In this document: in pieces, positions 1 to 64,000 of the stretch
How positions within the stretch are numbered: position 1 is the stretch's first letter
How the letters are laid out: each line of letters starts with the position of its first letter
NCBI GenBank assembly: GCA_015065455.1
Contig: SVQI01000009.1
Location: 1,050-65,049 of the forward strand
Direction of reading: 5' to 3'
Source of the DNA: Oscillospiraceae bacterium
Lineage (GTDB): Bacteria > Bacillota > Clostridia > Oscillospirales > CAG-272
Length of the DNA stretch: 64,000 bases
Made by a program: the position numbers and the translations under genes
The notes under the pieces: model-generated
Told to the model about the DNA's origin: nothing
Seen by the model: only the letters and a program-made list of their open reading frames with translations
Database searches by the model: none

Positions 1-36
1 TATATATAACACCTTGCTGCTGAAAGGACATATATC

Positions 37-618
37 TTGAAAAAAAGAAAAATAATCACAGCACTTATTGCGGTATTATTAATCTCACTTGCACTTATCA
101 TCGGCAAAAGCATTTACAAAAGTTTTTCCGAAAAGCTTGAAAGAGAACTATACCCTCTTCCCGAAAAATATCTGACCGAGATTAAAAAATACTCGCAGGA
201 ATATAAAGTTCCCGTCGAAATATTATGCGGGGTAATAAACACTGAAAGCTCGTTCAACCCGAACGCGTATTCCCACGCGGGCGCTATGGGAATAATGCAA
301 ATAACCGAGCCTACTTTTGAATGGCTTAATTTTAAAACGGGCGAAGAACACAAACTTGAAGAACTTTACGACTACAAATTTAATATTCGGTACGGAACGT
401 TGCTTCTATCTTTATTATATGATGAATTTCAGAATTGGGACACAACTCTCGCCGCATATAATGCAGGTCGCGGCCGCGTCAACGAATGGCTTTCAGACTC
501 TGAATATTCAGAAGACGGAAAGCTGACGAATATTCCCTACAAAGAAACGTCCGATTACGTAAAAAAAGTAAACAAAGCATCGGAAATATATACAAAGCTT
601 TATTTCACATCCAAATAA
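37..618 (+). CDS. lytic transglycosylase (SLT domain), membrane anchored
   Basis: 193-aa ORF with an N-terminal TM helix. SLT signature NTESSFNPNA..GAMGIMQIT..AYNAG. Confidence 0.85.
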   Translation: MKKRKIITALIAVLLISLALIIGKSIYKSFSEKLERELYPLPEKYLTEIKKYSQEYKVPVEILCGVINTESSFNPNAYSHAGAMGIMQITEPTFEWLNFKTGEEHKLEELYDYKFNIRYGTLLLSLLYDEFQNWDTTLAAYNAGRGRVNEWLSDSEYSEDGKLTNIPYKETSDYVKKVNKASEIYTKLYFTSK

Positions 619-631
619 ACGGAGCTACATT

Positions 632-1696
632 ATGATACAAAAACTCGAACAAATAGAAATTAAATTTGAAAACATTCTTTCCAAGCTTGAACAGCCGGAA
701 ACAGTTTCAAATCAGGAAGAATATACAAAGCTGATGAAAGAGCATAAAACCCTTATGCCCATAGTTGAGAAATTCCGCGAATATAAAAAAGCGGAAAACG
801 CTGTTCTCGAAAGCGAAGAAATGATGAAAGAACAGCTCGACCCCGAATTCAAAGCGCTTTGCGAAGAAGAATACAAGCAGGGCAAGCTCGATATGCAGAG
901 ATTCAATGAAGAATTAAAAATCCTTCTTCTTCCCAAAGACCCAGACGATGACAAGAACGTTATAGTTGAGATCAGAGCTGGCGCGGGCGGTGAAGAAGCG
1001 GCGCTTTTTGCAGGTGTTCTATACAGAATGTATTCAATGTACGCCGAAAGTGCAGGTTTCAAATCCGAGGTAATAAGCTCAAACGAAACGGGGCTTGGCG
1101 GTTTTCGTGAAATCTCATTTATGGTCGAGGGAGAGGGCGCATACAGCAAACTCAAATTTGAAAGTGGCGTACACAGAGTTCAGAGAGTTCCCGAGACCGA
1201 AACATCGGGCAGAATACACACGTCAACGGTAACTGTTGCCGTTCTCCCCGAAGTTGAAGAAGTTGCTATTGAAATCAACCCTGCAGACGTAAAAATAGAA
1301 TCGTGTAAATCAAGCGGTGCCGGAGGTCAGCACGTAAACAAAACCGAATCGGCTGTAAGACTTACCCACCTTCCCACCGGACTTGTTATTGAGTGTCAGG
1401 AAGAGCGCTCGCAGTTTAAAAACAGAGATAAGGCTATGAAGCTTCTCCGTACAAAGCTTTTTGATATGAAGCAAAGTGAACAGAACGAAAAAATCGCATC
1501 AGCAAGAAAAAGCATGGTCGGTACGGGTGACAGAAGCGAAAAAATACGAACATACAATTATCCGCAGGGCAGAATCACCGATCACAGAATCGGTATGTCG
1601 ATTTTCTCAATAGAAAGCTTTTTGAACGGCAATATCGGTGAAATGATCGACGCTTTAATAACTGCAGATACCGCGGAGAGACTTAAAAACGCGTAA
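632..1696 (+). CDS. prfA: peptide chain release factor 1
   Basis: 354 aa. GGQ motif (SGAGGQHVNKTESAVRLTH) and RF1-type P-x-T tripeptide (RVQRVPETETSGRIHTS). Confidence 0.97.
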   Translation: MIQKLEQIEIKFENILSKLEQPETVSNQEEYTKLMKEHKTLMPIVEKFREYKKAENAVLESEEMMKEQLDPEFKALCEEEYKQGKLDMQRFNEELKILLLPKDPDDDKNVIVEIRAGAGGEEAALFAGVLYRMYSMYAESAGFKSEVISSNETGLGGFREISFMVEGEGAYSKLKFESGVHRVQRVPETETSGRIHTSTVTVAVLPEVEEVAIEINPADVKIESCKSSGAGGQHVNKTESAVRLTHLPTGLVIECQEERSQFKNRDKAMKLLRTKLFDMKQSEQNEKIASARKSMVGTGDRSEKIRTYNYPQGRITDHRIGMSIFSIESFLNGNIGEMIDALITADTAERLKNA

Positions 1697-1724
1697 AAGC
1701 ATAGAATAAAAGGAATAAGCAAAA

Positions 1725-2759
1725 ATGCAGACACTTTTAATAAAAGAAGCAAACAAAGAGAATATAGATATAGCGGCAGATATAATTAAAAACGGCGGTC
1801 TTGTGGTTATGCCGACAGAAACCGTATACGGACTTGGAGCCAACGCCCTTGACAAAAATGCCGTTACAAACGTGTACAAAGCAAAAGGTCGCCCTATGGA
1901 CAACCCATTGATAGTACACCTTTCAACAGCAAACGATGCAGAAAAGTACGCTTATACAAACGAACTTTTCTACAAGCTTGCAGACAGATTCATGCCGGGG
2001 CCTTTGACGGTCATTCTCCCAAAAAAAGATATAGTTCCCTACGAAGTATCGTGCGGACTTGATACGGTCGCAATTCGCGTACCGTCAAACGAAATTGCTC
2101 ACAGACTGATAGAAACCTCAGGCTGCCCGATAGCCGCTCCTTCGGCAAACCTTTCGGGCAAACCGAGTCCGACAAGCTTTGCGCACGTTGTTGAAGACAT
2201 GAACGGCAGAGTTGATGCAATAATTGACGGCGGCGAATGTGATATAGGTCTTGAGTCAACCGTTATAATAATAAAAGACGAAAGTGCCGAGATTCTACGT
2301 CCCGGAAAAATAACATACGAGGAATTGAAAGAAATAATTCCCGATATAAAAATAAACTCGGCTGTAAAAAACCAATGCACAGACGAAAAGGTTGCAAGTC
2401 CGGGTATGAAATACAGACACTATGCCCCCTCAGCCCCCGTTTTTCTGGTCGAGGGAAATGACAATGATATTATAAACTTTTTTAAAACCAAACAACAGAC
2501 AGAAAACTGCGGCATTCTTTGTTTTAGCGAAGACGAAGAATTACTGCTTTCCAAAAACGTTCTTACGTTTGGAAGAAGCGATGACGAAACTTCTCAGGCG
2601 CACGAGCTTTTTGACAAGCTCCGCCGTTTTGATAATATGAACGTTGAAAGAATATACGCAAGAATTCCCTCGGATAAGGGCGTGGGTCTTGCAGTATATA
2701 ACAGACTTATACGTGCGGCAGGCTTTGACATAATCAAAGCAAATAATATACAGGAGTGA
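1725..2759 (+). CDS. tsaC: L-threonylcarbamoyladenylate synthase (Sua5/YwlC/TsaC type with C-terminal Sua5 domain)
   Basis: 344 aa. YrdC-fold motifs PTETVYGLGANA, KGRP.DNPLIVH, SANLSGKPSPT. Confidence 0.92.
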   Translation: MQTLLIKEANKENIDIAADIIKNGGLVVMPTETVYGLGANALDKNAVTNVYKAKGRPMDNPLIVHLSTANDAEKYAYTNELFYKLADRFMPGPLTVILPKKDIVPYEVSCGLDTVAIRVPSNEIAHRLIETSGCPIAAPSANLSGKPSPTSFAHVVEDMNGRVDAIIDGGECDIGLESTVIIIKDESAEILRPGKITYEELKEIIPDIKINSAVKNQCTDEKVASPGMKYRHYAPSAPVFLVEGNDNDIINFFKTKQQTENCGILCFSEDEELLLSKNVLTFGRSDDETSQAHELFDKLRRFDNMNVERIYARIPSDKGVGLAVYNRLIRAAGFDIIKANNIQE

Positions 2760-4969
2760 ATAAAAAAATGGCAAGAAAAAGAAAGAGCACAGCTCTCATC
2801 GAAGAACAGCTCCCCGAAGCTATACCTGTAATTCAGCCTATAACAGAAACGATAGAAAAAAACTATATGCCCTACGCCATGAGCGTTATTATCTCACGTG
2901 CTATTCCCGAAATTGACGGATTCAAGCCGTCCCACAGAAAATTGCTCTACACAATGTACAAAATGGGACTTATGACGGGAAACAGAACCAAAAGCGCTAA
3001 CATCGTCGGTCAGACAATGAAGCTTAACCCTCACGGTGACGCATCAATTTATGAAACAATGGTCAGACTCACAAAGGGCAACGAAGCACTTCTTCACCCG
3101 TTTGTTGATTCAAAGGGAAGCTTTGGTAAACATTACAGTCGTGATATGGCTTACGCGGCAGCGCGTTATACTGAAGCAAAATTGGCTCCTATTTGCTCGG
3201 AAATATTCAGAGGAATTGACAAAAATGCCGTTGAATTTATTCCAAACTACGATAACTCTATGACAGAGCCGACGCTGTTGCCAACAGCATTCCCCAACGT
3301 CCTCGTATCACCCAATATGGGCGTTGCCGTTGGTATGGCAAGTTCTATCTGCTCATTTAACTTAAATGAAATATGCGACGGAACTATCCAGCTTTTGAAA
3401 AATCCAAAAACGGATATAGAAAAAATACTTGATATAATTAAAGCTCCCGATTTCCCCTGCGGTGCATCTCTTATTTATAACAGAGATCAGATGCGCGAGA
3501 TATACGAAACGGGTGCGGGAAGCGTAAAGCTCCGCGCAAGATACACCTACGACAAGGAAGCTAACTGCATTGACGTAATAGAAATCCCCTACTCTACCTC
3601 GATCGAAGCTATCATGAAGCGTATGACCGACCTCGTAAAAGAGGGCAAGCTTAAAGAGGTTACCGATTTCCGTGACGAAATCGACCTTAACGGATTTAAG
3701 CTGACTATAGATTTGCGCCGAGGAACAGACCCCGACAAGCTTATGGTAAAGCTCTATAAGTTGACTCCCCTTGAAGACAACTTCAGCTGTAACTTTAACG
3801 TTCTTGTCGATATGGTTCCGAAACAGATGGGAGTAAAAGAACTCCTTAACGAGTGGATAAAGTTCAGAATGGGTTGCGTTAAGCGCGAGCTTCAGTACGA
3901 ACACGACAGAAAGAGCGAAAAGCTTCACCTTTTGCTTGGTCTTGGAAAAATTATACTCGATATAGATAAGGCTATTCAAATTATCAGAGATACAAAGAGC
4001 GAAAAAGACGTTATCCCGAACCTTATGGCAGGCTTTGATATTGACGAAATTCAAGCTAACTATATTGCGGATATTAAGCTCAGAAATCTTAACCTTGAGT
4101 ATATTATAAACAGAGTCAAGGAGATCGAATCTTTGCAAAAAGAAATTGCAGAGCTAAAGGATACGATCGAAAACGACTCAAAGGTTAAGGCAGTTATCGC
4201 AAAACAGCTTAAAGATATTAAAGAAAAGTTCGGTCAACCGAGAAAGACTCAACTTATATACGATTACGACGTTTCCGAATACAACGAGGAAGAGTATATC
4301 GAAAACTACAACGTTAAGTTGTTGCTGACACGCGACGGCTTCTTTAAGAAAATAACTCTCGTTTCTCTCAGAGGAAACGACGAACAGAAATTTAAAGAGG
4401 GCGACGAGATAAGAGTGGAAGAAAGCGCCACGAATATGGATGAAATTGTTTTCTTCTCCGACAAATGTCAGATGTATAAGGCTAAAGTCAGAGATTTTGA
4501 TTGCCACAAGGCATCGTCACTCGGGGACTACGTGCCCGCAAAGCTCGGATTTGACGAGGACGAAAAAGTGGTTTATATGAAGGTTCTCAACGAATATAAG
4601 GAAACGGACAGATTTGTGTTTATTTTTGAAAATGGCAAGGGTGTTAAGGTTCCCGTTACCGCTTACGAAACCAAATCTAACCGCAGAAAGCTTACAGGAG
4701 CTTATTCATCAGCATCACCTATCGTTGCGGTATTCCACGAAGAACAGCCGTTTGATATGCTTATTATATCTGACAATAACAGAGCTATTATGATTAATAC
4801 CAAGCTGATTACCGAGAAAGCAACCCGTTCTTCTCAAGGCGCTTCCCTGTTTAAGCTGACCGCAAAACAGAAAGTGGCAAAGGCTGTTCGTGACTTTGAA
4901 GAAAAATATCCTAACGGCAAAAACTGCCGCAAGATAAAAGTTCCCGCAACGGGATCTGCTTTTGACTGA
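2756..4969 (+). CDS. parC: type IIA DNA topoisomerase subunit A (ParC/GyrA family, ParC-like length)
   Basis: 737 aa. Motifs DGFKPSHRK.LY, KSA..VG....NPHGD, and the catalytic Tyr region AAARYTEAKL. The likely real start is ATG 2768 (MARKRK), 12 nt inside the track ORF and overlapping the tsaC stop. No parE lies adjacent. Confidence 0.9.
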   Translation: MNKKMARKRKSTALIEEQLPEAIPVIQPITETIEKNYMPYAMSVIISRAIPEIDGFKPSHRKLLYTMYKMGLMTGNRTKSANIVGQTMKLNPHGDASIYETMVRLTKGNEALLHPFVDSKGSFGKHYSRDMAYAAARYTEAKLAPICSEIFRGIDKNAVEFIPNYDNSMTEPTLLPTAFPNVLVSPNMGVAVGMASSICSFNLNEICDGTIQLLKNPKTDIEKILDIIKAPDFPCGASLIYNRDQMREIYETGAGSVKLRARYTYDKEANCIDVIEIPYSTSIEAIMKRMTDLVKEGKLKEVTDFRDEIDLNGFKLTIDLRRGTDPDKLMVKLYKLTPLEDNFSCNFNVLVDMVPKQMGVKELLNEWIKFRMGCVKRELQYEHDRKSEKLHLLLGLGKIILDIDKAIQIIRDTKSEKDVIPNLMAGFDIDEIQANYIADIKLRNLNLEYIINRVKEIESLQKEIAELKDTIENDSKVKAVIAKQLKDIKEKFGQPRKTQLIYDYDVSEYNEEEYIENYNVKLLLTRDGFFKKITLVSLRGNDEQKFKEGDEIRVEESATNMDEIVFFSDKCQMYKAKVRDFDCHKASSLGDYVPAKLGFDEDEKVVYMKVLNEYKETDRFVFIFENGKGVKVPVTAYETKSNRRKLTGAYSSASPIVAVFHEEQPFDMLIISDNNRAIMINTKLITEKATRSSQGASLFKLTAKQKVAKAVRDFEEKYPNGKNCRKIKVPATGSAFD

Positions 4970-4981
4970 AAAAATTGGGTA

Positions 4982-5010
4982 TTGAATAATTGATTCGTTT
5001 GTGATATAAT
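4982..5010 (+). promoter_or_regulatory. sigma-A type promoter for the small ORF 5062..5193
   Basis: TTGAAT, 17-nt spacer, TG-n-TATAAT (extended -10), about 50 nt upstream of the ATG. Confidence 0.6.
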
Positions 5011-5061
5011 TAAGTTGTAATTATTAAAAATAAAACATATTTTATGATAGAGGTGAAAGAA

Positions 5062-5193
5062 ATGGCAGACTCTAAGAAAAAAAGAACAAAAGCAGAAAGA
5101 GATAAATTAGCTATCAGAATTGCATGCGCAGTGATGGGCGGACTTATGGTGCTTGGTACAGCGGCTACTGCAATCCAGTTGCTCTTTGCTTAA
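5062..5193 (+). CDS. small tail-anchored membrane protein, 43 aa (not in the ORF track)
   Basis: ATG preceded by GAGGTGA. Translation MADSKKKRTKAERDKLAIRIACAVMGGLMVLGTAATAIQLLFA has a basic N-terminus and one TM helix. It has its own promoter and terminator. Confidence 0.6.
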   Translation: MADSKKKRTKAERDKLAIRIACAVMGGLMVLGTAATAIQLLFA

Positions 5194-5216
5194 AATCTTA
5201 TTTAAACATACAAAAA

Positions 5217-5246
5217 TACTCCCTTAAGACAAGGGAGTATTTTTTT
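5217..5246 (+). terminator. rho-independent terminator
   Basis: Hairpin tactccctt-aagac-aagggagta followed by TTTTTTT. Confidence 0.8.
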
Positions 5247-5310
5247 GATGTAAATACGGACAGATAAAAAACACTTATACAATTTTATTATATATTATAA
5301 TAATACATCT

Positions 5311-5947
5311 AACGGCGGGAGCAAAATATACGCCCTACCAAATTAGGATTTGTTACCTATTTTGTGTATTCGATTGTCATTCTCGTTTCTGCCGCCACGG
5401 GATTCTTCGCTTCGCTAAAGAATGACAGCGTGGCGGCACCGTAAAGAATATCAAGCACACAGTTTTTCATAAGTGCCGTCCCCTACCAATTTAAATAATA
5501 CTATCTCAGCAAACCAGGGGGGTACCGAGGGAGGAACGCCCTCGGTCGTTTGCGGGGTAGGGGGTTACGGGGGTGGGGGAATCGAAACCCTCACCCCCGT
5601 ATGCCTTCTTTGGTTACTTTCTTGGCACGCAAGAAAGTAACATAAAAAAGAAAAGACAATATTATCTGTTTAAATTGTTTGCTTTTCTCTCCCTCCGTCA
5701 TTTTCTAACGAAAATGCCACCTCCCTCGTCAGATGGAGGTAAAAAGAGAGATTGTTTCGGGAAGCACACACTGTCAGGAGCTTCGCTCCCGAACCCACAC
5801 CAAAGGTGCTTTTTGAAAAAAGCTCCTTTGGAATCCGCAAAAACTTTATATAAAATAAGCATTAATTTTTTTATATTATTTTTTCAAAATAATATTTTAT
5901 ATGAGCACTTTTAAAAAAGTGCCCTCTTGACTCCCTCAAAACTTTTA
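5311..5947. repeat. mosaic hairpin repeat locus A (forward orientation)
   Basis: Shares long modules with loci at 12036, 22526, 30521, 40138, 49773 and 55081. Examples: gtcaggagcttcgctcccgaacccacac, ccttctttggttactttcttggcacgcaagaaagtaac, ctccctcgtcagatggag. Confidence 0.9.
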
Positions 5948-5988
5948 AAAAAATAAATTCCCAATATTATTTTAATATCGGGAATTTT
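5946..5988 (-). terminator. rho-independent terminator of murI
   Basis: On the minus strand, hairpin ttcccgatatt/aatattgggaa (one G-U pair) followed by a T-run. Confidence 0.65.
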
Positions 5989-5992
5989 TTGT

Positions 5993-6766
5993 TTATCTGT
6001 TAAGCAAAAAGTAGGTAAGATCCATTATTTCTTTTGTGCCTAATGTATTTATAATATGCAGTTCGCCTTTTTGAGTCTGGTCGTTGAGCATATCAATAAG
6101 CTCAAGCCTTCTCTTTGTTTCTCTTGCCGTACCGCTTCCTCCGTCAAATATGACTGCTTTGTGATCAAACGCCTTGCTTACCGCTTCTTTAATATGTGGA
6201 TAATGCGTACAGCCAAGAACCACCGAGTCTACTTTGAGATATCTGAAAGGAGCAAAAATTTCTTTCAAATGCGCGTCAAGCTCAGGTCCCTCAACTATAC
6301 CGCGTTCAATAAGCTTCACAAGCCCCGGGCAAGGCAAAGCTATAATATTTGCCTCGTTGTCGTATCTTCTGGCAAGCTCGTCAAACTTATCCTGCGACAA
6401 GGTAAGAGGTGTAGCCATAACTATAACAGTGGGGTGTATCTTATATAAAACAGCCGGTTTTACAGCAGGCTCAATTCCAATAATCGGAATATCAGGGTGC
6501 ATTTTTCTTAAAGTTTCAGCAGCAACACTCGTTGCCGTATTGCAGGCAATTACTATTGCTTTTGCTCCCTTTTCAAGCAATATTTCAGCATTTTTCTTTG
6601 TTAATTCCTTTATTTCCTCGGCACTTTTTGTCCCGTAAGGAGCATTGATAGAATCTCCGTAATACAAAAAATTTTCATTCGGCAATAGAGCCATAAGCTC
6701 TTTGAGAACGCTTATACCCCCGACTCCCGAGTCAAACACGGCAATAGGATCAGTTTTTTTCATCAA
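5993..6766 (-). CDS. murI: glutamate racemase
   Basis: 257 aa. Motifs FDSGVGG, IACNTATS and LGCTHYP, including both catalytic Cys motifs. Confidence 0.96.
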   Translation of the reverse strand: MMKKTDPIAVFDSGVGGISVLKELMALLPNENFLYYGDSINAPYGTKSAEEIKELTKKNAEILLEKGAKAIVIACNTATSVAAETLRKMHPDIPIIGIEPAVKPAVLYKIHPTVIVMATPLTLSQDKFDELARRYDNEANIIALPCPGLVKLIERGIVEGPELDAHLKEIFAPFRYLKVDSVVLGCTHYPHIKEAVSKAFDHKAVIFDGGSGTARETKRRLELIDMLNDQTQKGELHIINTLGTKEIMDLTYFLLNR

Positions 6767-6963
6767 AATACCACCTTTTGACTGTTTTTATCGTTTAATA
6801 ACAATCTTTAATAAACTGTCATATATTATATCACAGAAATACACTTTCGTCAATTAAAAAGATTTATTGCTCACACTAAAATATGCATTATTTTTTATTA
6901 TTATATATCATTCCCTTTAATACCATTATTATTGTTAAAATGTTACAAAATGATTTGTTACTA

Positions 6964-6992
6964 TTGACAATAAAAAAGAATAGTGCTAAAAT
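6964..6992 (+). promoter_or_regulatory. candidate promoter of the liv-type operon
   Basis: TTGACA, 17 nt, TAAAAT. This predicts a leader of about 190 nt before ATG 7192. Confidence 0.5.
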
Positions 6993-7191
6993 ATAGTATA
7001 TTTTAATAATGAAAGATATTTTTTGTGCCATGTAATTTTTCTATATATTTTTGCTTATACATGCTGTATCTTTCGTATTATTTTTGGCACAGTCGGAAAG
7101 TGCCTTTTTTGTTTTGATATACTTTTAACCGATAATTACGGTTGTTTGTATATATACTATTCTATTTTTTATTTTTCAAGGAGAAAAAACT

Positions 7192-8346
7192 ATGAAAAGA
7201 ATTCTCGCACTCATGCTTGCTGTTGTTATGTGTGCAGCTATATTAGTTGGCTGTAACAGCAAAAAAGATGACGGCAGCACATTAAGAATCGGTAGCATCG
7301 GACCTGTAACAGGTGATGCGGCAATCTACGGTCAGGCTGTTAAAAACGGTTGCCAGATCGCAGTTGACGAAATCAACGCAGCAGGCGGAATCAACGGAAT
7401 TAAGATTGAATATCAGTTCCAGGATGACGCAAACGTTTCTGAAACAGCTGTAAACGCTTATAACAAGCTTATGGACTGGGGCATGGACGTACTCGTTGGT
7501 ACAGTTACAACTAACCCCTGTATTTCTGTTTCAACAGAAATTAACAAGGACCGCGTATTTGCGCTCACACCCTCTGCATCTTCAACAGACGTAACAGCAG
7601 GAAAAGACAATATGTTCCAGCTTTGCTTTACAGACCCCAACCAGGGTACAGGTTCTGCAACATATATTTCCGCTAATATGGCTGATAAGAAGATCGCTAT
7701 CATCTACCGTAACGATGACGCTTACTCACAGGGTATCCGTAACACATTCGTTGCAGAAGCAAAGAATAAGAACCTCAACGTTGTATACGAAGGTACATTT
7801 AACAAGGACACTGCAACAGACTTTACAGTTCAGCTCACAGGTGCTAAGGCAGCAGGCGCTGACCTTATCTTCCTTCCCATCTACTACCAGCCCGCATCCG
7901 TAATTTTTGCACAGGCAGACGCTATGGGTTATGATCCTATATTCTTCGGTGTTGACGGTATGGACGGTATTCTCACAATGAAGAACTTCGACATTAAGCT
8001 TGCTGAAGGCGTAATGGTTCTCACTCCCTTCTCTGCTGACGCAGAAGATGAAAGAACACAGAACTTCGTTAAGGAATATCAGAAACGCCACGGTGAAGTT
8101 CCCAACCAGTTCGCAGCTGACGGTTATGACTGCATTTATGCAATCAAGGCAGCTTACGAAAAGGCGGGCGCAAATCAGGATATGTCTACTGAAGAACTCT
8201 GCGATGCACTTGTAAAGGCTATGAAGGAACTTTCATTCGACGGTCTTACAGGTAAAGCTATGACTTGGAACGACAAGGGCGAAGTAAACAAGATGCCCAC
8301 AGCCGTTGTAATCAAAGACGGTAAGTACGTTTCTGCAGGTAAATAA
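7192..8346 (+). CDS. branched-chain amino-acid ABC transporter substrate-binding lipoprotein (LivJ/K family)
   Basis: 384 aa. Lipobox LVGC after the signal peptide. Type I periplasmic-binding fold pattern, and first gene of the livHMGF-like operon. Confidence 0.9.
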   Translation: MKRILALMLAVVMCAAILVGCNSKKDDGSTLRIGSIGPVTGDAAIYGQAVKNGCQIAVDEINAAGGINGIKIEYQFQDDANVSETAVNAYNKLMDWGMDVLVGTVTTNPCISVSTEINKDRVFALTPSASSTDVTAGKDNMFQLCFTDPNQGTGSATYISANMADKKIAIIYRNDDAYSQGIRNTFVAEAKNKNLNVVYEGTFNKDTATDFTVQLTGAKAAGADLIFLPIYYQPASVIFAQADAMGYDPIFFGVDGMDGILTMKNFDIKLAEGVMVLTPFSADAEDERTQNFVKEYQKRHGEVPNQFAADGYDCIYAIKAAYEKAGANQDMSTEELCDALVKAMKELSFDGLTGKAMTWNDKGEVNKMPTAVVIKDGKYVSAGK

Positions 8347-8396
8347 TTTATAAATAGATTCTTGTTTTAAACTGAATATTATCGAGGTAGACTCTG

Positions 8397-9263
8397 ATGG
8401 AATTTTTTTCTCATTTAATCAGCGGAATCAGCCTCGGAAGTGTGTATGCAATTATCGCATTGGGTTACACGATGGTGTACGGCATTGCGAAAATGCTTAA
8501 CTTTGCACATGGTGATGTTATCATGGTGGGCGGGTATATATCCCTGCTCGCCATGACTTCATTAGGGCTTCCGACATGGGCTGCTATACTTCTCGCTATG
8601 GTCGTATGTACAATACTCGGTGTAATAATCGAAGGCTTGGCATATAAGCCCTTACGTTCGGCACCGTCTCTCGCCGTGCTTATTACAGCTATCGGCGTTT
8701 CATATTTTTTACAGAATGCAGCATTGCTCGTTTGGGGCGCAAACCCTAAGGCATATACACCTATCATAAAGGGTTCTGTCCCGCATCTTAATATTTCTTA
8801 CACGTCACTTCTCACAATTTGCGTATGTATCGTAATTATGATTGCTCTCACCTTGTTTACAAACAAGAGTAAGATGGGTAAGGCTATGAGAGCTTGTTCG
8901 GAAGACAAACCTGCCGCACAGCTTATGGGCATTAACGTAAACAGAACGATTTCTCTTACGTTTGCAATAGGTTCTGCATTGGCGGCGATTGCAGGTGTTC
9001 TTCTCTGCTCGTTCTCACCTGTTTTAGCCCCCACAACCGGTTCTATGCCCGGTATTAAAGCATTTACCGCAGCGGTATTTGGCGGTATCGGCTCTATCCC
9101 AGGCGCTTTCCTCGGCGGTATTTTTATTGGAATAATAGAATCACTTGCCAAGGCTTATATTTCTACACAGCTTGCGAACTCGGTTGTATTTGCAGTATTG
9201 ATCATCGTTTTGTTGGTACGTCCTGCCGGATTGCTCGGCAAATACGTTCCGGAAAAGGTATAA
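8397..9263 (+). CDS. livH: branched-chain amino-acid ABC transporter permease
   Basis: 288 aa polytopic protein with an LivH-type sequence (NFAHGD....GGY, GSIPGAFLGG). Confidence 0.92.
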   Translation: MEFFSHLISGISLGSVYAIIALGYTMVYGIAKMLNFAHGDVIMVGGYISLLAMTSLGLPTWAAILLAMVVCTILGVIIEGLAYKPLRSAPSLAVLITAIGVSYFLQNAALLVWGANPKAYTPIIKGSVPHLNISYTSLLTICVCIVIMIALTLFTNKSKMGKAMRACSEDKPAAQLMGINVNRTISLTFAIGSALAAIAGVLLCSFSPVLAPTTGSMPGIKAFTAAVFGGIGSIPGAFLGGIFIGIIESLAKAYISTQLANSVVFAVLIIVLLVRPAGLLGKYVPEKV

Positions 9264-9264
9264 G

Positions 9265-10350
9265 GTGAAAACGATGAAAAAAATAAACATTAAGAAAACA
9301 ACCAGAAGTGATTTTATAACATATATCGGCGTTATAATAGCTTTTGTGGTTATCAACACAATGCTTAACGGCGGTATGCTTACCCGTTCATTCTCGGGTA
9401 TGTTAGTTCCGATCTGCTGTTTCATCGTTATGGCAGTATCTCTTAACTTTACTGTAGGTATACTTGGCGAACTCAGCCTTGGACACGCAGGTTTTGTAAG
9501 TATCGGTGGTTTTTCCGGCGTTATAGCTTCACAGAGCCTTGCAACAGTAATTGAATCCGAGCCTGTAAGACTTTTAGTGGCACTCGTTATCGGAGCTTTG
9601 TGCGCAGCGTTTGCAGGCTTACTCGTAGGTATTCCCGTTCTCAGACTTCGCGGCGACTATCTTGCGATAGTAACTCTTGCATTCGGTGAAATTATAAAAG
9701 AACTGATTAAATGTCTTTACGTCGGTATTGACAAGAAGGGCGTTCGTTTTATATTTAACGCAACAGGTAAGCTCACTGCAGAAAATCTGAAGCTCGACGA
9801 AACCGGTGAAGTTATTATAAACGGTGCTCTCGGAGCAACCCGTACAGATACTATTTCAACATTCACTGCGGGCTTTATACTTATAATGATCACACTTATA
9901 ATCGTACTTAACCTTACAAGAAGCCGTTCCGGTAGAGCTATTATGGCTCTCCGCGATAACAGAATTGCGGCTGAATCTGTTGGTATAAACGTAACAAAGT
10001 ATAAGCTTATGGCATTTGTTACGTCTGCAGCATTGGCAGGCGCGGCAGGTGCTTTGTACGGACTTAACTTCTCGGGACTCGATTCATCAACGTTTGATAT
10101 TAATATGTCTATTGAAATATTGTTGATGGTTGTATTTGGCGGTCTTGGCAGTATTCGCGGTTCAATTATTGCGGCAGCAATTATTAAGCTTCTCCCCGAA
10201 ATGCTCAGATTCCTCGAAAGCTACCGTATGCTCATTTACGCTGTAATACTCATAATTGTTATGATTGCAACTAATAATCCCACAGCAAAAAATTTGATTG
10301 AAAAAATCATTCCCAAGAGAAAAAAGAAGGGGGCGGAAATAGATGAATAG
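9265..10350 (+). CDS. livM: branched-chain amino-acid ABC transporter permease
   Basis: 361 aa polytopic protein (LGHAGF, LRGDYLAIVTLAFGEI). The probable start is ATG 9274, after AAGGTGA. Confidence 0.9.
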   Translation: MKTMKKINIKKTTRSDFITYIGVIIAFVVINTMLNGGMLTRSFSGMLVPICCFIVMAVSLNFTVGILGELSLGHAGFVSIGGFSGVIASQSLATVIESEPVRLLVALVIGALCAAFAGLLVGIPVLRLRGDYLAIVTLAFGEIIKELIKCLYVGIDKKGVRFIFNATGKLTAENLKLDETGEVIINGALGATRTDTISTFTAGFILIMITLIIVLNLTRSRSGRAIMALRDNRIAAESVGINVTKYKLMAFVTSAALAGAAGALYGLNFSGLDSSTFDINMSIEILLMVVFGGLGSIRGSIIAAAIIKLLPEMLRFLESYRMLIYAVILIIVMIATNNPTAKNLIEKIIPKRKKKGAEIDE

Positions 10351-11194
10351 ATTCGCTAAAAGCAGAGACAAACTCGTACCCGTTCCGAGCGATGCGCTTA
10401 TCCCCCAGAGAGATATTGATAAATCTCCTATTCTCGAAGCAAGACATCTTGGAATTGAATTCGGCGGCCTTAAAGCCGTTGATGATTTTAACCTCACGAT
10501 AGGCAGAACGGAAATTGCAGGTCTTATCGGACCTAACGGTGCTGGTAAAACTACTGTATTCAACCTTCTTACAAAAGTATATCAGCCGACAAAGGGCACT
10601 ATACTTATTGATGGCATTGATACTCACGGAATGAACACCGTACAGGTAAGCAAAATAGGTGTTGCAAGAACATTCCAGAACATCAGACTTTTTAACAACC
10701 TTACTGTTGAAGAAAACGTTAAGCTCGGTATGCATAATCAGATCAAATACGGTATGGTCAGCGGTATTCTCCGCACACCTAACTATTGGAAGCAGGAAAG
10801 AATTGCTCACGAAAGAGCAATGGAGCTTCTCAGTATATTTGATATGGAATCTTTGGCAAACCATAAGGCTGGTTCACTTCCCTACGGCGCACAAAGACGT
10901 CTTGAAATTGTCAGAGCACTCGGAACAAATCCCGGTCTGTTACTCCTTGACGAGCCTGCGGCGGGTATGAACCCTTCTGAAACAGTTGAACTTATGGAAA
11001 ATATAATCAAGATTCGTGATACTTTTAAGATTGCAATAATGCTTATAGAACACGATATGAATCTCGTTATGGGTATATGCGAGGGTATATGCGTGCTTAA
11101 CTTCGGTAAAGTAATTGCAAAAGGAAGCCCCGAAGATATCCAGTCAAATCCTGTTGTTATCGAGGCTTATCTCGGTAAAAAGAAGGAGGGCTAA
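10343..11194 (+). CDS. livG: branched-chain amino-acid ABC transporter ATP-binding protein
   Basis: 283 aa. Walker A GPNGAGKTT, signature LPYGAQRRLE, Walker B LLLLDEPAAG. Overlaps the livM end by 8 nt. Confidence 0.93.
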   Translation: MNRFAKSRDKLVPVPSDALIPQRDIDKSPILEARHLGIEFGGLKAVDDFNLTIGRTEIAGLIGPNGAGKTTVFNLLTKVYQPTKGTILIDGIDTHGMNTVQVSKIGVARTFQNIRLFNNLTVEENVKLGMHNQIKYGMVSGILRTPNYWKQERIAHERAMELLSIFDMESLANHKAGSLPYGAQRRLEIVRALGTNPGLLLLDEPAAGMNPSETVELMENIIKIRDTFKIAIMLIEHDMNLVMGICEGICVLNFGKVIAKGSPEDIQSNPVVIEAYLGKKKEG

Positions 11195-11202
11195 ACTAAA
11201 AT

Positions 11203-11913
11203 ATGTCACAAATTCTTAAAGTTGATAACATAAACGTATATTACGGCGCTATACACGCTATAAAGGGCGTATCTCTTGAGGTAAACGAAGGAGAAATAGT
11301 AACACTTATCGGCTCGAACGGTGCTGGTAAATCAACAACACTTAAAGCTATTTCTAATTTGCTCCACACAAAAACAGGAAGCATTGAATTCAATGGCGAA
11401 AAGCTTACTCACATTCCGCCTCATAAGATAGTTGAAATGGGCTTAGCTCACGTACCCGAAGGCAGAAGAATATTTCTTCAGATGACCGTTCAGGAAAATC
11501 TCGATATGGGCGCGTATACACAAAGCGGAAAGTATTTTGACGAAGATCTTGAAAAGGTATATGAACAGTTCCCTCGTTTGAAAGAACGTAGAAAACAAAT
11601 TGCAGGAACACTCTCAGGCGGTGAACAGCAAATGTTGGCTATGGGCAGAGCGCTTATGAGCCGCCCTAAGCTTCTTATGCTTGACGAACCTTCAATGGGA
11701 CTTGCACCTATACTTGTTGAACAGATATTCGACATTATAAAGGACCTTCATAAGAAGGGTACAACAATACTTCTTGTTGAACAAAATGCACAGATGGCGC
11801 TTTCCGTTGCTGACAGAGCATATGTTATGGAAACAGGTAAAATTACTCTTTCGGGAACCGGAAAAGAGCTTGCTTCAAGTGATTCTGTAATCAAGGCATA
11901 TCTTGGCGGTTAA
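11203..11913 (+). CDS. livF: branched-chain amino-acid ABC transporter ATP-binding protein
   Basis: 236 aa. Walker A GSNGAGKST, signature LSGGEQQMLA, Walker B LLMLDEPS. Confidence 0.93.
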   Translation: MSQILKVDNINVYYGAIHAIKGVSLEVNEGEIVTLIGSNGAGKSTTLKAISNLLHTKTGSIEFNGEKLTHIPPHKIVEMGLAHVPEGRRIFLQMTVQENLDMGAYTQSGKYFDEDLEKVYEQFPRLKERRKQIAGTLSGGEQQMLAMGRALMSRPKLLMLDEPSMGLAPILVEQIFDIIKDLHKKGTTILLVEQNAQMALSVADRAYVMETGKITLSGTGKELASSDSVIKAYLGG

Positions 11914-11963
11914 TATCAGTTATATCCCTAATATAAGACCAACAAATTAAATGAGAAAAGAAA

Positions 11964-11998
11964 GCACCAAAGACTTTTTAAGTCTTTGGTGCTTTTTT
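11964..11998 (+). terminator. rho-independent terminator of the liv operon
   Basis: Hairpin gcaccaaagact-tttta-agtctttggtgc followed by TTTTTT. Confidence 0.85.
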
Positions 11999-12035
11999 GT
12001 AACAAAAATATAAAGTGTATATGTGAACAATAAAA

Positions 12036-12284
12036 GCAAGCTCTTTGCCTTGCTCTCTCGTCAGATGGAGCTAATAAATACACGATTTTGCGCGTAAAAA
12101 AGCACAAAAAATCAGGAGCTTCGCTCCCGAACCCTTGACCGAAGGCGCTTTTTAATAAAAGCCCCTTTGGAAGCCGCAAAAACTTTATAAAGATAATCAT
12201 TTATTTTTCTATATTATTTTTTCAAGAAAATATTTTATATGTGCATTTTTGAAAAAGCTCACTCTTGACTCCCCCAAAATTTCA
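12036..12284. repeat. mosaic hairpin repeat locus B (forward orientation, 3-prime modules only)
   Basis: Contains ctcgtcagatggagc, the hairpin caggagcttcgctcccgaaccc, the AT hairpin block tatattattttttcaag and cttgactcccccaaaa, all shared with the other loci. Confidence 0.85.
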
Positions 12285-12321
12285 AATAAAATAGCAGTTA
12301 TTATAAGTTGGTTTTTATAAC

Positions 12322-12354
12322 AAAAAACACCGCAGATTAAATAATCTGCGGTGT
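12322..12354 (-). terminator. rho-independent terminator (minus strand) after micro-ORF 1
   Basis: Hairpin acaccgcagatt-aaat-aatctgcggtgt with a T-run on the minus strand. Confidence 0.8.
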
Positions 12355-12382
12355 TCATATTTGCTATATTTCTAAAACCTTA

Positions 12383-12493
12383 TTATACATTATCCATAGG
12401 CATGGGCGGCATTTCGGGATCGCTCATTGTAATAATGTCTTTTTCTTCGAAGTTAATTACTTCTACTTTAGGTTCTTCAAAAATCATCTTCAT
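12383..12493 (-). CDS. conserved 36-aa micro-ORF downstream of the 1021-aa surface protein (not in the ORF track)
   Basis: AGGAGG sits 10 nt before the ATG. Translation MKMIFEEPKVEVINFEEKDIITMSDPEMPPMPMDNV. A paralogous copy lies at 15840..15950, with synonymous differences between the two. Confidence 0.6.
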   Translation of the reverse strand: MKMIFEEPKVEVINFEEKDIITMSDPEMPPMPMDNV

Positions 12494-12532
12494 GTTATCT
12501 ATTCCTCCTATCATATTATCGATAACAACATC

Positions 12533-15500
12533 TTACGCGATTGCGCTAGCTGCTGTAAAGTAATCGTACAAGGCATAAACAACATTCTTTGCTGTTTCAT
12601 AACCAGTCTGCTGTGATACTGTGTAAGCGTAGTTAAATACACTATAGTTTACAGTTACGTCGCCAACTGTTGTTACGATTGTCTTATCGAAGTCCTGAGG
12701 AAGAATGTCAGCTTCTTCAACATAGTATCCTAAATGGTTCTGTCCATCGAAGATTGTTGTGTCAGCACCGTCAGCTACTGTGAAGTAGTGTCTGATTGCA
12801 ACCTTGTCAAAGAGAACGATTGTTGAGTACTTATATGTGTAATCTGCTGATGCTCCGGGAACAACGCTTGCTCCTGTTGCATATGTTGCAAGTTCATTCT
12901 TTCTTTCAGCCTGAACAACTGTTGTGCTGTCGATCTTTCCGAAGTGCAACTGTGATAATTCACCATAGTTAAGAACTGCTTCTGCTATATCTGCATATTC
13001 AGGATTTTCTGTAGCCATCTGTTCAGCGTATGCTTCAAATGTTGTTGTGTATGTTCTTGTTTCAACACCATCTACAACAAGCTTAACGCTTACGTCAGTA
13101 GTCATTTCTGTTGCAAACAATTCAGCGCTAATCTTAACGATGTTGTTTGCATCAACCATAGCTGCAGTAACAACTGTTTCGTAAGTCTCATCACCTATTG
13201 TAAGAACATACTTAACTTTGCCTGCTGCAATAGCACTCTTTGTCAAGTCTGTTACTTTGTAATCGATGTTAAGAATTACATTGTTTTCAAGAGTACCGCT
13301 AACTACGTCAACTTCGCCGTAGGGGAATATTTCTACAACTTCATTTGCTGTAAATTCAGCATCGATCTTTGCAGGATCAATTGTTCCGTATGCATAGTAA
13401 ACAACCTTAGATGCGGGAGCTTCTGCAGATGTGTTACGTGTAGACTTGTATGTAATCTTGCCTACTGTACCACCCTGAAGGTTTATTGCCAAGTTACCGA
13501 TGCTGTCATAGTAACCTGCACCTGTAATAGCAATGATTTCGTCTACTGAACCACTCTTAACTGTGATAGAAACGTCGCCTTCAACGTATGAGTACTGTCT
13601 GTTCGCCTTAGGTGATACACCTGTTGCTTTAATCTTTTCAACATTAGCACCGTCGATAACGATTGTAGAATTACCGATAAGAGATGCACTCTTTGATGTG
13701 CTTACAGAGTGACCTGCACCTACGATATATCTCCAGCTACCTGCTTTAACTGTAATAACGGGATCTGCTTCGAGTTCTGCATCAAGACCGTTACGTGTTG
13801 TAGCAAAGATATTGGGGTATCTAGTACCTGCAACAGGAGAACCTGATGCATAGTTGTACGATGTTACGTTAACGTCATCTTCTACTGTAATGTTGTTTCC
13901 GTTAGCGTAGAATGAGAAGTTTGTAACGTACTGTTCACCTGAGTTGTTGCTGTTGTATCTGAACTCGATTGTGGTAGCATCAAATGTTGTGTCTCCACCG
14001 AGCCAGAGAGATGTTGAATCCCAAACGGAGTGATCCAAAACGAATGTTCCGCCTGTGATTTTTACTGCGCCTGTTTCAGGAAGCTTGAAGTCGCCTGCAT
14101 ACTTTCTTTCAAAAGCATCTGCGGCGTCAATAACCAATTCATCAACGATAACGATCTTACCGCCTTCAGCGCCGAGCTGTTCAAGTGCTCTGTACAAAGG
14201 ATGTGCTTTCGCAAGAGCATTGTTTGCAAATACCATCTTGCCTACGCTTACGTTTTCCTTCATCCAAGCAATAACGTCAGCGTATGCAGCATTTTCAAAC
14301 GTTGTACGTATTGTTGTACTACCGTTTGTAACTGTGTCGGTTACTGTACCGGGGCCCAAAGGACTTTCAGCAGAAGAACCGTCGCCTGTACCTGTTGAAG
14401 ATACGTAAATAACACCGGTTTCTATAATTTCATTAGCTGTAAATTCAGCTGCGATCTTTGCAAGGTCAATTGTTCCGTCTTTGTAGTAAATAACCTTAGA
14501 TGCGGGAGCTTCTGCAGATGTGTTACGTGTAGACTTGTATGTAATCTTGCCTACTGTACCACCCTGAAGGTTTATTGCCAAGTTACCGATGCTGTCATAG
14601 TAACCTGCACCTGTAATAGCAATGATTTCGTCTACTGAACCACTCTTAACTGTGATAGAAACGTCGCCTTCAACGTATGAGTACTGTCTGTTCGCCTTAG
14701 GTGATACACCTGTTGCTTTAATCTTTTCAACATTAGCACCGTCGATAACGATTGTAGAATTACCGATAAGAGATGCACTCTTTGATGTGCTTACAGAGTG
14801 ACCTGCACCTACGATATATCTCCAGCTACCTGCTTTAACTGTAATAACGGGATCTGCTTCGAGTTCTGCATCAAGACCGTTACGTGTTGTAGCAAAGATA
14901 TTGGGGTATCTAGTACCTGCAACAGGAGAACCTGATGCATAGTTGTACGATGTTACGTTAACGTCATCTTCTACTGTAATGTTGTTTCCGTTAGCGTAGA
15001 ATGAGAAGTTTGTAACGTACTGTTCACCTGAGTTGTTGCTGTTGTATCTGAACTCGATTGTGGTAGCATCAAATGTTGTGTCTCCACCGAGCCAGAGAGA
15101 TGTTGAATCCCAAACGGAGTGATCCAAAACGAATGTTCCACCTGTGATTGTTACTGCGCCTGTTTCAGGAAGCTTGAAGTCGCCTGCATACTTTCTTTCA
15201 AAAGCATCTGCTGCGTCGATAACCAATTCATCAACGATAACAATCCTACCGCCTTCAGCGCCGAGCTGTTCAAGCGCTCTGTACAAAGGATGTGCTTTCG
15301 CAAGAGCATTGTTTGCAAATACCATCTTGCCCACGCTTACGTTTTCCTTCATCCAAGCAATAACATCAGCGTATGCAGCATTTTCAAACGTTGTACGTGT
15401 TGTTGTACTACCGTTTGTAACTGTGTCGGTTACTGTACCGGGGCCCAAAGGACTCTGAGCAGAGGAACCGTCGCCTGTACCTGTTGATGATACGTAAATA

Positions 15501-15598
15501 ACATTTGTTTCATTAGCAGAAGCAAACATTACTGTACATGACACGATTACTGCAACGAGCAATAATGCAGGTACAAGAAATTTCATGAATTTTCTCAT
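12533..15598 (-). CDS. secreted repeat-containing surface protein, predicted beta-helix-like, with an internal 363-aa tandem duplication
   Basis: 1021 aa. Signal peptide MRKFMKFLVPALLLVAVIVSCTVMFASA. Two near-identical 363-aa modules plus a C-terminal domain of about 260 aa shared with 15989..18034. Confidence 0.85.
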   Translation of the reverse strand: MRKFMKFLVPALLLVAVIVSCTVMFASANETNVIYVSSTGTGDGSSAQSPLGPGTVTDTVTNGSTTTRTTFENAAYADVIAWMKENVSVGKMVFANNALAKAHPLYRALEQLGAEGGRIVIVDELVIDAADAFERKYAGDFKLPETGAVTITGGTFVLDHSVWDSTSLWLGGDTTFDATTIEFRYNSNNSGEQYVTNFSFYANGNNITVEDDVNVTSYNYASGSPVAGTRYPNIFATTRNGLDAELEADPVITVKAGSWRYIVGAGHSVSTSKSASLIGNSTIVIDGANVEKIKATGVSPKANRQYSYVEGDVSITVKSGSVDEIIAITGAGYYDSIGNLAINLQGGTVGKITYKSTRNTSAEAPASKVIYYKDGTIDLAKIAAEFTANEIIETGVIYVSSTGTGDGSSAESPLGPGTVTDTVTNGSTTIRTTFENAAYADVIAWMKENVSVGKMVFANNALAKAHPLYRALEQLGAEGGKIVIVDELVIDAADAFERKYAGDFKLPETGAVKITGGTFVLDHSVWDSTSLWLGGDTTFDATTIEFRYNSNNSGEQYVTNFSFYANGNNITVEDDVNVTSYNYASGSPVAGTRYPNIFATTRNGLDAELEADPVITVKAGSWRYIVGAGHSVSTSKSASLIGNSTIVIDGANVEKIKATGVSPKANRQYSYVEGDVSITVKSGSVDEIIAITGAGYYDSIGNLAINLQGGTVGKITYKSTRNTSAEAPASKVVYYAYGTIDPAKIDAEFTANEVVEIFPYGEVDVVSGTLENNVILNIDYKVTDLTKSAIAAGKVKYVLTIGDETYETVVTAAMVDANNIVKISAELFATEMTTDVSVKLVVDGVETRTYTTTFEAYAEQMATENPEYADIAEAVLNYGELSQLHFGKIDSTTVVQAERKNELATYATGASVVPGASADYTYKYSTIVLFDKVAIRHYFTVADGADTTIFDGQNHLGYYVEEADILPQDFDKTIVTTVGDVTVNYSVFNYAYTVSQQTGYETAKNVVYALYDYFTAASAIA
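13325..15502. repeat. in-frame tandem duplication, 2 x 1,089 bp
   Basis: Units are about 13325..14413 and 14414..15502. Long runs of DNA are identical at an offset of 1089 (for example 13403 vs 14492). The mirrored antisense track ORFs 14030..14398 and 15119..15487 also differ by exactly 1089. Confidence 0.95.
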
Positions 15599-15672
15599 AA
15601 ATTTTTCTCCTTATTTATATATTTTTATTTTGTGTATCCAAATATAGAAACACGTATATACGATACATATAT

Positions 15673-15701
15673 ATAATATCACACTGATACCTAATTGTCA
15701 A
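15673..15701 (-). promoter_or_regulatory. candidate promoter of 12533..15598
   Basis: On the minus strand: TTGACA, 17 nt, TG-a-TATTAT. Confidence 0.55.
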
Positions 15702-15780
15702 CAGCAAAATTAACATATTATTTCACATTTTTTTAATAGTTTTTCACAAACTAAGAAATATAGAACAAAAAGTTAAACTA

Positions 15781-15815
15781 AAAAAACACCGCAGCTTATT
15801 TAAATCTGTGGTGTT
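15781..15815 (-). terminator. rho-independent terminator after micro-ORF 2
   Basis: Hairpin caccgcag...ctgtggtg flanked by an A-run and a T-run, so it may act in both directions. Confidence 0.7.
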
Positions 15816-15839
15816 TTATTGTTTTGTTTTTTACCTTAT

Positions 15840-15950
15840 TATACAACATCTATTCCCATGGGCGGCATTTCAGGATCGCTCATTGTGATAATGTCTTTTT
15901 CTTCGAAGTTAATTACTTCTACTTTAGGTTCTTCAAAACTCATCTTCATC
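15840..15950 (-). CDS. conserved 36-aa micro-ORF downstream of the 681-aa surface protein (not in the ORF track)
   Basis: AGGAGG sits 10 nt before the ATG. Translation MKMSFEEPKVEVINFEEKDIITMSDPEMPPMGIDVV. Paralog of 12383..12493. Confidence 0.6.
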
Positions 15951-15988
15951 TCTTCTACTCCTCCTATCGTATTATCTATAACAACTTC

Positions 15989-18034
15989 TTACACAAGCGC
16001 GTCGGCTGCTTTATAATAATCATACAAAGCATAAACGATGTTCTTTGTAGTTGTAAACTTTTCCGATGTCTGTTGAGACACTAAATAAGCATAATTCATT
16101 ACGCTGTATTTTACTGTACATCCGTCAACCTCAACGGTCTGTGCATCAGCATATTCCTGAGGAAGAATATCGCTGATTTCGATATAATATCCTTTATCGT
16201 TATAACCGTCAAACATCGACGTATCCGCACCTTCTACTATACCGAAGTAATGTCTGATCGCGATCTTATCAAAAAGAACAAGTGACGAATAATTATACGT
16301 GTACTGTGTTGAAGCTCCACTGACAGATGCGCCTGTTTCGTACGCTGTAAGCTCGGTTTTTCTTTCAGGTTGATTTACCGTTGTGCTATTGATCGTTCCA
16401 AAGTGGAACTGTGACATTTGTCCATATTTAAGCACTGCCGCCGCTACTTCCGCATACTCAGGATTATCAAGTGCCATCTGCTCTGCGTACGCTTCAAACG
16501 TTGTTGTGTAAGTATCACATTCAACTTCACCAACATACAACGTACCGCTGACTTCAGCAGTCATTTCCGTACCGTAAAGAGTTGCCGGGAATCTGACGAC
16601 GTTATTTGCATCAATCATTTCTGCAGTAATTATATATTCCTCTTGAACTCTGTTACCAACCGCAAATGCATATTTAACAGTCTTTCCTGCCGCAATAGCA
16701 TCCTTTGTCGCCTGTGTAACTTTAAAATCAAGGTTAAGCTCAACGTTATTATTAAGTGTGCCGCTGACCATATCAACTTCACCGTAGATATTCTTTACGT
16801 TTACAGCTGTGAAGTTTCCACTGATCTCGGGAGCATTTTGAGCTTTTGTTACGTAGCACGTAACAACCGAAGACGTAGGTTCATATACACTTCCGTTTGT
16901 TGTGTTCTTGTAAACAATTTCACCGATCGTTGCAGTTTCGTGTGTGTTTATTGTCAACGTGCCGACAATACCTGCAGACGTTACTCCGTAAATTGAGCCG
17001 ATTGTACCGCCCGTAACGTTTACAGTTGCATTACCGTTAAGAATACTAAAATGTATAGGGTTCAGTTTTGAGCCTTGGTATGCAGAGGTTTTACCCGAGC
17101 ACCACAATTTTTCAATCGTACCGCCTGTAACGTTAATCGTTGCATTACCTCTGAGGTCTGCATCATAGGATGAACTACTAGAATATATACTATGTCCTGC
17201 CGCAGATACGTCAGTCCAATGTCCCGACTTAATGGTAATAATCGGATTTCCTGTTATTGCTGTATATTTAATTGACGTAGCATAGATAGAGGGGTATTCA
17301 TTACCCTCGACGCGATTTCCGGAAACGTAATCAAACGACGTTACGTCAACACCCTCGCCTATTGTAAGGTTGTGTCCGCCTGCAAGGAACGAAAAGTGAT
17401 GCGTCATAGTAGAACGGCTATAATTTGCATTATTACTAATGTGGATACCTGAATTATATCTGTTTTCTATGCCGATATTCTGAATTGTCGTATCACCGCT
17501 GAACTGAATATGAGTAGAGTTGTAAACAGTATGGTCCAAAATAAGCTTAGAATTTGCATTGTAACCTTCGATTACGATAGGTCCGGCAGAAGGAGTAATC
17601 ATCTTGCCTTCATATCCAATCTCGAAAGTAACAGCCGCATCAAGAGCGAGCTCGCCAACAACAACCACCTTACCACCTTCAGCTCCAAGCCGTTGAATAG
17701 CTTTATACAAAGGATGAGCTTTTGTGAGCGCGTTGTTTGCAAATTTAACAGTCGTAATCTTTCTTATATCATCACTCTTCAACCAGGTGATAACACTTTC
17801 GTACGATGCGTTGGAAAAACTCTTTGTTTTACTGGAATTGCTGGAATTCTTGTACGAAACAGAATCCGTCACCGTGCCAGGTCCCATAGGACTCTGAGCC
17901 GAAGAACCGTCGCCCGTACCGCTTTGCGATATGTAAATAACGTCAGTTTCAGCAGAAGCAAACATTACTGTGCATGACACAATCACTGCAATCAGCACCA
18001 AAGAAGGAATAAGAAACTTTATGAATTTTTTCAT
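15989..18034 (-). CDS. secreted surface protein, single-module paralog of 12533..15598
   Basis: 681 aa. Near-identical signal peptide (MKKFIKFLIPSLVLIAVIVSCTVMFASA). Shares the GDGSSAQSP motif, the HPLY.A...LGAEGG motif and a conserved C-terminal domain (TTTFEAYAEQMA..NPEYA, YALYDY). Confidence 0.85.
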   Translation of the reverse strand: MKKFIKFLIPSLVLIAVIVSCTVMFASAETDVIYISQSGTGDGSSAQSPMGPGTVTDSVSYKNSSNSSKTKSFSNASYESVITWLKSDDIRKITTVKFANNALTKAHPLYKAIQRLGAEGGKVVVVGELALDAAVTFEIGYEGKMITPSAGPIVIEGYNANSKLILDHTVYNSTHIQFSGDTTIQNIGIENRYNSGIHISNNANYSRSTMTHHFSFLAGGHNLTIGEGVDVTSFDYVSGNRVEGNEYPSIYATSIKYTAITGNPIITIKSGHWTDVSAAGHSIYSSSSSYDADLRGNATINVTGGTIEKLWCSGKTSAYQGSKLNPIHFSILNGNATVNVTGGTIGSIYGVTSAGIVGTLTINTHETATIGEIVYKNTTNGSVYEPTSSVVTCYVTKAQNAPEISGNFTAVNVKNIYGEVDMVSGTLNNNVELNLDFKVTQATKDAIAAGKTVKYAFAVGNRVQEEYIITAEMIDANNVVRFPATLYGTEMTAEVSGTLYVGEVECDTYTTTFEAYAEQMALDNPEYAEVAAAVLKYGQMSQFHFGTINSTTVNQPERKTELTAYETGASVSGASTQYTYNYSSLVLFDKIAIRHYFGIVEGADTSMFDGYNDKGYYIEISDILPQEYADAQTVEVDGCTVKYSVMNYAYLVSQQTSEKFTTTKNIVYALYDYYKAADALV

Positions 18035-18103
18035 ATTTTTCTCCTTACAAAATACTTTTCATATATCGCCAATATAGAAGCTTATACAAAGATATACACA
18101 TAT

Positions 18104-18132
18104 AATATAACACACTTATTTGCATTTATCAA
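18104..18132 (-). promoter_or_regulatory. candidate promoter of 15989..18034
   Basis: On the minus strand: TTGATA, 17 nt, TG-t-TATATT. The position is homologous to the promoter at 15673..15701. Confidence 0.5.
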
Positions 18133-18214
18133 CAATAATATTAAATATTCTTATACTTTTTAATATTTTTTAACATTCTACGCCCAACAGTGCGCAAAAA
18201 CTAAAAAAACAAAA

Positions 18215-18240
18215 AAGAAACTTTCTCGCGAAAGTTTCTT
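18215..18240 (-). terminator. terminator hairpin downstream of the PEP carboxykinase gene
   Basis: Hairpin aagaaactttc-tcgc-gaaagtttctt flanked by an A-run and a T-run. Confidence 0.8.
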
Positions 18241-18258
18241 TTTTTAAATACCATAATC

Positions 18259-20052
18259 TTATTTAAGGTTTGCTTCAAGAGTTGCAAGCTCAGCTTTGAG
18301 TTCTGCAGGAACTGTATCACCGATCTTCGCATAGAATTCCTTGATTCCACCGATTTCTTCGCTCCAAACAGCCTTATCAACAGTAAGAAGTTCTTTTACA
18401 ACGTCAATGCTGATATCAAGACCTTCAATGTTAATATCTTCAGCCTTAGGAACGTAACCGATTGCAGTTTCAACAGCGTCTACCTTACCTTCGCAACGAG
18501 CGAGGATCCAAAGAAGTACACGCATATTGTCGCCAAATCCGGGCCAAATAAAGTTGCCTTCGTCGTCTGTACGGAACCAGTTAACGTTGAAGATAAGGGG
18601 CTTGTTTGTAATCTTTGTACCCATTTCGATCCAGTGCTTGAAGTAATCACCCATATTGTATCCTGTAAAGGGAAGCATAGCCATGGGGTCACGACGAACT
18701 ACGCCAACAGCACCTGCTGCAGCTGCAGTTGTTTCGGAAGCCATAATCGAACCAACGAATACACCGTTATTCCAGTTACGAGACTGGTATACCAACGGAG
18801 CAGTCTTTGCACGTCTGCCGCCGAATACGATCGCAGAAATCGGAACGCCTGCGGGATTGTTAAATTCAGAGGAAATGCAGGGGCAGTTGATTGCCATAGA
18901 AGTAAATCTTGAGTTGGGGTGTGCACCGCAAGTAGATTTATCCTTCTTGTCAAACTTGGTGTAATCCCACTTGTTGCCCTTCCAGTCAATTGCATTTGCA
19001 GGAGGATTCTTGTCGAGACCTTCCCACCATACTGTATTATCGTCAAGGTTGTGAACAACGTTTGTGAAAATAGTATCGCGCATTGTTGTCTTAAGAGCGT
19101 TGGGGTTAGATTTATCATTTGTACCGGGAGCAACACCGAAGAATCCATTTTCGGGGTTTACTGCCCAGAGTCTGCCGTCAGCACCAACACGGAGCCAAGC
19201 AATATCGTCACCTACACACCATACTTTGTAACCCTTTTCACGATATATTTCGGGGGGAATAAGCATAGCAAGGTTTGTCTTACCGCAAGCAGAGGGGAAC
19301 GCTGCAGAAATATACTTAATTTCGCCGTTAGGATATTCAATGCCGAGAATAAGCATATGCTCAGCCATCCAGCCTTCTTTTCTTCCGAGGTAAGACGCAA
19401 TACGGAGTGCGAAGCACTTCTTACCGAGAAGAACGTTACCGCCGTAACCTGAGTTGATAGACCAGATCGTGTTATCCTGCGGGAAGTGAACAATGTATCT
19501 GTTCTCTTCGTCAAGATCAGCTCTCGCATGAAGACCCTTAATGAAACCTGCATAATCGTCAGGAAGAGCTTCAAGAACTGTCTTGCCTACTCTTGTCATT
19601 ATAATCATATTGAGTACAACGTAGATAGAGTCTGTAAGCTCAATACCGATCTTTGCAAAGTCAGAACCTACAACGCCCATTGAATAAGGGATAACGTACA
19701 TAGTTCTGCCCTTGTAAGAACCGCGATAAAGCTTAGTAAGTTTTTCATACATTTCAGCGGGAGCCATCCAGTTGTTGAGAGGACCTGCTTCTTCTTTTGT
19801 TTCTGTACAAATAAATGTACGGTTTTCAACACGTGCAACGTCGTTTATTGCAGTGCGATGCAAATAGCAACCGGGGAGCTTATCCTGATTGAGCTTGATC
19901 ATTTCGGAACTAGCGCAAGCTTCTTCACGAAGTGCCTCTTTCTGTTCTTCTGAACCGTCGATCCATACGATCTTGTCAGGGCAAGTAAGCTCTGCCATTT
20001 CGTTAATCCATTGGTTTACATACTTGTTGGTTGTCATTTGGTTTGCCTCCAA
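18259..20052 (-). CDS. phosphoenolpyruvate carboxykinase (GTP)
   Basis: 597 aa. GTP-type PEPCK motifs: FPSACGKTN (kinase-1a), DDIAW, and NWF..D..G.F.WPGFG.N.RVL.W. Confidence 0.96.
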   Translation of the reverse strand: MEANQMTTNKYVNQWINEMAELTCPDKIVWIDGSEEQKEALREEACASSEMIKLNQDKLPGCYLHRTAINDVARVENRTFICTETKEEAGPLNNWMAPAEMYEKLTKLYRGSYKGRTMYVIPYSMGVVGSDFAKIGIELTDSIYVVLNMIIMTRVGKTVLEALPDDYAGFIKGLHARADLDEENRYIVHFPQDNTIWSINSGYGGNVLLGKKCFALRIASYLGRKEGWMAEHMLILGIEYPNGEIKYISAAFPSACGKTNLAMLIPPEIYREKGYKVWCVGDDIAWLRVGADGRLWAVNPENGFFGVAPGTNDKSNPNALKTTMRDTIFTNVVHNLDDNTVWWEGLDKNPPANAIDWKGNKWDYTKFDKKDKSTCGAHPNSRFTSMAINCPCISSEFNNPAGVPISAIVFGGRRAKTAPLVYQSRNWNNGVFVGSIMASETTAAAAGAVGVVRRDPMAMLPFTGYNMGDYFKHWIEMGTKITNKPLIFNVNWFRTDDEGNFIWPGFGDNMRVLLWILARCEGKVDAVETAIGYVPKAEDINIEGLDISIDVVKELLTVDKAVWSEEIGGIKEFYAKIGDTVPAELKAELATLEANLK

Positions 20053-20100
20053 TTTATAATATAAATTTTTTATTTTTTGTATATAATAAAAGGAAATAAA

Positions 20101-20967
20101 TTATTCCTCGTTTTGCTTTTTCTTTATTATGTCGGAAAGTCTTGCAAAATCTGCAATATCAAGTCTTTCCCCTCTAATGTTTTCGTCAAGTCCGGCATCA
20201 GCCGCAGACTCCGCAATTTGTTCCTTGCTTAAGCCTACCTTACCCGACAAAGCATTTATCAAAGTTTTTCTTCTCTGCTCAAACGCAGCCTTTATAACCC
20301 TGAAAAACAGCTTTTCATCTTCTACCTTAACAGGCGGCTCGTCGTAAACCGTTATCTGTATTACAGCAGAATCAACCTTGGGCGCCGGCATAAAATTACC
20401 CGCGCTGACGTTAAACAGCTTCTTTACCTTGCCATAATAACTCACCGACGCGGTAACCGCTCCGTAATCCCCGTCTTTTGAGTCGGAACAAAGTCGGTCT
20501 GCAACCTCTTTTTGAACCATAAACGTCATCTTTTTGAAAGGAAGCCTACTCTCAAGCAATAACATAAGTATGGGCGTCGTTATATAGTATGGTAAATTTG
20601 CGCACACATAAACGTCTCCGCCGACAAACTTCTCGTCAAACAAGGCCTTTATATCAGTTTTCATAATGTCAGCATTTATTACCTCGACGTTATCAAAATC
20701 CGCCAAAGTCTCTTCCAACACGGGAATAAGTCCCGTATCTATTTCAACTGCAACTACTTTTTTCGCTACCGAACACAGTTCTCTTGTCAAAGTTCCAATG
20801 CCGGGACCTATTTCCAGAACGTAGTCATTTTCAGTAGCTCCACACTCCTCAGCTATACGAATCGGCACGTCTTCGTTTATCAAAAAATTCTGCCCGAACT
20901 TCTTCTGAAACTTAATTCCGTGCTTTTCCATCAAAGCCTTTACAGTCCCTATGTTTGTAAGTTTCAT
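20101..20967 (-). CDS. rsmA: 16S rRNA (adenine1518-N6/adenine1519-N6)-dimethyltransferase
   Basis: Motifs FGQNFL, EIGPGIGTLT and NLPYYITTPI. I place the start at ATG 20967 (MKLTNIG, with an AGAGGA RBS) rather than the TTG at 20988 used by the track. Confidence 0.93.
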   Translation of the reverse strand: MKLTNIGTVKALMEKHGIKFQKKFGQNFLINEDVPIRIAEECGATENDYVLEIGPGIGTLTRELCSVAKKVVAVEIDTGLIPVLEETLADFDNVEVINADIMKTDIKALFDEKFVGGDVYVCANLPYYITTPILMLLLESRLPFKKMTFMVQKEVADRLCSDSKDGDYGAVTASVSYYGKVKKLFNVSAGNFMPAPKVDSAVIQITVYDEPPVKVEDEKLFFRVIKAAFEQRRKTLINALSGKVGLSKEQIAESAADAGLDENIRGERLDIADFARLSDIIKKKQNEE

Positions 20968-20981
20968 TACGTTTTTTCCTC

Positions 20982-21010
20982 TTGACAAAGTAGTTTGCGT
21001 ATGATATAAT
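20982..21010 (+). promoter_or_regulatory. consensus sigma-A promoter of tRNA-Thr
   Basis: TTGACA, 17 nt, TATAAT, with the -10 box ending 12 nt before the mature tRNA 5-prime end. Confidence 0.7.
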
Positions 21011-21022
21011 CATCAACGGTTT

Positions 21023-21097
21023 GCCGATGTAGCACAGTGGTAGTGCAGCTGATTCGTAATCAGCAGGTCGTGGGTTCAATCCCCACCATCGGCTCCA
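21023..21097 (+). tRNA. tRNA-Thr (anticodon CGT), CCA encoded
   Basis: Hand-folded cloverleaf. Acceptor GCCGATG/CATCGGC, D arm GCAC-AGTGGTA-GTGC, anticodon arm GCTGA-TTCGTAA-TCAGC, T arm GTGGG-TTCAATC-CCCAC, then T-CCA. Confidence 0.9.
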
Positions 21098-21102
21098 TTT
21101 TT

Positions 21103-21651
21103 TTATTTATTTTTCTTTCTTATATCGAGTCTTATTATTGCCGTTATTATCGACGTCATAACAAAAAGCTCGGTAAGTACACCCGCGGTCGATTTCGACG
21201 CAAAATTATATATTATCCATAACGGCGAACTGGGCAGAGATATAATTCTCACAAGGTTCGCTTTTTCTATTCCCCAGGATATCGTAGTTAGCACCATTCC
21301 CGCCATGGGTAACAAGCTTAAATATCCTTCCCAGGTGAATGCAACGGCTATTATGCAAACAATCGAGAAAAATACTATCCACAGATTACTTTTTCCCCAC
21401 TTTTTGTCCTTGTTTGCAAACACGACCGACCTTACGGCTGCTATAAGATTCATCAAAGCACCCGTATATGCGCCAAGCATAAGAAAATGGAGAGTGAAGA
21501 ACGAACAGCTTACTATCTGCACAGTTACAATCTTCTTCTGCGTCTTCATCTGGTATGCAGTCATAGAACCTATCAGACCCAAAAAACCTATAAGCTGCGC
21601 TATAATATCGTATACTCCGTTAAGTTTTATTGCACCCAATATGCCATCCAT
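21103..21651 (-). CDS. YgjV-family inner membrane protein
   Basis: 182 aa with 5-6 TM helices. Its size and pattern resemble the Imp-YgjV family. The assignment is from memory of the family, not a search. Confidence 0.6.
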   Translation of the reverse strand: MDGILGAIKLNGVYDIIAQLIGFLGLIGSMTAYQMKTQKKIVTVQIVSCSFFTLHFLMLGAYTGALMNLIAAVRSVVFANKDKKWGKSNLWIVFFSIVCIIAVAFTWEGYLSLLPMAGMVLTTISWGIEKANLVRIISLPSSPLWIIYNFASKSTAGVLTELFVMTSIITAIIRLDIRKKNK

Positions 21652-21767
21652 AGCCTGACCTCTACCAAAACCATAATCTAATATATAATATCATATTTAT
21701 CCTATATTGTCAACGAACAACATATTATTTTCTGACATTTTTTTGCTTTTTTGCTTTTTTGTATTTC

Positions 21768-21796
21768 TTGACATTTTCCTAATGGGTATTTATAAT
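21768..21796 (+). promoter_or_regulatory. consensus sigma-A promoter of queH
   Basis: TTGACA, 17 nt, TATAAT, about 35 nt upstream of the start codon. Confidence 0.7.
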
Positions 21797-21830
21797 GTAA
21801 CTATATTATTATCTAAAAAAGGTATGCCCT

Positions 21831-22451
21831 ATGATGATTAAACAAAACTATCAGGTTTTGCTCGAAAAACAACTCGCCGAAATAAAGTCAAACTCAAAAA
21901 AGCCGTCACTTCTGCTACACGCTTGTTGCGCTCCATGTTCAAGCTATGTTTTAGAGTATTTATGCGAACATTTCGATATTACTGTGTTTTTCTACAATCC
22001 AAACATTTCACCTATTGAAGAATACACAACAAGAGCAGACGAGCTCATAAGACTCATAAAAGAAATGCCTTTGAAAAACAAAGTCAGTGTTATTATCCCC
22101 GAATATTCTTCAATCCCCTTTGAGCAAATAGCAAAAGGAAAAGAAAAAGATGAAGAAAGAGGAAACCGCTGTACAGACTGTTACAGACTGAGACTTAAAA
22201 AAACTTTAGAACTTGCAGAAGAAATGGGGTTTGATTACTTTACGACCACACTTTCCATCAGCCCTTACAAAGATGCCGAAAGACTCAATAATATCGGACT
22301 CGATATTTCAAAAGAGAGTAAAGCAACGTGGCTGTACTCGGATTTTAAAAAGAAAAACGGGTATAAACGTTCAATAGAGTTGTCAAACCAATATAATCTT
22401 TATAGACAAAATTACTGTGGATGTATATACTCAAAACCCATAGACCAATAA
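21831..22451 (+). CDS. queH: epoxyqueuosine reductase QueH (DUF208)
   Basis: 206 aa. Motifs LLHACCAPCS, FFYNPNI.P..EY, CTDCYRLR and YCGC. Confidence 0.93.
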   Translation: MMIKQNYQVLLEKQLAEIKSNSKKPSLLLHACCAPCSSYVLEYLCEHFDITVFFYNPNISPIEEYTTRADELIRLIKEMPLKNKVSVIIPEYSSIPFEQIAKGKEKDEERGNRCTDCYRLRLKKTLELAEEMGFDYFTTTLSISPYKDAERLNNIGLDISKESKATWLYSDFKKKNGYKRSIELSNQYNLYRQNYCGCIYSKPIDQ

Positions 22452-22457
22452 CACAAA

Positions 22458-22492
22458 ACGGGCGGACAAACGAATCCGCCCGTATATTTTTA
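22458..22492 (+). terminator. rho-independent terminator of queH
   Basis: Hairpin acgggcgga-caaacga-atccgcccgt followed by a T-rich tail. Confidence 0.75.
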
Positions 22493-22525
22493 GAATTATA
22501 ACAAACCTCTCCTCTTGTGTACATT

Positions 22526-23210
22526 GGAAATGAATCACACCGTGATGTCATTCACTCCGTCGCCACCGCTTCGCTACCTCGTCAGATGAGGACTTATAAT
22601 AACACTGGGGCGAAAACGAACTCATCCGTCACACCGCGTTTTATATTTGTAAAAAAATGAAGTTTGTTAGCGGTGTGCCACCTTCTCTCACCAGAGAAGG
22701 CACAGAGTATAGCCTTTGTCTTTTTGTTTTTATTTTGTTGGTCTTATAATTTTATAAAATCATTTTATTTATTACATCGAATTGCACCAATTTTGCACCT
22801 TCTCTGGTGAGAGAAGGTGGCGTGCCGCCAATATATTTAAGTATATTTTGTCATATAACGCGGCGCGACGGATGAGTTCGTCTATCCTCCCAAAAATACA
22901 CTAACTTAAACCTCCATCTGAGGAGGGAGGTGGCTCGGCAATAGGTAAATATAGAATATTTTTATTCTTTGTTGCCGAGACGGAGGGAGAGATATATGTT
23001 AAATATCTGATTGCAATATTGTTTGTTTAAACCGTTTGTTCTTCTCTCCCTCAGTCTCGCAGTCGCTCGCCAGCTCCCTCCTCAGATGGAGCCGAGAAAT
23101 ACGCGCTTCGCGCGTAAAAAGTACATACTGTCAGCTTCTTCGCTCCCGAACCCACACAAAAGGAGCTTTTGGAAAAAAGCTCCTTTGGAATCCGCAAAAA
23201 CTTTATAAAA
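22526..23210. repeat. mosaic hairpin repeat locus C (mixed orientations)
   Basis: Contains a palindrome related to aatgacatcac-ggt-gtgatgtcatt, an inverted duplication of about 264 bp (22617..22880), one reverse copy of the core (ctccatctgaggagggag) and one forward copy with the full 3-prime block. Confidence 0.9.
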
Positions 23211-23226
23211 CTACCCTTATTACATT

Positions 23227-23260
23227 AAAAAATGCTCTCTGAAATTCAGAGAGCATTTTT
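23227..23260 (-). terminator. terminator hairpin downstream of 23281..24759
   Basis: Hairpin aatgctctctg-aaatt-cagagagcatt flanked by an A-run and a T-run. Confidence 0.8.
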
Positions 23261-23280
23261 ATTATACAATTGTAGTTTAA

Positions 23281-24759
23281 TTATTTAGCTGCTTTTTTCT
23301 TCTTCAAAACGATTACTACAACAACTGCTGCGATTGCAACTACTGCAACTGCTGCGATAATAACGATAGCTGTGGGGAATTCTCCGCCTTCTTCGCCGTT
23401 ATCTGTGGGAGCGGGTGTTGTTGCAGGTTTCTGTGTTGCGGGCTTCTGTGTTGCAGGAGCGTCTGTCGCAGGTGCATCTGTCGCAGGTGCATCCGTTACA
23501 GGAGCGTCTGTTACAGGAGCGTCTGTTTCGGGGGGAACAGCTGCAAGAAGGTCAGCCAATTCCTGTTCTGTTACGCCTGCGGGCAACTTAACTTCTTTGA
23601 ATGTTTCCATTACGTCAAGAATGTATGCCATCTGAATCTTTTCGCCCTTGAAACCGGACAAGTCAAGAACAGATACTGCAGGAGCATTGTTTGTATGTTC
23701 AGGCTGTACTTCTGCAATTGAGAACAAATCTTTGAATATACCGTCGTTAATCTTGATTGTTACTCTACCGTCAGCATTTGTCAAACCTGTAGGACCAACA
23801 CCGAAGATATCACATTCAGTATAGGTACCGCCGTTAATTGTAATTGTTACGTTACCGCCGAAATCAAGCTTTGTTGATGAACACGAACCGGTAATCATAC
23901 CAAGAACTCTTGTTGTTCCTTCAAGTGTAATGTTTACTGTTGAGTTCTTAACAGGGTAATTTGCTGTAATACCCCAGTTTGCGCCCCAGATTCTGTTAAA
24001 CGTACCACCCTTTACAACGAGTGTGGGGTTTTCGTTTGATCTCTTCTGGTATCTGTGGCCCATATTAAGGCTGAGGTAGTGTGCTGCAACGCCTTCCTGG
24101 TTTTCATCATTAGGAACACACTGGAAACCGGGACCGATAAGTGTAGCGTATTCATCGAACCAGAACATTCTTTCTTCTTCTGTTACAACTGTGATGTCAT
24201 CCCAAATAGATGAACCCAACACACCAACGTGAGCAGGTTTTTCGATAATCAATTTAGCGTCAGCTGTCTGACGGTAGTCAACACCGTTGTATACGGATGT
24301 AAACTTAATAACTTTGTTGCTCTTACCGAATTCTGCAGTAAGTACGTCGCGGTTTGTTGCAGAGCTACCGTACGATTCGTTAATACCAAGTGTTACAGGA
24401 CCAACAAAAACGATTGTACCGCCTGTTTCCTTCAACTCTTCAGTTGCCTGATAAAATGCTGTCTGCAAGTATTTTTTCGGGCTGCTTGCTGTAGCATCGT
24501 AGTTGGGATGCTCTGTGGGTCTGAGAGGGTTATCAGGAGTTTTACCGGTACCATCACCTTCAATTGTGCCAGTCATAGCGCCTGTTACAGGATCTCTTTC
24601 AGCATCTTTGATGAAGATTACAGCATCACTGCTGGGTTTGAGAGTGTTAGGATCAAAACCAGCAGGTGTCTTAGCTGCTGCAGATGCACTGAACACAAAC
24701 AATGATGCAAACAAAGTTACAACGAGAGCCATAACCAAAAGTTTTGCAAAGTTTTTCAT
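23281..24759 (-). CDS. membrane-anchored surface protein, beta-helix-like paralog with a Pro/Thr-rich stalk
   Basis: 492 aa. Signal peptide, EGDGTGKTPDNPLRP motif, repeated rung-like G..N.T..GG segments, TDAP/TQKPA stalk, and a C-terminal TM helix followed by KKKKAAK. Confidence 0.8.
   Translation of the reverse strand: MKNFAKLLVMALVVTLFASLFVFSASAAAKTPAGFDPNTLKPSSDAVIFIKDAERDPVTGAMTGTIEGDGTGKTPDNPLRPTEHPNYDATASSPKKYLQTAFYQATEELKETGGTIVFVGPVTLGINESYGSSATNRDVLTAEFGKSNKVIKFTSVYNGVDYRQTADAKLIIEKPAHVGVLGSSIWDDITVVTEEERMFWFDEYATLIGPGFQCVPNDENQEGVAAHYLSLNMGHRYQKRSNENPTLVVKGGTFNRIWGANWGITANYPVKNSTVNITLEGTTRVLGMITGSCSSTKLDFGGNVTITINGGTYTECDIFGVGPTGLTNADGRVTIKINDGIFKDLFSIAEVQPEHTNNAPAVSVLDLSGFKGEKIQMAYILDVMETFKEVKLPAGVTEQELADLLAAVPPETDAPVTDAPVTDAPATDAPATDAPATQKPATQKPATTPAPTDNGEEGGEFPTAIVIIAAVAVVAIAAVVVVIVLKKKKAAK
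23419..23530. repeat. 15-bp tandem repeats encoding the (T-D-A-P-V/A)n and (T-Q-K-P-A)n stalk
   Basis: The protein reads TDAPVTDAPVTDAPATDAPATDAPATQKPATQKPA. The DNA shows gcaggtgcatctgtc-type 15-mers repeated head to tail. Confidence 0.85.
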
Positions 24760-25013
24760 AAGTCATTTCTCCTTATATATTTTTATTTTGGTAATGATTA
24801 TTCTTATTCTAAAAAAACACTACCGTTCCTTTACTGAGTAATTATACCATTTATCCCCTACTATTTCAAGTGGATTTTTAAATATTTGTATACTCTGACA
24901 AAATAAAATTGGTATTTTTTTATAAAATGAATAAAGATGAATTTATTTTCAAATCTTTGGTCAAAAAGTGTACATAATTAAGCAAAATATTAGTTACACA
25001 AGCATATAAAAAC

Positions 25014-26498
25014 CTACGGTTTTCTAATCTTTGATTTTTTATACAACAACCAAACCACCGATATAGCAACAACCGCCATCAACCCGATACCCGCTAACAC
25101 CTCTGACATACGTGTCGTATCCGAATCATCATTTTCAAAATCGTTTTCTTGCGTTTGGATTATCAAATCTTCGCCTTGAATAATTGTATACACTGTCTGA
25201 ATATCCGGCGCAACGCTATCGAAAGTCATCTCTTCTGTAATAATATCCGTTACAATGCTGTTTTCTGTCGTTTCTTCTGTCTGTATATCAGACACGGAAG
25301 TTTCCTTTGTTGTTTCCTCATTATAATCTTTCAACATATCTTCAGATATGCCGTCAGGCAATATAACTTGACTAAAAAAAATTACTGCAGAATAAGCGCA
25401 GCCAAGCTCCGAAAGCTTCCCTTCCCAGCCTGAAAAATTCAATACTGTATACATAGGCGGATTATTTTTAATCCCAATGCCAGAATCGCATATCGACCAA
25501 ACCTTTGAAAAATCACCGCCGTTTATTTTTATCTTAACAACTCCGTCGGTATTTGTCATTCCCGTGCCAAATACACCGATAATATCACATTCGTATCTTC
25601 CGCCGTTTATTGTAATATCTACATTTCCACCGAAATTACACTTATCCTGAGCCGTACCGCTTATAAGACCAAGCACCCTCACGTTTCCGCCAAGCAAAAG
25701 GCAAGCGTTTGCATTCTCCATCGTCTGCTTTTTACTGTCTCCCCAAGGTCCTGCCGTTATCTTGTTGTAAGTACCTGAACTTACAATCAAAAAAGGATTT
25801 ACACCAAAGCTGTCAGCCGTTCTGCTACCTGCCGAAAGGCTCAAATAATACGAGCAATCGCTATTTTCTATCTTGTTGCTGGGTTTACATACAACTCCGT
25901 TTCCAACTTCGGCGCGGTAACAGTTAAAGGAAATAACTCTGTCTTTACTCATAGTTTCAATGGTAATGTTTTCCCAAAGTGAAGAACCGAGGACCGATAT
26001 ATTTGCATTTTCATCAAGTATTATCTTAGCGCCCGAGGTTTCTCTGTAATCAATATTATTATAAACCGAAGTAAATTTTATACTGTTTTCTCCGAAATTT
26101 GCGGTAAAAACGTCCCCCTCTTCACCTTCACTTACGAAAACTTCGCCGTTCCCAAAATAACATTCTCCCATTATTACTACCGTTCCGCCGCTGTCTTTCA
26201 ATTTTTCGGTTGCCTGATACAGTGCGGTATTAAGATAATTTTTTGGGTTTTGTGCATTGGGGTCATATTCCTCGTGTATTCCGGGAATAAGAGGGTTGTC
26301 AGCATTCCTTCCCGAACCGTCACCCTCAAGTCCTCCTGTTATTTTATAGGTTTCCGAATCCCTCACAGGATCCTTAATAAAAATAACGTTTTCTGTGTTT
26401 TTTAATAAATTTGGTGTAGCCAAAGCGGTCAACAAACACAATGCCGCAACACCGACAACCGCAACAGCTACACCGAAAATATATGCACTTCTTTTCAT
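25014..26498 (-). CDS. membrane-anchored surface protein, paralog of 23281..24759
   Basis: 494 aa. Shares VIFIKD, EGDGSG...DNPL, YQATE.LK..GGT, KFTSVYN..DYR and FGGNV.ITINGG motifs with 23281..24759. Has a C-terminal TM helix. Confidence 0.8.
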   Translation of the reverse strand: MKRSAYIFGVAVAVVGVAALCLLTALATPNLLKNTENVIFIKDPVRDSETYKITGGLEGDGSGRNADNPLIPGIHEEYDPNAQNPKNYLNTALYQATEKLKDSGGTVVIMGECYFGNGEVFVSEGEEGDVFTANFGENSIKFTSVYNNIDYRETSGAKIILDENANISVLGSSLWENITIETMSKDRVISFNCYRAEVGNGVVCKPSNKIENSDCSYYLSLSAGSRTADSFGVNPFLIVSSGTYNKITAGPWGDSKKQTMENANACLLLGGNVRVLGLISGTAQDKCNFGGNVDITINGGRYECDIIGVFGTGMTNTDGVVKIKINGGDFSKVWSICDSGIGIKNNPPMYTVLNFSGWEGKLSELGCAYSAVIFFSQVILPDGISEDMLKDYNEETTKETSVSDIQTEETTENSIVTDIITEEMTFDSVAPDIQTVYTIIQGEDLIIQTQENDFENDDSDTTRMSEVLAGIGLMAVVAISVVWLLYKKSKIRKP

Positions 26499-26544
26499 AG
26501 ATTTTTGCTTGCAAATATTAATCCTTGTTTTTATAGTAGTAAAA

Positions 26545-27654
26545 TTACGCCTTCAGCATTTTCTTTACGTGACTACCTATATATTCAGCCATACGTAAAA
26601 ATCCTGCATCCGTGGGATGCGCTCCATCAACAGTATAGACGTTTCCGTACTTTCCGCTGAACATTTCCATTCCATCAACAAATGATACGTTTTTATCCCC
26701 GTTTGATAAAGCGTAATTATAAGTATCAAGTATAACCTGTTTTCTGTCTACCTTATCTTTGTTAGCCGAATCCACAGTCGGCGCTGATACGAAAATTACG
26801 GAAGTGTCGTGATTCTTTGCTCTGAATACTTTGTATAGCTCTAAATGAGTTTTCTTTAGATGTTCAAGTGTGGGCGCATTATAATCATAGTCGCACACAA
26901 AAACGGAGCAATCAATATCCGCAATATATTCCGCTATTTCCCTTTCACCCTTGGCACTTCCCGAAAAGCCTAAGTTTATGTAATCACAGTCAAGCTCGTG
27001 GGAAATTATCGACTGATAGCTGTTTCCCGGCTTTGACGCGCATCCGCCTTGGGTTATAGACGAGCCGTAGTATAATACAGGTTTATCATATTTGTATCCG
27101 TCGCATTCAGAAACTTCAGAGCCTGAACGAACTCCGATATAAAGCTCGTCCACTCTGCTGTACAAAGGAAAATTAATCTCAAGACAACGCGTTTTTTTAT
27201 CTGCAAAGTATACTATTGATTCATAACCGTTTTCTGCATCCTGAGGCGGAACAAACGTTTTTATAAATCTGTACGAGCCATTTTCACAAAGATACATATC
27301 AAAGCCCGAGCTTCCCGTCAATGCCATATGCGACATGCGGCGCAAGGACGGCATCACCGCCTTTATGGCAACGTAGTCGGAATCGGTAGAAAAGCGAACC
27401 CTTATACCTGCCGTGTTGAAATTAAGATTTTTTACTCCCTCGCTTACGTTTTCGGCTATATTTTCTGGCATTCTCTTGAATACGTCAAGCTCGTCTTTAC
27501 AAGCTCCGTACAACTTAAAAGGAGCTTTCTTTACGTCGTAAAATACAACGTCGTCTACGTCAAGAGAGGTTTTTACTTCTAAATTTTTATCTAAATTTGC
27601 AATATTTTCGTCTAAAATACGCTTGTTTTCACTCATAACCGAAACTCCCCTCAT
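26545..27654 (-). CDS. SGNH/GDSL-family hydrolase (esterase) with an N-terminal beta-sandwich-like domain
   Basis: 369 aa. Motifs YYGSSITQG (block I Ser), GFSGSAKGE, and DGAHPTD (block V Asp/His). Confidence 0.8.
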   Translation of the reverse strand: MRGVSVMSENKRILDENIANLDKNLEVKTSLDVDDVVFYDVKKAPFKLYGACKDELDVFKRMPENIAENVSEGVKNLNFNTAGIRVRFSTDSDYVAIKAVMPSLRRMSHMALTGSSGFDMYLCENGSYRFIKTFVPPQDAENGYESIVYFADKKTRCLEINFPLYSRVDELYIGVRSGSEVSECDGYKYDKPVLYYGSSITQGGCASKPGNSYQSIISHELDCDYINLGFSGSAKGEREIAEYIADIDCSVFVCDYDYNAPTLEHLKKTHLELYKVFRAKNHDTSVIFVSAPTVDSANKDKVDRKQVILDTYNYALSNGDKNVSFVDGMEMFSGKYGNVYTVDGAHPTDAGFLRMAEYIGSHVKKMLKA

Positions 27655-27757
27655 ATATTTTTTGTTTAATAAATCTTATCATACACGTATAAAAAAGTCA
27701 ATAATACACACATTGTTGGGATACTACCGTAAGGTGCAGTAATTTTATTGTTAGCCC

Positions 27758-27786
27758 TTGACTTTTGGTGTTTTATATTGCATAAT
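27758..27786 (+). promoter_or_regulatory. candidate promoter of proS
   Basis: TTGACT, 17 nt, CATAAT, about 40 nt upstream of the ATG. Confidence 0.5.
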
Positions 27787-27827
27787 AATAAGGATAGATA
27801 ATTATTTCAATTAAGGGGTTTAATTAA

Positions 27828-29267
27828 ATGGCTAAAGACAAGAAAATGGTAGAGGATATTACCTCTATGGACGTTGACTTCGCCCAGTGGTACACTGATA
27901 TTTGTAAAAAGGCGGAGCTTATTGAATACACAAGCGTAAAGGGTTGTATGGTTATAAGACCTTACGGCTATGCTATATGGGAACATATGCAGAGAATTCT
28001 TGACACGATGTTCAAAGAACTCGGACACGAAAACGTTTGTATGCCTATGTTTATTCCCGAAAGCTTATTGAATAAAGAAAAAGACCACGTTGAAGGTTTT
28101 GCACCCGAAGTTGCATGGGTTACTCACGGTGGAAAGGAAAAGCTTGAAGAAAGACTTTGCGTCCGTCCTACGTCAGAAACGCTTTTCTGTGAACATTACG
28201 CCAACATTATCCATTCATACAGAGACCTTCCCAAGTTGTATAACCAGTGGGTAAGCGTTGTCAGATGGGAAAAGACAACAAGACCTTTCCTCCGTTCAAG
28301 AGAATTTTTGTGGCAGGAAGGCCATACTATACACGCTACGGCTGAAGAAGCAATTATTGAAACAGAACAGATGCTCAACGTTTACGCAAAGTTCTGTGAA
28401 GAATCACTTGCTATGCCCGTTGTTAAGGGTAAGAAAACAGAAAGCGATAAATTTGCTGGTGCTGTATCTACCTACGCTATTGAAGCATTGATGCATGACG
28501 GTAAGGCTCTTCAGGCAGGTACTTCGCACTACTTCGGCGACGGCTTTGCAAAGGCTTTTGATATTACTTACACAGATAAAGAAAACAAGAGAGTATATCC
28601 TCACCAGACTTCGTGGGGCGTTACCACAAGACTTATCGGCGCTATCATTATGACTCATGGCGACGATTCGGGCCTTGTTCTCCCCCCTGCAGTTGCTCCT
28701 ATTCAGACGGTTATTATTCCGATAGCTCAGCACAAAGAAGGAGTTCTTGAAAAATCCGCAGAGCTTCGCGACAGACTTGCAAAGTCGTTCAGAGTTAAGC
28801 TTGACGACAGCGACAACTCTGCAGGCTGGAAGTTCTCCGAATACGAAATGAAGGGTGTTCCCGTTCGTCTCGAAATCGGTCCTCGCGATATTGAAAATAA
28901 TCAGTGCGTTCTTGTTACAAGACACGACAGACAGAAATACATCGTATCTCTCGATAATCTTGAAGAAGAAATTGCAGAAAAGCTCCAGATGGTTCGCGAC
29001 GGCATCTACCAGAAGGCTCTCGAAAACCGCGAAAAGCATACGTATGAATGTAAGACTATTGACGAAATTAATGCAAAGCTTGCTGAAAACGGTGACGGCT
29101 TCGTAAAGGCAATGTGGTGCGGCGATGAAGAATGCGAAGATAAGGTAAAAGAATTAACCGGTGTCGGTTCAAGATGTATCCCCGCAGAACAAGACCACTT
29201 CAGTGATACCTGCGTTTGCTGCGGCAAGAAAGCTAAGCATATGGTTTACTGGGGCAAAGCATATTAA
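27828..29267 (+). CDS. proS: proline--tRNA ligase (archaeal/eukaryotic-like, no editing insertion)
   Basis: 479 aa. Motifs F..WY......AEL.......G..V.RP.G..IWE, class II motifs 2 and 3, and a C-terminal zinc-binding-type domain ending YWGKAY. Confidence 0.95.
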
Positions 29268-29303
29268 TTTGCTCAGCAAATAAAGTTTAAAAAGGAAATA
29301 GTT

Positions 29304-30428
29304 ATGTACAAATACCGAAAAAAATTCGGCAAAAACAAAACATCGACAGATTATGCTACGGCGTTTATCGCAATAGTATTGTCGATTTTTGGGATTTTTA
29401 TGGTTGCAAGCGCTACAAAGGGGAGCGATACCTCTTATATTACGAAGCAATCTTTTGCCGTTTTTCTCGGTATTTGTTTTATGTTTATCCTTTCTTTTGT
29501 AAACTACGAGGTGTTCTTAAATACCAAAATAAGCATTTTCCTCTTTGCAACTTCGATAGCTCTCTTGATTTTGACACTTATTATAGGAATAGGCTCGGGA
29601 AACCAAAGCTGGATAAATTTAACTGGGCTTTCAATCAACGTTCAGCCGTCAGAGTTCGTAAAGGTGCTGTTTATTCTGACCTTTGCAAAGCATCTCGATT
29701 CGGTAAAAGGAAGTATTAATAAACCTTTGAATCTTATATTATTGTTACTCCACGCAGGAATAATAATAGGATTGGTTATGCTTCAGGGTGACCTTGGTTC
29801 TGCTCTGGTGTTTATGTTTATAACGCTAGTTATGTGCTATACACAGGGATTGAATATATTCTATATAATTGGCGGGTTTGCTTTTGTGGGGCTCACGTCT
29901 CCATATTGGTGGAACTTTCTTAAGCCTTATCAGCAACAAAGAATTCTCGTAGGTTTTAATCCAGAGATTGATCCTTTAGGATTTGGATATCAGCAGATCT
30001 TATCAAAAAACGCGATTATGCAGGGCGGAGTTTTCGGTTCCGGATATATGGAATCAACAATAGCTCCTACAATACCTTATAATCATACCGATATGATTTT
30101 TGCAGTGATTACAGAGGAATTGGGATTCATCGGCGTTTGTGTAATGATGATAGTTTTAGCATTTCTCGTTGTGCGCATAACAAAGACCGCATTTATTGCC
30201 AGAAAGGATATAGGTTCTGCAATATGCGCAGGAGTTATAGCCATGATTATCGCGCAGACTGTTGAAAACATCGGTATGTGCTTAGGCGTTTTACCCATAA
30301 TCGGAATTACGCTTCCCTTTGTAAGCTACGGCGGATCATCAGTTTTGAGTTTGTTTTTGTCGATTGGCATAGTGATGAGTGTCTACCGATACAGAAGTAA
30401 ATACTTCTTTGAAAGAGAACCCTCCTAA
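29304..30428 (+). CDS. FtsW/RodA/SpoVE-family peptidoglycan glycosyltransferase
   Basis: 374 aa polytopic protein. SEDS motifs QPSEF.K, TDMIFAVI.EELGF and LPFVSYGGSS. Confidence 0.9.
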   Translation: MYKYRKKFGKNKTSTDYATAFIAIVLSIFGIFMVASATKGSDTSYITKQSFAVFLGICFMFILSFVNYEVFLNTKISIFLFATSIALLILTLIIGIGSGNQSWINLTGLSINVQPSEFVKVLFILTFAKHLDSVKGSINKPLNLILLLLHAGIIIGLVMLQGDLGSALVFMFITLVMCYTQGLNIFYIIGGFAFVGLTSPYWWNFLKPYQQQRILVGFNPEIDPLGFGYQQILSKNAIMQGGVFGSGYMESTIAPTIPYNHTDMIFAVITEELGFIGVCVMMIVLAFLVVRITKTAFIARKDIGSAICAGVIAMIIAQTVENIGMCLGVLPIIGITLPFVSYGGSSVLSLFLSIGIVMSVYRYRSKYFFEREPS

Positions 30429-30447
30429 AAAAATATATAAAATAATT

Positions 30448-30474
30448 GGCAGAGAAAATTTTCTCTGCCTTTTT
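30448..30474 (+). terminator. rho-independent terminator
   Basis: Hairpin ggcagagaaaa/ttttctctgcc followed by TTTTT. Confidence 0.85.
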
Positions 30475-30520
30475 CATTTTAAAAAAGCGATCAAGAAAAA
30501 TAATTGTTATAAACGGGACG

Positions 30521-31245
30521 TCGAAGAAGGGATTCCCCGAAACGCACGAAGTAAGTTTTTGGGAGTTCTCGTGTGCGCCGTCCCCTACCAAGTTAGGATT
30601 TATTATTTATTTAAATAATTTGTTCTTCTCTCCCTCAGTCAACTTCGTTGACAGCTCCCTCGTCAGATGGAGCTAAAAAGTTAGACTTTTTCAAAAAAAC
30701 GGCGGGAGCAAAATATACGCCCTAAAAATTTAGGATTTATTAACTCGCAATTCTTCTCAAACGGAGCGGCGGTGACATCGCCCCCTACAAAACAGGCAAT
30801 ACCGTCTCAGCAAACGATGGGGGTGCAAAGGGGGTAATCCCCCTTTGTCGTTTGCGGGGTAGGGGTTTATAGGGGCGGGGGAATCGAAACCCCTGCCCCT
30901 ATATGCCTTCTTTGGTTACTTTCTTGGCACGCAAGAAAGTAACGTAAAAAAAGAAAAAGACAATATTATCTGTTTAAAACGTTTATCTTTCTCTCCCTCA
31001 GTCATTTTCTAACGAAAATGCCAGCTCCCTCCTCAGATGGAGCCGAGAAATACGCGCTTCGCGCGTAAAAAAGCACAAAATGTCAGGAGCTTCGCTCCCG
31101 AACCCACACAAGAGGTGCACTTTTGAAAAAGTGCCCTCTTGACTCCCTCAAAACTTTTAATATAATTTTTTATATTATTTTTTAAAATATTATTTTATAT
31201 GTGCACTTTTGAAAAAGTGCCCTCTTGACTCCCCCAAAACTTTAC
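30521..31245. repeat. mosaic hairpin repeat locus D (forward orientation, most complete copy)
   Basis: Contains two copies of the framed core (30620..30672 and 30980..31042), the GC-rich three-hairpin module (30808..30943) and two copies of the gtgcacttttgaaaaagtgccctcttgactccc block. Confidence 0.92.
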
Positions 31246-31269
31246 CATAAAAAAATTTATAGACGCAAA

Positions 31270-31297
31270 TATCCACCTGTATGTCAGGTGGATATTG
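31270..31297. terminator. strong hairpin between locus D and the lacZ-type gene
   Basis: Hairpin aatatccacctg-tatgt-caggtggatatt. A T-run follows directly on the plus strand and about 14 nt away on the minus strand. Confidence 0.6.
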
Positions 31298-31300
31298 TTT

Positions 31301-34384
<3,084 letters not shown>

Positions 34385-34496
34385 TTATCGCACACACAGT
34401 AAAAAATGTCAATAACAGCATAATATTAAAAAAAGATGCGGCGTAACGCTCCCTATCAAACGCCACGCCGTAATTATAATTATAAATTAAGATCTA

Positions 34497-35513
34497 TCAA
34501 TATGCTATTACTCTCTTAAAGCCTTTAATAGTAAATCTGTCCCAGCTGTTCTCTTTATCAAGCCCCTCAATTGAAACTACTCCGTGAAGAGCCTCAATAC
34601 ACTTATCGTCGCCCAAATAAATAGCAACGTGGCATACACTGCTTCCCCAAGGTCTGCGGTAGAATACCAAATCTCCGGGAAGAAGCTCCTCTCTGCTAAC
34701 TTCCTTAAATTTTGGGTCAGCCCACATAAGTCTTGAGTTATATTCACTTAACGTTGAATGCTGAACGGGATCAAGTCCATCGGGATTTATACCTATTGAA
34801 TAAAGACACTCAAGCACCAGTCCCGAGCAGTCAACACCCTGCCCCGGCTTTCCCGAAGCTCCAACAACATATGGTGTTCCAAGGTATTCCTTAGCAGTAT
34901 CCAAAAACACTTCTATTATACGGTCTCTCGTTGAGCATTCTTCTATCCTTACGGGTGCTATATAAGTTCCGAGCGTTTTCCAATCCTCTCTGCTTAATCC
35001 CAGACTTACCCACGTTTTAATGTCAACCACACCAGTAGGAATCATTCCACGTCGCGCCTGATGTACGTAAACAGCCCATCTTGTAGGCTCGTAATAATAA
35101 CCCATCGTTGAAAAACTGAGCTTCAATGCCTTCTGAACGTAGTACACCTTAAGCCCCATAACACCTAGTGACAAATTATAATCTCCGCCATCCATAGTGC
35201 TTGACTCATATACCGGCTGATACCAGCCCTCAGGCGCTACGTAACCGGGTAACCCCTCTGCATAAGCATCCTTTTCAACGTATCCCGTGTTTTCTTCACC
35301 CTCTGTTGCCCCGATATCAATTTCATTCTCAGGGATTTCTGTCTCGTTTTTCTCTGTATCAACACTTTCCGTATCGACGCTTTCTGTTTCAACGTTTTCG
35401 GGCGTAGCGGCAAGAACGTGATTTGACTTATCAGCATCGCTTCCGATCCACAACACTAATAAAGCAACCACGAGAAATATCAATATTCCGCATATACACA
35501 AATATTTTTTCAT
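34497..35513 (-). CDS. NlpC/P60 (C40) family peptidoglycan endopeptidase, membrane anchored
   Basis: 338 aa. N-terminal TM helix, an acidic linker, and a C-terminal catalytic region GVDCSGLV...GDLVFY...HVAIYLG. Confidence 0.85.
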   Translation of the reverse strand: MKKYLCICGILIFLVVALLVLWIGSDADKSNHVLAATPENVETESVDTESVDTEKNETEIPENEIDIGATEGEENTGYVEKDAYAEGLPGYVAPEGWYQPVYESSTMDGGDYNLSLGVMGLKVYYVQKALKLSFSTMGYYYEPTRWAVYVHQARRGMIPTGVVDIKTWVSLGLSREDWKTLGTYIAPVRIEECSTRDRIIEVFLDTAKEYLGTPYVVGASGKPGQGVDCSGLVLECLYSIGINPDGLDPVQHSTLSEYNSRLMWADPKFKEVSREELLPGDLVFYRRPWGSSVCHVAIYLGDDKCIEALHGVVSIEGLDKENSWDRFTIKGFKRVIAY

Positions 35514-35722
35514 TAATATTACTATCTCCGCTCGACAGTTTTCAAGTATTTTACCATATTTTCAACATAATATCAAGCCGTTTTGAAAAAAACCTCGCAA
35601 ACTGTAAGTTTTCCCAAAACTGTTGAAAAAACATTGTGTCTGTGATAAAATGAAAAGGTATTGTTTTTGGTGTATAATTATTAAAACGGAAAGAAATACT
35701 AAATCACGGGGTGATTTGCTTC

Positions 35723-35818
35723 GTGAAAAACAATTTCGACAAATTCGGACTCGGATTTATTCTCGGCGTTATGCTTTTCGGGATAATTACGATAATGATA
35801 ATGTCATATTTACATTAA
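35723..35818 (+). CDS. possible 31-aa small membrane protein (GTG start; not in the ORF track)
   Basis: GGGGTGA sits 8 nt before the GTG. Translation (M)KNNFDKFGLGFILGVMLFGIITIMIMSYLH has one TM helix. There is no comparative support. Confidence 0.3.
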   Translation: MKNNFDKFGLGFILGVMLFGIITIMIMSYLH

Positions 35819-35833
35819 GTACGGTGATATATA

Positions 35834-36547
35834 TTGAATATGAGAATTGATAAACTGTTAACGACCATGGGTCTTGCAACAAGAAGCGAGGCATCAAAAG
35901 CTGTGCGCAAAGGCCAGATAAAGGTTAACGGTATCATTATTTCCAAAAGCGACAAAAAGGTGGACCCCGAAAAAGATTCCATTGAATATATGGGCAAGCC
36001 TGTCGTCTATATGAAAAACATCTATATTATGCTGAATAAACCGTCAGGCATCGTTTCCTCAACCGACGGCAAGGACGGTGAAACGGTTATTTCGCTTTTG
36101 CCCGAGGAGCTTCAGAAATGCGGCCTTTTCCCTTGCGGACGTCTTGATAAAGACACGTTAGGCTTTGTGCTTCTCACAAATGACGGCAGTACAGCCCACT
36201 ACCTGCTTTCTCCAAAAAGACACGTCAGCAAGGTATATTTTGTGAAGACGGAATTTGCCGTTACGCAAGACGATATTACTAAACTTGAAAACGGTATAAG
36301 CCTTGACCACGGAGACACCGCACTTCCCGCAAAGGTTGAAAAAATTGGAGACAACGAATTATATATAACGATAGTAGAAGGCATGTACCATCAAATTAAA
36401 AGAATGCTTGAGGCTGTAAACAACAAAGTTATATATCTTGAAAGGGTAGAATTTGGAACAATCCCCCTTGACACAAATCTTCAAAGGGGAGAATGGCGTT
36501 ATCTCACCAAACAGGAAATTGATATTCTTTTAAAACAGACAAAATAA
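35834..36547 (+). CDS. rRNA pseudouridine synthase (RsuA/RluB family) with an S4 domain
   Basis: 237 aa. S4 N-terminus MRIDKLL...G.A.R.EA...V..G.I.VNG, catalytic GRLDKDT.G, and HQIKRM. Confidence 0.92.
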   Translation: MNMRIDKLLTTMGLATRSEASKAVRKGQIKVNGIIISKSDKKVDPEKDSIEYMGKPVVYMKNIYIMLNKPSGIVSSTDGKDGETVISLLPEELQKCGLFPCGRLDKDTLGFVLLTNDGSTAHYLLSPKRHVSKVYFVKTEFAVTQDDITKLENGISLDHGDTALPAKVEKIGDNELYITIVEGMYHQIKRMLEAVNNKVIYLERVEFGTIPLDTNLQRGEWRYLTKQEIDILLKQTK

Positions 36548-36566
36548 AGGAGCATACATATATATT

Positions 36567-38723
36567 ATGGACATTAACAAGACTCTTGCCGAGGAATTCG
36601 GTATAAAACAAACTCAGGTCGACAACACAGTTAAGCTCATTGACGAAGGAAACACGATCCCCTTTATCGCGCGTTACAGAAAAGAGCTTACAGGTTCACT
36701 TGACGACGAATTACTCCGTAACCTTTTTGACAGATTAAACTATTTAAGAAACCTCAACAAGAGAAAAGAGGAAGTTTTTAACCTTATTTCCGAACAGGGA
36801 AAAATGACGCCCGAGATAGAAAAAGCATTGGCTGATGCAAAAATTCTTACCGAGGTTGAGGATATCTACCGTCCATTTAAGCCTCATAGAAAAACAAGAG
36901 CGTCGGTTGCAAGAGAAAAAGGGCTTGAACCCCTTTCTGCCCTTATAACCGAACAGAGAAACGAATACGAATCTTCCATTGAAGAAATTGCATCCCAATA
37001 CATAGACGAAGAAAAAGGCGTATGCTCCGTCGAGGAAGCTTTGGCGGGTGCTTGTGATATTATTTCAGAAAATATATCCGATAACGCAGAATACAGAAAA
37101 AACATCCGCAGTCTTACGTTTAATTACGGAAAGATCGTAACCAAGCAAACAAAAGAAGAAGACTCGGTTTATTCACAGTATTACGATTTTAAGGGAAGCT
37201 TAAAAGACCTTCCCGGACACAGAATACTTGCAATCAACCGCGCGGAAAAAGAAGAGTTTATAAAGGCATCGATCGATATCGACAGCGATATTATTTTAAA
37301 CTATCTTTTCGGTCAGGTCGTAACAAACCTGAACAGCCCTGCAAAAAAATACATTTCCGCATCTGTCGTTGACAGCTACGACAGACTTATTTCTCCCTCT
37401 ATAGAAAGAGAGATTCGTTCTTCCCTTTTTGACGACGCGAGCGAGGGCGCTATAAAACTATTTGAAGAAAATCTGAAAAATCTGCTTATGTCAGCTCCAC
37501 TTAAAGGAAAAACGGTAATGGGATATGACCCCGGATACCGTACCGGTTGTAAGCTTGCAGTCGTTGATAAGACGGGTAAAGTGCTTGATACTGCAGTAAT
37601 ATATCCTACAAAGCCTCAGGAAAGAATCGAAGAATCTGCCGTAACAGTTAAAAAGCTTATCAGAAAATACGGCGTTGATACTATTGCAATAGGCAATGGC
37701 ACAGCATCAAAGGAAAGCGAAATATTTATTGCAAACGTTCTCAGAGAAATTCCCGAGGACGTTAAGTACGCGATGGTCAGCGAGGCTGGTGCATCTGTTT
37801 ATTCAGCATCAAAGCTCGGAACAGAAGAATTTCCCGATTTTGACGTTACGCAGAGAAGCGCCGTATCGATAGCGCGCAGACTTCAGGACCCGTTGGCAGA
37901 GCTTGTAAAAATTGACCCGAAGTCAATAGGCGTAGGTCAGTATCAGCACGATATGAAGGCCGCAAGACTTGACGCTGCATTGACAGGTGTGGTTGAGGAC
38001 TGCGTAAACGCTGTCGGTGTTGACGTCAATACAGCAAGCTATTCTTTGCTTTCCTACATTTCGGGAATAAATATGACTTCGGCAAAAAACATAGTTAAAT
38101 ACAGAGAAGAAAACGGAGAATTTTCTTCAAGAAAACAAATTCTCAAGGTTCCGAAAATCGGAGCAAAAGCGTTTGAGCAGTGCGCGGGATTTTTGCGCGT
38201 ATCAGGCTCTGACGACATACTCGACAATACCGGCGTTCACCCGGAATCCTACGGAATTGCCAGAAGACTTCTTAAAAAGTTCGGTCTTGATGAAAGCGAT
38301 ATAGGAAATGAAAAAATTAAGCTTCTCAGACTTAAAATTGAAATGGAAGGACAGCAAAAAGTCTGCGATGAGCTGGAAGTGGGCGAACCAACCCTCGTCG
38401 ACATAGTAAACGAGCTTGAAAAACCCGGCCGCGACGTCAGAGACAGCCTTCCCTTACCCGTTCTCCGCACCGACGTTATGGATATGAGCGATCTTACGCC
38501 CGGAATGCAGCTTACAGGTACTGTCAGAAACGTTATCGACTTTGGCGCTTTTGTAGACATTGGCGTTCATCAGGACGGACTTGTGCATATTTCGGAAATA
38601 TCCGACAAATTTATCAAACATCCCTCGGAAGTGCTCGCTGTCGGCGACGTAGTAAACGTTAAAGTAAAGAGCGTTGACTTGGCTAAAAAGCGTATTTCTC
38701 TTACTATGAAAGACACAATTTAA
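36567..38723 (+). CDS. tex: Tex-like transcription accessory protein (S1 RNA-binding domain)
   Basis: 718 aa. N-terminus V...L.DEGNTIPFIARYRKE.TG, a YqgF/RuvC-like domain, HhH motifs and a C-terminal S1 domain (G.V.NV.DFGAFVDIG...DGLVHISE). Confidence 0.94.
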   Translation: MDINKTLAEEFGIKQTQVDNTVKLIDEGNTIPFIARYRKELTGSLDDELLRNLFDRLNYLRNLNKRKEEVFNLISEQGKMTPEIEKALADAKILTEVEDIYRPFKPHRKTRASVAREKGLEPLSALITEQRNEYESSIEEIASQYIDEEKGVCSVEEALAGACDIISENISDNAEYRKNIRSLTFNYGKIVTKQTKEEDSVYSQYYDFKGSLKDLPGHRILAINRAEKEEFIKASIDIDSDIILNYLFGQVVTNLNSPAKKYISASVVDSYDRLISPSIEREIRSSLFDDASEGAIKLFEENLKNLLMSAPLKGKTVMGYDPGYRTGCKLAVVDKTGKVLDTAVIYPTKPQERIEESAVTVKKLIRKYGVDTIAIGNGTASKESEIFIANVLREIPEDVKYAMVSEAGASVYSASKLGTEEFPDFDVTQRSAVSIARRLQDPLAELVKIDPKSIGVGQYQHDMKAARLDAALTGVVEDCVNAVGVDVNTASYSLLSYISGINMTSAKNIVKYREENGEFSSRKQILKVPKIGAKAFEQCAGFLRVSGSDDILDNTGVHPESYGIARRLLKKFGLDESDIGNEKIKLLRLKIEMEGQQKVCDELEVGEPTLVDIVNELEKPGRDVRDSLPLPVLRTDVMDMSDLTPGMQLTGTVRNVIDFGAFVDIGVHQDGLVHISEISDKFIKHPSEVLAVGDVVNVKVKSVDLAKKRISLTMKDTI

Positions 38724-38941
38724 TCATTCTAATATATTAGAAATCGGAAATATTTCTTTAATTGCACTATTCACAGTTTATTATTCTAAATTGTACATAT
38801 TGCACAAAATGATATATGTAATTTTGGGGAAATAACATCTTTAAAAATACAGAAAAATTTGTTAAAATATATCATATAAAAAAGCATATTTTTAAGGCGA
38901 CTGCACTCAGTCGGCTTTGACTTAATCTTAGGAGGATTCAA

Positions 38942-40060
38942 ATGGCAGGCTTATCATTCAGACACATTTACAAAAAGTATCCCGGAGGCGTTACAGCCGT
39001 TTCCGATTTCTGTCTTGAAGTAAAAGACAAGGAATTTATCATTTTCGTTGGTCCTTCCGGTTGCGGAAAATCAACAACACTTCGTATGGTCGCAGGACTT
39101 GAAGAAATCACAGAGGGCGAACTCTTTATCGGTGATAAGCTGGTAAACGATATTGCTCCTAAGGATAGAGATATTGCGATGGTTTTCCAGAACTACGCTT
39201 TGTATCCTCATATGACAGTATTCGACAATATGGCGTTCGGACTTAAGCTCCGCAAGACTCCCAAGGAAGAAATTAAGCGCCGCGTTGAAGAAGCAGCTCG
39301 TATCCTTGACATTTCTCACCTTCTCGACAGACGTCCTAAGGCTTTGTCCGGTGGTCAGAAGCAGCGTGTTGCGCTCGGTCGTGCTATCGTTCGTGAACCC
39401 CGCGTATTCCTTCTCGACGAACCTCTTTCAAACCTTGACGCTAAGCTCCGTGCAGCGATGAGAACTGAGATCACAAAGATCCACAAGAAACTCGGTACAA
39501 CATTTATTTACGTAACTCACGACCAGGTAGAAGCTATGACAATGGCTACCAGAATCGTTGTTATGAAAGACGGTATCATCCAGCAGGTTGACTCTCCTCA
39601 AAACCTCTACGATACACCCGTAAACGTATTCGTTGCAGGATTTATCGGAACACCTCAGATGAACTTCCTCGAAGTTAAACTCGAAAAGAAGAAATCCGAA
39701 GAAGACGTATATCTCGTATTCGGTGAAAACAGAATTAAGATTCCCGCAGAAAAGTTTGCTGAATCTAACCTTGATGAATACATCGGAAAAGAAGTTATCG
39801 CAGGTATCCGTCCCGAATGCTTGTACGATGACGAAGAAAGCATCGCTAAGTTCTCTGAATCTGTTATCGAAGCAGACGTTGAAGTTACAGAACTTATGGG
39901 CGCTGAAATCTACCTCTACCTCAATGCAGCTGACCAGAAGCTCACAGCACGTGTATCTTCTCGTTCAACTGTTAGAGCTGGCGACAAGATCAAGATCGCT
40001 CTCGAAATCGACAGAATGCACTTCTTCGATAAAGACACTGAAAAGTGCATCGTTCACTAA
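38942..40060 (+). CDS. sugar-type ABC transporter ATP-binding protein (MalK/MsmK/UgpC family), orphan
   Basis: 372 aa. Walker A GPSGCGKST, signature LSGGQKQRVALGRA, Walker B FLLDEPLSNLD, plus a C-terminal TOBE-like regulatory domain. No permease genes lie adjacent. Confidence 0.92.
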   Translation: MAGLSFRHIYKKYPGGVTAVSDFCLEVKDKEFIIFVGPSGCGKSTTLRMVAGLEEITEGELFIGDKLVNDIAPKDRDIAMVFQNYALYPHMTVFDNMAFGLKLRKTPKEEIKRRVEEAARILDISHLLDRRPKALSGGQKQRVALGRAIVREPRVFLLDEPLSNLDAKLRAAMRTEITKIHKKLGTTFIYVTHDQVEAMTMATRIVVMKDGIIQQVDSPQNLYDTPVNVFVAGFIGTPQMNFLEVKLEKKKSEEDVYLVFGENRIKIPAEKFAESNLDEYIGKEVIAGIRPECLYDDEESIAKFSESVIEADVEVTELMGAEIYLYLNAADQKLTARVSSRSTVRAGDKIKIALEIDRMHFFDKDTEKCIVH

Positions 40061-40077
40061 TCTGAATACAAAATTTA

Positions 40078-40109
40078 CCCTCTCGAAAAATCGGGAGGGT
40101 TTTTGTTTT
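40078..40109 (+). terminator. rho-independent terminator
   Basis: Hairpin ccctctcga-aaaa-tcgggaggg followed by TTTTTGTTTT. Confidence 0.8.
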
Positions 40110-40137
40110 GCATTTAATTACACTTGCACAGATACAA

Positions 40138-40790
40138 ACTCATTCGTCGCGCCGCTTCGCTACCTTCTCAGATGGAGCTAAAAAGTTAGATTATTTCAAA
40201 AAACGGCGGAAGCAAGATATACGCCCCACAAGCTAAACAATACCATCTCTGCAAACACGGGGAAACCGAAGGGGGTGTCCCCCTCGGTCGTTTGGTGGTT
40301 GGGGGTCGAGGGGGAGGAGGAATCGAAACCTCCGTCCCCTTGTGCCTTCTTTGGTTACTTTCTTGGCACGCAAGAAAGTAACGTAAAAAAGAAAAGACAA
40401 TATTATCTAATTAAAACGTTAATTCTTCTCTCCCTCAGTCATTTTCTAACGAAAATGCCAGCGTCTACTGCGGTTCGGTCACGGCTCGGCTCTACCAGTG
40501 AACCCCCAAGCTTTACTTCGTGCAGCTCGGGGAACCCCTAACCAGTCCACCGGACTTTTATTCACTCCCTCGCCGCCGCTTCGCTACCTCGTCAGATGGA
40601 GCCGAGAATTACGCGCTTCGCGCGTAAAAAAGGCACAGAATGTCAGGAGCTTTGCTCCCAAACCCACACAAAAGGAGCGCTTTTAAAAAAGCGCCCTCTT
40701 GACTCCCCCAAAACCTTTAGTAAAAAATTTTTAAATGCTCTTTTTGAAAAACACTCCTTTGGAAACCGCAAAAAATTTAATAAAACAACA
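40138..40790. repeat. mosaic hairpin repeat locus E (forward orientation, with nested extra modules)
   Basis: Module order matches locus D, but the framed core is split by about 150 bp of extra sequence (about 40452..40584). The GC-rich module lies at 40249..40382. Confidence 0.9.
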
Positions 40791-40805
40791 ATTTTTGTTT
40801 GTCAC

Positions 40806-40843
40806 ACAAAAAAGCGATGTATGAAATCATACATCGCTTTTTA
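40806..40843 (-). terminator. rho-independent terminator of the aminotransferase gene
   Basis: Hairpin agcgatgtatga-aa-tcatacatcgct flanked by an A-run and a T-run. Confidence 0.8.
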
Positions 40844-40867
40844 TTATATACGTGTTCCGATTTATAA

Positions 40868-42187
40868 TCAGAGACCCTTCTGCATTTCTTCAACAGCTTC
40901 GAGAACTGCGTCAGCCATGTACTGAACCTGTTCTTCGTCAATGCCGTAGAGAGGAAGGTGTGTGAATCTGTGGTCGAATACTTCGTTTGCAACAGGGCAA
41001 GCAGCAGACATAGCGTCTACGTCATAACCGAGCTGCTTAAGAATGTTAAATCTGTAAAGAGGTCCGAAGTGAGGAAGGTTTGTAACACCCTTTGCTTCGA
41101 GTTTCTTTCTGAGCACCTGAACGTCGCCGCCTGCTTTTGCGGGGTCGATCTGGAGCAAGTAGAGGTGGAATGTAGGCTGAACATCATCGCCACCAATATC
41201 CTGAGGAATAATAGCGTCGTTAGCCTTGAATCTTTCTGTAAGATATGCAGCGTTCTTGCGTCTTTCAGCAATAATCTGTTCGTTACGAGCAACCTGAAGC
41301 TTAAGACCGATAGCCTGAATTTCTGTTGTAGAGCTGTTGAGAGCTACAAAAGGTCCGTATTTACCGGGCATTGCATCAACATTGTAGAACCAGTTATCAA
41401 TGGGCTTAGCACCAAAGTCAGATCCGAAGAATCTGCAACGAGGCATCAAAGGACGCATTTCTTCTACGTTTGTGCAAACGATACCGCCTTCACCGAAGGA
41501 TGTAACGTTCTTAACTTCATGGAATGAGAATGAACCGAAGTCACCGATTGTACCGATTCTCTTACCCTTATACATAGCACCGAAAGCATGTGCAGCGTCT
41601 TCAAGAACAACGATATCCTTGTTGTATTCTTTTGTAACCTTCATGATTTCTTCCATGTTACAGGGATATCCGCCGATATGTACGGGAACAACCATCTTTG
41701 TCTTAGGAGAAAGCTTCTTCTTAAGGTCTTCGGGGTCCATATTGATTGTGTTGGGAGCAACGTCACAAATAACAATCTTAGCGCCAACAGAAATAGGATA
41801 TGCCATTGTTGCGATAAATGTAATTGCAGGAACGATTACTTCATCACCGGGGTCGATGTTTGCATACTTGTATGCAATTTCAAAACCTGCTGTTGCGTTT
41901 GTTACAAAAAGAGAACCCTGTGTGTTGAGATATTCATCACAAGCTTCTTCTGCTGCTACAACGTTTACGTCAAGCGAGAGCTTACCGGGAGCACGTGATA
42001 CCTTATCAAGAGCGTATACCTTTTCAGCTACTTCGTCAATAGCTGCGTCGTATTCTGCGCCCTGTCCCTGCATCATGAACTTAATTACTTCCATAAGGTC
42101 ATGAGCATTATAATTTTCACCTACTGCAGGCCACGGAACTCTTGTTTCGCCTGTGTTATAACGGAAATCCGATGCTTTCTTTTTCAT
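40868..42187 (-). CDS. DegT/DnrJ/EryC1/StrS-family PLP-dependent aminotransferase
   Basis: 439 aa. Family pattern ..EVIVPA.TF.AT, LEDAAHAFGA.YKG..IG..GD...FSFH..KN....EGG. Confidence 0.85.
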   Translation of the reverse strand: MKKKASDFRYNTGETRVPWPAVGENYNAHDLMEVIKFMMQGQGAEYDAAIDEVAEKVYALDKVSRAPGKLSLDVNVVAAEEACDEYLNTQGSLFVTNATAGFEIAYKYANIDPGDEVIVPAITFIATMAYPISVGAKIVICDVAPNTINMDPEDLKKKLSPKTKMVVPVHIGGYPCNMEEIMKVTKEYNKDIVVLEDAAHAFGAMYKGKRIGTIGDFGSFSFHEVKNVTSFGEGGIVCTNVEEMRPLMPRCRFFGSDFGAKPIDNWFYNVDAMPGKYGPFVALNSSTTEIQAIGLKLQVARNEQIIAERRKNAAYLTERFKANDAIIPQDIGGDDVQPTFHLYLLQIDPAKAGGDVQVLRKKLEAKGVTNLPHFGPLYRFNILKQLGYDVDAMSAACPVANEVFDHRFTHLPLYGIDEEQVQYMADAVLEAVEEMQKGL

Positions 42188-42385
42188 GTTATAAATCTCC
42201 TTTGGGATTACTTAATATATATACACCATAATTATAACATTCTGTTGTTTTTTTGTCAATACGGTTTGGTTTTATTTGTATATTATACTCAAACATTCTT
42301 CCCTTTTATAAACACTTTGACCGAACTAAAACACAAATAAAAACATAAACCTTTTTCCAAAAGCGACAAATTCAGCACCTCTGTT

Positions 42386-43318
42386 GTGCTAACATATTTT
42401 ATGCAAATCACGGCAAACGCTCTATGCGTTTTTAAGGGGGAAACAATCATTGAAAGAGTAATATACGGCGACGTTCTTATGGTCATAAATTTCAGCATGG
42501 ATTTCCTTGCGCTGTACATAACTGCAAAAATTATGCACGTAAAACTTATTAATTACAAAATAACAATATCCGCCGCCATTGGAGCATTATACTCACTCTT
42601 TATTCTCGGGTTCAACATAAACGATAGCCTTACGATGATCTTGAGTCTTATTTTGTCTTTCGTTCTTACTATAACAGCATACGGCAAACAAAATATAAAA
42701 TCACTCATAAAAAACACCGCCGTTTTTTATCTGGTAAATTTCTCTCTCGGCGGCGGTATTACTGCTATCTGCAATCTGCTTAACGTATGGCAGTCAAAGA
42801 GAAACATTATGATAAACGGAACCTACGACGTTTTATACGGAGACTTGCCATTTGGTCTTCTTGTTCTGATAGGGCTGTTCTGCGGTATTTTTTCACTTGT
42901 TTCAGGAAAAATAGTAAAAAGAAAAACGGCAGAAAAAATATCCGAATTAAAAGTCACACTAAATAAAACTCAAATTACGTTTGAAGCGCTTGTCGATTCG
43001 GGAAATCTACTGAAAGAACCCATAAGCGGCAAACCCGTTATCGTAGCAACTTTTGAATCGGTCAGAAAAATAATTCCCGTTGAATTATTCGGACTATTCA
43101 AAAACAAAGACACAGCCGTAATTGAAAAAAGCCCTTATTCATCAAGAATAAGGCTTATTCCCGCATCAACAGTAAACAGCAAAGGACTTTTATTTGCATT
43201 TTTGCCCGACAGTATAGCGCTTGACAACGTAGAAATAGATGCATATCTGGCAATTACCAACGACATTGACAGCTTTGGCGGATATCCCGCAATTGTCCCT
43301 AACGAAATCACACAATAA
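42386..43318 (+). CDS. spoIIGA: sigma-E processing peptidase SpoIIGA
   Basis: 310-aa track ORF. N-terminal polytopic region ([20 protein letters not shown]) and a C-terminal aspartic protease motif [15 protein letters not shown]. The real start codon is uncertain (no clear ATG/GTG near IERVIYGD). It lies directly upstream of sigE. Confidence 0.85.
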
Positions 43319-43355
43319 TTACAAAACCAACACACAAACAGAAAAAGGTGAAAAT

Positions 43356-44066
43356 ATGTTTAAACTTCTCTCCACGCTTTTAAAAAAAGCAAAGCAGTTA
43401 ATTTTATCAAAGGAAAACGGAATATTTTACATAAACGGCCCCGAAACGCTGCCCCCGCCGCTCAATACCGAAGAAGAATCAGAGTGTCTGAAAAAGCTTG
43501 AGCTTAACGACCTGAATGCAAAAAATACGCTTGTCGAACACAATTTAAGATTAGTGGTATACATAGCAAAAAAATTTGAAAATACCGGCGTAGGCATAGA
43601 AGATCTTATCTCGATAGGCACAATAGGTCTTATAAAAGCAATAAACACCTTTAACCCATCAAAGAATATCAAGCTTGCAACGTATGCATCGCGCTGTATC
43701 GAAAACGAAATACTTATGTACATAAGAAAAAGCAGTAATCAAAAATGCGAAATATCAATAGACGAGCCAATAAACGTCGATTGGGACGGAAACGAACTTC
43801 TTCTTTCGGACATTCTGGGAAGTGACGGCGACTCTGTATACAGCGACCTTGAAAGCGACGAGGACAGAAAAACCGTAAAAAAAGCAATTTCAGAACTAAA
43901 CGACAGAGACAGACTTATCATCACTCTCAGATTCGGACTTAACAGCGGAAAAGAAAAAACACAAAAAGAAGTTGCCGATATGCTCGGTATTTCGCAATCA
44001 TACATTTCCCGTCTTGAAAAACGTATAATTACAAAACTCAAGCACGATATCGGCAACAAGATCTGA
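43356..44066 (+). CDS. sigE: RNA polymerase sporulation sigma factor SigE (pro-sigma-E)
   Basis: Start at ATG 43356 after GAAAAAGGTGA. Pro-sequence, then [12 protein letters not shown]. Region 2 is [12 protein letters not shown] and region 4 is [18 protein letters not shown]. Confidence 0.95.
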
Positions 44067-44067
44067 G

Positions 44068-44682
44068 TTATCTGAATTTTTCAAATATACTCTCAGCCCA
44101 TTCAAGTATACGGAATCTTATTACGTATTTGGGCGTTTCCGAATCGGTCAATACTTTTATCTGATTGGGAGTAAAGCCCGTTTGTACAAACTCTTCCTCT
44201 GCCTCAGACGCCTCAACACAGAGGGGCGGAAACAGTACGCACCACCAATTCTGACCCTCGCTTTCTCCTATATTAACCTTAAGCGAGGTATATCTGCCCG
44301 AAGGAAGTCTTACGGATTCATACTGCCTTTCCGGATAATATTCCTCACCAAGCGTTACGTTTACAGGATAATTATACCCCTGCTCTTCAATAACTTTTTC
44401 AGCAGTCATTTTCAGTGTTGACAAATTGTCGGAATAGATTTTTTTTGCACTTTCAATATCCCTGCATTCATTTGCAAGAAAGGCTGTCTTTTCCACAATA
44501 GCATCTCTGACAAGAAGCTTTAGATTCTGGTCTTCTTCGCTGTCCGAGTTTGCCAAGACATGAAGACGCAGGGTGTTGTCATATATTTCACCCTCGCCCC
44601 TTACAGGCAAAAACGGCATAACGAGCATAAGTAAGACTACACAGATACAGAATGTAATTTTTGATTGCATTTTATTATTCAT
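44068..44682 (-). CDS. spoIIR: stage II sporulation protein R
   Basis: Motifs LRLHVLANSDSEEDQ.LKL.VRD, NWWCVLFPPLC. The probable start is the ATG at 44682 (MNNKMQSK, after GGTGGTGA); the track ORF extends to 44718. Confidence 0.92.
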   Translation of the reverse strand: MNNKMQSKITFCICVVLLMLVMPFLPVRGEGEIYDNTLRLHVLANSDSEEDQNLKLLVRDAIVEKTAFLANECRDIESAKKIYSDNLSTLKMTAEKVIEEQGYNYPVNVTLGEEYYPERQYESVRLPSGRYTSLKVNIGESEGQNWWCVLFPPLCVEASEAEEEFVQTGFTPNQIKVLTDSETPKYVIRFRILEWAESIFEKFR

Positions 44683-44821
44683 TTTTTTCACCACCATTTT
44701 GATTATTGGCAAAAACATTTGTTTTATTCAAGTTTTTTTACAAAAGCTGTGATTATTTTTTAGCAGTTAAGGAAAACATAATAACACACAAAATGGAAAC
44801 TTTATATAAGGGTGGGAAAAT

Positions 44822-45106
44822 ATGTACACAGGAACACAAAAAAGAGCAATCGTTTTAAAAAATCAAAAAAACTGCATTTTTGAAGAAGCATACTTTATTC
44901 TTAAAGACAATATTTCCGATATTAAAGAATCGGAAATGGTCAAGGAAGCCAACAAAATACTAAAAAACAATATTATCGGCGGATATTTTTTTGAGGATAC
45001 AAATAATCCCCCAAACCAACAGAAAAACAAAGGGCTTGTGTGCTTTCTTTCGGGGGCACTTTTATCGTTTGTTACCTGCACCGTTCTCTTCATGATTATA
45101 AAATAG
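44822..45106 (+). CDS. hypothetical small protein with a C-terminal TM helix
   Basis: 94 aa. No motif recognised. Hydrophobic C-terminus LVCFLSGALLSFVTCTVLFMII. Confidence 0.5.
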   Translation: MYTGTQKRAIVLKNQKNCIFEEAYFILKDNISDIKESEMVKEANKILKNNIIGGYFFEDTNNPPNQQKNKGLVCFLSGALLSFVTCTVLFMIIK

Positions 45107-45350
45107 CACTGAAATTTAAAAATCGTCATAATTTATTCATATATATTTGGTATAATATGGGTAATTTATTGTGCGTTTAAAAAATATAAGCATTAGATCG
45201 TCTTATTTTTATGTACAAAAAGAAAATGCCGACCGCCTGGCACGACGTATTTATGCTTATGATACATACTAAACAAAGCGTGTTTTTTTACATGCTTTGT
45301 CTTTTCGTTTTGTTTTTATAAATTAAGGAAAAATTCAGAAAGGAATATTT

Positions 45351-47024
45351 ATGGCAAAAAAGAATAATGCAAAGCTTCGCGTTATAAGCCTTGGAGGCCT
45401 TAACGAAGTTGGCAAAAATATTACTGTATTTGAATATCAGGACGATATAATCGTAGTAGACTGCGGACTTGGATTTCCCGACAATGAAATGCTCGGCGTT
45501 GACCTCGTCATTCCCGATATATCATACCTCGAAAAAAACAGTTCAAAGATCAGAGGTATTTTTCTCACACACGGTCACGAAGACCATATTGGCGCTATTC
45601 CCTACGTTTTACGCTCTATAAATCCGCCTATTTACGGAACAAAGCTTACTTTGGGTATTATCGAAAACAAGCTCACCGAGCACGTGCTTGACGTTGACCC
45701 TCAGCTTATTTGCGTAAACCCCGGAGACGTTGTAAAAGCGGGCGCTTTCAGCGTTGAATTTATCCACGTAAACCACTCAATAGCCGATGCGTGCTGTCTT
45801 GCAATAAAAACACCCGTGGGTATGGTTATACATTCGGGCGACTTTAAGCTTGATCTTACCCCTGTTGATGGCGGTATGATGGATATAACAAGACTCGGAG
45901 AGCTTGGCCAGAAGGGTGTTACTCTGCTTATGTGCGAGTCCACAAACGCTGAAATTCCGGGATATACGATGTCAGAAAAAACAGTCGGAGCATCCCTTGA
46001 GAATATATTTATGCACCATACAGACAAGCGTATAGTGGTAGCAACCTTCTCTTCAAACGTTCACAGAGTTCAGCAGATCATAAATACAAGCGAAAAATAC
46101 AACCGCAAGGTTGCCGTTCTCGGAAGAAGTATGCAGAACATCGTACGCGCCGCGCACGAGCTCGGATATATGAATATCCCCGAAGGGACTCTGATTGACA
46201 TAAACGAAATAAAAAGATACCGCCCCGATCAGCTTACCCTTGTTACCACGGGAAGCCAGGGCGAACCTATGTCGGCGCTTTACAGAATGGCGTTTTCCGA
46301 TCATGACAAGGTGGAGCTTTCATCAAGCGACCTTGTAGTTATCAGCGCACACCCCATTCCCGGAAACGAAAAGCTTGTAAATAAGATTATAAACGAGCTG
46401 ATGAAGAAAGGTGTTTCCGTTTTCAAGGATAACCTTGTGGAAGTACACGTTTCGGGCCACGGCTGTCAAGAAGAGCTTAAGCTTATGCACGCTCTGACAA
46501 AACCGAAATATTTTGTTCCAATTCACGGCGAATGCAGACATCTTATGCAACACAGAGAGCTTGCATTACAGATGGGTATGCCGTCCGAAAACATATTGGT
46601 AAGCGATATAGGCAAGGTTATTGAAATTGATAAAAAAGGCATACGCTTCAACGGAACAGTTCCCTCGGGCAGAGTGCTCGTTGACGGATACGGTGTCGGC
46701 GACGTAGGAAATATAGTTTTGCGCGACAGAAGACACTTAGCACTCGACGGACTTATCGTTGTAGTTGCAACCGTTGATATAGAAGAACGTACTATTATTT
46801 CAGGACCCGATATTATATCAAGAGGTTTTGTCTACGTAAGAGAATCCGAGGAGCTTCTCGATACTGTAAAAGAAATAGCAACAGACGCTCTGTGGGATTG
46901 TCTTGAAGACGATATTACAGACTGGACACAGATGAAAAGCCGCGTAAAAGACCGCGTAAGCAGATATCTTGTTGAAAAGACAAACAGGAAGCCGATGATT
47001 CTTCCCCTCGTTATGAACGTATAA
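45351..47024 (+). CDS. rnj: ribonuclease J
   Basis: 557 aa. Metallo-beta-lactamase motif THGHEDHIG, a beta-CASP domain and an RNase J C-terminal domain. Confidence 0.95.
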   Translation: MAKKNNAKLRVISLGGLNEVGKNITVFEYQDDIIVVDCGLGFPDNEMLGVDLVIPDISYLEKNSSKIRGIFLTHGHEDHIGAIPYVLRSINPPIYGTKLTLGIIENKLTEHVLDVDPQLICVNPGDVVKAGAFSVEFIHVNHSIADACCLAIKTPVGMVIHSGDFKLDLTPVDGGMMDITRLGELGQKGVTLLMCESTNAEIPGYTMSEKTVGASLENIFMHHTDKRIVVATFSSNVHRVQQIINTSEKYNRKVAVLGRSMQNIVRAAHELGYMNIPEGTLIDINEIKRYRPDQLTLVTTGSQGEPMSALYRMAFSDHDKVELSSSDLVVISAHPIPGNEKLVNKIINELMKKGVSVFKDNLVEVHVSGHGCQEELKLMHALTKPKYFVPIHGECRHLMQHRELALQMGMPSENILVSDIGKVIEIDKKGIRFNGTVPSGRVLVDGYGVGDVGNIVLRDRRHLALDGLIVVVATVDIEERTIISGPDIISRGFVYVRESEELLDTVKEIATDALWDCLEDDITDWTQMKSRVKDRVSRYLVEKTNRKPMILPLVMNV

Positions 47025-47077
47025 TTTTTTAGTCCGCTAAAAAATCACTAATTTGGCAAAAAAAGTTGAAAATACTA

Positions 47078-47106
47078 TTGCAATTAAGGTATTTTTGTGG
47101 TATTAT
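47078..47106 (+). promoter_or_regulatory. candidate promoter of secG-rnr
   Basis: TTGCAA, 17 nt, TG-g-TATTAT (extended -10). Confidence 0.55.
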
Positions 47107-47174
47107 ATCCGTAATGTCTAAAAATATTTTATTTAAAATGTGAAAATTGATTTATCTAATCGGAGGTTATATAA

Positions 47175-47525
47175 ATGATACAGTTAGGTGTATTTGATTA
47201 CGTATTAGGTGGCATACTTTTATTAGCTGCAGTATTTATTGTTATTGTTGTACTTAAGCAGGAAAGCAAGTCAAGCGGTATGGGTGCTGTAAGCGGCGGA
47301 TCATCAGAAACTTTCTTTGGTAAGAAAAAAGGTAACGAAAAACTTTTGGCAAAGCTTACAACTATCATTGGTATCGTCTTTGTTGTAATAGTTTTGGTTA
47401 TATACATTAAGCAGCCTGATATCAACAAGCAGTCTGACGACTACTTTGAACAGAACAAGGACGTTGTTACAACAGCTCCTGCAACAACAGAAACAAAGCC
47501 TGCTGACACTTCAACAGCTGCATAA
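47175..47525 (+). CDS. secG: preprotein translocase subunit SecG (with a Thr/Ala-rich C-terminal tail)
   Basis: 116 aa. Two TM helices flank the Gly-rich loop SSGMGAVSGGSSETFFG. The conserved secG-rnr gene order supports the call. Confidence 0.85.
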   Translation: MIQLGVFDYVLGGILLLAAVFIVIVVLKQESKSSGMGAVSGGSSETFFGKKKGNEKLLAKLTTIIGIVFVVIVLVIYIKQPDINKQSDDYFEQNKDVVTTAPATTETKPADTSTAA

Positions 47526-47592
47526 GTTTTGAATTATTTATCCGCCTTGAACTTAATTTTAAGGCGGATTTATTTTTTAATCGGAGATACAA

Positions 47593-49731
47593 ATGGAATT
47601 AACAGAAAAAATTAAAGAATATTTAAATCAACAAGATACATCGTACAAACCGTACGAATTATACTCTCTCATCTGCGGAGACGAAGCAAACGAATACGAT
47701 TCATTTTATAAAGCATTAGCAAGACTTGAAGAATCGGGCGAAATCGTATACACCAAAAAAGGCAAGATTATCGCAACGAGGTTTTCGGGCTTTATAAGGG
47801 GGACGTTCCGCGCTTCAGCGAGAGGTTTCGGCTTTGTTACGCCCGAAGGAAGCGCTACGAAGGAACACGATATTTTTATACCGAGAGATAATACCTTTGA
47901 CGCTATTGAGGGCGATACGGTTCTTGTAAGCCTTACCAACCCCAAATATAAGATGACACAAGGTCAAAGCGATGAGGGAAAGATTATAAAAATTATATCG
48001 CACGGTGTAAAAACAATAACGGGTACACTCTTGCTCTCAAGAGGAAGAAAAAAGACAAGACCTGTGTTTTACGTTGTTCCCGATAATAAAAAATTTGTTT
48101 TTGATATAATAGTGAACAGAGAAGATCTGGCAGACGCTGACGTGGGTGATAAAGTCGAGGTTGAAATTATTCGTTACCCGTCCGTTAAATACGCTTGTCG
48201 CGGAAAAATTACAACGGTATTCGGAGAAAGCGACTCTTTACTTGCAAACTACAACGCTGTATTGCATAGCCATAATATCAAGACTCTATTCCCTAAAAAT
48301 GTACTCGAAAGCGCAGATAGATTAGCAGAATCAGAAATATTGCCCGAAGGCAGACTTGATTTAAGAAATAAGATAATCTTCACAATAGATGGAAAAGATG
48401 CAAAAGACCTTGATGATGCTATCTCCCTGGACAAGACGGACGACGGATACGTTCTCGGTGTGCATATTGCAGACGTATCTCACTACGTAACAGAAGACTC
48501 CGAGCTTGACGAAGAGGCATTTGTTCGCGGAACAAGCGTTTACTTTGCAGATAAAGTCGTTCCTATGCTCCCGAAGGCATTGTCTAACGGAATTTGTTCT
48601 CTTAATGCAGGTGTTGACAGATATACACTTTCGGCATTTGTCAGCCTCGACAAAAACGGTGAAATTACAGACGTCGATATAAAAGAAAGTATAATAAACT
48701 CAACAGTTAGAGGTGTATATTCCGAACTGAATGAGGTTATTGAAAAAGGTGAACAGTCAGAGTATTACGGCAAATATGAGTGTATTTTAAAAGATACCTT
48801 GCCCTCTATGCTGGAACTTTACAGAATACTCGATAAAAAGAGCGCAAAAAGAGGAGCCCTTGATATAGAAACGTCGGAAGCTAAAATAATCGTAAATGAA
48901 TATAACGAGCCGACCGATATAGTAAAGGTTGAACGCGGTATAACCGAAATGCTTATCGAACAGTTTATGCTGTGCGCAAACGAAGGCGTTGCAAATTGGC
49001 TGTCGTGGAGAGATATGCCCTGTGTTTACCGTATACACGAGAATCCCGATCCTGAAAAGATAAGAGCTTTCGATTTATTTGCATATAATTTAGGACTGAA
49101 TACCTCTGTTTTACACACAAAGACTATTCACCCGACAGCATTAAGAAAGGTTCTTTCCGAAGCAAAAGAAAAGGGGCTCGACGGAGTTTTATCAAAAATA
49201 TTGCTTCGCTCTCTTATGAAAGCCCGTTATTCATCGGGCTGTCAATCGCATTTTGGACTTGCCATTGATAAATACTGCCACTTCACTTCACCTATAAGAC
49301 GTTATCCCGACCTTGCTACTCATAGAATTATTAAAAAAGTACTTAAAGGGGAAATAGATAACAGAAACGTTGGCAAATATATTGCATTTGCAACCAAGGC
49401 GGCTATAAATTCAAGTGAAAACGAAATTAAAGCGCAGATGGCTGAAAGAGATATTGAGGATTTGTATAAATCCGTATATATGCTTAACTTTATCGGTCAG
49501 ACTTTCAAGGGAGTTATTACAAGCGTAACGTCGTTCGGATTTTTTGTTGAGCTTGAAAATACGTGCGAAGGCCTTGTACCGATCTCGTCACTTGACGGCT
49601 ATTACGATTTTGATGACAGAAGCTATACGCTTTCAAACGGTATGGATAAATTTACACTCGGTATGGAAGTTGAAGTTCTGATTGAAAACGTGGATATAAT
49701 CACACGAAAAACCGATATGCGATTGGTTTAA
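47593..49731 (+). CDS. rnr: ribonuclease R
   Basis: 712 aa. Cold-shock-like OB folds, an RNB catalytic domain (DG.DAKDLDDAIS, FTSPIRRYPDL..HR) and a C-terminal S1 domain. Confidence 0.95.
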   Translation: MELTEKIKEYLNQQDTSYKPYELYSLICGDEANEYDSFYKALARLEESGEIVYTKKGKIIATRFSGFIRGTFRASARGFGFVTPEGSATKEHDIFIPRDNTFDAIEGDTVLVSLTNPKYKMTQGQSDEGKIIKIISHGVKTITGTLLLSRGRKKTRPVFYVVPDNKKFVFDIIVNREDLADADVGDKVEVEIIRYPSVKYACRGKITTVFGESDSLLANYNAVLHSHNIKTLFPKNVLESADRLAESEILPEGRLDLRNKIIFTIDGKDAKDLDDAISLDKTDDGYVLGVHIADVSHYVTEDSELDEEAFVRGTSVYFADKVVPMLPKALSNGICSLNAGVDRYTLSAFVSLDKNGEITDVDIKESIINSTVRGVYSELNEVIEKGEQSEYYGKYECILKDTLPSMLELYRILDKKSAKRGALDIETSEAKIIVNEYNEPTDIVKVERGITEMLIEQFMLCANEGVANWLSWRDMPCVYRIHENPDPEKIRAFDLFAYNLGLNTSVLHTKTIHPTALRKVLSEAKEKGLDGVLSKILLRSLMKARYSSGCQSHFGLAIDKYCHFTSPIRRYPDLATHRIIKKVLKGEIDNRNVGKYIAFATKAAINSSENEIKAQMAERDIEDLYKSVYMLNFIGQTFKGVITSVTSFGFFVELENTCEGLVPISSLDGYYDFDDRSYTLSNGMDKFTLGMEVEVLIENVDIITRKTDMRLV

Positions 49732-49738
49732 TAATACA

Positions 49739-49772
49739 ACACGGGTGGATAAAAAATCCACCCGTGTTTTTT
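49739..49772 (+). terminator. rho-independent terminator of rnr
   Basis: Hairpin acacgggtggat-aaaaa-atccacccgtgt followed by TTTTTT. Confidence 0.9.
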
Positions 49773-50150
49773 AAGTTTTTGCGGAGTCCAGAGGGGCTTG
49801 CTCCCGCCGTTTTTTAGAAGAACTAACTTTTTTAGCTCCATCTGATGAGGTAGCGAAGCGGCGGCGAGGGAGTGAATGACATCACGGTGTGATGTCATTT
49901 CCGAGCCGTGACCGAACCGCAGTAGACGCTGTCAACGAAGTTGACTGAGGGAGAGAAGAAATGGAGTAACACAACAATAAGTAATTAAAGCTGTGAAAAA
50001 TTGAACACCCTCTCTCCTTTCTCCTTGGCTAAAAATCGGATTATTCATTATATCAAATTCATAAGAAGAATAATCCGATTTTCTTAACGCCAATTCCTCC
50101 TTCCTCGTCAGAGGAAGGCGAGGTTGTAATGCACGCTTCGCTACGTTACA
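49773..50150. repeat. mosaic hairpin repeat locus F (reverse orientation)
   Basis: Reverse complement of modules seen in loci D and E: ctccatctgatgaggtagcgaagcggcggcgagggagtgaat, ccgagccgtgaccgaaccgcagtagacg, gtcaacgaagttgactgagggagagaagaa. It also has a 13-bp-stem hairpin at about 50034..50088. Confidence 0.88.
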
Positions 50151-50210
50151 AAAAGAAGTAGCATTACCTAATCTTGTACGGGGGAATTCTTTTGTCTGCC
50201 CGTTATACAA

Positions 50211-50249
50211 AATAAGAAAACTGCCAAAAACTTTGGCAGTTTTCTTATT
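50211..50249 (-). terminator. rho-independent terminator of the ABC exporter operon
   Basis: 18-bp-stem hairpin aataagaaaactgccaaa/tttggcagttttcttatt immediately after the stop codon. Confidence 0.85.
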
Positions 50250-52091
50250 TTAGTGTTTTGAAGCCTTTTCGTTTTCGTATTTTTTTGCCTGAATCTTAAA
50301 CATTTCGGCATACTTTCCGTTTTTATTTATAAGCTCCTCGTGATTTCCTTCTTCTATTATCTTTCCGTTGTCAAACATATATATTCTGTCTGCCATACGT
50401 GTTGTGGAAAGTCTATGAGATATAAATATTACAGTCTTATCTTTTGTTTTTTCTGTTATAGCCTGATTCAATTTATACTCTGCAATTGGGTCAAGTGCGC
50501 TCGACGGTTCATCAAGTATCATAAGATCGCATTTCTTTGCAAATACTCTTGCAATAGCAATCTTCTGCTGTTCTCCGCCCGAAAGCTCCGTTCCTTCTTT
50601 GCTGTATTCTTTTGTAAGAATTGTATCAAGTCCGTTTTTGAGCTTTTGTTCAATCGGGAAGTCTGCAATTTCCAGAGCTTCCTTGGCTGTCATATAGTCA
50701 GACTCATTTTCCACCGTATCACCAAGCACATTTTCGGCAACGGTTGCCGCAAACAGCTTGTGATCCTGAAATACTGCACCTATCTTATTCCTGTACGAAG
50801 AAAGATCATATTCCTTTATATCTGTTCCATTATATAAAACAACACCTGATGTAACGTCATACAAACGCATAATAACCTTTATCAATGTTGTTTTACCCGC
50901 GCCGTTGTATCCTACAAAGGCAATTTTTTCGCCCTTGTTTATTTTAAGGTTCACGTTATCAATAACGTCATCTTCACCGTTATATGAGAATTTTACGTCT
51001 ACAAGTTCAAGACTCTCAAAGTCGTTTGCCGGTATAATTCCCGACACGACCTTAGGCTCGTAGTTGAGGAACTTTTTAAACTTTTCAACATAAAGGCTAT
51101 GCTCGTTAAATCTTGTTACAAAATACGTTATGCTTGTCAGTCTGTCATAAAGGTTGAATACAGCCGTTACGCCTACCGAAAATGACCCTAACGATACGTT
51201 TGGGTTTACAACATACTGAACCACAAGATATCCCATAACGCCAAACTCGAGAAGCTTATTTGTAAGTAACGAAGAAACAACGTTCAGAGGCACAATTTTC
51301 TTTGCAAATCTTTTAATCAGAGATACCTTGCTTTCTAAAACAGCAGTATACTCCTCTTCAAGATGCTCACTTATATTACCCTGTCTGATTTCTTTTGCAT
51401 ACTCGGCAAGGTAAAATACCCTCTTAATATAGTCGCCTTTTCTTATTATCTTTTGGTTTTCCTGCTGTTTAGCATAATTTATCTTATTTCTGAGCATACC
51501 AAACAAAAGATTTACAACGGATACCGTACAACAAATAAGGGCAACAAGCTTATCCATTGACCACAATATTGAAAGCACTCCAACGCTGGACAATATTCCG
51601 GCTAAAAAGTTCTCAAAATCTATCATCATCGACCATACACGGCCGTCAGACTCTCTTATCGCCCACACAAAATCATTATAGAACTCGGGATTGTCATAAC
51701 AGCTTTGGTCAAGAGAACGGGCTTTCATATAAAGTTCGCCCTGCATTCCCTCCTGAAGCTTGAGTTGTATGCGATAAATATAGACGTTCCAGAACCATTT
51801 GTTCAAAATGTTAACGACCACTATCAAAAGCGCAAATACACCTGTAACAATAGCTATTTCTTTAAATGCTTTTCCTGTTTCAATTGCATCAAATATATAT
51901 TTAATGTATACTATCGACGATAAAACCTGCCAGACTGCATTTGTTGTTGCCACAAAAACAGTAATCCAGAAAAACATCGGGGTATACTTAAAGACATATT
52001 TAAACATAAAAGCGGTATTTTTTACCGTAAGAAATATGTTGCTTTTTTCTTTTTTGGGGGTATTAAGCTTCTTACTTCTTTTAAAAATCAT
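50250..52091 (-). CDS. ABC exporter, fused permease/ATP-binding subunit (type 1 exporter half-transporter)
   Basis: 613 aa. Six-TM N-terminal domain, Walker A GYNGAGKTT, signature LSGGEQQKIAIAR, Walker B LMILDEPSSALD. Confidence 0.92.
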   Translation of the reverse strand: MIFKRSKKLNTPKKEKSNIFLTVKNTAFMFKYVFKYTPMFFWITVFVATTNAVWQVLSSIVYIKYIFDAIETGKAFKEIAIVTGVFALLIVVVNILNKWFWNVYIYRIQLKLQEGMQGELYMKARSLDQSCYDNPEFYNDFVWAIRESDGRVWSMMIDFENFLAGILSSVGVLSILWSMDKLVALICCTVSVVNLLFGMLRNKINYAKQQENQKIIRKGDYIKRVFYLAEYAKEIRQGNISEHLEEEYTAVLESKVSLIKRFAKKIVPLNVVSSLLTNKLLEFGVMGYLVVQYVVNPNVSLGSFSVGVTAVFNLYDRLTSITYFVTRFNEHSLYVEKFKKFLNYEPKVVSGIIPANDFESLELVDVKFSYNGEDDVIDNVNLKINKGEKIAFVGYNGAGKTTLIKVIMRLYDVTSGVVLYNGTDIKEYDLSSYRNKIGAVFQDHKLFAATVAENVLGDTVENESDYMTAKEALEIADFPIEQKLKNGLDTILTKEYSKEGTELSGGEQQKIAIARVFAKKCDLMILDEPSSALDPIAEYKLNQAITEKTKDKTVIFISHRLSTTRMADRIYMFDNGKIIEEGNHEELINKNGKYAEMFKIQAKKYENEKASKH

Positions 52092-53893
52092 AATTGCCCC
52101 TCGCTTTCAACATACTTCTCTGCCTGCATATGCCACATATCAGCATACTTACCATTTAAAGCAAGGAGCTGGTCGTGTGTGCCTTTTTCTATTACCTTTC
52201 CGTTTTCCATCATATAAACCATGTCTGCCATTCGCGCCGCGGACAGACGGTGTGATATGTATATGGCAATCTTACCCTCGCTCACCTCAAACATATTTTT
52301 ATACATTTTATCTTCAGCAATAGGGTCAAGAGCACTTGAAGGCTCGTCAAGTATAATTATAGGCGGGTCCATAGCAAACAGCCTTGCAAACGCAAGCTTT
52401 TGCGCTTCTCCCCCCGACAAAACTTCGCCGTGTGAATCAAATTCCTTTGTAAGTATTGAATCAATGCCTTTTTCGGTGTTTGCTATTCTATCGTAAACGT
52501 CGCTTCTTTTTAATGAATCCTCAACGATACGTCTGTCTTCGTCACACGTTACCTTGCGCAGAAGTACGTTTTCCGTAACGGGTAATGAAAACATTTTATA
52601 ATCCTGAAACACCGTACCGAAAGAGCTTCTGTATGCGGATAAACGATAATCCTTTATATTTTTTCCGTCAAGCAAAATTTCCCCATCATCTACGTCATAC
52701 ATACGGAGCAACAGCTTTACAAGGGTAGTTTTTCCTGCGCCGTTGTGCCCCACAATAGCAATCTTTTCGCCCTTTCTGGCACATATATTAACGTTATCAA
52801 CAACCTTCTTGTTGTTATACGAAAATGATACGTTTTTAAACTCAAGAACTTCGGGGGAATTTGGAATAAGACCGTTTTCATTTTCCGGTATTTTTATTTC
52901 ATACTCTATAAAACGACGGTAATTATCAATATATTTTGAGTTTTCGTCCATTCTTATAAGCGTATGACTTGCCCAAGCAAAGCTGCCCGAAAGATTTGTT
53001 ATTGAATTTATTACCACAAAACAGTCGCCTAACGGTAAAACAAATTTTACAAGCGCCAAAAATGACGCTAACAAAATTGAACCGCAGTATACTACTATCT
53101 CGCTTATAAATTGAGCAAAACATTCAAACCACATAAGCTTATAGCCGTACGTTTTTGCTATATTGTCAAGCTCCTTTATGTTTTCTTTCATCTGAGAGAG
53201 CATAACTCTGTACATATTAGTAAGGCGCATTTCTTTTGAATAGTCTGATAAATAAAAACTGCGTCTTACATAATTTGCACGTCTTGACGTTTCCATTCTC
53301 TTCATATTTCTTTCAAATGAAATATTATTCTTCTTTTTCCCGACAAGCAAATTATAAGCAAACGGAATTAGAGCCATAATTATAAATACGGGATGAATGG
53401 TTACAATAAGCGTAACCATTGAAACAACGTTGACAATAGACCATATTCCGTGGTCAAGATGCCACATTATATATTGAGCCTGTTTTGACTGTTCTATTGC
53501 CTTAGAATAGGCATCGTAGAAATCAGGATCGTCAAAACAAGCAAGCTCAACACTTGCCGCTTTTTTCAGCATCTCTTTTTGCAGAAAAGACTCTATCTGC
53601 GCACTCTTTTTAAGATGATATTGTTCGGCAATCTCATCAAAAATCATATATGCAACCGATATAATAAACATAGTTACTATATAAGTCAAAACGTCTTTCA
53701 AGCCTCCACCCGACTGAATGGTATTGAGAACGTATTTGTACATATACGTAAAAGAGAAAAAATTGCAAAGACTTCCCGCAATTGATCTGAAAATCTCAAT
53801 TCCTACGTATGTTTTTGAGAAATTGGCAATCAGCTTAAGCATAAACCAGTTATTACTGATCGTTTTTCTCAGATTTTTCTTTTTGTCTGTCAT
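52088..53893 (-). CDS. ABC exporter, fused permease/ATP-binding subunit (heterodimer partner)
   Basis: 601 aa. Walker A GHNGAGKTT, signature LSGGEAQKLAFAR, Walker B IIILDEPSSALD. Overlaps the downstream gene by 4 nt. Confidence 0.92.
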   Translation of the reverse strand: MTDKKKNLRKTISNNWFMLKLIANFSKTYVGIEIFRSIAGSLCNFFSFTYMYKYVLNTIQSGGGLKDVLTYIVTMFIISVAYMIFDEIAEQYHLKKSAQIESFLQKEMLKKAASVELACFDDPDFYDAYSKAIEQSKQAQYIMWHLDHGIWSIVNVVSMVTLIVTIHPVFIIMALIPFAYNLLVGKKKNNISFERNMKRMETSRRANYVRRSFYLSDYSKEMRLTNMYRVMLSQMKENIKELDNIAKTYGYKLMWFECFAQFISEIVVYCGSILLASFLALVKFVLPLGDCFVVINSITNLSGSFAWASHTLIRMDENSKYIDNYRRFIEYEIKIPENENGLIPNSPEVLEFKNVSFSYNNKKVVDNVNICARKGEKIAIVGHNGAGKTTLVKLLLRMYDVDDGEILLDGKNIKDYRLSAYRSSFGTVFQDYKMFSLPVTENVLLRKVTCDEDRRIVEDSLKRSDVYDRIANTEKGIDSILTKEFDSHGEVLSGGEAQKLAFARLFAMDPPIIILDEPSSALDPIAEDKMYKNMFEVSEGKIAIYISHRLSAARMADMVYMMENGKVIEKGTHDQLLALNGKYADMWHMQAEKYVESEGQL

Positions 53894-53894
53894 A

Positions 53895-54509
53895 TTACCT
53901 CTTAGATGATATCTTCTTCATAACTGCATCGGTATCGTACACGTTTATGTTTACAGGAATAATAATTTCCTCTTCACCGGTAATTGAAAGATAATTACGT
54001 TTTACCTCACCTATTGCAGTTGTATACGTTTTTTCCAAAATCTTATGTTCGCACCCGACGTTTAGTTTGTACTCGGATACTGTAAAACTTTCTTCAAAAA
54101 GATCAATAGTATATTTTTTTATACTAAAAGTCTCTTTTTTAAACACAAATGCCGTTACACAGTAGAACGCTGTTCTAACTTTTTTATCCTTACCCTTTTT
54201 TATATGTCCACTCTTACCGATTATGTACTCCTTAAGGGTATGCTCGGTTTCTTCAATATTGTTTATTAACATGATTCTTTTAACTTCACTGTCAAAATCA
54301 TCTTCTGTTACTCTTGAAGAGTGAGTAAACACCCATCCGCATCCGCCGATTATCAAAAACGGAAATCCGAAAAAGCCAACTCCAAGGTATAAAAATATCC
54401 ACAGTGCAACCAATACCGCGCCTACTCCCGTCATTACCATAAATACGGTTTCAATGCCCTTTGTGTCTTTTTGTTCAAAATAAGCTTTAATTGTTTTTCT
54501 TTCTTTCAT
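53895..54509 (-). CDS. hypothetical membrane protein (2 TM helices plus a soluble domain), first gene of the exporter operon
   Basis: 204 aa. No recognisable motif. Its stop lies 1 nt before the ABC gene start. Confidence 0.6.
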   Translation of the reverse strand: MKERKTIKAYFEQKDTKGIETVFMVMTGVGAVLVALWIFLYLGVGFFGFPFLIIGGCGWVFTHSSRVTEDDFDSEVKRIMLINNIEETEHTLKEYIIGKSGHIKKGKDKKVRTAFYCVTAFVFKKETFSIKKYTIDLFEESFTVSEYKLNVGCEHKILEKTYTTAIGEVKRNYLSITGEEEIIIPVNINVYDTDAVMKKISSKR

Positions 54510-54863
54510 AATTGTTACTCCTGTCTTTAAATGCTGTTTAATTACTTAATAATGCTATGGTTTTCGGAGTTACTCACCTGCCTTTCTTAAGTTAATACTT
54601 TAGTTTGCCGAATCTAAGTCGTATACTTACCTTAAAAGGTATCAATATTCGCCCAGAAGCAATAATTGAAAGTGTAGCATACAACGTCAAAAAAATCAAT
54701 AAACTATTAGTTGAATAGTTTAAACAAACAGTAAATTGTATAAAAACTTTTACGACCGCATTTCAGCAAGCAAAAGAATAAGTCTTATTTTATACTACTT
54801 TATCGCATTTGTCAAGAATTTATCGTATATTATTATATAATTTGATTAAGGAGGGATAAAAAA

Positions 54864-55010
54864 ATGAAACCTTTAAAGGAAAAAATAAGCATAACATTAG
54901 ATAGTGATATTCTTGATGAAGTTCGCAAGAAAGCAGACGAGGACGAGCGTTCACTGTCGCAATTTATTAATCTCATTTTGAAGCAATATCTTATTACTAT
55001 AAAAAACTAA
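54864..55010 (+). CDS. ribbon-helix-helix (CopG/Arc-like) small DNA-binding protein, 48 aa (not in the ORF track)
   Basis: GGAGGG RBS. Translation MKPLKEKISITLDSDILDEVRKKADEDERSLSQFINLILKQYLITIKN fits an RHH beta-strand plus two helices (RS.S.FI....L). Confidence 0.65.
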   Translation: MKPLKEKISITLDSDILDEVRKKADEDERSLSQFINLILKQYLITIKN

Positions 55011-55014
55011 AAAC

Positions 55015-55045
55015 GAGCTGTATAAAATACAGCTCATCTTTTTTT
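55015..55045 (+). terminator. rho-independent terminator
   Basis: Hairpin gagctgta-taaaa-tacagctc followed by a T-run. Confidence 0.8.
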
Positions 55046-55080
55046 GCAAAAAAATCGTAAACAACCATTAGCACTACAAA

Positions 55081-55577
55081 GTGATGTCATTTCCGAAGTG
55101 TGCCCGAACCGCAGTAAAACGTCCCCTACCAAATTAGGAAATATTGTATATTTAAATTATTTGTTCTTCTCTCCCTCAGTCAAAAACAAGCTTTTGACAG
55201 CTCCCTCGTCAGATAGAACTAAAAGATACATTTTTAAAAAAACGGGGCGTCAATGAAGGGGTTCCCCCGTATGCCTTCTTTGGTTACTTTCTTGGCATGC
55301 AAGAAAGTAACGTAAAAAAAAAGACATTATTATTTAGATAAATAATACATCTTAAAAAAAGAAAAAGCTATCGCTTTTTTTAAGGGAGCACAAAATGTCA
55401 GGAGCTTCGCTCCCGAATATATGACAAAAGAGGCTTTTTGAAAAAAGCCCCTCTTGACTCCCCAAATACTTTAAACAAATAAACATTTATTATTTCTCTA
55501 TATTATTTTTTAAAAAATAATATTTACTATATGCGCTTTTTGAAAAAACTCCTTTGGAAACCGCAAAAACTTTTAAA
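55081..55577. repeat. mosaic hairpin repeat locus G (mainly forward, first module reversed)
   Basis: Contains gtgatgtcatttccgaag..cccgaaccgcagta (reverse relative to loci E and F), a framed core with the cassette gtcaaaa-acaagc-ttttgac, the gttactttcttggcatgcaagaaagtaac hairpin, caggagcttcgctcccgaa and the AT hairpin block. Confidence 0.88.
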
Positions 55578-55630
55578 GTTTTGCAAGAATTATAAGAAAA
55601 ATCTGGATTGTCGTATCCAATACCCTATTT

Positions 55631-56284
55631 TTATTTTGCAAAATAAACATTTCCGCACTGCAAGGTAATATTTTTACCGTCAGCGCTTCCTTTAAACACA
55701 TAAACAGCGCCGTCTGTGGGGTCGTATCCCATCAGAGCATCCTCCGCCGCCCTGTAACTCTGCTCCGACGGTTTTGCCTTCTTTATACTGTTATTCGTTA
55801 CGCTGTCAAATGCACCGTTTGCATATATAACCTGCAACACCGTATCGGGAAACGCTCCGCTTTTTACCCTATTCATAACAACTGCACCAAAAGCCGTTTT
55901 AGTTTGCAAATCCCCCTTGCCTACCTCTGCCTCAATAAGCTTTGCCAATACGTCAAGCTCAAATTCGCTGTACGTATAAATAGATAATCCCAGCTTTTGA
56001 AGTGTTTCATTTCCGCATACACCGTCGGCGTAAATACCGTTATATTCCTGAAAGCGCCTTACTGCATCGGCAGTATCTATATCGTATACTCCGTCGCACT
56101 TCCCATCATAAAGCCCTAACTCCTTTAGCTTCTCTTGAACAAGTATAACCTTTGCACTGTCAGAGCCCTGCTTTACTCTCGTTTGCGCTGTCTGATTGTA
56201 AAAAAAAGTGTAAGCACCCATAACCGCGCACATAATAAGCGCTGTTATTACGCTCACCTTTGCTCCGTAAAATAATTTTTTCAT
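55631..56284 (-). CDS. SleB/CwlJ-family cell wall hydrolase with a peptidoglycan-binding domain
   Basis: The probable start is ATG 56284 (MKKLFYG). PG_binding_1-like region LQ..L..LG.Y.G..DG.....T..AV..FQ. Hydrolase_2 region LAKLIEAE.....L..K.A.GAVVMNRV.S..FP.T...VI. Confidence 0.85.
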   Translation of the reverse strand: MKKLFYGAKVSVITALIMCAVMGAYTFFYNQTAQTRVKQGSDSAKVILVQEKLKELGLYDGKCDGVYDIDTADAVRRFQEYNGIYADGVCGNETLQKLGLSIYTYSEFELDVLAKLIEAEVGKGDLQTKTAFGAVVMNRVKSGAFPDTVLQVIYANGAFDSVTNNSIKKAKPSEQSYRAAEDALMGYDPTDGAVYVFKGSADGKNITLQCGNVYFAK

Positions 56285-56460
56285 ATATATTCTTCCCATT
56301 CTTTTTTTATTATTGTTTCTCGGAAAATACGGATAAATGCATATTTTTTTCTGTATTTTTAAATATTTGATAACTCTTTGGGATATACCAAATATTGTTG
56401 ACACTTATTTTGCTTTATGATAAAATATATTATATATACCCATACAAAAGAGAGTTAAAA

Positions 56461-57126
56461 ATGAAAAGACGTACTATAAAAAGAATTATTATAATTTCAG
56501 CAATTATTTTTGCTGTTTTGTTCGTAATTGCATTAGGTATAAATTTCTATGTTGTAAAGTCCACTGAAAAACAAATCGCAAAAGAATTTTCCACAGATTT
56601 CGACTGCATACTTGTTCTCGGCGCAGGTGTAAAAAACGGAAACCCTAAGCCTATGCTCGAACACAGGCTCGACTACGCTATCGAGCTTTATAACAAGGGC
56701 GTTTCTTCAAAAATCATTATGAGTGGTGACCACGGAAGAAAAGACTACGACGAAGTAAACGTAATGAAAAACTACGCCATCGAAAAGGGCGTGCCTTCAG
56801 AAGACATATTTATGGACCACGCAGGCTTTTCTACCTACGAAAGCATATATCGTGCAAGAGATATATTCAAGGTTAAAAGAATGGTTATTGTAACACAGGA
56901 ATACCATCTTTACAGAGCCCTTTATATTGCAAATCAATTTGGTATTGAAGCTGTCGGTTATGCATCTGACCCGCGCACTTATTCCGGTCAGTTATACAGA
57001 GAGCTACGCGAGATAATTGCGAGGGATAAGGATTTTCTTTACTGCATATTCAAACCTAAACCCACGTATCTCGGAAACGCAATCCCCGTGAGCAGCAACG
57101 GAAACCTTACAAATGATTCAGTATAG
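56461..57126 (+). CDS. SanA/YdcF (DUF218) family protein
   Basis: Start at ATG 56461 (MKRRTIKR). One TM helix, then ILVLGAGV...P...L..RLD.A..LY..G...KI.MSGDHG...YDEV..M..Y......P...I..DHAGFSTYES..RA.. Confidence 0.85.
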   Translation: MKRRTIKRIIIISAIIFAVLFVIALGINFYVVKSTEKQIAKEFSTDFDCILVLGAGVKNGNPKPMLEHRLDYAIELYNKGVSSKIIMSGDHGRKDYDEVNVMKNYAIEKGVPSEDIFMDHAGFSTYESIYRARDIFKVKRMVIVTQEYHLYRALYIANQFGIEAVGYASDPRTYSGQLYRELREIIARDKDFLYCIFKPKPTYLGNAIPVSSNGNLTNDSV

Positions 57127-57137
57127 GAAATGATAGT

Positions 57138-57659
57138 ATGAACACATCAGAAATTATAAAAAATATCAAAATAAATATCCGTTCGCTTATTACGGAGATA
57201 GACCTGCCCGAAGACAGTCCTTTTTCTCAAAAGGGGTGTTCTCCGAGGGTCGACTATGCCGATGGTAAAAGCGAAAAAGGATACGATGAATGCATTGAAT
57301 TTTCCACCGAGGGCACTCTTACGATCAAGGAAAATTACGTTGAGATTACATACAAAGAAAATGAATCGCTTGGAATGTCAGATATAGAATCGACTCTCAG
57401 ATTTAAAAAGACAAGACCCACTATGATAAATCTGATAAGAAGGGGAGCCGCTCCCGCATCGTTGATGTTTGACACAGAATTCCCGAGACGAAATTGCTCT
57501 TACTGCCTTGGAAATCTTCCCTTTTCCTTTTGTATCTGCACTAAAAATTTAGAAAACCGCTTTGGTGAGTCAGAAGGAAAAATCGTGCTTGATTATGAGA
57601 TTGAAATGCACGGTGTTGTTACCGAACATAATATTTACACTTTGGAATATAAAGAATAA
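57138..57659 (+). CDS. DUF1934-like beta-barrel protein
   Basis: 173 aa. The pattern (..ITYKE.., ..INLIRRG.., ..IVLDYEI..) resembles YwiB/DUF1934. The assignment is from memory only. Confidence 0.55.
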   Translation: MNTSEIIKNIKINIRSLITEIDLPEDSPFSQKGCSPRVDYADGKSEKGYDECIEFSTEGTLTIKENYVEITYKENESLGMSDIESTLRFKKTRPTMINLIRRGAAPASLMFDTEFPRRNCSYCLGNLPFSFCICTKNLENRFGESEGKIVLDYEIEMHGVVTEHNIYTLEYKE

Positions 57660-57680
57660 CTGTTTATAAGAGGTTTTTGT

Positions 57681-58721
57681 ATGACGCCAACAGAATTCGG
57701 AAAACTCATAAAAACTGATTTTCACGGTGTTTTCCTTTTCTACGGAGAGGAGCAATACCTGAAACAACATTATCTTAATCTTGCAAAAAAAGCCTGCGGA
57801 GACAGTACGGGCGGTATGGCTTTCTCGGGAGAGGGACAGAGTCTTTCCTCTGTATGCCAGACCGTTATAGAAACGGCTTCAATGCCCTCTATGGATATGA
57901 GCAAGAGATTTATAAATATTTATGACGTCGAATGGAAAAAGGCTTCAGAAGACGATTTTGCCTTTTTTGAAGACTGCGTATCAACACTTAAAGATTACGA
58001 TGACGTTGTCGTCATTTTTGATACAAGGCCCGAAACATTTGACGTAGGCACAGAAAAAAAACCGACTAAAACCTTTTCAAGAATAGACAAGCTTGTTACC
58101 ACGGTCGGATTTATAAAGGAATCACCCGCAAAGCTTGCTTTATGGATTCAGAAGCATTTCTCTGCATCCAAAGTATCTGCCGATACAAACGTTTGCAATA
58201 TGCTCGTCAGATATTGCGGACGCGATATGACAACTCTGAACAATGAAATTATAAAGCTCACCGCCTACGTATTGCAAAACGGCAGAAACGCCGTAACTGA
58301 AGCCGATATTCATACAGTTTCCTCAATGGTCAATGAAATAGATGCCTTTGATTTTTCAAATGCGATCATATCGGGAGACTCGGAGAGAGCTTTTTCCATA
58401 CTTACAGATATGAAGCTCCACAAAGAAGCGCCCGAAGTTATCCTTGGCAGTATAATGAAAACGTATTCGGAAATGTATACTGTAAAAATCCTGTCAGAAT
58501 CGGGGCTTATGAAACAGGATATTGCCAAAAAAACGGGTATACACGAATACAGAACAAGTATTTACCTTAACAGAGTAAAAAAACTGAGCAAAAACGGACT
58601 TCAAAAAGCTCTTTCGCTCTGCCACGAGGCAGACTTGAAAATTAAATCATCGAACTTCGACAGCTACAATATTCTTGATATATTATTGATAAAGCTGTTT
58701 ATGACAGAAAGGCTTAAATGA
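57681..58721 (+). CDS. holA: DNA polymerase III subunit delta
   Basis: 346 aa. Size and N-terminal pattern (...FLFYGEEQYL...) fit, as do the clamp-loader delta fold regions (LNNEIIKL). Confidence 0.8.
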   Translation: MTPTEFGKLIKTDFHGVFLFYGEEQYLKQHYLNLAKKACGDSTGGMAFSGEGQSLSSVCQTVIETASMPSMDMSKRFINIYDVEWKKASEDDFAFFEDCVSTLKDYDDVVVIFDTRPETFDVGTEKKPTKTFSRIDKLVTTVGFIKESPAKLALWIQKHFSASKVSADTNVCNMLVRYCGRDMTTLNNEIIKLTAYVLQNGRNAVTEADIHTVSSMVNEIDAFDFSNAIISGDSERAFSILTDMKLHKEAPEVILGSIMKTYSEMYTVKILSESGLMKQDIAKKTGIHEYRTSIYLNRVKKLSKNGLQKALSLCHEADLKIKSSNFDSYNILDILLIKLFMTERLK

Positions 58722-59326
58722 ATAAATCTGAAAAAATAAAGCTCGACATTCCGATTATTGTCGAGGGCAAATACGACATAATAAAGTTAAAATCAATTAT
58801 TGACGGACAGATAATAAAGACAGACGGTTTTTCTGTTTTTAAATCCGATGAAAATAAAGAATATATAAGACAGTTGGCGGACAAAAACGGCATAATCGTT
58901 TTAACCGACAGTGACGGTGCAGGACTTGTTATAAGAAACTATCTTAATTCAATCTTGCCGAAAGAAAAAATTATACATCTATACCCGCCCCAGATAAAAG
59001 GCAAGGAAAAAAGAAAAGTTACTTCTTCAAAAGAGGGATACCTCGGAGTTGAAGGGATAGATATAGACGTGCTTCGCTCTCTTTTTTCTCCGTTCGAGAA
59101 AAACAATGTTTGTGACGACACAAAAAGAAAGGTTACAAAGCTTGACCTTTTTGACGACGGACTTATTGGCGGACAAAATTCAGCAGAAAAAAGGCTGTGG
59201 CTGAAACAATACCTTAATCTCCCGTCAAACATTTCCACCAACGCGCTTATTGATACAATAAACTTTTTGTATTCGTACGAAGAATACAAAGCAATTTTAG
59301 AAAAGAGGATAAAACAAAATGATTGA
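58718..59326 (+). CDS. Toprim-domain protein (RNase M5-like)
   Basis: 202 aa. Motifs IIVEGKYD and LTDSDGAG..IR (Toprim Glu and DxD). Overlaps holA by 4 nt. Confidence 0.7.
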   Translation: MNKSEKIKLDIPIIVEGKYDIIKLKSIIDGQIIKTDGFSVFKSDENKEYIRQLADKNGIIVLTDSDGAGLVIRNYLNSILPKEKIIHLYPPQIKGKEKRKVTSSKEGYLGVEGIDIDVLRSLFSPFEKNNVCDDTKRKVTKLDLFDDGLIGGQNSAEKRLWLKQYLNLPSNISTNALIDTINFLYSYEEYKAILEKRIKQND

Positions 59327-59744
59327 TTTGTTTACAGCTCTTTATAAGAAGCATAAAACAATCATAATTTATATAATTTTCGGCGTTCTTACGACTGCCG
59401 TAGATTTTGTTTCCTACATTATACTGACCAAAAGCTTTGGCATTGACGAAAATATTTCAAACGTTATTTCACAGATATTAGCCATAATTTTTGCGTTTGT
59501 AACAAATAAAATATTTGTTTTTGAAGATAAAGACTTAAAGCCTAAGGCTCTGTTGACTCAGTTTGCAAAATTTACGTCTTTGCGACTTGTTACTCTGCTT
59601 TTGAACAGCGGTATGTTTTTCGTTATGACTGAATCAATGCACGTTAACGATATTATAACAAAAGTGCTCGTTTCGGTAATCGTCATCATTCTCAACTATA
59701 TTTTCAGTAAACTCATAGTTTTTAAAAAAACAAACAAAGGATAA
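59319..59744 (+). CDS. GtrA-family membrane protein
   Basis: 141 aa with 4 TM helices. Pattern ..F...G...T..D...Y...........A........FV.NK.FVF. Confidence 0.8.
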   Translation: MIDLFTALYKKHKTIIIYIIFGVLTTAVDFVSYIILTKSFGIDENISNVISQILAIIFAFVTNKIFVFEDKDLKPKALLTQFAKFTSLRLVTLLLNSGMFFVMTESMHVNDIITKVLVSVIVIILNYIFSKLIVFKKTNKG

Positions 59745-59750
59745 GAATAT

Positions 59751-60590
59751 ATGAATCAGGTATATAAAAAGCTCCTCAATTGCTACAATCAGGTAAAAAA
59801 CAGAACAAGCTTCGTTCCAAAAATAGCTCTCGTTTTAGGCTCGGGACTGGGAGCTTTTGGTGACAGAATTGATGTAAAAGAGATTATAGAATACAGCTCG
59901 ATAGAAGGATTCCCCGTTTCTACGGTGAGCGGACATAACGGAAGATTTTTGTTCGGCTACGTAGAAAACGTCCCCGTCGTCGTAATGCAGGGCAGAATTC
60001 ATTATTACGAAGGCTACTGTATGACAGACGTCGTTTTGCCTATAAGACTTATGTGCATGCTGGGAGCAGAAAAAATTATACTTACAAACGCTGCAGGCGG
60101 TATAAACAAAACCTTTGTTCCCGGAACGCTTATGGCTTTGACAGATCATATAACCTCATTCGTTCCCTCTCCGCTGATTGGTCAGAATATTGATGAATTA
60201 GGGGTAAGATTCCCCGATATGAGCTGTGTATACGACAAAAAACTGCGCGAAATATTAAATAAAACGGCAAACAAGCTTGATATTCCCTTGCGCGAAGGCG
60301 TGTATATTCAGTTCACCGGCCCCGCATACGAAACACCTGCCGAAATAAATATGGCAAGAACACTTGGCGCTGACGCTGTGGGAATGAGCACGGCGGTCGA
60401 GGCTATGGTTGCAAGACATATGGGAGTTGAAGTATGCGCTGTAAGCTGTATATCAAATATGGCGGCAGGACTAAATACGAAGCCGTTAACTCATGAGGAA
60501 GTAAAAGAAACCGCGGATATGGTTTCAGAACAGTTCCAAAAGCTTATATATAACACAATAATAAATATAGGAAAAGATTTTACTATATGA
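59751..60590 (+). CDS. purine nucleoside phosphorylase (PNP family, trimeric type)
   Basis: 279 aa. Motifs LGSGLG, SGH.GR...[25 protein letters not shown] and GADAVGMST. Confidence 0.93.
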
Positions 60591-61051
60591 AAAAACACGT
60601 AGATATTTATACCGACGGAGCCTGTAAGGGAAATCCCGGTCCCGGCGGATTCGGCTCAATTCTGGTATATCTTTCAAAAGAAAAAAGAATATCAAAAGGA
60701 TTTTTCAGCACCACCAATAACCGTATGGAGCTTCTTGCGGCAATTACAGCGCTTGAGGCTTTAACGGAGAGCTGCTCGGTCACCCTTTATTCCGACTCAA
60801 AATATCTGATTGACGGTATGACAAAGGGCTGGGCTGAAAAATGGAAAGCAAATAATTGGATAAAAAGCGACAAAAAAAAGGCGCTTAACACTGATTTGTG
60901 GGAAAAAATGCTTCACCTTGACAAACAACATAATATAGAATACGTTTGGGTCAAGGGCCACAACGGCCACGAATACAACGAACAATGCGACAGAATGGCT
61001 GTCTCAGCAGCTGAAAATCCCACCGAACACGACGTTGTTATTCCCGTATGA
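60587..61051 (+). CDS. rnhA: ribonuclease HI
   Basis: 154 aa. Motifs IYTDGAC.GNPGPGG, TNNRMEL.A, DS.Y and W.WVKGH.G...NE..D..A. Confidence 0.93.
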
Positions 61052-61078
61052 ACCTAATCATATTTTAAAGGATAATTT

Positions 61079-62104
61079 ATGAGAATACTTGTTGGATTAA
61101 GCGGTGGTGTTGACAGCACCTACACCGCCTACAAATTACTAAACGAAGGTCATTCAGTCGAGGGAATCGTACTTGAAATGCACGACTACACCGATATTAC
61201 CTCTGCCAAAAAAACAGCAGAACTTCTCGGCATAAAGCTGCACGTGCTTGACTGCCGCGAGTCTTTCAAAAAACACGTTATAAGCAATTTTATTTCAGAA
61301 TACTCATTAGGTCACACCCCAAACCCCTGCACAATTTGTAACAGATACGTAAAAATAGCAGAGCTTTGCAAATTTGCAAGAGAGAACGGCTTTGATAAGG
61401 CAGCAACTGGTCACTATGCAGAAATAGTTTTTGATAAAGATTGTAACAGATACTGCATTAAAAAAGCTAAAGACGAGAAAAAAGACCAAAGCTATATGCT
61501 TTGGCACTTAACACAGGAACAGCTTGAAACTTTGTACTTCCCTCTTTCTTCAATGAGCAAAGAAGAAATACGCGAGGAAGTCAGAAAAACAAGCTTTGCC
61601 TACCTTGCAGAAGCAAAGGAAAGTCAGGAAATATGCTTTATTCCCGACAACGATTACGCTTCATATATTGAAAAAAACAAAGGTGTTTTCCCCGAGGGTG
61701 ATTTTTTAGACGCCGACGGAAAAGTTATCGGCAGACATAAAGGAATTATACATTACACAATAGGTCAGCGCAAAGGACTTGGAATAAGCCTTGGAGCGCC
61801 CGCGTATATAACGAAAATCGATCCTGTAAACAATACTGTTACAGTCGAAAAACAGAGCGAAGTTAAAGGCAACGTACTCAAGGCTTTTTCAATAAACTCT
61901 CAGCTTATTGACGTTAAAGAGGGAGATACATATAATCTCGACGTAAAAATTCGTTATGCGGCAAAACCGATGCCCGCCAGAGTTACAATTGAAAACGGTA
62001 TGGCAAAAGCAGAATTTGATACGCCCGTCAGAGCAATTACCCCCGGACAAAGCGCAGTTTTTTACAAGAATGATTTAATTGCCTTCGGCGGAGTTATAAT
62101 TTAA
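61079..62104 (+). CDS. mnmA: tRNA 2-thiouridine(34) synthase
   Basis: 341 aa. PP-loop GLSGGVDS, TPNPC..CN, ATGHYA and KDQSY.L. Confidence 0.94.
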   Translation: MRILVGLSGGVDSTYTAYKLLNEGHSVEGIVLEMHDYTDITSAKKTAELLGIKLHVLDCRESFKKHVISNFISEYSLGHTPNPCTICNRYVKIAELCKFARENGFDKAATGHYAEIVFDKDCNRYCIKKAKDEKKDQSYMLWHLTQEQLETLYFPLSSMSKEEIREEVRKTSFAYLAEAKESQEICFIPDNDYASYIEKNKGVFPEGDFLDADGKVIGRHKGIIHYTIGQRKGLGISLGAPAYITKIDPVNNTVTVEKQSEVKGNVLKAFSINSQLIDVKEGDTYNLDVKIRYAAKPMPARVTIENGMAKAEFDTPVRAITPGQSAVFYKNDLIAFGGVII

Positions 62105-62145
62105 GACAGTAGTATTACACCTATTTTTAAGAAAGGACCAAAGAT

Positions 62146-62328
62146 ATGGCAAACGGAGAAAAATTAAACCGAGAACTGTATTTAAAGTTTGAGTATTGCT
62201 CATTCAGAGAGCTTGAAGAGTTATTGCTCGCAGCCCACACACGTGAAGAAAAAGCGTTTTACCGCTCACTTCTTAATCTCAAACTGCAGATCGCGCAGGA
62301 ACGCGTAGTAGGAGAAAAGTTGGTATGA
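62146..62328 (+). CDS. small helical protein, candidate antitoxin of the downstream zeta-like kinase
   Basis: 60 aa. Its stop overlaps the start of the next gene (ATGA). No family recognised. Confidence 0.5.
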   Translation: MANGEKLNRELYLKFEYCSFRELEELLLAAHTREEKAFYRSLLNLKLQIAQERVVGEKLV

Positions 62329-62906
62329 AAATATATACGATTATTGCCGGTGCAAACGGCGTAGGAAAAACATCTCTTTATCAGATTCTCAAAAGCTCCG
62401 ATGATTTGGGAGAAAGAATAAACATAGACGAAATCGTTTCCGCAAGGGGAAGCTGGATGGACAAGATCCTGCAAATCAAGGCTGGCAGAACCGCTATGTC
62501 TATGCTTAATCAATATATATCTAACGAGGTTACGTTCCATCAGGAAACAACGTTACCCGGAAATGTTATTATTAAACAGATAAAAAAGGCAAAATCAAAA
62601 GGCTTTCAAATCAGACTTTATTACGTTGGAGTTGAAAGTGTAGAGGTATCATTGAGGAGAGTTGAAAAAAGAGTTACAAAGGGTGGACACGGCATCGACG
62701 AAGCTACTATCCGCAAGAGATTTGAAGCTATGCCTGAACAGCTTAAAGCAATTCTGCCTTTATGCGATATCGCATCATTCTACGACAATACCGTCAGATT
62801 CCGCCGTCTTGCTTTAACCAAGGGCGACGTGATTTTTGACAGTGATATGGACCTTCCCGCTTGGTTTAACGACCTTGTTGACAAGGGAATAATCAAGTAC
62901 AACTGA
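62325..62906 (+). CDS. zeta-toxin-like P-loop kinase (COG4185-type predicted ATPase)
   Basis: 193 aa. N-terminal Walker A IAGANGVGKTS. The size and pattern (..ETTL.., YYVGV.S.E....R...R...GGH.I......R..) fit the zeta toxin/AAA_33-like family. Confidence 0.7.
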   Translation: MKIYTIIAGANGVGKTSLYQILKSSDDLGERINIDEIVSARGSWMDKILQIKAGRTAMSMLNQYISNEVTFHQETTLPGNVIIKQIKKAKSKGFQIRLYYVGVESVEVSLRRVEKRVTKGGHGIDEATIRKRFEAMPEQLKAILPLCDIASFYDNTVRFRRLALTKGDVIFDSDMDLPAWFNDLVDKGIIKYN

Positions 62907-62911
62907 TTATT

Positions 62912-63796
62912 ATGGAAAAGTGTAATCTTTGCCCTCGCCAATGTAATGCCGACAGAAGTAAGAAAATTGGATTCTGTCTTTGTAATGATAAACCCGTAAT
63001 TTCAAAATATATGCTTCATCACTGGGAAGAACCGTGTATAAGCGGCAAAAACGGAAGCGGAGCTATATTCTTTTCGGGCTGTACGCTGAAATGTGTTTTT
63101 TGTCAAAATAAAGAGATAAGCCGTCAGCCAAAAGGAACAGAAATGACCGAACGACAGCTTGCTAACCTTTTTTTACAGCTTCAGGATAAGGGCGCACACA
63201 ATATAAACCTGATTACACCAACGCACTTTACCAAACAGATTATTTCTGCACTTAATATCGTAAAGCATAAGCTGTACATACCTGTGGTGTATAATACAAG
63301 CGGTTATGAAACGGTAGATACCTTAAAAATGCTTTCCGGATACGTTGATATTTTTTTACCCGACTTTAAATATTACGATTCTTTTTTAGCCGAGAAATAT
63401 TCAAAAGCTCCCGATTATTTTGAAATAGCATCAAAGGCTATTTGTGAAATGTTCAGGCAGGTTGGAAAATACACAGAGGACGAAAACGGCATACTGAAAA
63501 AAGGTGTGATAATAAGACACCTCGTTCTTCCGGCTTGTAGGCACGATTCAGTAAAAATTCTTGAGGAAATAAAAAAGCTTTTACCGATAAGTGATATCAG
63601 ACTCAGTCTTATGAGCCAGTTTACACCCGATTTTGTACCCAAAGAATATCCCGAATTATCAAGAAGAATAACGACCTTTGAATATAACAGCGTTCTCAAA
63701 AAAGCTACAGAGCTTGGCTTTGAAGGCTTCTTTCAAAGTAGAGAGTCTGCCGTAACAAGCTATACACCCGATTTTAAAAAACAAAATGAGATGTGA
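62912..63796 (+). CDS. radical SAM protein (PflX / pyruvate formate-lyase activase-related, COG1313-like)
   Basis: 294 aa. N-terminal Cys cluster CNLCPRQCNADR...GFC and the radical SAM motif CTLKCVFCQN. Confidence 0.85.
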   Translation: MEKCNLCPRQCNADRSKKIGFCLCNDKPVISKYMLHHWEEPCISGKNGSGAIFFSGCTLKCVFCQNKEISRQPKGTEMTERQLANLFLQLQDKGAHNINLITPTHFTKQIISALNIVKHKLYIPVVYNTSGYETVDTLKMLSGYVDIFLPDFKYYDSFLAEKYSKAPDYFEIASKAICEMFRQVGKYTEDENGILKKGVIIRHLVLPACRHDSVKILEEIKKLLPISDIRLSLMSQFTPDFVPKEYPELSRRITTFEYNSVLKKATELGFEGFFQSRESAVTSYTPDFKKQNEM

Positions 63797-63814
63797 AAAC
63801 ACATCTCATTTTTA
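63785..63814 (+). terminator. rho-independent terminator overlapping the stop codon
   Basis: Hairpin aatgagatgtg-aaaa-cacatctcatt followed by TTTT. Confidence 0.75.
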
Positions 63815-63863
63815 TTGTTTCCAAAGCTTCCACTCAATGAGCACTTATAAGACATCTATTTAA

Positions 63864-63893
63864 GCAAAAAAATCACACGCTAAGCGTGTGATT
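63864..63893 (-). terminator. terminator hairpin for the partial minus-strand gene
   Basis: Hairpin aatcacacgc-taa-gcgtgtgatt flanked by an A-run and a T-run. Confidence 0.7.
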
Positions 63894-63894
63894 T

Positions 63895-64000
63895 TTATTT
63901 TTCTAAATATTCTTTTATGTATTCCATTACCTGATTTTTTTCAAGATTCAATACAAAAGCAAAATCGCCCGATATGATACCTTCAGCCAACGCCATATAT
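63895..64000 (-). CDS. 3-prime end of a minus-strand gene running off the window (unknown product)
   Basis: Open frame ...MALAEGIISGDFAFVLNLEKNQVMEYIKEYLEK-stop, followed by a terminator. Too short to identify. Confidence 0.4.
   Translation of the reverse strand, partial: YMALAEGIISGDFAFVLNLEKNQVMEYIKEYLEK

Follow-up and report, generated by a model that had tools for sequence, protein, structure and literature searches.

Hairpin-rich, REP/BIME-like repeat clusters in gaps between convergent genes of an Oscillospiraceae bacterium

In a stretch of 64,000 nucleotides from an Oscillospiraceae bacterium (hereafter the window; G+C = 40%), clusters of hairpin-rich repeats were found in seven gaps between convergently transcribed genes and in no gap of any other orientation. 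Comparison with a sister species showed that this lineage has gained repeat DNA between terminators that already existed, or next to them, and that modules turn over between closely related species, with copies gained, lost and reshuffled quickly. The family is REP/BIME-like in architecture, but its members are not proven REPs. A location pattern of this kind is already known for REP/BIME elements and for pneumococcal repeats. The particular features here are that the rule is strict on this contig, that the clusters lie outside both terminators, and that the mosaics are unusually large and diverse. The clusters are probably non-autonomous extragenic repeats that are tolerated in terminator-bounded convergent gaps and selected away elsewhere.

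To our knowledge, the interspersed repeats of uncultured gut Clostridia are little charted. The family described here is abundant (eight clusters in 81 kb); its clusters break metagenome assemblies, coincide with synteny breakpoints between sister species and may donate a terminator to a gene (queH).

Distribution of the repeats over intergenic gaps

Repeats were detected by exact-seed repeats, by comparing the seven gaps with the complete window in blastn-short (E≤1e-3), and by seven nhmmer module profiles (E≤1). Within the window, all cross-matches with E<0.1 were confined to seven gaps: A (5194-5992), B (11914-12376), C (22452-23280), D (30429-31300), E (40061-40867), F (49732-50249) and G (55011-55630). 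The clusters are 0.3-0.8 kb in size. A sole profile match outside these gaps, at 35556, was insignificant (E=0.2).

According to a curated gene list, 10 junctions in the window are convergent, 35 co-directional and 9 divergent. Repeats were present in 7/10 convergent gaps, compared to 0/35 co-directional and 0/9 divergent ones (Fisher p = 6.8e-7). If only gaps of at least 100 bp were considered, 7/7 convergent gaps and 0/14 others carried repeats (p = 8.6e-6), and a length-aware null model with seven random insertions on non-repeat intergenic DNA placed all of them in convergent gaps with p = 1.5e-4. The original prediction that repeats occur solely in convergent gaps thus stands for the window (7/10 vs 0/44), as does its statement that the three other convergent junctions are too short or hold terminators alone: two of them measure 5 and 1 bp, and the third (63797-63894) has 98 bp and holds two terminators. 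The flanking genes named there were likewise recovered by Pfam (Asp/Glu racemase, LivF-type ATPase, QueH, FtsW/RodA, GH2 LacZ, MalK-type ATPase, DegT aminotransferase, RNase R, ABC exporter, RHH and SleB-like).

Extension of the window contig (9.4 kb on the left side, 8.1 kb on the right) brought the part of the genome covered to ~81 kb. The rule held out of sample: the only new convergent gap in the extensions, between an iron-repressor gene (+) and a facing GH2 gene (-), is occupied by an eighth cluster, in which the modules follow the order of the other loci (L160:15694-16390). The left extension has zero convergent gaps and gave no significant module match, even in a co-directional gap of 1048 bp that lies behind an IS3-family transposase; a weak profile match in this extension (E=0.004) lies inside an ORF. 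Taken together, window and extensions carry repeats in 8/11 convergent and 0/61 other gaps (p = 1.4e-8). Among co-directional gaps on the contig that reach 100 bp or more (seven in the window and the 1048-bp gap in the left extension), none held a module. A GTAGGGG motif at 24855-24861, in a co-directional gap, was rejected as a module, as it belongs to a promoter-like site.

Terminators and module anatomy of the clusters

Terminators were called by a consensus scan or by direct reading of the sequence. In the scan, terminator-like sites were about twice as frequent as in shuffled sequence, and the strongest were located at the borders given by the original prediction. The sites bordering the loci are:

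5212-5246, plus strand: left terminator of locus A, hairpin and T-run, after a 49-aa ORF / ParC-like operon; sister ortholog at L157:8067-8097
5955-5987, minus strand: terminator of the murI-like gene, 15 pairs and T-run
11961-11998, plus strand: terminator after the livF-like gene (consensus scan)
12325-12356, minus strand: terminator of the micro-ORF / surface-protein operon (consensus scan)
22458-22492, plus strand: hairpin and T-run after queH, a degenerate REP-type repeat module and not an ancestral terminator
23227-23260, unstranded: ancestral bidirectional terminator common to queH and a 492-aa gene, orthologous to the sole hairpin in the 58-bp gap of the sister species
30448-30474, plus strand: ancestral terminator of the rodA/ftsW-like gene, ortholog in L153
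31268-31296, minus strand: ancestral lacZ terminator, scored on the plus strand by the scan; L153 ortholog ~10 nt from the rodA terminator
40077-40109, plus strand: terminator of the malK-like ATPase gene, similar hairpin in L151
40806-40843, minus strand: terminator of the DegT-type aminotransferase gene (direct reading)
49738-49772, plus strand: rnr terminator (consensus scan)
50209-50251, minus strand: terminator of the ABC exporter operon, 20 pairs
55015-55045, plus strand: terminator after the 48-aa RHH gene (consensus scan)
55597-55616, minus strand: sole candidate terminator of the sleB-like gene, weak 5-6 bp hairpin and T-run (direct reading, below scan criteria)

The claim that the terminator of the plus-strand gene comes first and the repeats after it was confirmed in so far as a hairpin with a T-run was found at all seven left borders, but it fails at locus C, where the left hairpin is itself a repeat module brought in by the insert. 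Nor does it hold for the eighth locus: here, a repeat hairpin is located directly 3' of the stop codon. Hairpin and T-run sites corresponding to the six minus-side terminators predicted to border the repeats were found at loci A-F; the one at 31268-31296 is weaker on the minus strand, as described, with a better scan score on the plus strand. Locus G had been described as lacking a clear minus-side terminator, and the weak hairpin at 55597-55616 is all that was seen there.

The loci are collinear mosaics of ~10 hairpin modules, with blocks present or absent (alignment A1). Most modules within one locus point one way, and in locus F the module order of the other loci is inverted. GC skew was tried as an indicator of a replication-strand bias of module orientation; the skew tracks gene orientation and was therefore uninformative. 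The clusters comprise:

5311-5954, plus strand: locus A, GTAG-foot hairpins, long hairpin, 14-bp hairpin (5566-5601), M_b (5594-5652)
5683-5954, plus strand: locus A continued, M_a (5683-5741), D1 (5758-5862), AT spacer, M_c (5880-5954)
12044-12300, plus strand: locus B, right half of M_a, CGCGC hairpin, D1, AT spacer, M_c
22526-22937, unstranded: left part of locus C, imperfect palindrome of ~400 bp with M_a-type arms at both ends (inverted repeats I4, I18, I23), related copies in L118 and L157
22957-23223, plus strand: right part of locus C, M_a (23039-23094), CGCGC hairpin, D1/M_c
30514-31253, plus strand: locus D, the most complete mosaic, M_a (30623-30675 and 30986-31045), M_b (30896-30954), D1 (31065-31171), two copies of M_c
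40140-40792, plus strand: locus E, M_a split by an extra segment M_x of ~130 nt (40460-40582)
49767-50200, minus strand: locus F, inverted module order, inverted repeats I1-I7
55081-55585, plus strand: locus G, exact-seed repeats and module profiles

The footed-hairpin module consists of a GC hairpin followed by CCCCTACCAAATTAGGATTT, which on the other strand corresponds to a GT[A/G]G foot beside the hairpin. Foot-to-foot pairs CCCCTAC...GTAGGGG were observed at 5480/5557 and 30782/30859. A long-hairpin module (GCAAACG...CGTTTGC) is followed by GGGGTAGGGG and a 14-bp hairpin. M_b (GCCTTCTTTG-GTTACTTTCTTGgcacgCAAGAAAGTAAC) was observed four times vs 0 expected; the window copies are 92-95% alike over 59 nt, and the 22-nt core TTCTTTGGTTACTTTCTTGGCA is identical in 4/4. 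The hairpin module CGCGCTTCGCGCG is also recurrent in the loci. D1 is a 105-nt unit with AGGAGCTTCGCTCC, and M_c is a hairpin followed by TTGGAAnCCGCAAAAACTTT or CTCTTGACTCCCCCAAAACTTT, often present twice around an AT-rich spacer. Folding compared to shuffled sequence gave z = -7.7 for 30800-31070 in locus D, and the DNA fold of the ~400-bp palindrome in locus C gave z = -10.3.

Most module hairpins are trailed by A-runs, not T-runs. A hairpin combined with a T-tract was seen in one module copy, at 22458-22492, and arguably also in the D1 hairpin on the minus strand. The 23-nt hairpin GGGCGGATTCGTTTGTCCGCCCG of the copy at 22458-22492 (22458-22483) is identical to a GTAG-footed hairpin in locus A of the sister species (L157:8112-8138), the foot being mutated in the window, and is absent from the queH gap of the sister. 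Judging from these sequences, one repeat-module hairpin appears to have been co-opted as the queH terminator. The original prediction stated that any transcription of the loci would require internal promoters. Promoter-like hexamers are present within the loci, an example being TTGACT-16-TATAAT in locus D (31139-31166) with the plus-strand terminator 31268-31296 downstream; in the promoter-like sites, the -10 element is located in the non-conserved flank.

Gathering and permissive scans of the window with Rfam 15 returned only a tRNA-Thr at gathering score; the families covered included ribozymes such as the hammerhead, group II introns and the Clostridiales-1..4 motifs. The best matches in loci D and E were far below threshold (e.g., Clostridiales-2 with 17 bits vs 58.6), and the family matched nothing in these scans or in the literature searched. 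A hammerhead ribozyme was considered for the reverse strand of M_a, which reads CUGAnGAG, and was dismissed: the motif sits in a closed 10-nt loop, without GAAA or stem II, and Rfam was also negative.

Comparison with the sister species and more distant relatives

The sister species is syntenic over most of the window, with identities of 88% for RodA, 94% for LivK and 90% for RNase R. The window RNase R is also 90% identical to a protein named "MAG: Ruminococcaceae/Oscillospiraceae bacterium". Metagenomes containing the organism originate from animal faeces and goat gut, with a depth of ~40x in faecal runs X2, X3, X5 and X8, and its sporulation genes include SpoIIR and a SleB-like gene.

At locus D, the rodA/lacZ gap of the sister (L153) measures 89 bp and contains two terminators ~10 nt apart, without repeats. 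The orthologous terminators in the window (30448-30474 and 31268-31296) are separated by ~780 bp. At locus C, the queH gap of the sister is 58 bp long, with a single bidirectional terminator orthologous to 23227-23260, and ~10 nt separate the queH stop codon from the A/T-run of this terminator. The window carries its insert between the queH stop codon and the right-hand terminator. In a more distant relative (RNase R 79% identical), the malK/degT gap corresponding to locus E is 160 bp long and contains two terminators without repeats. Such filled and empty site pairs provide a clean natural experiment on the landing of this DNA relative to terminators.

Loci A and B are filled in both species. 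At locus A, a common skeleton was found with different module indels, and the M_a of the sister is split by a segment of ~100 nt, like those in loci E and F of the window; at locus B, the modules differ. Filled and empty sites, together with loci of differing content, thus show rapid turnover with reuse of the same gaps. Neither a target-site duplication nor sharp element ends nor a common junction sequence could be defined from the alignment of the loci (A1) and the comparison of filled and empty sites.

Around loci F and G, the gene order of the sister is rnr, a 43-bp bidirectional terminator, a 204-aa gene and sleB; neither the pair of ABC exporter genes nor the RHH gene is present, and the repeat clusters are both missing. 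An assembly with a 100% identical RNase R (L118) diverges from the window inside locus F and continues to rnfC. As seen from the divergent synteny at F/G and the path of L118, the clusters mark rearrangement points.

A departure inside a cluster could also be expected if repeats had been collapsed, or chimeric joins made, during metagenome assembly or binning, and Logan contigs do break at the repeat clusters. We regard such an artefact as highly improbable: independently assembled JGI metagenome contigs (L116, L117) were 100% identical to the window over the 8.1 kb compared, which span locus F, the flanking proteins are present on at least 24 contigs, and homologous clusters occupy A and B in the sister species. 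When metagenome reads were placed on metagenome contigs, depth ratios of 6-50x were obtained for modules relative to their flanks, and clean empty-site alleles were not found. One read joint, 22481>23181, had just 24 nt on one side and probably stems from another locus.

The same comparison bears on a function selected by the host, as insulators or back-up bidirectional terminators, as sites for gyrase or nucleoid proteins relieving positive supercoiling between convergent genes, or as sRNA genes transcribed from promoter-like M_c. For BIMEs, relief of supercoiling via binding of gyrase and nucleoid proteins has been proposed, and E. coli REPs are dual 3'UTR regulators. The extreme structure, the invariant motifs of M_a, the module hairpin behind queH and the promoter-like site ahead of the plus-strand terminator in locus D would all suit a functional element. 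However, the sister lacks clusters at C, D and the rnr junction with its genes intact, the two species carry different modules at A and B, and the -10 of the promoter-like sites lies outside the conserved sequence. A host-selected function therefore seems unlikely to us.

M_a, possible routes of spread and relation to known repeat systems

M_a is a two-hairpin unit, with 12 core copies in the window vs 0.09 expected. A pattern scan of the window and related loci of other genomes yielded 71 matches (63 distinct), of which 53 were aligned. The consensus is TCTCTCCCTC-N-[hairpin 1]-A-[G/C]CTCCCTC-NTCA-GATGGAG[C/G]; a short form reads TCTCTCCCTC - variable hairpin - CTCCCTCnTCAGATGGAG. The flanks are invariant across the aligned copies. 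Hairpin 1 occurs in 48 different sequences among the 53 copies and retains at least 5 bp in 50/53 (mean z = -4.4). In hairpin 2, covariation was seen in the closing pair (G-C 34 vs C-G 19), and a second pair changes from U-A to C-G in three copies. Because the sequence varies and the pairing is kept, the hairpins are under structural constraint, as ssDNA or RNA. The invariance of the flanks across families hints that M_a is recognized by its sequence or has a function, and is not neutral junk. As a well-defined unit, M_a may represent a new motif family of DNA or RNA.

Copies of M_a were present in MAGs labelled Acutalibacteraceae, Ruminococcaceae, Oscillospiraceae, Pumilibacteraceae, Clostridiaceae and others. 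From 115 loci matching a 14-base pattern, BLAST sorted out ~21 true relatives, with ~80% chance matches. M_a occupied 10 convergent, 17 co-directional and 1 divergent gaps in other genomes; convergent gaps were enriched compared to a background of 15% (p = 0.006). Within co-directional gaps, 13 copies were in sense and 6 in antisense orientation, at 44-700 nt from the upstream stop codon. In M_a type 2, the opposite strand carries GTGG at the foot of hairpin 1. Other genomes often show M_a paired with an inverted M_a-like partner, resulting in MITE-like palindromes. A temperate phage carries five copies of M_a between early genes, each behind a GTGG-footed hairpin and all oriented like the genes; its genes include those for a CI/S24 repressor, a rolling-circle Rep (L162:3341-4063), an SSB and a terminase. 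Phage carriage is thus a plausible route for the conservation of M_a across families. Locus D had no match in plasmid and phage GenBank collections, and M_b was absent from IMG/VR.

The convergent-only rule is therefore strict on this contig but not a property of the repeat family, as M_a also lies in co-directional gaps and upstream of phage genes. The rule amounts to a bias to gene 3' ends, as for E. coli REPs and pneumococcal BOX/RUP/SPRITE.

According to the tolerance explanation, repeats would propagate by insertion, by recombination (gene conversion) among copies, or by both, and later modules would accrete at gaps that already contain repeats. Large clusters would persist only clear of promoters and operon-internal spacers, which on this contig would mean the terminator-bounded dead zone between convergent genes, and insertions elsewhere would be removed by selection. 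Carriage by temperate phages could account for near-identical M_a in several Clostridia families. Pure tolerance has no obvious answer to why long co-directional gaps (100 bp or more) on the contig are void, yet the family uses such gaps elsewhere, and the invariant flanks of M_a likewise speak against neutral DNA. The search for a transposase or RAYT-type gene was negative both for the window and for 20 repeat-adjacent ORFs, which encode ordinary or housekeeping functions and no Y1 transposase. This, like the lack of duplications and sharp ends, counts against the explanation. The only IS element nearby, of the IS3 family (L159:6521-7753), has no sequence in common with the modules.

The main rival to tolerance is active targeting, in which a mobilizing enzyme would recognize terminator hairpins or T-tracts, or the ssDNA or supercoiled DNA of convergent zones, and insert immediately downstream. 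Parallels exist in class C group II introns, which insert after terminators, and in IS elements that target REPs. Targeting would explain how insertions found tiny ancestral targets, ~10 nt each at C and D in the sister species, and why all convergent gaps of ~100 bp or more but one are filled, with long non-convergent gaps at 0/15; at locus F, a module directly abuts the T-run of the rnr terminator. Against it, the spacing between the terminator and the first module ranges over 0-65 nt among the loci, no common junction sequence or duplication was found, M_a sits in co-directional gaps of other genomes at variable distances and in both orientations, and the convergent gap 63797-63894 is void of repeats in spite of its two terminators. 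We consider targeting possible, though doubtful. The original prediction had offered targeted insertion or selection against insertion elsewhere; both readings stay viable, and the empty/filled pairs at D and E fit.

Rather unlikely, in our opinion, is a more specific scheme in which M_a and GTAG-footed hairpins would be substrates of an ssDNA enzyme (a RAYT-like host HUH enzyme or a phage rolling-circle Rep), shuttled by phages among Oscillospirales families and inserting just downstream of intrinsic terminators, or in which M_a would instead be a conserved cis-acting RNA element. The ssDNA-enzyme version, if true, would represent a REP/RAYT-type system in Clostridia with terminator targeting.

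The hallmark of REPs is GTAG or GTGG located 0-2 nt 5' of a GC-rich hairpin whose basal stem of 7-20 bp is fully paired, and REPs have been described as species-specific (PMC6006769). In E. coli, they occupy ~60% convergent, 40% tandem and 1% divergent gaps. The window repeats resemble REP/BIME elements as many dispersed, extragenic, short GC-rich palindromic copies in both orientations, some with a GT[A/G]G foot, and as mosaics of palindromic units in alternating orientation with conserved linkers. Their bias to gene 3' ends is similar too, with convergent and tandem gaps favored and divergent gaps nearly void (8/11 convergent vs 0/61 other gaps here), and both are rearrangement or insertion hotspots.

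There are also differences. REP/BIME elements are known from Enterobacteria and Pseudomonas, where they are mobilized by RAYT/TnpA_REP, whereas the host here is a Firmicute of the Oscillospirales and no RAYT gene was detected in the ~81 kb of accessible genome. The clusters lie outside the flanking terminators, whereas REPs lie inside 3'UTRs, and M_a is conserved across families instead of being species-specific. The GT[A/G]G-footed hairpins of the window are short or imperfect, and M_a, M_b and D1/M_c have no GTAG foot. GTAGGGG is concentrated in the loci (6/9 matches in 7% of the sequence). Because the footed copies are degenerate, a strict scan of the window loci for perfect-stem GTAG/GTGG hairpins was empty, and the footed hairpins fold weakly (z about -0.3 to -1), we classify the family as REP/BIME-like and not as proven REPs. 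Canonical GTAG-GGGCGxxx-loop-xxxCGCCC units, with perfect stems of 7-9 bp and covariation in the upper stem, were found in the sister species and at many M_a-bearing loci.

The BOX, RUP and SPRITE repeats of S. pneumoniae, and its IS elements, are significantly over-represented between convergent genes, which has been read as parasitic DNA tolerated downstream of genes (PMC3049150, Croucher et al. 2011). BOX, RUP and SPRITE also reside in a Firmicute host, are small and modular (comparable to BOX A/B/C) or terminator-like (SPRITE), have been interpreted as non-autonomous parasites, and are occasionally co-opted as terminators. Unlike these merely enriched repeats, those described here are exclusive to convergent gaps over 81 kb, form far larger clusters of ~10 module types, and have no sequence relation to the pneumococcal families.

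Class C bacterial group II introns, as Robart and co-workers are said to have reported in 2007, insert after intrinsic terminators. Intron RNA domains (Rfam negative) and a reverse transcriptase ORF are lacking in the clusters, and the likeness consists in new DNA placed directly downstream of terminator hairpins.

MITEs and the Correia/NEMIS, ERIC and bcr1 repeats differ from most window loci, which are directional mosaics and not single elements with inverted repeats at their ends, without a target-site duplication or a cognate transposase. Inverted-repeat arms were found just in the left element of locus C and in M_a pairs elsewhere. They form long, imperfect palindromes whose terminal inverted repeats read TTTCTCTCC / GGAGAGAAA, and copies are present in a temperate phage; MITEs common to phages and their hosts have been described (bioRxiv 10.1101/2024.01.18.576219).

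Short and long forms of M_a and copies in temperate phage

The two-hairpin module M_a occurs in two forms, a short one and a long one carrying an extra segment of 75-130 nt (GTCTACTGCGGTTCGGTCACGGCTCGG...CGCCGCCGCTTCGC), which is placed at one fixed point between hairpin 1 and hairpin 2. Long-form segments were located as follows.

40460-40582, window, long-form M_a segment
49854-49927 (-), window, long-form M_a segment
L157:8472-8568, contig of the sister species, long-form M_a segment
L160:16018-16094, extension of the window's own contig, long-form M_a segment

At the orthologous locus A, M_a is short in the window, whereas it is long in the sister species. This suggests that the two forms arose either by site-specific insertion into M_a or by precise deletion.

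Five M_a copies were found on a temperate phage (IMG/VR contigs L162:1-14397 and L161). All five are oriented with the genes, each lies a short way upstream of a gene, and the GTGG-footed hairpin GCGTTGCtttgGCAACGC stands ahead of every copy. The genes of the M_a-bearing phage include a CI/S24 repressor, a rolling-circle Rep with a REP_ORF2-G2P domain, SSB, PAPS reductase, a thymidylate-synthase-like gene, a dATP/dGTP pyrophosphohydrolase, and terminase.

Possible rearrangements at loci F and G

An assembly, L118, encodes an RNase R 100% identical to that of the window, but its sequence parts from that of the window within locus F (L118:5375-6207 versus window 49960). Beyond this point, L118 carries other repeat modules followed by rnfC/rnfD. 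Either the strains truly differ by a rearrangement that went through the repeats, or the join is chimeric. Compared to the sister species (contig L147), where rnr, a 204-aa gene, and sleB adjoin one another, the window contains two additional blocks in 49732-55630. One consists of locus F and a pair of ABC exporter genes; the other is made up of a 354-bp spacer, a 48-aa RHH/CopG gene and locus G.

Surface-protein paralogs and micro-ORFs

Two paralogous secreted surface-protein genes are each followed, 18-39 bp downstream, by one conserved micro-ORF of 36-43 aa (...MKMxFEEPKVEVINFEEKDIITMSDPEMPPM...).

12533-15598, window, secreted surface-protein gene
12383-12514 (-), window, micro-ORF
15989-18034, window, secreted surface-protein gene
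15839-15949 (-), window, micro-ORF
L157:15220-15333, sister species, micro-ORF, called there as well

The micro-ORF has no Pfam match; its product could be a short peptide that is secreted or modified. Inside the gene for the 1021-aa surface protein lies a 1089-bp tandem duplication (13330-15520, copies 96% identical), and the paralog at 15989-18034 holds a single copy of this segment.

Other genes of the window and its left flank

L159:6521-7753, IS3-family transposase gene (HTH_Tnp_1, rve), outside the window on its left side at a distance of about 2.9 kb
21023-21097, tRNA-Thr (CGT), facing a convergent ygjV-like gene whose stop codon is 5 bp from the tRNA end

The 1048-bp co-directional gap after the transposase gene is without any repeat module. 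Upstream of the gene lies a block of function-unassigned genes (DUF5677, methyltransferase) that looks like an island. The junction between tRNA-Thr and the ygjV-like gene is too small for a terminator. A 15-nt tandem repeat of about seven TGTTGCAGGAGCGTC-like copies (23419-23527) sits within the 3' part of the function-unassigned 492-aa gene bordering locus C. At 62146-62906, a Zeta_toxin-domain gene (PF06414) has its first 4 bp in common with a 60-aa ORF, and the two likely form an epsilon/zeta-type toxin-antitoxin pair.

Follow-up and report, generated by a model that had tools for sequence, protein, structure and literature searches.

What fills the gaps between tail-to-tail genes in an uncultured gut or rumen Clostridia bacterium, and what keeps it there? 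Much is known about dense extragenic repeats in Proteobacteria, Neisseria and pneumococci; to our knowledge, they have hardly been described in gut or rumen Clostridia, a group known mostly from metagenome-assembled genomes (MAGs). We analysed a 64,000-nt stretch of such a genome (the window), in which most tail-to-tail gene gaps are filled by arrays of hairpin modules 250–750 bp long.

Arrays occupy most convergent gene junctions

A first-pass annotation had described seven non-coding loci built from shared modules and covering about 6 percent of the window. The loci lie where it had placed them (Table 1), except that array C probably begins at about 22455 rather than at 22526. BLAST comparison of the seven loci with the window yielded 3,910 nt of matches (6.1%), the shared modules being confined within the window to these loci, and a repeat search recovered each of the recurrent modules listed earlier as a family of 4–9 copies.

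Table 1. Arrays, representative modules and array-free convergent junctions of the window.
Feature	Position	Strand	Flanking genes, content
Array A	5311..5950	+	Between parC-like plus 49-aa genes (+) and racemase gene (-); m1, m2, GC block, m4, m5, m7, m8a, m9, m8b
Array B	12036..12290	+	Between ABC ATPase (+) and large surface-protein (-) genes; limited to the right half: m5 (3' part), m6-like, m7, m8a, m9, m8b
Array C	22455..23214	+ (mostly forward)	m1-type hairpin (22456-22485) at start, 266-nt inverted-repeat element, reversed m5, forward m5-m6-m7-m8a run
MITE-like sub-element in array C	22616..22881	.	266 nt; inverted repeats of 29 nt (outer) and 50 nt (inner); AT-rich centre
Array D (longest)	30514..31252	+	Between ftsW/rodA (+) and lacZ (-); m1b (reversed hpX inside), m5, m1, m1'', GC block, m4, m5, m6, m7, m8b, m9, m8b
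Array E	40138..40790	+	Between malK-like (+) and degT-family (-) genes; 3' part of m5, m1, GC block, m4, long m5 (with forward hpX), m6, m7, m8b, m8a
Array F	49767..50150	-	Between RNase R (+) and ABC transporter (-) genes; left two thirds reversed (m8, m1 fragment, long m5), right third forward (m5-like, m6-like)
Array G	55081..55578	+	Between 48-aa RHH (+) and cell-wall hydrolase (-) genes; m1 tail, m5, m1-like hairpin fused to m4, m7, m8b, m9, m8a
m4	5613..5641	+	Perfect 11-bp inverted repeat, 7-nt spacer; further copies 30915-30943, 40354-40382, 55283-55311, all +
GC block (hairpins P1, P2, P3)	30797..30914	+	Further copies 5497-5612, 40238-40353
hpX	40497..40545	+	Small hairpin, CCCC-A-NNNN / NNNN-C-GGGG around loop TTACTTCGTGC
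hpX, second copy	30528-30575	opposite orientation	Inside m1 hairpin of array D
Empty convergent junction	63797..63894	.	98-nt spacer, one bidirectional terminator
Empty convergent junction sigE/spoIIR	44066/44068		~1 nt spacer

All seven arrays are located at convergent junctions, seven of the nine convergent junctions in the window carry one, and none of the other spacers (about 45) does. An eighth, full array is found at the next spacer-bearing convergent junction outside the window; with this junction included, arrays occupy 8 of 10 convergent junctions and every one whose spacer exceeds 100 nt. In the sister-lineage MAG SIG632 (NCBI), arrays are missing from several short convergent spacers, and some sit between co-directional genes. 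The flanking genes each have their own terminator outside the array.

The arrays are polar, about 85–100% of the BLAST score of each being in one orientation. For instance, array A scores 1698 bits forward and 0 reverse, while array F scores 502 bits reverse and 84 forward. The forward assignment of A, B, D, E and G is borne out by these scores. Array F, described as reversed, is so for the most part, but its right third is forward; array C, described as mixed, does contain a reversed m5 but is mostly forward. Likewise, the modules had been said to combine variously: contents and orientations do vary, but the combinations are not free, since a common module order and polarity is followed. The annotation had overlooked this order and polarity, as well as the exclusive convergent placement, the narrow range, the coexistence of conservation and turnover, and the strand coupling reported below.

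The modules are nested palindromes that probably act at the DNA level

Hairpins with at least 7 Watson-Crick pairs occur at 14.9 per kb in the arrays vs 4.2 per kb elsewhere, and the z-score of the minimum free energy ranges from -4 to -19 for the arrays on both strands, as compared to -2 to +2 in four control segments. Module m4 is a 29-nt palindrome (GTTACTTTCTT-GGCAYGC-AAGAAAGTAAC) with 4 matches in the window vs 0 expected in a pattern search. In an alignment of 19 copies from two lineages, m4 and its flanks form about 50 consecutive invariant columns, while the adjoining GC block has a column identity of 56–72%. Within this block P2 and P3 exist as discrete self-complementary variants, reshuffled from copy to copy; m8 also has alternative self-complementary variants.

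The small hairpin hpX is represented by 14 distinct copies in which 99.3% of cells are paired and 3 pairs show compensatory changes, a result matched by 0 of 500 shuffles. It is nested at one bulge of hairpin P3 in at least 6 copies, and the inserts of the long m5 are likewise all at one site. No consistent target-site duplication around hpX was found, nor terminal inverted repeats defining module ends; only array E has a 6-nt direct repeat on either side of hpX. In m1 modules a GC hairpin precedes CTAC, which nearly all copies conserve, so that the other strand reads 5'-GTAG and then a GC-rich hairpin. GTAG also precedes P3 in some variants and is absent from the common GAAAGG-GTGGGG variant. 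The array C hairpin GGGCGGACAAACGAATCCGCCC is identical to m1 copies of L031 and L017, and the 266-nt element of the same array has more copies in L003 and in array B of L031.

Across 133 distinct hairpins the mismatches comprise 17 G.T, 20 A.C and 52 others, and modules are used in both orientations. The stems are kept by compensatory change without the wobble bias typical of RNA, which favours palindromes acting at the DNA level.

No match to Rfam, phage, plasmid or viral-contig sequences

The open reading frames inside the arrays had been dismissed as artefacts, and rightly so, because the ORF at 5573-5914 aligns with other copies in two or three different frames. No array matched Rfam at gathering score, where only a tRNA-Thr passes (ARAGORN also reported tRNA-Thr only), and nothing credible appeared at E < 5, ribozyme, IS605-related and omega-RNA families included. 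Array D had no blastn match among 72,556 plasmids and 50,697 phages, and three module patterns had none among viral contigs. These searches agree with the earlier statement that the modules belong to no nameable family, and the absence of nucleotide matches to array D speaks against fragments of a known IS, prophage or plasmid.

Two further candidates were rejected. An integron attC array is recognised by R''/R' core sites (RYYYAAC ... GTTRRRY), cassette ORFs, an adjacent integrase and a single locus; on inspection, the loci are dispersed, the module ends carry no core sites and there is no integrase. As for a classical DDE-derived MITE, terminal inverted repeats are found only on the 266-nt element, which is flanked by no visible target-site duplication.

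Distribution, turnover and replication orientation

The family extends beyond this contig: the array DNA is 100% identical in independent JGI contigs, and modules also occur in ENA assemblies and in SIG632, where matches often lie at contig ends. Confinement to a single contig is thereby dismissed; as far as the searches reached, none of the outcomes by which the annotation would have been refuted was observed. Its extrapolation to hundreds of copies genome-wide is compatible with the array density (one per 9–11 kb over 94 kb in two lineages) and with the module count (one module is present 25 times in a fragmentary MAG), but remains an extrapolation.

The range is narrow. Two sister lineages carry the family; their four-fold sites share just 43–50% identity, close to saturation, and the m4 pattern is matched by only one GTDB species. 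Relatives at 90%, 86% and 68% ParC identity have no arrays, just two isolated related modules, and close relatives with the same gene pairs carry ordinary terminators in place of arrays. Between the two lineages, 269 module matches were detected, typically at 90–98% identity and up to 98.6%. On the other hand, identity is 74% for ordinary spacer and drops to 63% for orthologous array A and 44% for array B. Array A of L005/L031 keeps the module order with different module variants, and the L031 spacer orthologous to array B contains entirely different modules. Since the modules are 90–98% identical while orthologous arrays differ in content, this pattern reflects turnover and copying, not conservation in place, copies being continually replaced from other copies by copy-and-paste or gene conversion.

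In four strain contigs, 99.7–99.98% identical to the window, the neighbour genes switch inside arrays at module borders. These switches may be assembly chimeras, and the neighbour-gene differences are a consequence of the repeats, not the reason for their existence. Because about 6% of the segment is repeat DNA that breaks short-read assemblies, and neighbour genes differ inside arrays, both MAG quality and strain comparison are affected; genome rearrangement may be affected as well.

Array orientation follows the replication-type GC skew in both lineages. At four-fold sites, the array-forward strand has a skew of -0.146 +/- 0.048 in the window and of -0.170 +/- 0.036 over 23 loci of SIG632, each oriented by its array (random-flip null sd 0.055; 4 of 5000 permutations as extreme). 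This coupling could stem from selection instead of an insertion mechanism.

Origin and possible function

On balance, we favour the interpretation that the arrays are polar composites of lineage-restricted, nested, non-autonomous DNA repeats, built up in the terminator-to-terminator spacers of convergent genes. They spread probably by a strand-specific mechanism acting on single-strand hairpins, a step that we infer because no mobilising enzyme was found. Small hairpin modules would nest into one another at fixed sites, and the fixed module order would be the product of this site-specific nesting. The reaction would depend on an enzyme supplied in trans from a gene beyond the window, most likely an HUH/Y1-type transposase (IS200/IS605 or RAYT-like) that recognises hairpins in single-strand DNA. 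Such an enzyme would act on the lagging-strand template, where m1 would present GTAG and then its GC-rich hairpin, as in REPs. Selection against polar or terminator effects in operons and promoters would leave surviving copies only at convergent junctions. Group 1 RAYTs have been reported from Clostridia (PMC5581495). Within the window, whose gene content is housekeeping only, no transposase or recombinase was found, and phmmer with IS200 and IS608 TnpA queries gave no match in 403 kb, about a tenth of a genome. Further points count against this reading: no consistent target-site duplication marks the module ends, one common P3 variant lacks GTAG, the modules are arranged directly and not as REPIN pairs, among near-identical strains no clean pair of filled and empty sites was obtained, and both the unchanging m4 sequence and the almost complete occupation of convergent junctions suit a host function at least equally well.

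Indeed, the arrays could be junction elements serving the host, as protein-binding platforms and/or two-way barriers where transcription converges, with m4 as the site of a dimeric protein (a topoisomerase or nucleoid-associated protein, by analogy with gyrase and IHF binding at E. coli BIMEs) and mobility being secondary. We consider this rather unlikely, even if the occupancy of all convergent spacers above 100 nt, the invariant columns around m4 beside variable sequence, a module conservation far above that of four-fold sites and the fixed orientation relative to replication all speak for it. Terminator-like hairpins also lean towards the + strand on the left of the arrays (11 vs 7) and towards the - strand on the right (18 vs 10), and the m1-type hairpin at the start of array C is the queH terminator; however, the left/right trend is weak. 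Moreover, close relatives cope with ordinary terminators at the same gene pairs, the flanking genes are already terminated outside the arrays, the content of array B differs wholly between orthologous loci, and in SIG632 the empty short convergent spacers and the arrays at co-directional genes do not fit. Another reading, which we regard as quite improbable, is a long-lived, vertically inherited partnership of repeats and enzyme of the REPIN-RAYT type, with a multi-module grammar, whose 11-7-11 palindrome and GTAG-footed hairpins would be protein recognition sites and which would have been co-opted at nearly every convergent junction, oriented by replication, for termination, supercoiling or fork passage. 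If true, it would be a chromosome-organising repeat system new to Firmicutes.

Transposition might also be dispensed with altogether, old arrays diversifying by homologous or illegitimate recombination and gene conversion, as in the mosaic elements of Neisseria, perhaps with a site-specific tyrosine recombinase acting at m4, whose geometry is that of a recombinase core site. The reshuffled P2/P3 variants, the non-orthologous variants at orthologous loci, the neighbour switches at module borders and the failure to find target-site duplications or terminal inverted repeats agree with this scenario. Nonetheless it appears improbable, given that recombination by itself does not bring arrays to junctions that lack them and leaves both the strand-coupled orientation and the absence from close relatives unexplained. 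A chromosome with over 100 active recombinase sites in direct repeat should be unstable, the surroundings of the arrays showed no recombinase, and the switches themselves may be chimeric. Even less probable are transcribed structured RNAs whose stems are kept for RNA folding, such as small RNAs, ribozyme-like modules or 3' UTR stabilisers made of several hairpins. The folds are very stable with compensatory stem changes, loops resembling UUCG are common (of 13 GCTTCGC occurrences within arrays, 12 share one strand), and a promoter-like TTGACT-16-TATAAT lies at 31139-31166, but its TTGAC belongs to the m8 stem and the -10 element is missing in most copies. Wobble asymmetry is lacking on either strand, the same module occurs in both orientations, terminators precede the arrays on both sides, Rfam gave no match, and a hammerhead-like CUGANGA word stands without the rest of the ribozyme core. 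Finally, the chance that the arrays are an assembly artefact or chimera limited to this contig is practically negligible: repeats do break assemblies, as the SIG632 contig ends and the contigs changing neighbours inside arrays illustrate, but the independent JGI and ENA assemblies and the sister-lineage MAG refute it.

Near-saturation of convergent junctions, fixed replication orientation and conservation far above that of neutral sites together make the repeats a tractable case of small non-coding replicator persistence and host co-option. If a cognate hairpin-specific enzyme exists, the REP/RAYT paradigm would extend to Firmicutes.

Some outer modules double as gene terminators. This role is a consequence of the repeats, not the reason for their existence.

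Comparison with known repeat systems

The first-pass annotation had likened this modular, hairpin-dense, non-coding intergenic family to BOX and BIME elements, a view that our results support. Analogous to the REP/BIME repeats of E. coli, to BOX of pneumococci and to NIMEs, it is a new family within a known type, marked by its density, fixed order and fixed replication orientation. With the REP/BIME elements of Enterobacteria and Pseudomonas it shares short, GC-rich, imperfect extragenic palindromes (m1, P2, P3), mosaic arrays with defined linkers, a position downstream of genes and often between convergent ones, a copy number likely in the hundreds, and persistence across related species despite local replacement. 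A conserved tetranucleotide at the hairpin foot may be another common trait: nearly all m1 copies have it (CTAC, or GTAG on the other strand), P3 in some variants only. However, there is no sequence similarity, the host belongs to the Clostridia, arrays measure 250–750 bp, and at least 9 module types follow in fixed order, as compared to one to three REP types. The modules are direct instead of alternating or in inverted pairs; those within an array are co-oriented, and no regular REPIN doublets (two inverted REPs) were seen. No RAYT gene was found in the window or in the 403 kb.

Pneumococcal BOX elements, compared here by their modular A-B(n)-C logic only, are likewise intergenic, strongly structured and hosted by Firmicutes, with a polar make-up and variable internal modules (boxA, repeated boxB, boxC), and no mobilising enzyme has been identified for either family. 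Here, on the other hand, the module types are many more and nested, and placement is almost exclusively at convergent junctions. The Neisseria NIMEs (RS blocks between dRS3 repeats) and Correia elements are also intergenic mosaics of different repeat blocks whose content varies between strains and which are linked to rearrangements. NIME blocks are flanked by the 20-bp dRS3 inverted repeat, whereas our modules are not set apart by any shared short repeat of this sort, and most modules have neither Correia-like terminal inverted repeats nor a TA duplication. PATEs, derived from IS200/IS605, resemble the arrays in being hairpin-based, free of target duplication and oriented with the lagging-strand template, but no IS200/IS605 ends, TnpA or TnpB were identified here.

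In the very small, nested mobile SDR repeats of cyanobacteria and in ERIC sequences with internal insertions, small hairpin units interrupt other repeats at a constant point and in either orientation, much as our modules seem to do. Those systems belong to another phylum and probably have other sequences, and in the present family nesting gives a reproducible array grammar.

Extent and placement of the arrays

The window covers ordinary chromosomal DNA from a spore-forming Clostridia bacterium, with parC, prfA, proS, pckA, ksgA, queH, ftsW, lacZ, tex, spoIIGA-sigE, spoIIR, RNase J, secG and RNase R among its genes and no transposase, integrase or phage gene. The first-pass annotation had described seven non-coding loci built from shared hairpin modules, and all seven are present (arrays A to G). 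When these loci were compared with the window by BLAST, matches were confined to the loci themselves (3,910 nt, 6.1% of the window), and a repeat search grouped the listed modules as families of 4–9 copies. The 29-nt palindrome GTTACTTTCTT-GGCAYGC-AAGAAAGTAAC has four occurrences where none is expected. Folding of the seven loci on both strands gives z = -4 to -19 versus shuffled sequence, compared with -2 to +2 for four control segments, and hairpins of at least 7 Watson-Crick pairs reach 14.9 per kb in the arrays versus 4.2 per kb outside them. Mapped onto the other copies, the 113-aa ORF of array A falls in two or three different frames; therefore the ORFs within the loci are artefacts, as had been proposed.

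Misassembly or a chimera confined to this contig, a possibility raised in the first-pass annotation, is excluded by independent assemblies: across the arrays, JGI contigs show 100% identity, and the same modules are found in the NCBI MAG of a sister lineage, SIG632. Among GTDB species representatives the palindrome of module m4 was detected only in 'Oscillospiraceae bacterium SIG632' (25 matches on 24 contig stretches, many at contig ends). Viral scans with module patterns gave no match, the m1 tail gave six matches in the metagenome collection, at chance level only, and literature searches on Clostridia and Ruminococcaceae turned up nothing specific on repeats of this type.

Each of the seven arrays is flanked by convergent protein-coding genes and sits inside a spacer delimited by these genes' own terminators; that of queH is an m1 hairpin identical to m1 copies elsewhere. 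The two remaining convergent junctions of the window, out of nine, are empty, and none of its approximately 45 co-directional or divergent spacers carries an array. Applied to the 8 kb past the right end of the window, the same rule holds, as the next long-spacer junction carries a complete forward array. According to crude gene calls in SIG632, convergent junctions hold most arrays, a few arrays are flanked by co-directional genes, and several of the short convergent spacers have none. Nine convergent junctions per 64 kb is unusually many, a consequence of the near-even split of protein-coding genes between the strands window-wide (~30 kb vs 25 kb), which is found despite a clear strand skew at four-fold sites.

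Locations of the arrays and other features (window coordinates unless a contig is named)
Feature	Location	Strand or orientation	Remark
Array A	5311-5950	forward	
Array B	12036-12290	forward	
Array C	22455-23214	mostly forward	
Array D	30514-31252	forward	
Array E	40138-40790	forward	
Array F	49767-50150	mostly reversed	
Array G	55081-55578	forward	
Array past the right end	L049 15694-16390	forward	
ORF, 113 aa	5573-5914		
queH terminator	22456-22485		
hpX of array E	40497-40545		
Empty convergent junction	sigE/spoIIR		spacer ~1 nt
Empty convergent junction	63797-63894		spacer 98 nt
Borders in array D	30691 and 30969		L045, L046: switch to DUF559-pfkB-gyrB in both
Border in array E	40602		L048: switch to uvrA
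Border in array F	~49934-49960		L003: switch to tRNAs + rnfC
Isolated modules	L028 2716-2777 and 19730-19870		single m2-like and m5-like modules
1021- and 681-aa genes	12533-18034	-	no Pfam match
49-aa gene	5044-5193	+	directly downstream of parC
60-aa ORF, Zeta_toxin-domain gene	62146-62906	+	
Ribbon-helix-helix (CopG-like) gene, 48 aa	54510-55010		behind 350-nt AT-rich spacer
23S_rRNA_IVP-family genes	L028 4313-4465; L029 18591-18938		four-helix bundle

Module order and nesting

The arrays are polar, with ~85-100% of the BLAST score of each to the others falling in one orientation, and their modules share a common order: m1 (a GC hairpin, then CTAC-AAATTAGGATTT), the GC block (hairpins P1, P2 and P3), m4 (an 11-7-11 palindrome with an A-rich flank), m5 (TCTCCCTCAGTC, a hairpin, then CTCCCTCGTCAGATGGAGC), m6 (TACGCGC-TTC-GCGCGTA), m7 (GTCAGGAGCTTCGCTCCCGAACCC), m8 (a 14-15 bp hairpin, then A(A/C)TCC(G/C)CAAAAACTTT), m9 (an AT hairpin) and, last, a second copy of m8. 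Differences among arrays consist of truncation, mostly at the left end, choice of variant at each position, and nested inserts. Within array C lies an element of 266 nt whose inverted repeats measure 29 and 50 nt.

The clearest nested unit, hpX, occupies the identical bulge of hairpin P3 in at least six copies; in array E it lies within a long-form m5 and in array D, inverted, within an m1-type hairpin. No consistent target-site duplication surrounds it. A 6-nt direct repeat was seen once, in array E, where a perfect ACCAGT stands on both flanks of hpX, and nothing else in the repeat family hints at target duplication; the unfilled version of this site, in the locus extending past the right end of the window (L049), reads AAAAGT, and the filled copy in L022 is flanked by ATACGT and ATCAGT. 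Module ends show no consistent target duplication or terminal repeat.

Conservation of the palindromes

Stems of hpX have 99.3% of their cells paired across 14 distinct copies, with compensatory double changes at three pairs (AAAC/GTTT, AACC/GGTT, AGCT/AGCT), and the observed value was reached by none of 500 shuffles. P2, P3 and m8 each come in discrete alternative forms, which are self-complementary and are reshuffled among copies. Around m4, by contrast, 19 copies from two lineages show no variation over about 50 columns, adjoining sequence being much more variable. Mismatches in 133 distinct hairpins (G.T 17, A.C 20, other 52) reveal no wobble preference on either strand, one and the same module is used in both orientations, and the arrays have no match in Rfam; together these observations point to DNA palindromes rather than RNA structures.

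Several specific identities were considered and rejected. Against a hammerhead or other ribozyme, the minus strand of m5 has the word CUGANGA but neither GAAA nor a stem II/III arrangement, and Rfam gave no match even at E < 5. The loop of P3, GAATCGAAA, resembles a reversed T-arm, but it is 8 nt long, the T-loop consensus is broken in a common variant, and no match came from ARAGORN or from the Rfam tRNA model. As for an outward promoter in m8 (TTGACT-16-TATAAT, array D), the TTGAC is part of a stem of 14-15 bp, and most copies have no -10 element. A sigma-54 site, attC core sites and a dif-like site in m4 were unsupported on inspection, and the 11-7-11 geometry of m4 is only a lead. GCTTCGC (GCGAAGC on the other strand) falls inside arrays in 13 of 18 cases and is not diagnostic of DNA mini-hairpins, because ordinary terminators of related species have the same loops. 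A battery of terminators was discarded as well, the left/right strand trend being weak.

Orientation relative to replication

Four-fold sites were used to separate coding-strand bias from strand bias. The + strand of the window, which is the forward strand for 7 of the 8 arrays of its lineage, has a replication-type GC skew of -0.146 ± 0.048. As an independent check, 23 SIG632 loci oriented by their array gave a pooled skew of -0.170 ± 0.036 (17 individually negative), where random flipping yields 0 ± 0.055 and 4 of 5000 permutations were as extreme. Array orientation thus follows replication. The G-rich strand is the reverse strand of the arrays; GC skew is usually read as marking it as the lagging-strand template, which is transiently single-stranded at the fork. 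On this strand m1 reads 5'-GTAG and then the GC hairpin, as in the sites that REP-associated tyrosine transposases recognise, and a similar strand coupling is a property of IS200/IS605 elements. Group 1 RAYTs have been reported in Clostridia (PMC5581495).

Turnover and possible rearrangement

Between the window lineage and the lineage of SIG632 and L031, ParC is 97% identical in amino acids, but identity at four-fold degenerate sites is only 43-50%, which puts neutral sites near saturation. Over aligned columns, an ordinary divergent spacer is 74% identical between the two lineages, orthologous array A 63% and orthologous array B 44%. Array A keeps its module order with different variants, and in array B the modules are entirely different. 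On the other hand, 269 cross-lineage module matches of at least 50 nt each, up to 98.6% identical, occur at non-orthologous loci, and m4 is identical throughout. Module sequences are therefore kept as a population while single sites turn over.

Relatives with 90%, 86% and 68% ParC identity have ordinary terminators in the corresponding spacer and no arrays in the 22 kb covered for each. Two isolated related modules were seen only in the closest (L028, 90%), which also has a hairpin similar to the 266-nt element's core; older or ancestral forms of the repeat family may be represented here.

In four contigs from other samples, identity to the window is 99.7-99.98% as far as a module border within an array, beyond which different neighbouring genes follow. 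These switches represent either array-mediated strain rearrangements or short-read assembly chimeras.

Interpretation and comparison with known systems

The best-supported reading is that these DNA repeats, nested and non-autonomous, form a lineage-restricted family; they would be copied among junction arrays by a strand-specific process and tolerated only where promoters or operons stay undisturbed. We infer a copying enzyme; the window encodes nothing of the kind, and a local search of 403 kb (about a tenth of a genome) with IS200 and IS608 TnpA queries found no Y1 transposase, which is weak negative evidence. The lack of a consistent target duplication or terminal repeat fits hairpin-guided single-strand transposition or recombination and proves neither. 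The main rival is a host function, with protein binding at m4, or termination in both directions or control of topology at convergent junctions, as candidates. The invariance of m4 and the saturation of these junctions favour it; the lack of arrays in close relatives and the free variation of array content speak against it. Less likely are recombination as the sole process and an RNA-level reading, RNA folding having been rejected on the symmetric wobble counts.

The repeat family works like REP/BIME, BOX and NIME elements and is a demonstrated member of none. It is classed with mosaic extragenic repeats, its likeness to BOX lying in the modular logic. The arrays share GC palindromes with REPs but not their inverted-doublet organisation; a REP-like CTAC foot follows the hairpin in nearly all m1 copies, whereas the corresponding GTAG next to P3 is absent from a common variant. 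They do not qualify as classical MITEs, NIMEs, integron attC sites or an Rfam family. What sets the family apart is the number of module types, the fixed grammar, the density, the replication-oriented placement and its occurrence in an uncultured Clostridia lineage.

Other features of the window and its relatives

The adjacent 1021- and 681-aa genes have long repeats both within and between them (units of 300 nt, 96% identical, 1089 nt apart), and a single 712-aa gene takes their place in the sister lineage; the pair looks like fast-evolving, repeat-containing surface proteins. Genes of the 23S_rRNA_IVP family, none of which was seen in the window, lie in repeat-rich regions adjoining tRNA-like repeats in two relatives. 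No partner toxin gene lies between the lone ribbon-helix-helix gene and array G. The 60-aa ORF and the Zeta_toxin-domain gene that follows it (gene list of L049), amid housekeeping genes, are a possible epsilon/zeta-type toxin-antitoxin pair. Finally, the 49-aa gene encodes a lysine-rich peptide with one membrane helix and no Pfam family, and its position is conserved in the sister lineage and in the relatives with 90% and 86% ParC identity.

Follow-up and report, generated by a model that had tools for sequence, protein, structure and literature searches.

BOX, RUP and SPRITE elements are lineage-specific repeats that are enriched between convergent genes (PMC3049150). Among them, BOX elements of Streptococcus pneumoniae are modular, 67-637 bp long and variable in the number of their sub-units, and SPRITE elements combine a long GC stem with a U-rich tract and have no known dedicated transposase (PMC3049150). 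The bcr1 element of the Bacillus cereus group is a transcribed, lineage-specific Firmicute repeat of ~155 bp with two independent stem-loops; it is mobile, with an RNA-level structure kept by compensatory changes (PMC3184786, citing Økstad 2004 and Klevan 2007). REP, BIME and REPIN systems are mosaic, high-copy arrangements of GC-rich hairpins placed head-to-head, with GTAG-like tags at the hairpin feet (PMC2817692, PMC3733652, PMC6006769), and they prefer convergent and unidirectional junctions (PMC3733652). A survey of tagged REPs over 8 phyla does not mention Firmicutes (PMC3733652), and group 1 of the RAYT transposases occurs in Clostridia (PMC5581495).

We analysed a stretch of 64,000 nt (hereafter the window) from a narrow lineage of uncultured Oscillospiraceae, probably of the ruminant gut. 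A three-hairpin module that the earlier note had picked out is the GC-rich core of a larger non-coding composite repeat, and not a stand-alone unit (Table 1). The composite is 0.3-0.8 kb in size and occurs in seven regions, which together make up 7.1% of the window bases; no matches to its blocks were found in the window outside these regions. In all seven (7/7), the blocks are colinear, with differing deletions and local duplications, so that the sub-units keep a fixed order and vary in presence and number, as in BOX elements. Three of the seven composites carry the full module, one carries a deletion form, and three lack it. The repeat is a new family of a known bacterial repeat kind, rather than a demonstrated RNA gene. 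The explanation that we favour, with moderate confidence, is a modular interspersed repeat that is lineage-specific and of the same kind as BOX, SPRITE, BIME and bcr1; it carries terminator-like hairpins and lies between the terminators of convergent genes.

Table 1. Positions of the composite repeats, the three-hairpin modules and the mini-hairpin Hins in the window.
Feature	Position	Strand	Description
Composite copy A	5311..5947	+	Between small ORF/topo IV-A gene (+) and murI (-); inside their own terminators 5212-5244 and 5955-5987
Copy A, P1 (gcaaac/gtttgc) around P2	5509..5556	+	P2 = 5525-5545, ccgaggg/ccctcgg
Copy A, P3	5566..5601	+	14-bp GC-rich hairpin, loop aatcgaaa, then tgccttctttgg; terminator-like score on + strand
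Copy A, invariant block	5602..5650	+	tgccttctttg, H4 hairpin 5613-5641, A-rich tail
Composite copy B	12048..12283	+	Downstream blocks only; without three-hairpin module
Composite copy C	22540..23205	+	Without module; inverted sub-modules 22912-22992; separate long inverted-repeat element 22616-22881
Composite copy D	30511..31244	+	Most complete; between ftsW (+) and GH2 gene (-)
Copy D, module	P1 from 30810, P2 30826-30847, P3 30868-30903, H4 30915-30943	+	
Copy D, mini-hairpin Hins, inverted	30530..30568	-	Tip of large upstream hairpin
Composite copy E	40148..40779	+	Between ABC ATPase gene (+) and DegT-type aminotransferase gene (-)
Copy E, module	P2 40266-40287, P3 40307-40342, H4 40354-40382	+	
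Copy E, mini-hairpin Hins (extra)	40500-40538		
Composite copy X49	49790..50210	-	Sole - strand copy; without module
Composite copy T	55117..55574	+	P1-P3 replaced by fused hairpin
Copy T, shortened module	Fused hairpin 55242-55270; H4 55283-55311	+	Fused hairpin in place of P1-P3; one C>T in H4 loop

A covariance model of the module recovered exactly four copies in the window, with scores of 139, 135, 128 and 54 bits. Three of them are full copies on the + strand, at 5509-5641 (A), 30810-30943 (D) and 40251-40382 (E), which agrees with the number counted before. The fourth (copy T) is a shortened + strand copy ending at 55311. It had been called truncated, and the shortening is real, but it is a deletion derivative rather than a plain truncation, with an upstream hairpin (ACGGGGCGTC...) joined to the 3' arm of P3. 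P1(P2)-P3-H4 is the fold of all three full copies, whose z-scores relative to dinucleotide shuffles lie between -5.2 and -8.6. The P2 and P3 stem sequences were as the earlier note had quoted them, while parts of its layout needed revision. The gggtagggg stretch is absent from copy E, which carries ggtggttggggg instead, and the outer helix P1 (gcaaac/gtttgc) holds in A and D only and is weak overall; over 12 copies, its two outer pairs were mostly unpaired and its covariation was nil. A P3 G·U pair assigned to the same position in A and D lies at pair 11 in A and at pair 10 in D. The P3 loop aatcgaaa is invariant within the window, as claimed, but not beyond it, the commonest variant in the sister species (see below) being gatcggaa.

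Other blocks of the composite likewise form hairpins whose stems covary while the loops are conserved, for example GCTCC-CTCGTCAGAT-GGAGC versus CCTCC…GGAGG. The 45-nt mini-hairpin Hins is found in either orientation, and its stem comes in three versions that are fully compensatory. Head-to-head hairpins of the repeat lie ~85 nt apart and are unrelated in sequence. At the borders of the composites, the left ends (AACGG…) show no complementarity to the right ends (…CAAAACTTTA), and a flanking target-site duplication was not found. The sole duplication-like signal was one of 3-5 nt around a mini-hairpin inside P3.

Compared to described repeats, the composite resembles BOX and SPRITE in being non-coding, modular, strongly folded, enriched between convergent genes and confined to one species group, and P3 is like SPRITE in its GC stem and U-rich tract. 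It differs from both in its greater length, its many more block types and its far higher occupancy of convergent junctions, and neither has a counterpart to the perfectly conserved AT-rich palindrome H4. Moreover, the boxA and boxC ends of BOX are complementary, whereas the composite ends are not. No sequence resemblance to BOX or SPRITE is known to us, and the organisms are unrelated. With bcr1, the composite shares its nature as a Firmicute interspersed repeat, the compensatory changes and the lineage-specific distribution; bcr1 has 5-bp flanking direct repeats and clear insertion polymorphism, whereas no duplication was seen at the composite ends. MITEs have terminal inverted repeats and target-site duplications, and the composite has neither. 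P3 looks like an intrinsic terminator, with its 14-bp GC stem, 8-nt loop and U-rich tail. However, the U-tract after P3 is interrupted (UGCCUUCUUUGG), and the composite hairpins lie downstream of the genes' own terminators and form multi-hairpin arrays repeated across the genome.

The composites occupy 7/7 usable convergent-gene junctions of the window and no other site in it, and they sit between the own terminators of both genes. By script count, 6/7 convergent, 0/7 divergent and 1/32 tandem junctions were occupied. The empty convergent junction has a gap of 1 nt, and the occupied "tandem" junction becomes convergent if an RHH-type small ORF (54866-55010, read by eye) is counted. The flanking genes are ordinary chromosomal or housekeeping genes, comprising topo IV-A, murI, queH, proS, ftsW, GH2, ABC transporter and DegT-type genes.

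An exact-match scan with H4, the last hairpin of the module, returned 25 copies in 24 loci, all of which belong to one MAG, Oscillospiraceae bacterium SIG632. The copy number in SIG632 is thus at least 24 loci, recovered by exact H4 match only. SIG632 is a sister species, with a MurI 97% identical to that of the window and coding DNA ~85% identical. Many of its copies lie at contig ends, as expected of an assembly-breaking repeat. In SIG632, 6/13 convergent, 0/16 divergent and 8/77 tandem junctions were occupied, and in the tandem contexts the orientation of the repeat relative to the genes was not fixed. The next relatives were reached via gene-anchored look-ups with MurI homologues of 93-82% identity. 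In ~68 kb from these relatives, we found no repeat block and no H4 at ≤4 mismatches, and the covariance model detected no diverged module in them, the only weak match being an H4-like hairpin in a tandem repeat. L031 lacks the repeat at the orthologous site, where the small ORF and murI share a single bidirectional terminator. The median convergent gap was 807 nt in the window versus 151 nt in the next relatives. The empty L031 site, the absence from ~68 kb and the difference in gap length indicate a lineage-specific expansion. With seven sites in 64 kb and 24 SIG632 loci, the family is dispersed, lineage-specific and high-copy, as selfish or structural repeats are. Scans of two metagenome collections and of viral contigs, and BLAST searches of plasmids and phages, returned no further copies.

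H4 is a 29-nt AT-rich hairpin, GTTACTTTCTTGGCAYGCAAGAAAGTAAC, with 11-bp arms and an asymmetric 7-nt spacer, and it had 4 matches in the window versus 0 in 100 shuffles. It is identical in every recovered copy of both species, apart from the loop C>T of copy T; its invariance in SIG632 is by construction, because those copies were found via the exact H4 match. From TGCC to AATATTAT around H4, the two species differ at 1 position in ~75 nt, as read from the alignment. The identity of flanking coding DNA between the window and SIG632 (85.5%) is well below that of the H4 block. In the 64-kb window, an unbiased search found no degenerate H4 copies.

The earlier note had claimed that the stems are kept by compensatory changes and had proposed covariation in a larger alignment as the check. 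MAFFT alone misplaced the bulged P3 arms, so 13 distinct copies were aligned by hand to fit the structure, with bulges as N placeholders and with columns kept by the alignment tool; the rows of this alignment are paralogues that exchange hairpins. Of the 14 pairs in P3, 8 had substitutions in both arms, and 99.4% of cells were paired; P2 had 2 such pairs out of 9, with 98.9% of cells paired. P1 held in its inner four pairs only (76% paired), without covariation. Overall, 96% of cells were paired and 10 pairs had changes on both sides, and 0/500 shuffles were as high; controls with slid partners were 47-60% paired. About five cells were disruptive (L009 in P2; winE, L005, L012 and L029 in P3), and one P3 pair showed a stepwise series of C-G, T·G and T-A. 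The P2 and P3 helices were thus paired far oftener than broken, which supports their maintenance by compensatory change. Covariation was strong in P3, modest in P2 and absent in P1, in an alignment that is hand-fitted and has paralogous rows. Much of it reflects a handful of recombining whole-hairpin alleles rather than many independent events.

The pairing also differed between strands. Among the cells of the helices, 20 were G·U and none was A·C, with approximately six independent origins, and the + strand folded better in 16/17 distinct copies (mean -74 versus -65 kcal/mol). The G·U cells without A·C cells and the better folding of the + strand suggest that + strand pairing is the one kept. 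This asymmetry is not uniform across the repeat, because the wobble of Hins lies on the opposite strand: a conserved A·C mismatch is found on the strand that is + in the P3-inserted copies. A single RNA strand is made less convincing by this Hins wobble. The paired changes and the strand-asymmetric pairing of P2 and P3 argue against neutral decay, and the earlier claim of changes that keep the structure is right for these two helices; P1 is weak, and the module is not autonomous.

The P2 types and P3 types combine freely among copies. In its variable core, copy A matches a SIG632 copy from a non-orthologous locus at 91% identity, versus 52% for the copy on the orthologous contig, which points to exchange or replacement of copies, with the caveat that short-read contigs may be chimeric across repeats (L002, L026 and L027 are affected).

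Terminator predictions were frequent in the composites, with six terminator-like sites per region versus 1.2-1.3 expected. P3 of copies A and D scored as intrinsic terminators on the + strand, and hairpins R, H5 and H6 were terminator-like on the - strand. Bulged P3 variants (copy E and the commonest SIG632 type) were not scored as terminators. The upstream AAAACGG-stem hairpins resemble native terminators of the clade, such as the queH terminator (22455-22490) and the shared L031 terminator. Ahead of the repeat, the flanking genes all have strong terminators of their own.

For the modular interspersed repeat that we favour, copies would multiply and replace one another as DNA, through transposition by a trans-acting enzyme or through gene conversion between copies, and would persist only where promoters are undisturbed. 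H4 with its flanks would be the candidate part recognised by some factor. The GC hairpins may be kept because a single strand must fold, most simply in read-through RNA. In such RNA, P3 and its U-rich tract could terminate or protect + strand transcripts, a role that the upstream hairpins, with their AAAACGG stems and the GTTTT that follows, could play on the - strand. At the composite ends, neither a transposase nor terminal inverted repeats nor a target-site duplication was found, so the spreading mechanism is one that we infer. Several observations run against this explanation. The full convergent occupancy in the window and the identity of H4 are easier to reconcile with a host function or with targeted insertion than with passive parasitism. 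The read-through RNA is an assumption, and the flanking genes end in their own strong terminators. The Hins A·C mismatch, the bulged P3 variants without terminator score and the hand-fitted alignment also count against it.

The earlier note had raised RNA as one of its options. In such a reading, the module would be an independently transcribed structured sRNA family or a cis-acting RNA, with a P1-P2-P3 fold, P3 as its terminator and H4 as a protein-binding hairpin. The compensatory changes, the loops more conserved than the stems, the G·U pairs on the + strand only, the U-rich tract after P3 and the strongly constrained H4 block all agree with this reading, and without an Rfam match such a family would be new. 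For the whole window Rfam returned only tRNA-Thr, and in a permissive scan of copy D the best match had E=0.18, with every match far below the gathering score. We nevertheless consider an RNA family unlikely. Inspection by eye of ~20 copies revealed no conserved sigma-70 promoter at a fixed distance upstream of P1, and no consistent promoter was seen upstream of the first hairpin. The module is missing in 3/7 window repeats and deleted in one, its density of approximately one per 10-15 kb is repeat-like and not gene-family-like, and no copy was found in the ~68 kb of species whose MurI is 82-93% identical. If P3 terminates, H4, the best-conserved block, would also fall outside the RNA. TTGACT-N16/17-TATAAT-like blocks were considered as a promoter of the repeat's own and rejected, as they occur only at its far 3' end and face the neighbour's terminator.

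We hold a REP/BIME-type system, in which single-stranded DNA hairpins with a GTAG tag would be moved by a single-copy HUH tyrosine transposase (RAYT), to be similarly improbable; it would be the first in this Clostridia group. The composite shares with REP, BIME and REPIN elements its mosaic structure, high copy number, GC-rich hairpins with GTAG-like tags at their feet and head-to-head arrangement (PMC2817692, PMC3733652, PMC6006769), as well as its extragenic location and the preference for convergent and unidirectional junctions (PMC3733652), and RAYT group 1 is known in Clostridia (PMC5581495). In the upstream hairpins, GTAG directly precedes the GC-rich stem on the - strand (…CCCCTAC on the + strand), and GGGGTAGGGG precedes P3 on the + strand, which gives the two tags the facing arrangement of head-to-head REP dimers (PMC3733652). 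A GT[AG]G tag was found 0-2 nt from the hairpin foot in most upstream hairpins (- strand). Before P3, however, it is variable and lies 5-6 nt from the stem, versus the 0-2 nt of the criteria in PMC6006769. The tag is not invariant either, since GTGG, GTTG, CTAT and CCAC also occur, and it is not always beside a stem. REPs are 20-40 bp long and usually form inverted doublets of the same REP, whereas the composite is 300-800 bp long and its two "REPs" are unrelated in sequence, the hairpin partners not being copies of each other. A RAYT was not found in the sequence examined. No Y1 transposase was present among 20 ORFs compared with Pfam (10 from the window and 10 neighbouring), none was seen among the genes around ftsW and upstream of the window, and no tnpA was seen; the sequence examined was part of the window and ~10% of a genome. 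A transposase beside the copies in non-convergent contexts was also sought, and housekeeping genes only were found there.

Orientation bears on the same question. In ~83 kb of this species, the H4-bearing copies are all oriented alike (5/5), as are both contig-sharing pairs of H4 copies in SIG632 (6/6 neighbouring pairs overall), which is in favour of a REP-type system. Composite X49 is inverted despite this co-orientation and speaks against such a system, and it weakens uniform + orientation as a sign of replication-linked transposition. An IS200/IS605-derived palindrome-associated element would have subterminal hairpins, a uniform orientation relative to replication and a related tnpA/tnpB; the co-oriented H4 copies would agree with it, and the inverted X49 would not.

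The high convergent occupancy could instead reflect a host-selected insulator at convergent junctions, which would act as an array of two-way back-up terminators and/or as a topoisomerase or nucleoid-protein site relieving supercoiling and collisions, and not as a product of selfish spread. In the window the repeat fills each of the usable convergent junctions and no other site, terminator-like hairpins are found in both directions, and the H4 palindrome is perfectly conserved, as a protein site would be. In E. coli, BIME-2 elements are gyrase sites, which provides a precedent. We give this possibility a low probability, since close relatives use a single shared terminator at a median gap of 151 nt versus 807 nt, and 7/13 SIG632 convergent junctions are empty. 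Module content is also highly variable between junctions, which implies that no single block is indispensable.

It is conceivable, though doubtful, that the composite is a host-kept, junction-specific element in which a dedicated protein, such as a domesticated HUH/RAYT-like enzyme or a recombinase, would act at H4 and the covarying hairpins would fold when single-stranded. It would then be a partnership like that of REPIN and RAYT, or a mobile element that targets terminators, of a type not previously described from Clostridia.

Structure without selection, with palindromes kept by intrastrand template switching or gene conversion within hairpins and the copies being neutral relics, is very improbable: hairpin-rich repeats are prone to quasipalindrome correction, whole-hairpin alleles have been swapped between copies and several paired changes could be single templated events, but the wobble G·T pairs stand at fixed places on one strand only, the C-G > T·G > T-A series is stepwise, conservation in the loops and the H4 block far exceeds that of flanking coding DNA, and decayed H4 relics are absent from the 64 kb.

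Several known elements were set aside, the hammerhead, attC and domain V readings on inspection. One block contains CUGANGA of the hammerhead ribozyme on the - strand, without the stem II/GAAA arrangement. H4 did not fit an integron attC site or group II intron domain V in its end motifs and bulge pattern. The P3 loop has 8 nt and not the 7 nt of a tRNA-like T-arm, and ARAGORN made no call.

The modular interspersed repeat adds a very dense family (~7% of sequence) to a group of gut Clostridia where such elements are hardly described. It also carries a warning for RNA-motif discovery: covariation among paralogues that exchange hairpins mimics RNA selection and is no proof of an RNA gene. If H4 is a protein site or the hairpins are back-up terminators, the family would offer a tractable model of repeats becoming transcription-unit boundaries.

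The repeat further explains assembly breaks and partner switches at intergenic sites, as in L026, L027 and the SIG632 contig ends. In L026 and L027, ftsW is joined to different genes, and the switch points are inside repeat blocks. Deletion derivatives of the repeat arise at G-run microhomologies.

The mini-hairpin of 45 nt (Hins) occurred in the window at two sites and in 12 more contexts among the retrieved loci outside it (L001–L022). Its layout was GAACCCCCAA-NNN-TTACTTCGTGC-NNN-TCGGGGAACCCC, in which the 11-nt loop was invariant and the stem took three fully compensatory versions (AAAC/GTTT, AACC/GGTT, and AGCT/AGCT). The mini-hairpin stood alone, on the tip of other hairpins, or within the 3' arm of P3, a hairpin of the three-hairpin module in the main composite repeat; within the P3 arm, 3–5 nt were duplicated at the junctions.

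Near-consensus promoter-like blocks (TTGACT, 16–18 nt, TATAAT/AAAAAT) closed the composite repeat on its 3' side, where they were aimed directly into the bidirectional terminator of the convergent gene, and each of the three was preceded by a GCAC-TTTTGAAAAA-GTGC hairpin. A TTGACT-like motif was found in every unit of a tandem array in a sister species (locus L034), together with an H4-like hairpin (CCTACTTTCTT…AAGAAAGTAGG) that has a 9-bp core in common with H4, the invariant AT-rich hairpin of the module. The array may be a relative or a precursor of the H4 block.

Features within and outside the window
Feature	Location	Strand	Remarks
Mini-hairpin, 45 nt	window 40500-40538; 30530-30568	+; inverted	
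Near-consensus sigma-70 promoter-like blocks	window 31139-31166, 5927-5954, 40699-40728	+	
Tandem array, ~75-nt units	L034 1995-2300		sister species
IS3-family (rve) transposase gene	L028 6521-7753		~2 kb upstream of window start
MITE-like element, ~265 bp	window 22616-22881		distinct from main repeat
Two large adjacent ORFs	window 12533-15598 and 15989-18034	both -	
Hydrophobic small ORF, 43 aa	window 5063-5194	+	good ribosome-binding site; own terminator
Small ORF (MKPLKEKISITLDSDILDEVRKKADEDERSLSQFINLILKQYL…)	window 54866-55010	+	ribbon-helix-helix-like by eye; own terminator

In two contigs from other samples of the same species, the sequence downstream of ftsW switched to different genes (L026 4370-4400 and L027 4650-4670), either DUF559/PfkB/gyrB or uvrA. 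Both switch points fell within main-repeat blocks, and the switches represent either true rearrangement via recombination between repeat copies or assembly chimeras. The transposase region of L028 is strain-variable and has no relation to the main repeat; this locus carried a differing gene set along with the transposase, and L029 and L030 had other genes in their place.

The MITE-like element consisted of two ~85-nt arms in inverted orientation with an AT-rich centre between them, and part of it was also present in a sister species without the main repeat (L032 11600-11700). The two large ORFs had long similar stretches in common, including 220 nt spanning the ORF start and upstream region (D8, 85%). 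ORF 12533-15598 had no Pfam match and contained internal repeats that were 96% identical and 1089 bp apart.

The 43-aa ORF was annotated as a gene in other assemblies, and a 43-aa ORF occupied a comparable position, beside a topo IV-A-like gene, in a sister species (L031 10825-10956). The other small ORF, whose predicted product looks like a ribbon-helix-helix protein, lay immediately 5' of composite repeat copy T.

Follow-up and report, generated by a model that had tools for sequence, protein, structure and literature searches.

Two neighbouring genes of the window (the whole 64-kb stretch of DNA analysed here) encode large proteins with signal peptides, and each is followed by an open reading frame of only 36 codons. 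This raises the question of whether these micro-ORFs (A and B, Table 1) are genes at all and, if so, in what process their products take part. In both copies the sequence agrees with the initial annotation, which described a micro-ORF 39 nt past the stop codon of the large gene (12533-15598 for gene A, 15989-18034 for gene B) and an AGGAGG site 10 nt ahead of its start. It was also right in placing a terminator downstream, as each micro-ORF is followed by a hairpin with a T-run; the hairpin behind micro-ORF B lies below the criteria of a strict terminator scan and was recognised by sequence reading and folding. The coordinates that it gave for copy B, 15840-15950, were off by one (actual 15839-15949). 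Both large genes are preceded by promoter-like sites, and as no comparable site lies before the micro-ORF, the sequence makes it likely that each shares a transcript with the surface-protein gene ahead of it. The micro-ORFs are real genes, each read from its own ribosome-binding site into a very acidic cytoplasmic peptide of 36 residues. The peptide of copy A consists of a conserved leader-like part (residues ~1-24) and a tail, DPEMPPMPMDNV; both translations are free of Cys, as had been noted before, and of a GG site.

Table 1. Features of the two surface-protein units in the window
Feature	Position	Strand	Details
Micro-ORF A	12383..12493	minus	36 codons + TAA, second TAA next; translation MKMIFEEPKVEVINFEEKDIITMSDPEMPPMPMDNV
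Shine-Dalgarno site of micro-ORF A	12504..12509	minus	AGGAGG, 10 nt ahead of ATG at 12493
Intrinsic terminator of the gene A/micro-ORF A unit	12325..12356	minus	hairpin + T-run; folding z = -7.6
Large gene A	12533..15598	minus	1021 aa; signal peptide + two ~363-aa passenger domains + CTD
Promoter-like site upstream of gene A	15673..15701	minus	TTGACA, 17 nt spacer, TATTAT, with TG
Micro-ORF B	15839..15949	minus	36 codons + stop; translation MKMSFEEPKVEVINFEEKDIITMSDPEMPPMGIDVV
Shine-Dalgarno site of micro-ORF B	15960..15965	minus	AGGAGG, 10 nt ahead of ATG
Terminator hairpin 3' of micro-ORF B	15775..15818	minus	imperfect stem + T-run; folding z = -3.6
Large gene B	15989..18034	minus	681 aa; signal peptide + one passenger domain + same CTD
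Promoter-like site upstream of gene B	18104..18132	minus	

The window peptides belong to a Clostridial family of well over 150 relatives, which was recovered by an exhaustive HMMER search combined with a degenerate-DNA scan. Of 1.84 billion proteins the former matched 35 at E < 1e-3, with few exceptions 29-61 residues long, and the latter yielded at least 120 genomic loci. Members are frequent in Ruminococcus, Oscillospiraceae and Lachnospiraceae of the rumen and the human gut; carriers include Ruminococcus flavefaciens ND2009 and YAD2003, Porcipelethomonas ammoniilytica and Anaerotaenia torta DSM 100431. Almost all members show the N-terminal pattern M-K-x-x-[YF]-x-x-P-x-[VLMI]-E-[VI]-[IV]-x-F-x3-D-[VI]-I-T-x-S in an ORF of 30-60 residues; the first 24 residues are conserved, the tail (median 13 residues) is hypervariable and acidic, and the median net charge is -7. 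Both window peptides display this combination of ORF size, N-terminal pattern and own Shine-Dalgarno site. Neither Pfam nor NCBIfam holds a model for the family, and scans with both returned nothing for the window peptides or for either large protein; in public databases the relatives are labelled just "hypothetical protein", and full-text literature searches for the strings DVITTS/DIITTS and ELPFVP or for TIGR04463 brought up nothing relevant. In a word-indexed protein search a 43-residue form of the peptide retrieved just two near-identical entries, and the whole 681-residue gene B protein six relatives.

The two window copies differ in codons 5-31 solely by att/atc and ccc/cct, synonymous changes that the initial annotation had listed correctly. 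Agreement between A and B alone is weak evidence for coding, because a related locus (L004) is a recombinant between the two copies, which indicates that gene conversion occurs here. The proposal that the micro-ORF is translated and joins a conserved body to a variable C-terminus is nevertheless borne out from outside the window. Against the diverged allele L001, pS is 0.46 versus a pN of 0.058, and in orthologous modules the peptide is kept although the large protein is only 34% identical, with the ORF, the Shine-Dalgarno site and the PEMP tail motif all retained. The reading frame is conserved among homologues: 127 of the 129 DNA-pattern matches listed from other genomes lie in ORFs of 30-70 residues, with the start codon 5-10 codons before the Pro, and a strong Shine-Dalgarno motif is found in 89 of 114 family ORFs. 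Metagenome gene callers also call the micro-ORF, and the strain of the window is represented by metagenome contigs of 100-200 kb. Public RNA data yielded a single 164-nt metatranscriptome contig, which lies inside gene A only; none was found over the window micro-ORFs, no matching run was found for copy B, and the micro-ORF of one relative (L039) is covered by a few contigs whose source runs are only guessed to be RNA. Because both micro-ORFs lie in frame behind a single TAA, stop-codon readthrough from the large gene was considered; it was rejected, since the gaps in the family are not multiples of three and two of the orthologous modules (L218 and L219) hold further in-frame stops.

The family is linked to a particular kind of neighbour. 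In most cases the gene ahead of the peptide encodes a signal-peptide protein with an unannotated C-terminal domain (CTD) of ~210 residues at its end, which is common to these proteins and to the products of genes A and B, so that the window micro-ORFs occupy the typical position. In gene A, whose passenger domains arose as a 1089-nt tandem duplication, the CTD covers about residues 757-1021 (12536-13330) and is matched by the CTD HMM with E = 3e-48 at residues 817-1017. The characteristic ending (...YS.{2}SY.Y.VL...L.N..KALY.Y..AA..Y) is present in the window proteins as ...VNYSVFNYAYTVSQQ...AKNVVYALYDYFTAASAIA. Seen from the peptide, 82 of 127 copies begin no more than 110 nt downstream of a gene on the same strand, and the CTD forms the end of 52 of these 82 genes; a second, unrelated class of C-termini also precedes family peptides. 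Seen from the CTD, the peptide directly follows 40 of 75 genes, and about 45% are without it. Truncated remnants of the peptide occur at two loci (L162 and L188), and copies have been gained and lost. PDB sequence searches with profiles of the CTD and the peptide and with a PqqD-type recognition protein (RRE) from a family locus returned no relative, and an AlphaFold2 model of the CTD with natural spacer and peptide, run without an alignment, was unusable (pLDDT 43.6). The CTD gave no matches as a DNA reference or through exact 8-mer peptide patterns in a genome scan; for the metagenome scan a 14-row subset of its alignment was used, the 44-row alignment being too diverse for scanning.

Contextual analysis of the remaining neighbours uncovered a set of enzymes. 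A Pfam survey of the immediate downstream genes showed no recurrent family, and the set emerged only from all-against-all clustering of all neighbours. Downstream of the peptide, about 20% of family loci carry a gene for a lipoprotein "stalk" with the C-terminus ...IELPFVPxx and then the genes K (HprK-like kinase), B (PqqD-type RRE), S (SipW-like signal peptidase), D (MsbA-like exporter) and N (NTP_transf_5 nucleotidyltransferase). These genes recur in 21 of the 120 loci listed, and the full K-B-S-D-N order is found in eight (L040, L044, L051, L079, L093, L101, L128 and L132). The RREs match PqqD (E = 1e-11 to 1e-14) and the nucleotidyltransferases NTP_transf_5 (E = 1e-36 to 1e-44), and the exporter combines ABC_membrane with ABC_tran; the assignments of the kinase (HprK-related, E = 1e-3 to 1e-5) and of the peptidase (archaeal-type signal peptidase I, E ~ 1e-6 to 3e-7) come from matches below the curated cut-offs. 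In three clusters (L021, L024 and L068) the same peptide is accompanied by enzymes alone, with no CTD gene. An HMM built solely from peptides adjacent to such clusters scores micro-ORF A at 27.6 bits and micro-ORF B at 29.5 bits, against 11.8 bits for the best of 2000 shuffles. Orphan copies predominate in the family: of the 76 peptides for which 2.5 kb or more of downstream sequence is available, just 17 have a kinase nearby. The window conforms to this: tblastn with the family K, B, S, D and N proteins found no homologue of the kinase, RRE, peptidase or nucleotidyltransferase in its 64 kb, the sole matches being generic ABC exporters at 50250-53893. The earlier statement that no modifying enzyme is encoded nearby thus holds for the window but not for the family, and since family loci carry modifying enzymes, their lack in the window is no argument against a precursor role.

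The accessory genes and their order are those of the lppA-K-B-S-D-N cluster for linear polyphosphorylated peptides (LPP) of Paenibacillus alginolyticus and other Bacilli (Popov et al., Nat Commun 2026, PMC13381572). In that system the leader motif YxxPxVLxHQxIxFET|xxS is associated with RRE-dependent SpI cleavage and Ser polyphosphorylation, the Tyr hydroxyl of the leader is a determinant of RRE binding, the phosphorylated residue is Ser3 after the F-E-T cleavage motif, and the biological role is stated by the authors to be unknown (PMC13381572). The experimentally validated LppS matches 16 cluster ORFs at 1e-12 to 1e-9, and LppB gives no BLAST match to the family RREs. A few SpI-RRE pairs from Clostridia appear in the supplement of the same study, their precursors given as "ND" (PMC13381572); one of these, SCH01704.1 (uncultured Ruminococcus), has matches of 1e-33 to 1e-26 to the family peptidases. 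LppA and the family peptides are both small precursors in which a conserved N-terminus is joined to a hypervariable C-terminus, a description that extends to the window peptides, and both start with M-K-x-x-Y-x-x-P-E and hold an F-E-T block. However, the Bacilli LppA sequences have no more than two short blocks in common with the family and are not detected by its HMM. The spacing from Pro to Phe is 7 in the family and 10 in LppA, making the leader three residues shorter; the F-E-x block is followed by D-[VI]-I-T-x-S, with a conserved Ser at +7 rather than +3; and the tails are acidic with 8-30 residues, as opposed to 45 basic or Gly-rich residues in LppA. Also unlike the lpp cluster, most family copies are orphans at the end of surface-protein operons, complete family clusters add the stalk gene ending in ELPFVP, and the window copies have Phe in place of Tyr and no adjacent enzyme genes in the 64 kb.

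Other peptide systems share individual traits with the family. Lasso peptide precursors have a YxxPxL leader motif (PMC10368454), resembling the YxxPx[L/V/I/M] near the N-terminus of the family, and the family RREs match lasso-type PqqD (B1) models. However, no macrolactam cyclase or B2 cysteine protease was found among the recurrent neighbours or in the window, and the family tails are too short and as a rule lack the Gly1...Asp/Glu7-9 ring pattern. In the prochlorosins, scattered ProcA precursors are served by one enzyme, ProcM, and there too a genome holds many precursors with one leader and diverse cores, most of them far from the modifying enzyme; the chemistry differs, and the orphan copies of the present family are tied to a specific kind of neighbour gene. 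PapR is an exported pro-peptide with the C-terminal pheromone end ADLPFEF, and the resemblance is limited to a short [DE]-[LM]-P-[F/P]-x motif, acidic and at or close to the C-terminus; the micro-ORF has no Sec signal peptide, and no RRNPP-type regulator was noticed among the neighbour genes.

The match of the cluster genes and their order to the lpp cluster suggests that the window copies are best read as orphan RiPP-type precursors of an LPP-like class, one per surface-protein paralog and served in trans, a reading that we regard as somewhat more likely than not. Their maturation would then probably depend on enzymes encoded elsewhere, on the assumption of a trans-acting cluster. The conserved N-terminus of the family carries a [Y/W]xxPx[LVI]-type motif of the kind bound by PqqD-like recognition proteins. 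In the window this motif is F-E-E-P-K-V, with the Pro and the hydrophobic residue present and Phe rather than Tyr or Trp as the aromatic; in the family sets that were not picked by DNA pattern, the aromatic position is Y in 72% and F in 28%, and the Pro is found in 77%. Against this reading stand the Phe, the lack of the enzymes in the 64 kb, the small overlap with Bacilli LppA, the negative LppB search and the sub-cut-off matches of the kinase and the peptidase. In addition, in the window segment F-E-E-K-D-I-I-T-M-S the F-E-x block is present without the pattern of F-E-T followed by x-x-S: Glu (FEE-K) stands at the position of the cleavage-site Thr, and the conserved Ser is 7 residues past the block, not 3. 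By analogy with the lpp system, the RRE would hold the leader, the kinase would phosphorylate the conserved Ser (Ser24 in the window peptides), the peptidase would take off the leader, and the exporter might release a short acidic phosphopeptide with an E-[LM]-P motif (PEMPP in the window). The initial annotation had offered a chaperone-like or assembly factor, a signalling peptide or a precursor peptide as possible functions; the RRE-type leader motif of the family and the enzyme sets beside relatives favour the last, and the first is weakened by the points that follow.

The chief competitor is that the peptide acts unmodified in the cell as a dedicated partner of the surface protein, either as an export chaperone or anti-folding factor for the CTD or as a feedback regulator of the operon. 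This would account for the tight linkage seen from both the peptide and the CTD side, for the many copies without adjacent enzymes and for the strong acidity. However, the large proteins have Sec signal peptides and hence cross the membrane unfolded; the many CTD genes without a peptide, the truncated remnants, the second class of C-termini and the enzyme-only clusters also count against it, and a hypervariable tail is hard to square with binding to a conserved domain. We therefore consider such a partnership rather unlikely. Considerably less probable still is a precursor for another RiPP chemistry (thioether or cyclophane peptides of the radical SAM/SPASM kind) or an exported pheromone of the double-glycine type. 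Two loci (L033 and L135) do combine the same leader with Cys-rich cores beside TIGR04463-type rSAM/SPASM maturases and C39-peptidase ABC transporters, L068 includes a radical SAM gene, and in L021 four tandem peptides are flanked by a GHKL kinase and a LytTR regulator. Nevertheless, radical SAM linkage is rare (3 of the 120 loci listed), and the Cys-rich, rSAM-associated arrangement is confined to L033 and L135, the window peptides having neither Cys nor a GG site; no rSAM gene was found in the window, and no C39-peptidase ABC transporter was found there by tblastn with the family proteins or among the 25 listed of 63 Pfam families matched by the larger ORFs of the window.

The remaining alternatives deny the window peptides a function. 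They could be passengers that were duplicated along with the 3' end of the surface gene and kept alike by gene conversion, as the similarity of the two modules peaks at the micro-ORF region (86% over 196 nt, versus 71% further into the gene), the recombination in L004 lies inside the ORF, family copies come and go, and the window is devoid of the enzymes. This appears improbable in view of the purifying selection in the diverged allele and the retention of ORF, Shine-Dalgarno site and PEMP tail next to a large protein of 34% identity; moreover, decaying family copies acquire stops, of which both window copies are free. The location between stop codon and terminator and the near identity of the two copies in DNA might instead point to a 3' UTR RNA element or a part of the terminator, with the open frame being incidental. 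That explanation is already contradicted and can scarcely be maintained: there is no significant structure inside the micro-ORFs (folding z = -0.4 and -1.5) and no Rfam match for the region, synonymous sites are saturated across the family (median pS 0.84) with the peptide sequence kept, more than 100 loci preserve start and stop codons as well as the Shine-Dalgarno site, and a 6-nt indel in one relative is in-frame.

Taken together with the precursor reading, the recurring E-L-P-hydrophobic motif raises a wider and quite tentative possibility, which we would not rate as likely: the CTD, the (phospho)peptide after its export and the lipoprotein stalk with its ELPFVP tail might form an unrecognised Clostridial surface-display system in which this motif is the ligand or donor strand for the CTD. 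The motif would be shown either at the tip of a disordered stalk tethered to the membrane or on a phosphorylated peptide that is exported by way of its leader and perhaps coupled to a wall polymer by the nucleotidyltransferase, and in both cases the motif would hold or release the protein at the cell surface. Homologues of the same passenger domain bear a sortase signal, which such a system would replace; if true, LPP-type RiPPs would gain a function in the anchoring of surface proteins.

Considering the lack of Pfam and NCBIfam models, the "hypothetical protein" names and the "ND" precursors, a large Clostridial branch of LPP-like precursors appears to have gone undescribed. These precursors are repeatedly linked via the CTD to large variable surface proteins (BspA-type LRR, PARCEL/DUF285 and Listeria-Bacteroides repeats), and also to a lipoprotein whose terminal motif recurs in the peptide tails. 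Micro-ORFs found 3' of such surface-protein genes thus merit annotation and should not be discarded. Their place at the end of operons for cell-surface proteins offers a first clue to the role of a class of phosphorylated secreted peptides, which may serve the anchoring or display of surface proteins in gut commensals.

Both micro-ORFs reported in the initial annotation behind the large genes A (12533-15598; 1021 aa) and B (15989-18034; 681 aa) exist, and the feature as a whole is real and was correctly spotted, with only the position of copy B having been off by one. The start of each ORF 39 nt past the stop of its large gene is borne out, as are the upstream AGGAGG, which is spaced exactly 10 nt from the ATG in both copies, and the restriction of changes in the conserved stretch to synonymous ones (two sites in codons 5-31). 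A hairpin and T-run lie 3' of both copies (folding z = -7.6 for A and -3.6 for B), and promoter-like sites occur upstream of each large gene and not before the micro-ORFs; therefore, the unit in both modules is promoter, large gene, micro-ORF and terminator. Folding inside the micro-ORFs is not unusual (z = -0.4 and -1.5), and the region has no Rfam match. Each shares the frame of its large gene, from which a single TAA and 13 sense codons separate it (12494-12535; 15950-15991). Stop-codon readthrough was rejected, since two more distant modules (L218, L219) have more in-frame stops and the lengths of the corresponding gaps in the family are not divisible by three; the shared frame looks incidental. 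The surroundings are unremarkable chromosomal DNA (40% GC) of a spore-forming Firmicute, with genes for a liv ABC transporter, GTP-type PEPCK, ksgA, a tRNA, queH, spoIIGA, spoIIR, gyrase and RNase J.

Coordinates of the micro-ORFs, their remnants and features of related loci
Feature	Locus	Position	Strand	Remark
Micro-ORF copy A, MKMIFEEPKVEVINFEEKDIITMSDPEMPPMPMDNV	window	12383-12493	minus	translation read from sequence
Micro-ORF copy B, MKMSFEEPKVEVINFEEKDIITMSDPEMPPMGIDVV	window	15839-15949	minus	translation read from sequence
Adjacent ABC exporter genes	window	50250-53893	minus	two genes
Micro-ORF remnant MEKKYT, then stop	L162	about 2190-2210		behind CTD gene
Micro-ORF remnant MDKEKYERAPLEIFRFQTELIKG, then stop	L188	about 1748-1820		behind CTD gene
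ELPFVP-tailed lipoprotein (stalk)	L040	177-629
Stalk	L051	2854-3360
Stalk	L079	4228-4695
Stalk	L093	4872-5357
Stalk	L184	2214-2795
Stalk	19 others
Second C-terminus type	L046, L056, L060, L067, L083, L091, L098, L102, L077			upstream gene ends
Cys-rich cores	L033	3052-4679
Cys-rich cores	L135	880-6957
Four tandem family peptides	L021	66-5928
540-aa ORF	L043	2427-4049

The two micro-ORFs belong to a family of small acidic peptides. A peptide profile searched against 1.84 billion proteins gave 35 matches at E < 1e-3, nearly all of 29-61 aa, and a degenerate DNA pattern (P-x-[VILMF]-E-[VI]-[IV]-x-F-x3-D-[IV]-[IV]-T-x-S), scanned over one genome per species, found at least 120 loci, almost all in Clostridia. 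Carriers among the matches listed are Ruminococcus (including R. flavefaciens isolates), Oscillospiraceae, Lachnospiraceae, Acutalibacteraceae, Porcipelethomonas and Anaerotaenia, with several of the listed genomes having more than one copy; 127 of the 129 listed pattern matches lie in a 30-70 aa ORF whose Met precedes the Pro by 5-10 codons. A strong Shine-Dalgarno motif precedes 89 of 114 loci and a terminator-like hairpin follows about half. The peptides have a median length of 38 aa and a median net charge of -7, and are conserved over the first ~24 residues, followed by hypervariable G/D/E/P-rich tails (median 13 aa). In sets assembled independently of the DNA pattern, Y (72%) or F (28%) fills the aromatic position, P, E and F are kept in 77%, 88% and 88%, and only one peptide lacks the D-[VI]-I-T-x-S block. 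No Pfam or NCBIfam model covers these peptides, their public entries read 'hypothetical protein', and the motif strings retrieved nothing from literature full text.

Copies A and B are not independent witnesses for coding. The two modules are most alike in the 196 nt surrounding the micro-ORF (86%, vs 71% deeper in the gene), and on a metagenome contig (L004, 1-565) the 3' end of gene B and the start of a B-type micro-ORF are joined to an A-type tail and A-type downstream flank, which reads as evidence of recombination or gene conversion within the micro-ORF. The excess of synonymous change initially noted in this pair extends to a diverged allele (L001-L003, MNKNFEEPKVEVINIEEKDVITMSDPEMPPMPMDNV), where pS is 0.46 vs a pN of 0.058 with copy A as reference. 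The synteny proposed as a check is likewise upheld by L218 and L219, in which peptide, Shine-Dalgarno site and terminator are all kept: the L219 peptide, MNRMNFEEPIIEVIKFSENDIITMSIIPEMPGENDSLN, follows a protein of 697 aa that has just 34% identity to the 681-aa protein of the window, the signal peptide and C-terminal domain being in common, and the L218 peptide includes NKLKFEEPIIEVITFSEDDIITMSDRIPEMPPVDII, with a convergent liv operon adjoining as in the window. The allele and the two modules settle that the micro-ORF exceeds chance or gene conversion. Across the family synonymous sites are saturated (median pS 0.84) and the peptide is kept, a comparison that is partly circular as the DNA pattern fixes codon positions 1-2. 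RNA evidence is thin: contigs over the window micro-ORFs were not found, and those spanning the gene end and entire micro-ORF of a relative (L039), which show a 6-nt deletion that keeps the frame as well as a different in-frame tail, come from runs only guessed to be RNA. The micro-ORF is a translated-looking, selected gene of this family.

A same-strand gene lies within 110 nt ahead of the peptide in 82 of 127 cases, and encodes a protein with a signal peptide and variable passengers (BspA-type LRR_5, DUF285/PARCEL, Listeria-Bacteroides repeats, GLUG, Big_2, dockerin). An unannotated C-terminal domain (CTD) of ~210 aa, always at the extreme C-terminus, ends 52 of these 82 proteins and is present in the large proteins of the window (E = 3e-48). 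It is built from two repeats in which a beta region precedes a helix, with the helix motifs Y.YSV..YA...LV.AML.YG..AQ.YF and YS..SY.Y.VL...L.N..KALY.Y..AA..Y; a PDB sequence search found no relative. In a search of metagenome contigs started from the CTD, independently of the peptide, a peptide directly follows 40 of 75 CTD genes, the remainder running straight into a terminator. A few of these have truncated micro-ORF remnants (L162, L188), showing ongoing loss. The CTD-peptide link is frequent, not obligatory. A smaller group of peptides is preceded by a second, beta-hairpin-like C-terminus unrelated to the CTD (..YARAYxIxKxxxGxExxIYS..); the association of the peptide is therefore not with one partner domain alone. 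Gene A has a 1089-nt internal tandem duplication (13330-14718; copies ~96% alike over 300 nt) that doubles a passenger domain of ~363 aa, and the same paralog has 864, 732 or 387+682 aa in other strains. Homologs of this passenger domain (P0005, L012 5001-7448; P0006, L013 5001-6284) end in a sortase sorting signal (I/TPQTG, membrane span, KKR) with a terminator directly after and no micro-ORF, which suggests that the CTD module may be an alternative way for the protein to be retained on the cell surface.

Genes immediately downstream of the peptides have no common Pfam family. All-against-all clustering of all 676 neighbouring ORFs gave recurrent families, which follow the peptide in 21 of 120 loci among the matches listed. 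The full order (L040, L044, L051, L079, L093, L101, L128, L132) is CTD protein, family peptide, stalk (130-230 aa), a ~250-aa protein with weak HprK-kinase matches, a PqqD-type recognition protein (RRE) of 85-92 aa (lasso-type PqqD models; E = 1e-11 to 1e-14), a protein of 140-160 aa matching signal peptidase I (archaeal type)/SipW (E ~ 1e-6 to 3e-7, short of the curated cut-off), an MsbA-like ABC exporter of ~560 aa and an NTP_transf_5 nucleotidyltransferase of ~385 aa (E = 1e-36 to 1e-44). The stalk combines a lipobox or membrane anchor with a long disordered region rich in T/S/E/D/P, and its extreme C-terminus is (I/L)ELP(F/I/L)(V/I)Pxx; of 3412 ORFs, 24 of at least 60 aa have the ELP-motif ending, and all 24 are stalk-type. 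Their genes lie between micro-ORF and kinase gene or directly behind the CTD gene, where in L184 the stalk replaces the peptide. Neither family models nor literature gave a match to these proteins, and none is present in the window. Many peptide tails have a weaker ELP-type motif (NELPII, DLPPMGI, ELPFVPAE; PEMPPM[PG] in the window).

In L033 and L135, rare within the family, the same leader stands on Cys-rich cores beside TIGR04463-type rSAM/SPASM maturases and C39-peptidase ABC transporters, with an HprK-like gene in both and an RRE gene in L135. In L021 the four tandem peptides have a GHKL sensor kinase and a LytTR response regulator to one side and HprK-like, SpI-like and NTP_transf_5 genes to the other, an arrangement that hints at peptide-dependent regulation. 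The L043 ORF has a SipW-like signal peptidase match over ~140 aa and clusters with ABC exporters, and may be a peptidase-exporter fusion. The two ABC exporter genes of the window, with no other cluster genes beside them, are ~30% identical to the MsbA-like exporter, a match that looks generic.

The enzyme set and order are the same as in clusters for linear polyphosphorylated peptides (lpp), in which kinase, RRE, SpI-like peptidase, MsbA-like exporter and NTP transferase follow the precursor LppA; LppB, the RRE, binds its leader YxxPxVLxHQxIxFET|xxS, LppK polyphosphorylates core Ser3 and the SipW-like LppS takes off the leader (PMC13381572). The main text of that paper makes no mention of Clostridia, surface proteins or lipoproteins, and its supplement names, in minor clusters, a few SpI-RRE pairs from Clostridia whose precursors are given as 'ND' (PMC13381572). 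Using sequences from this supplement, LppS matches 16 SipW-like ORFs of the family loci (1e-12 to 1e-9), and the Ruminococcus SpI listed there matches such ORFs at 1e-33 to 1e-26. LppB gave no BLAST match in the family loci, and Bacilli LppA has only the M-K-x-x-Y-x-x-P-E and [VI]-x-F-E-T blocks in common with the family, at a different spacing. Because LppS matches, LppB does not and LppA offers only these two blocks, the family is a distinct branch of the lpp kind of system, not a plain member.

We consider it reasonably probable that the window micro-ORFs are precursor peptides. By analogy with lpp, their leader would be bound by an RRE encoded elsewhere, Ser24 would be phosphorylated, the leader cut off and a short, acidic, PEMPP-containing peptide exported. 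An HMM built from cluster-adjacent peptides only scores them at 27.6 (A) and 29.5 (B) bits, vs 11.8 for the best of 2000 shuffles. Against this stand Phe at the aromatic position instead of the Tyr of the lpp leader, Glu at the putative cleavage position, a block spacing unlike that of LppA, and the lack of cluster enzymes in the window: in agreement with the initial annotation, kinase, RRE, SpI and NTP_transf_5 homologs were not found within its 64 kb. A kinase lies within 2.5 kb of only 17 of the 76 family peptides with enough downstream sequence, and of 6 of the 25 behind a CTD gene; therefore, orphan copies like these two are the norm. Linkage to CTD proteins and the make-up of the enzyme cluster carried by relatives are direct observations. 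An unlikely alternative is that the peptide stays unmodified in the cell as a partner of the CTD protein. That the window copies are functionless passengers is more doubtful still, and all other explanations together merit very little weight.

The unexpected part is the systematic coupling of precursors and an ELPFVP-tailed lipoprotein to a CTD common to variable surface proteins. The biological role of linear polyphosphorylated peptides is stated to be unknown (PMC13381572), and the coupling of precursor, stalk and CTD yields a hypothesis on what peptides of this class do that can be put to the test.
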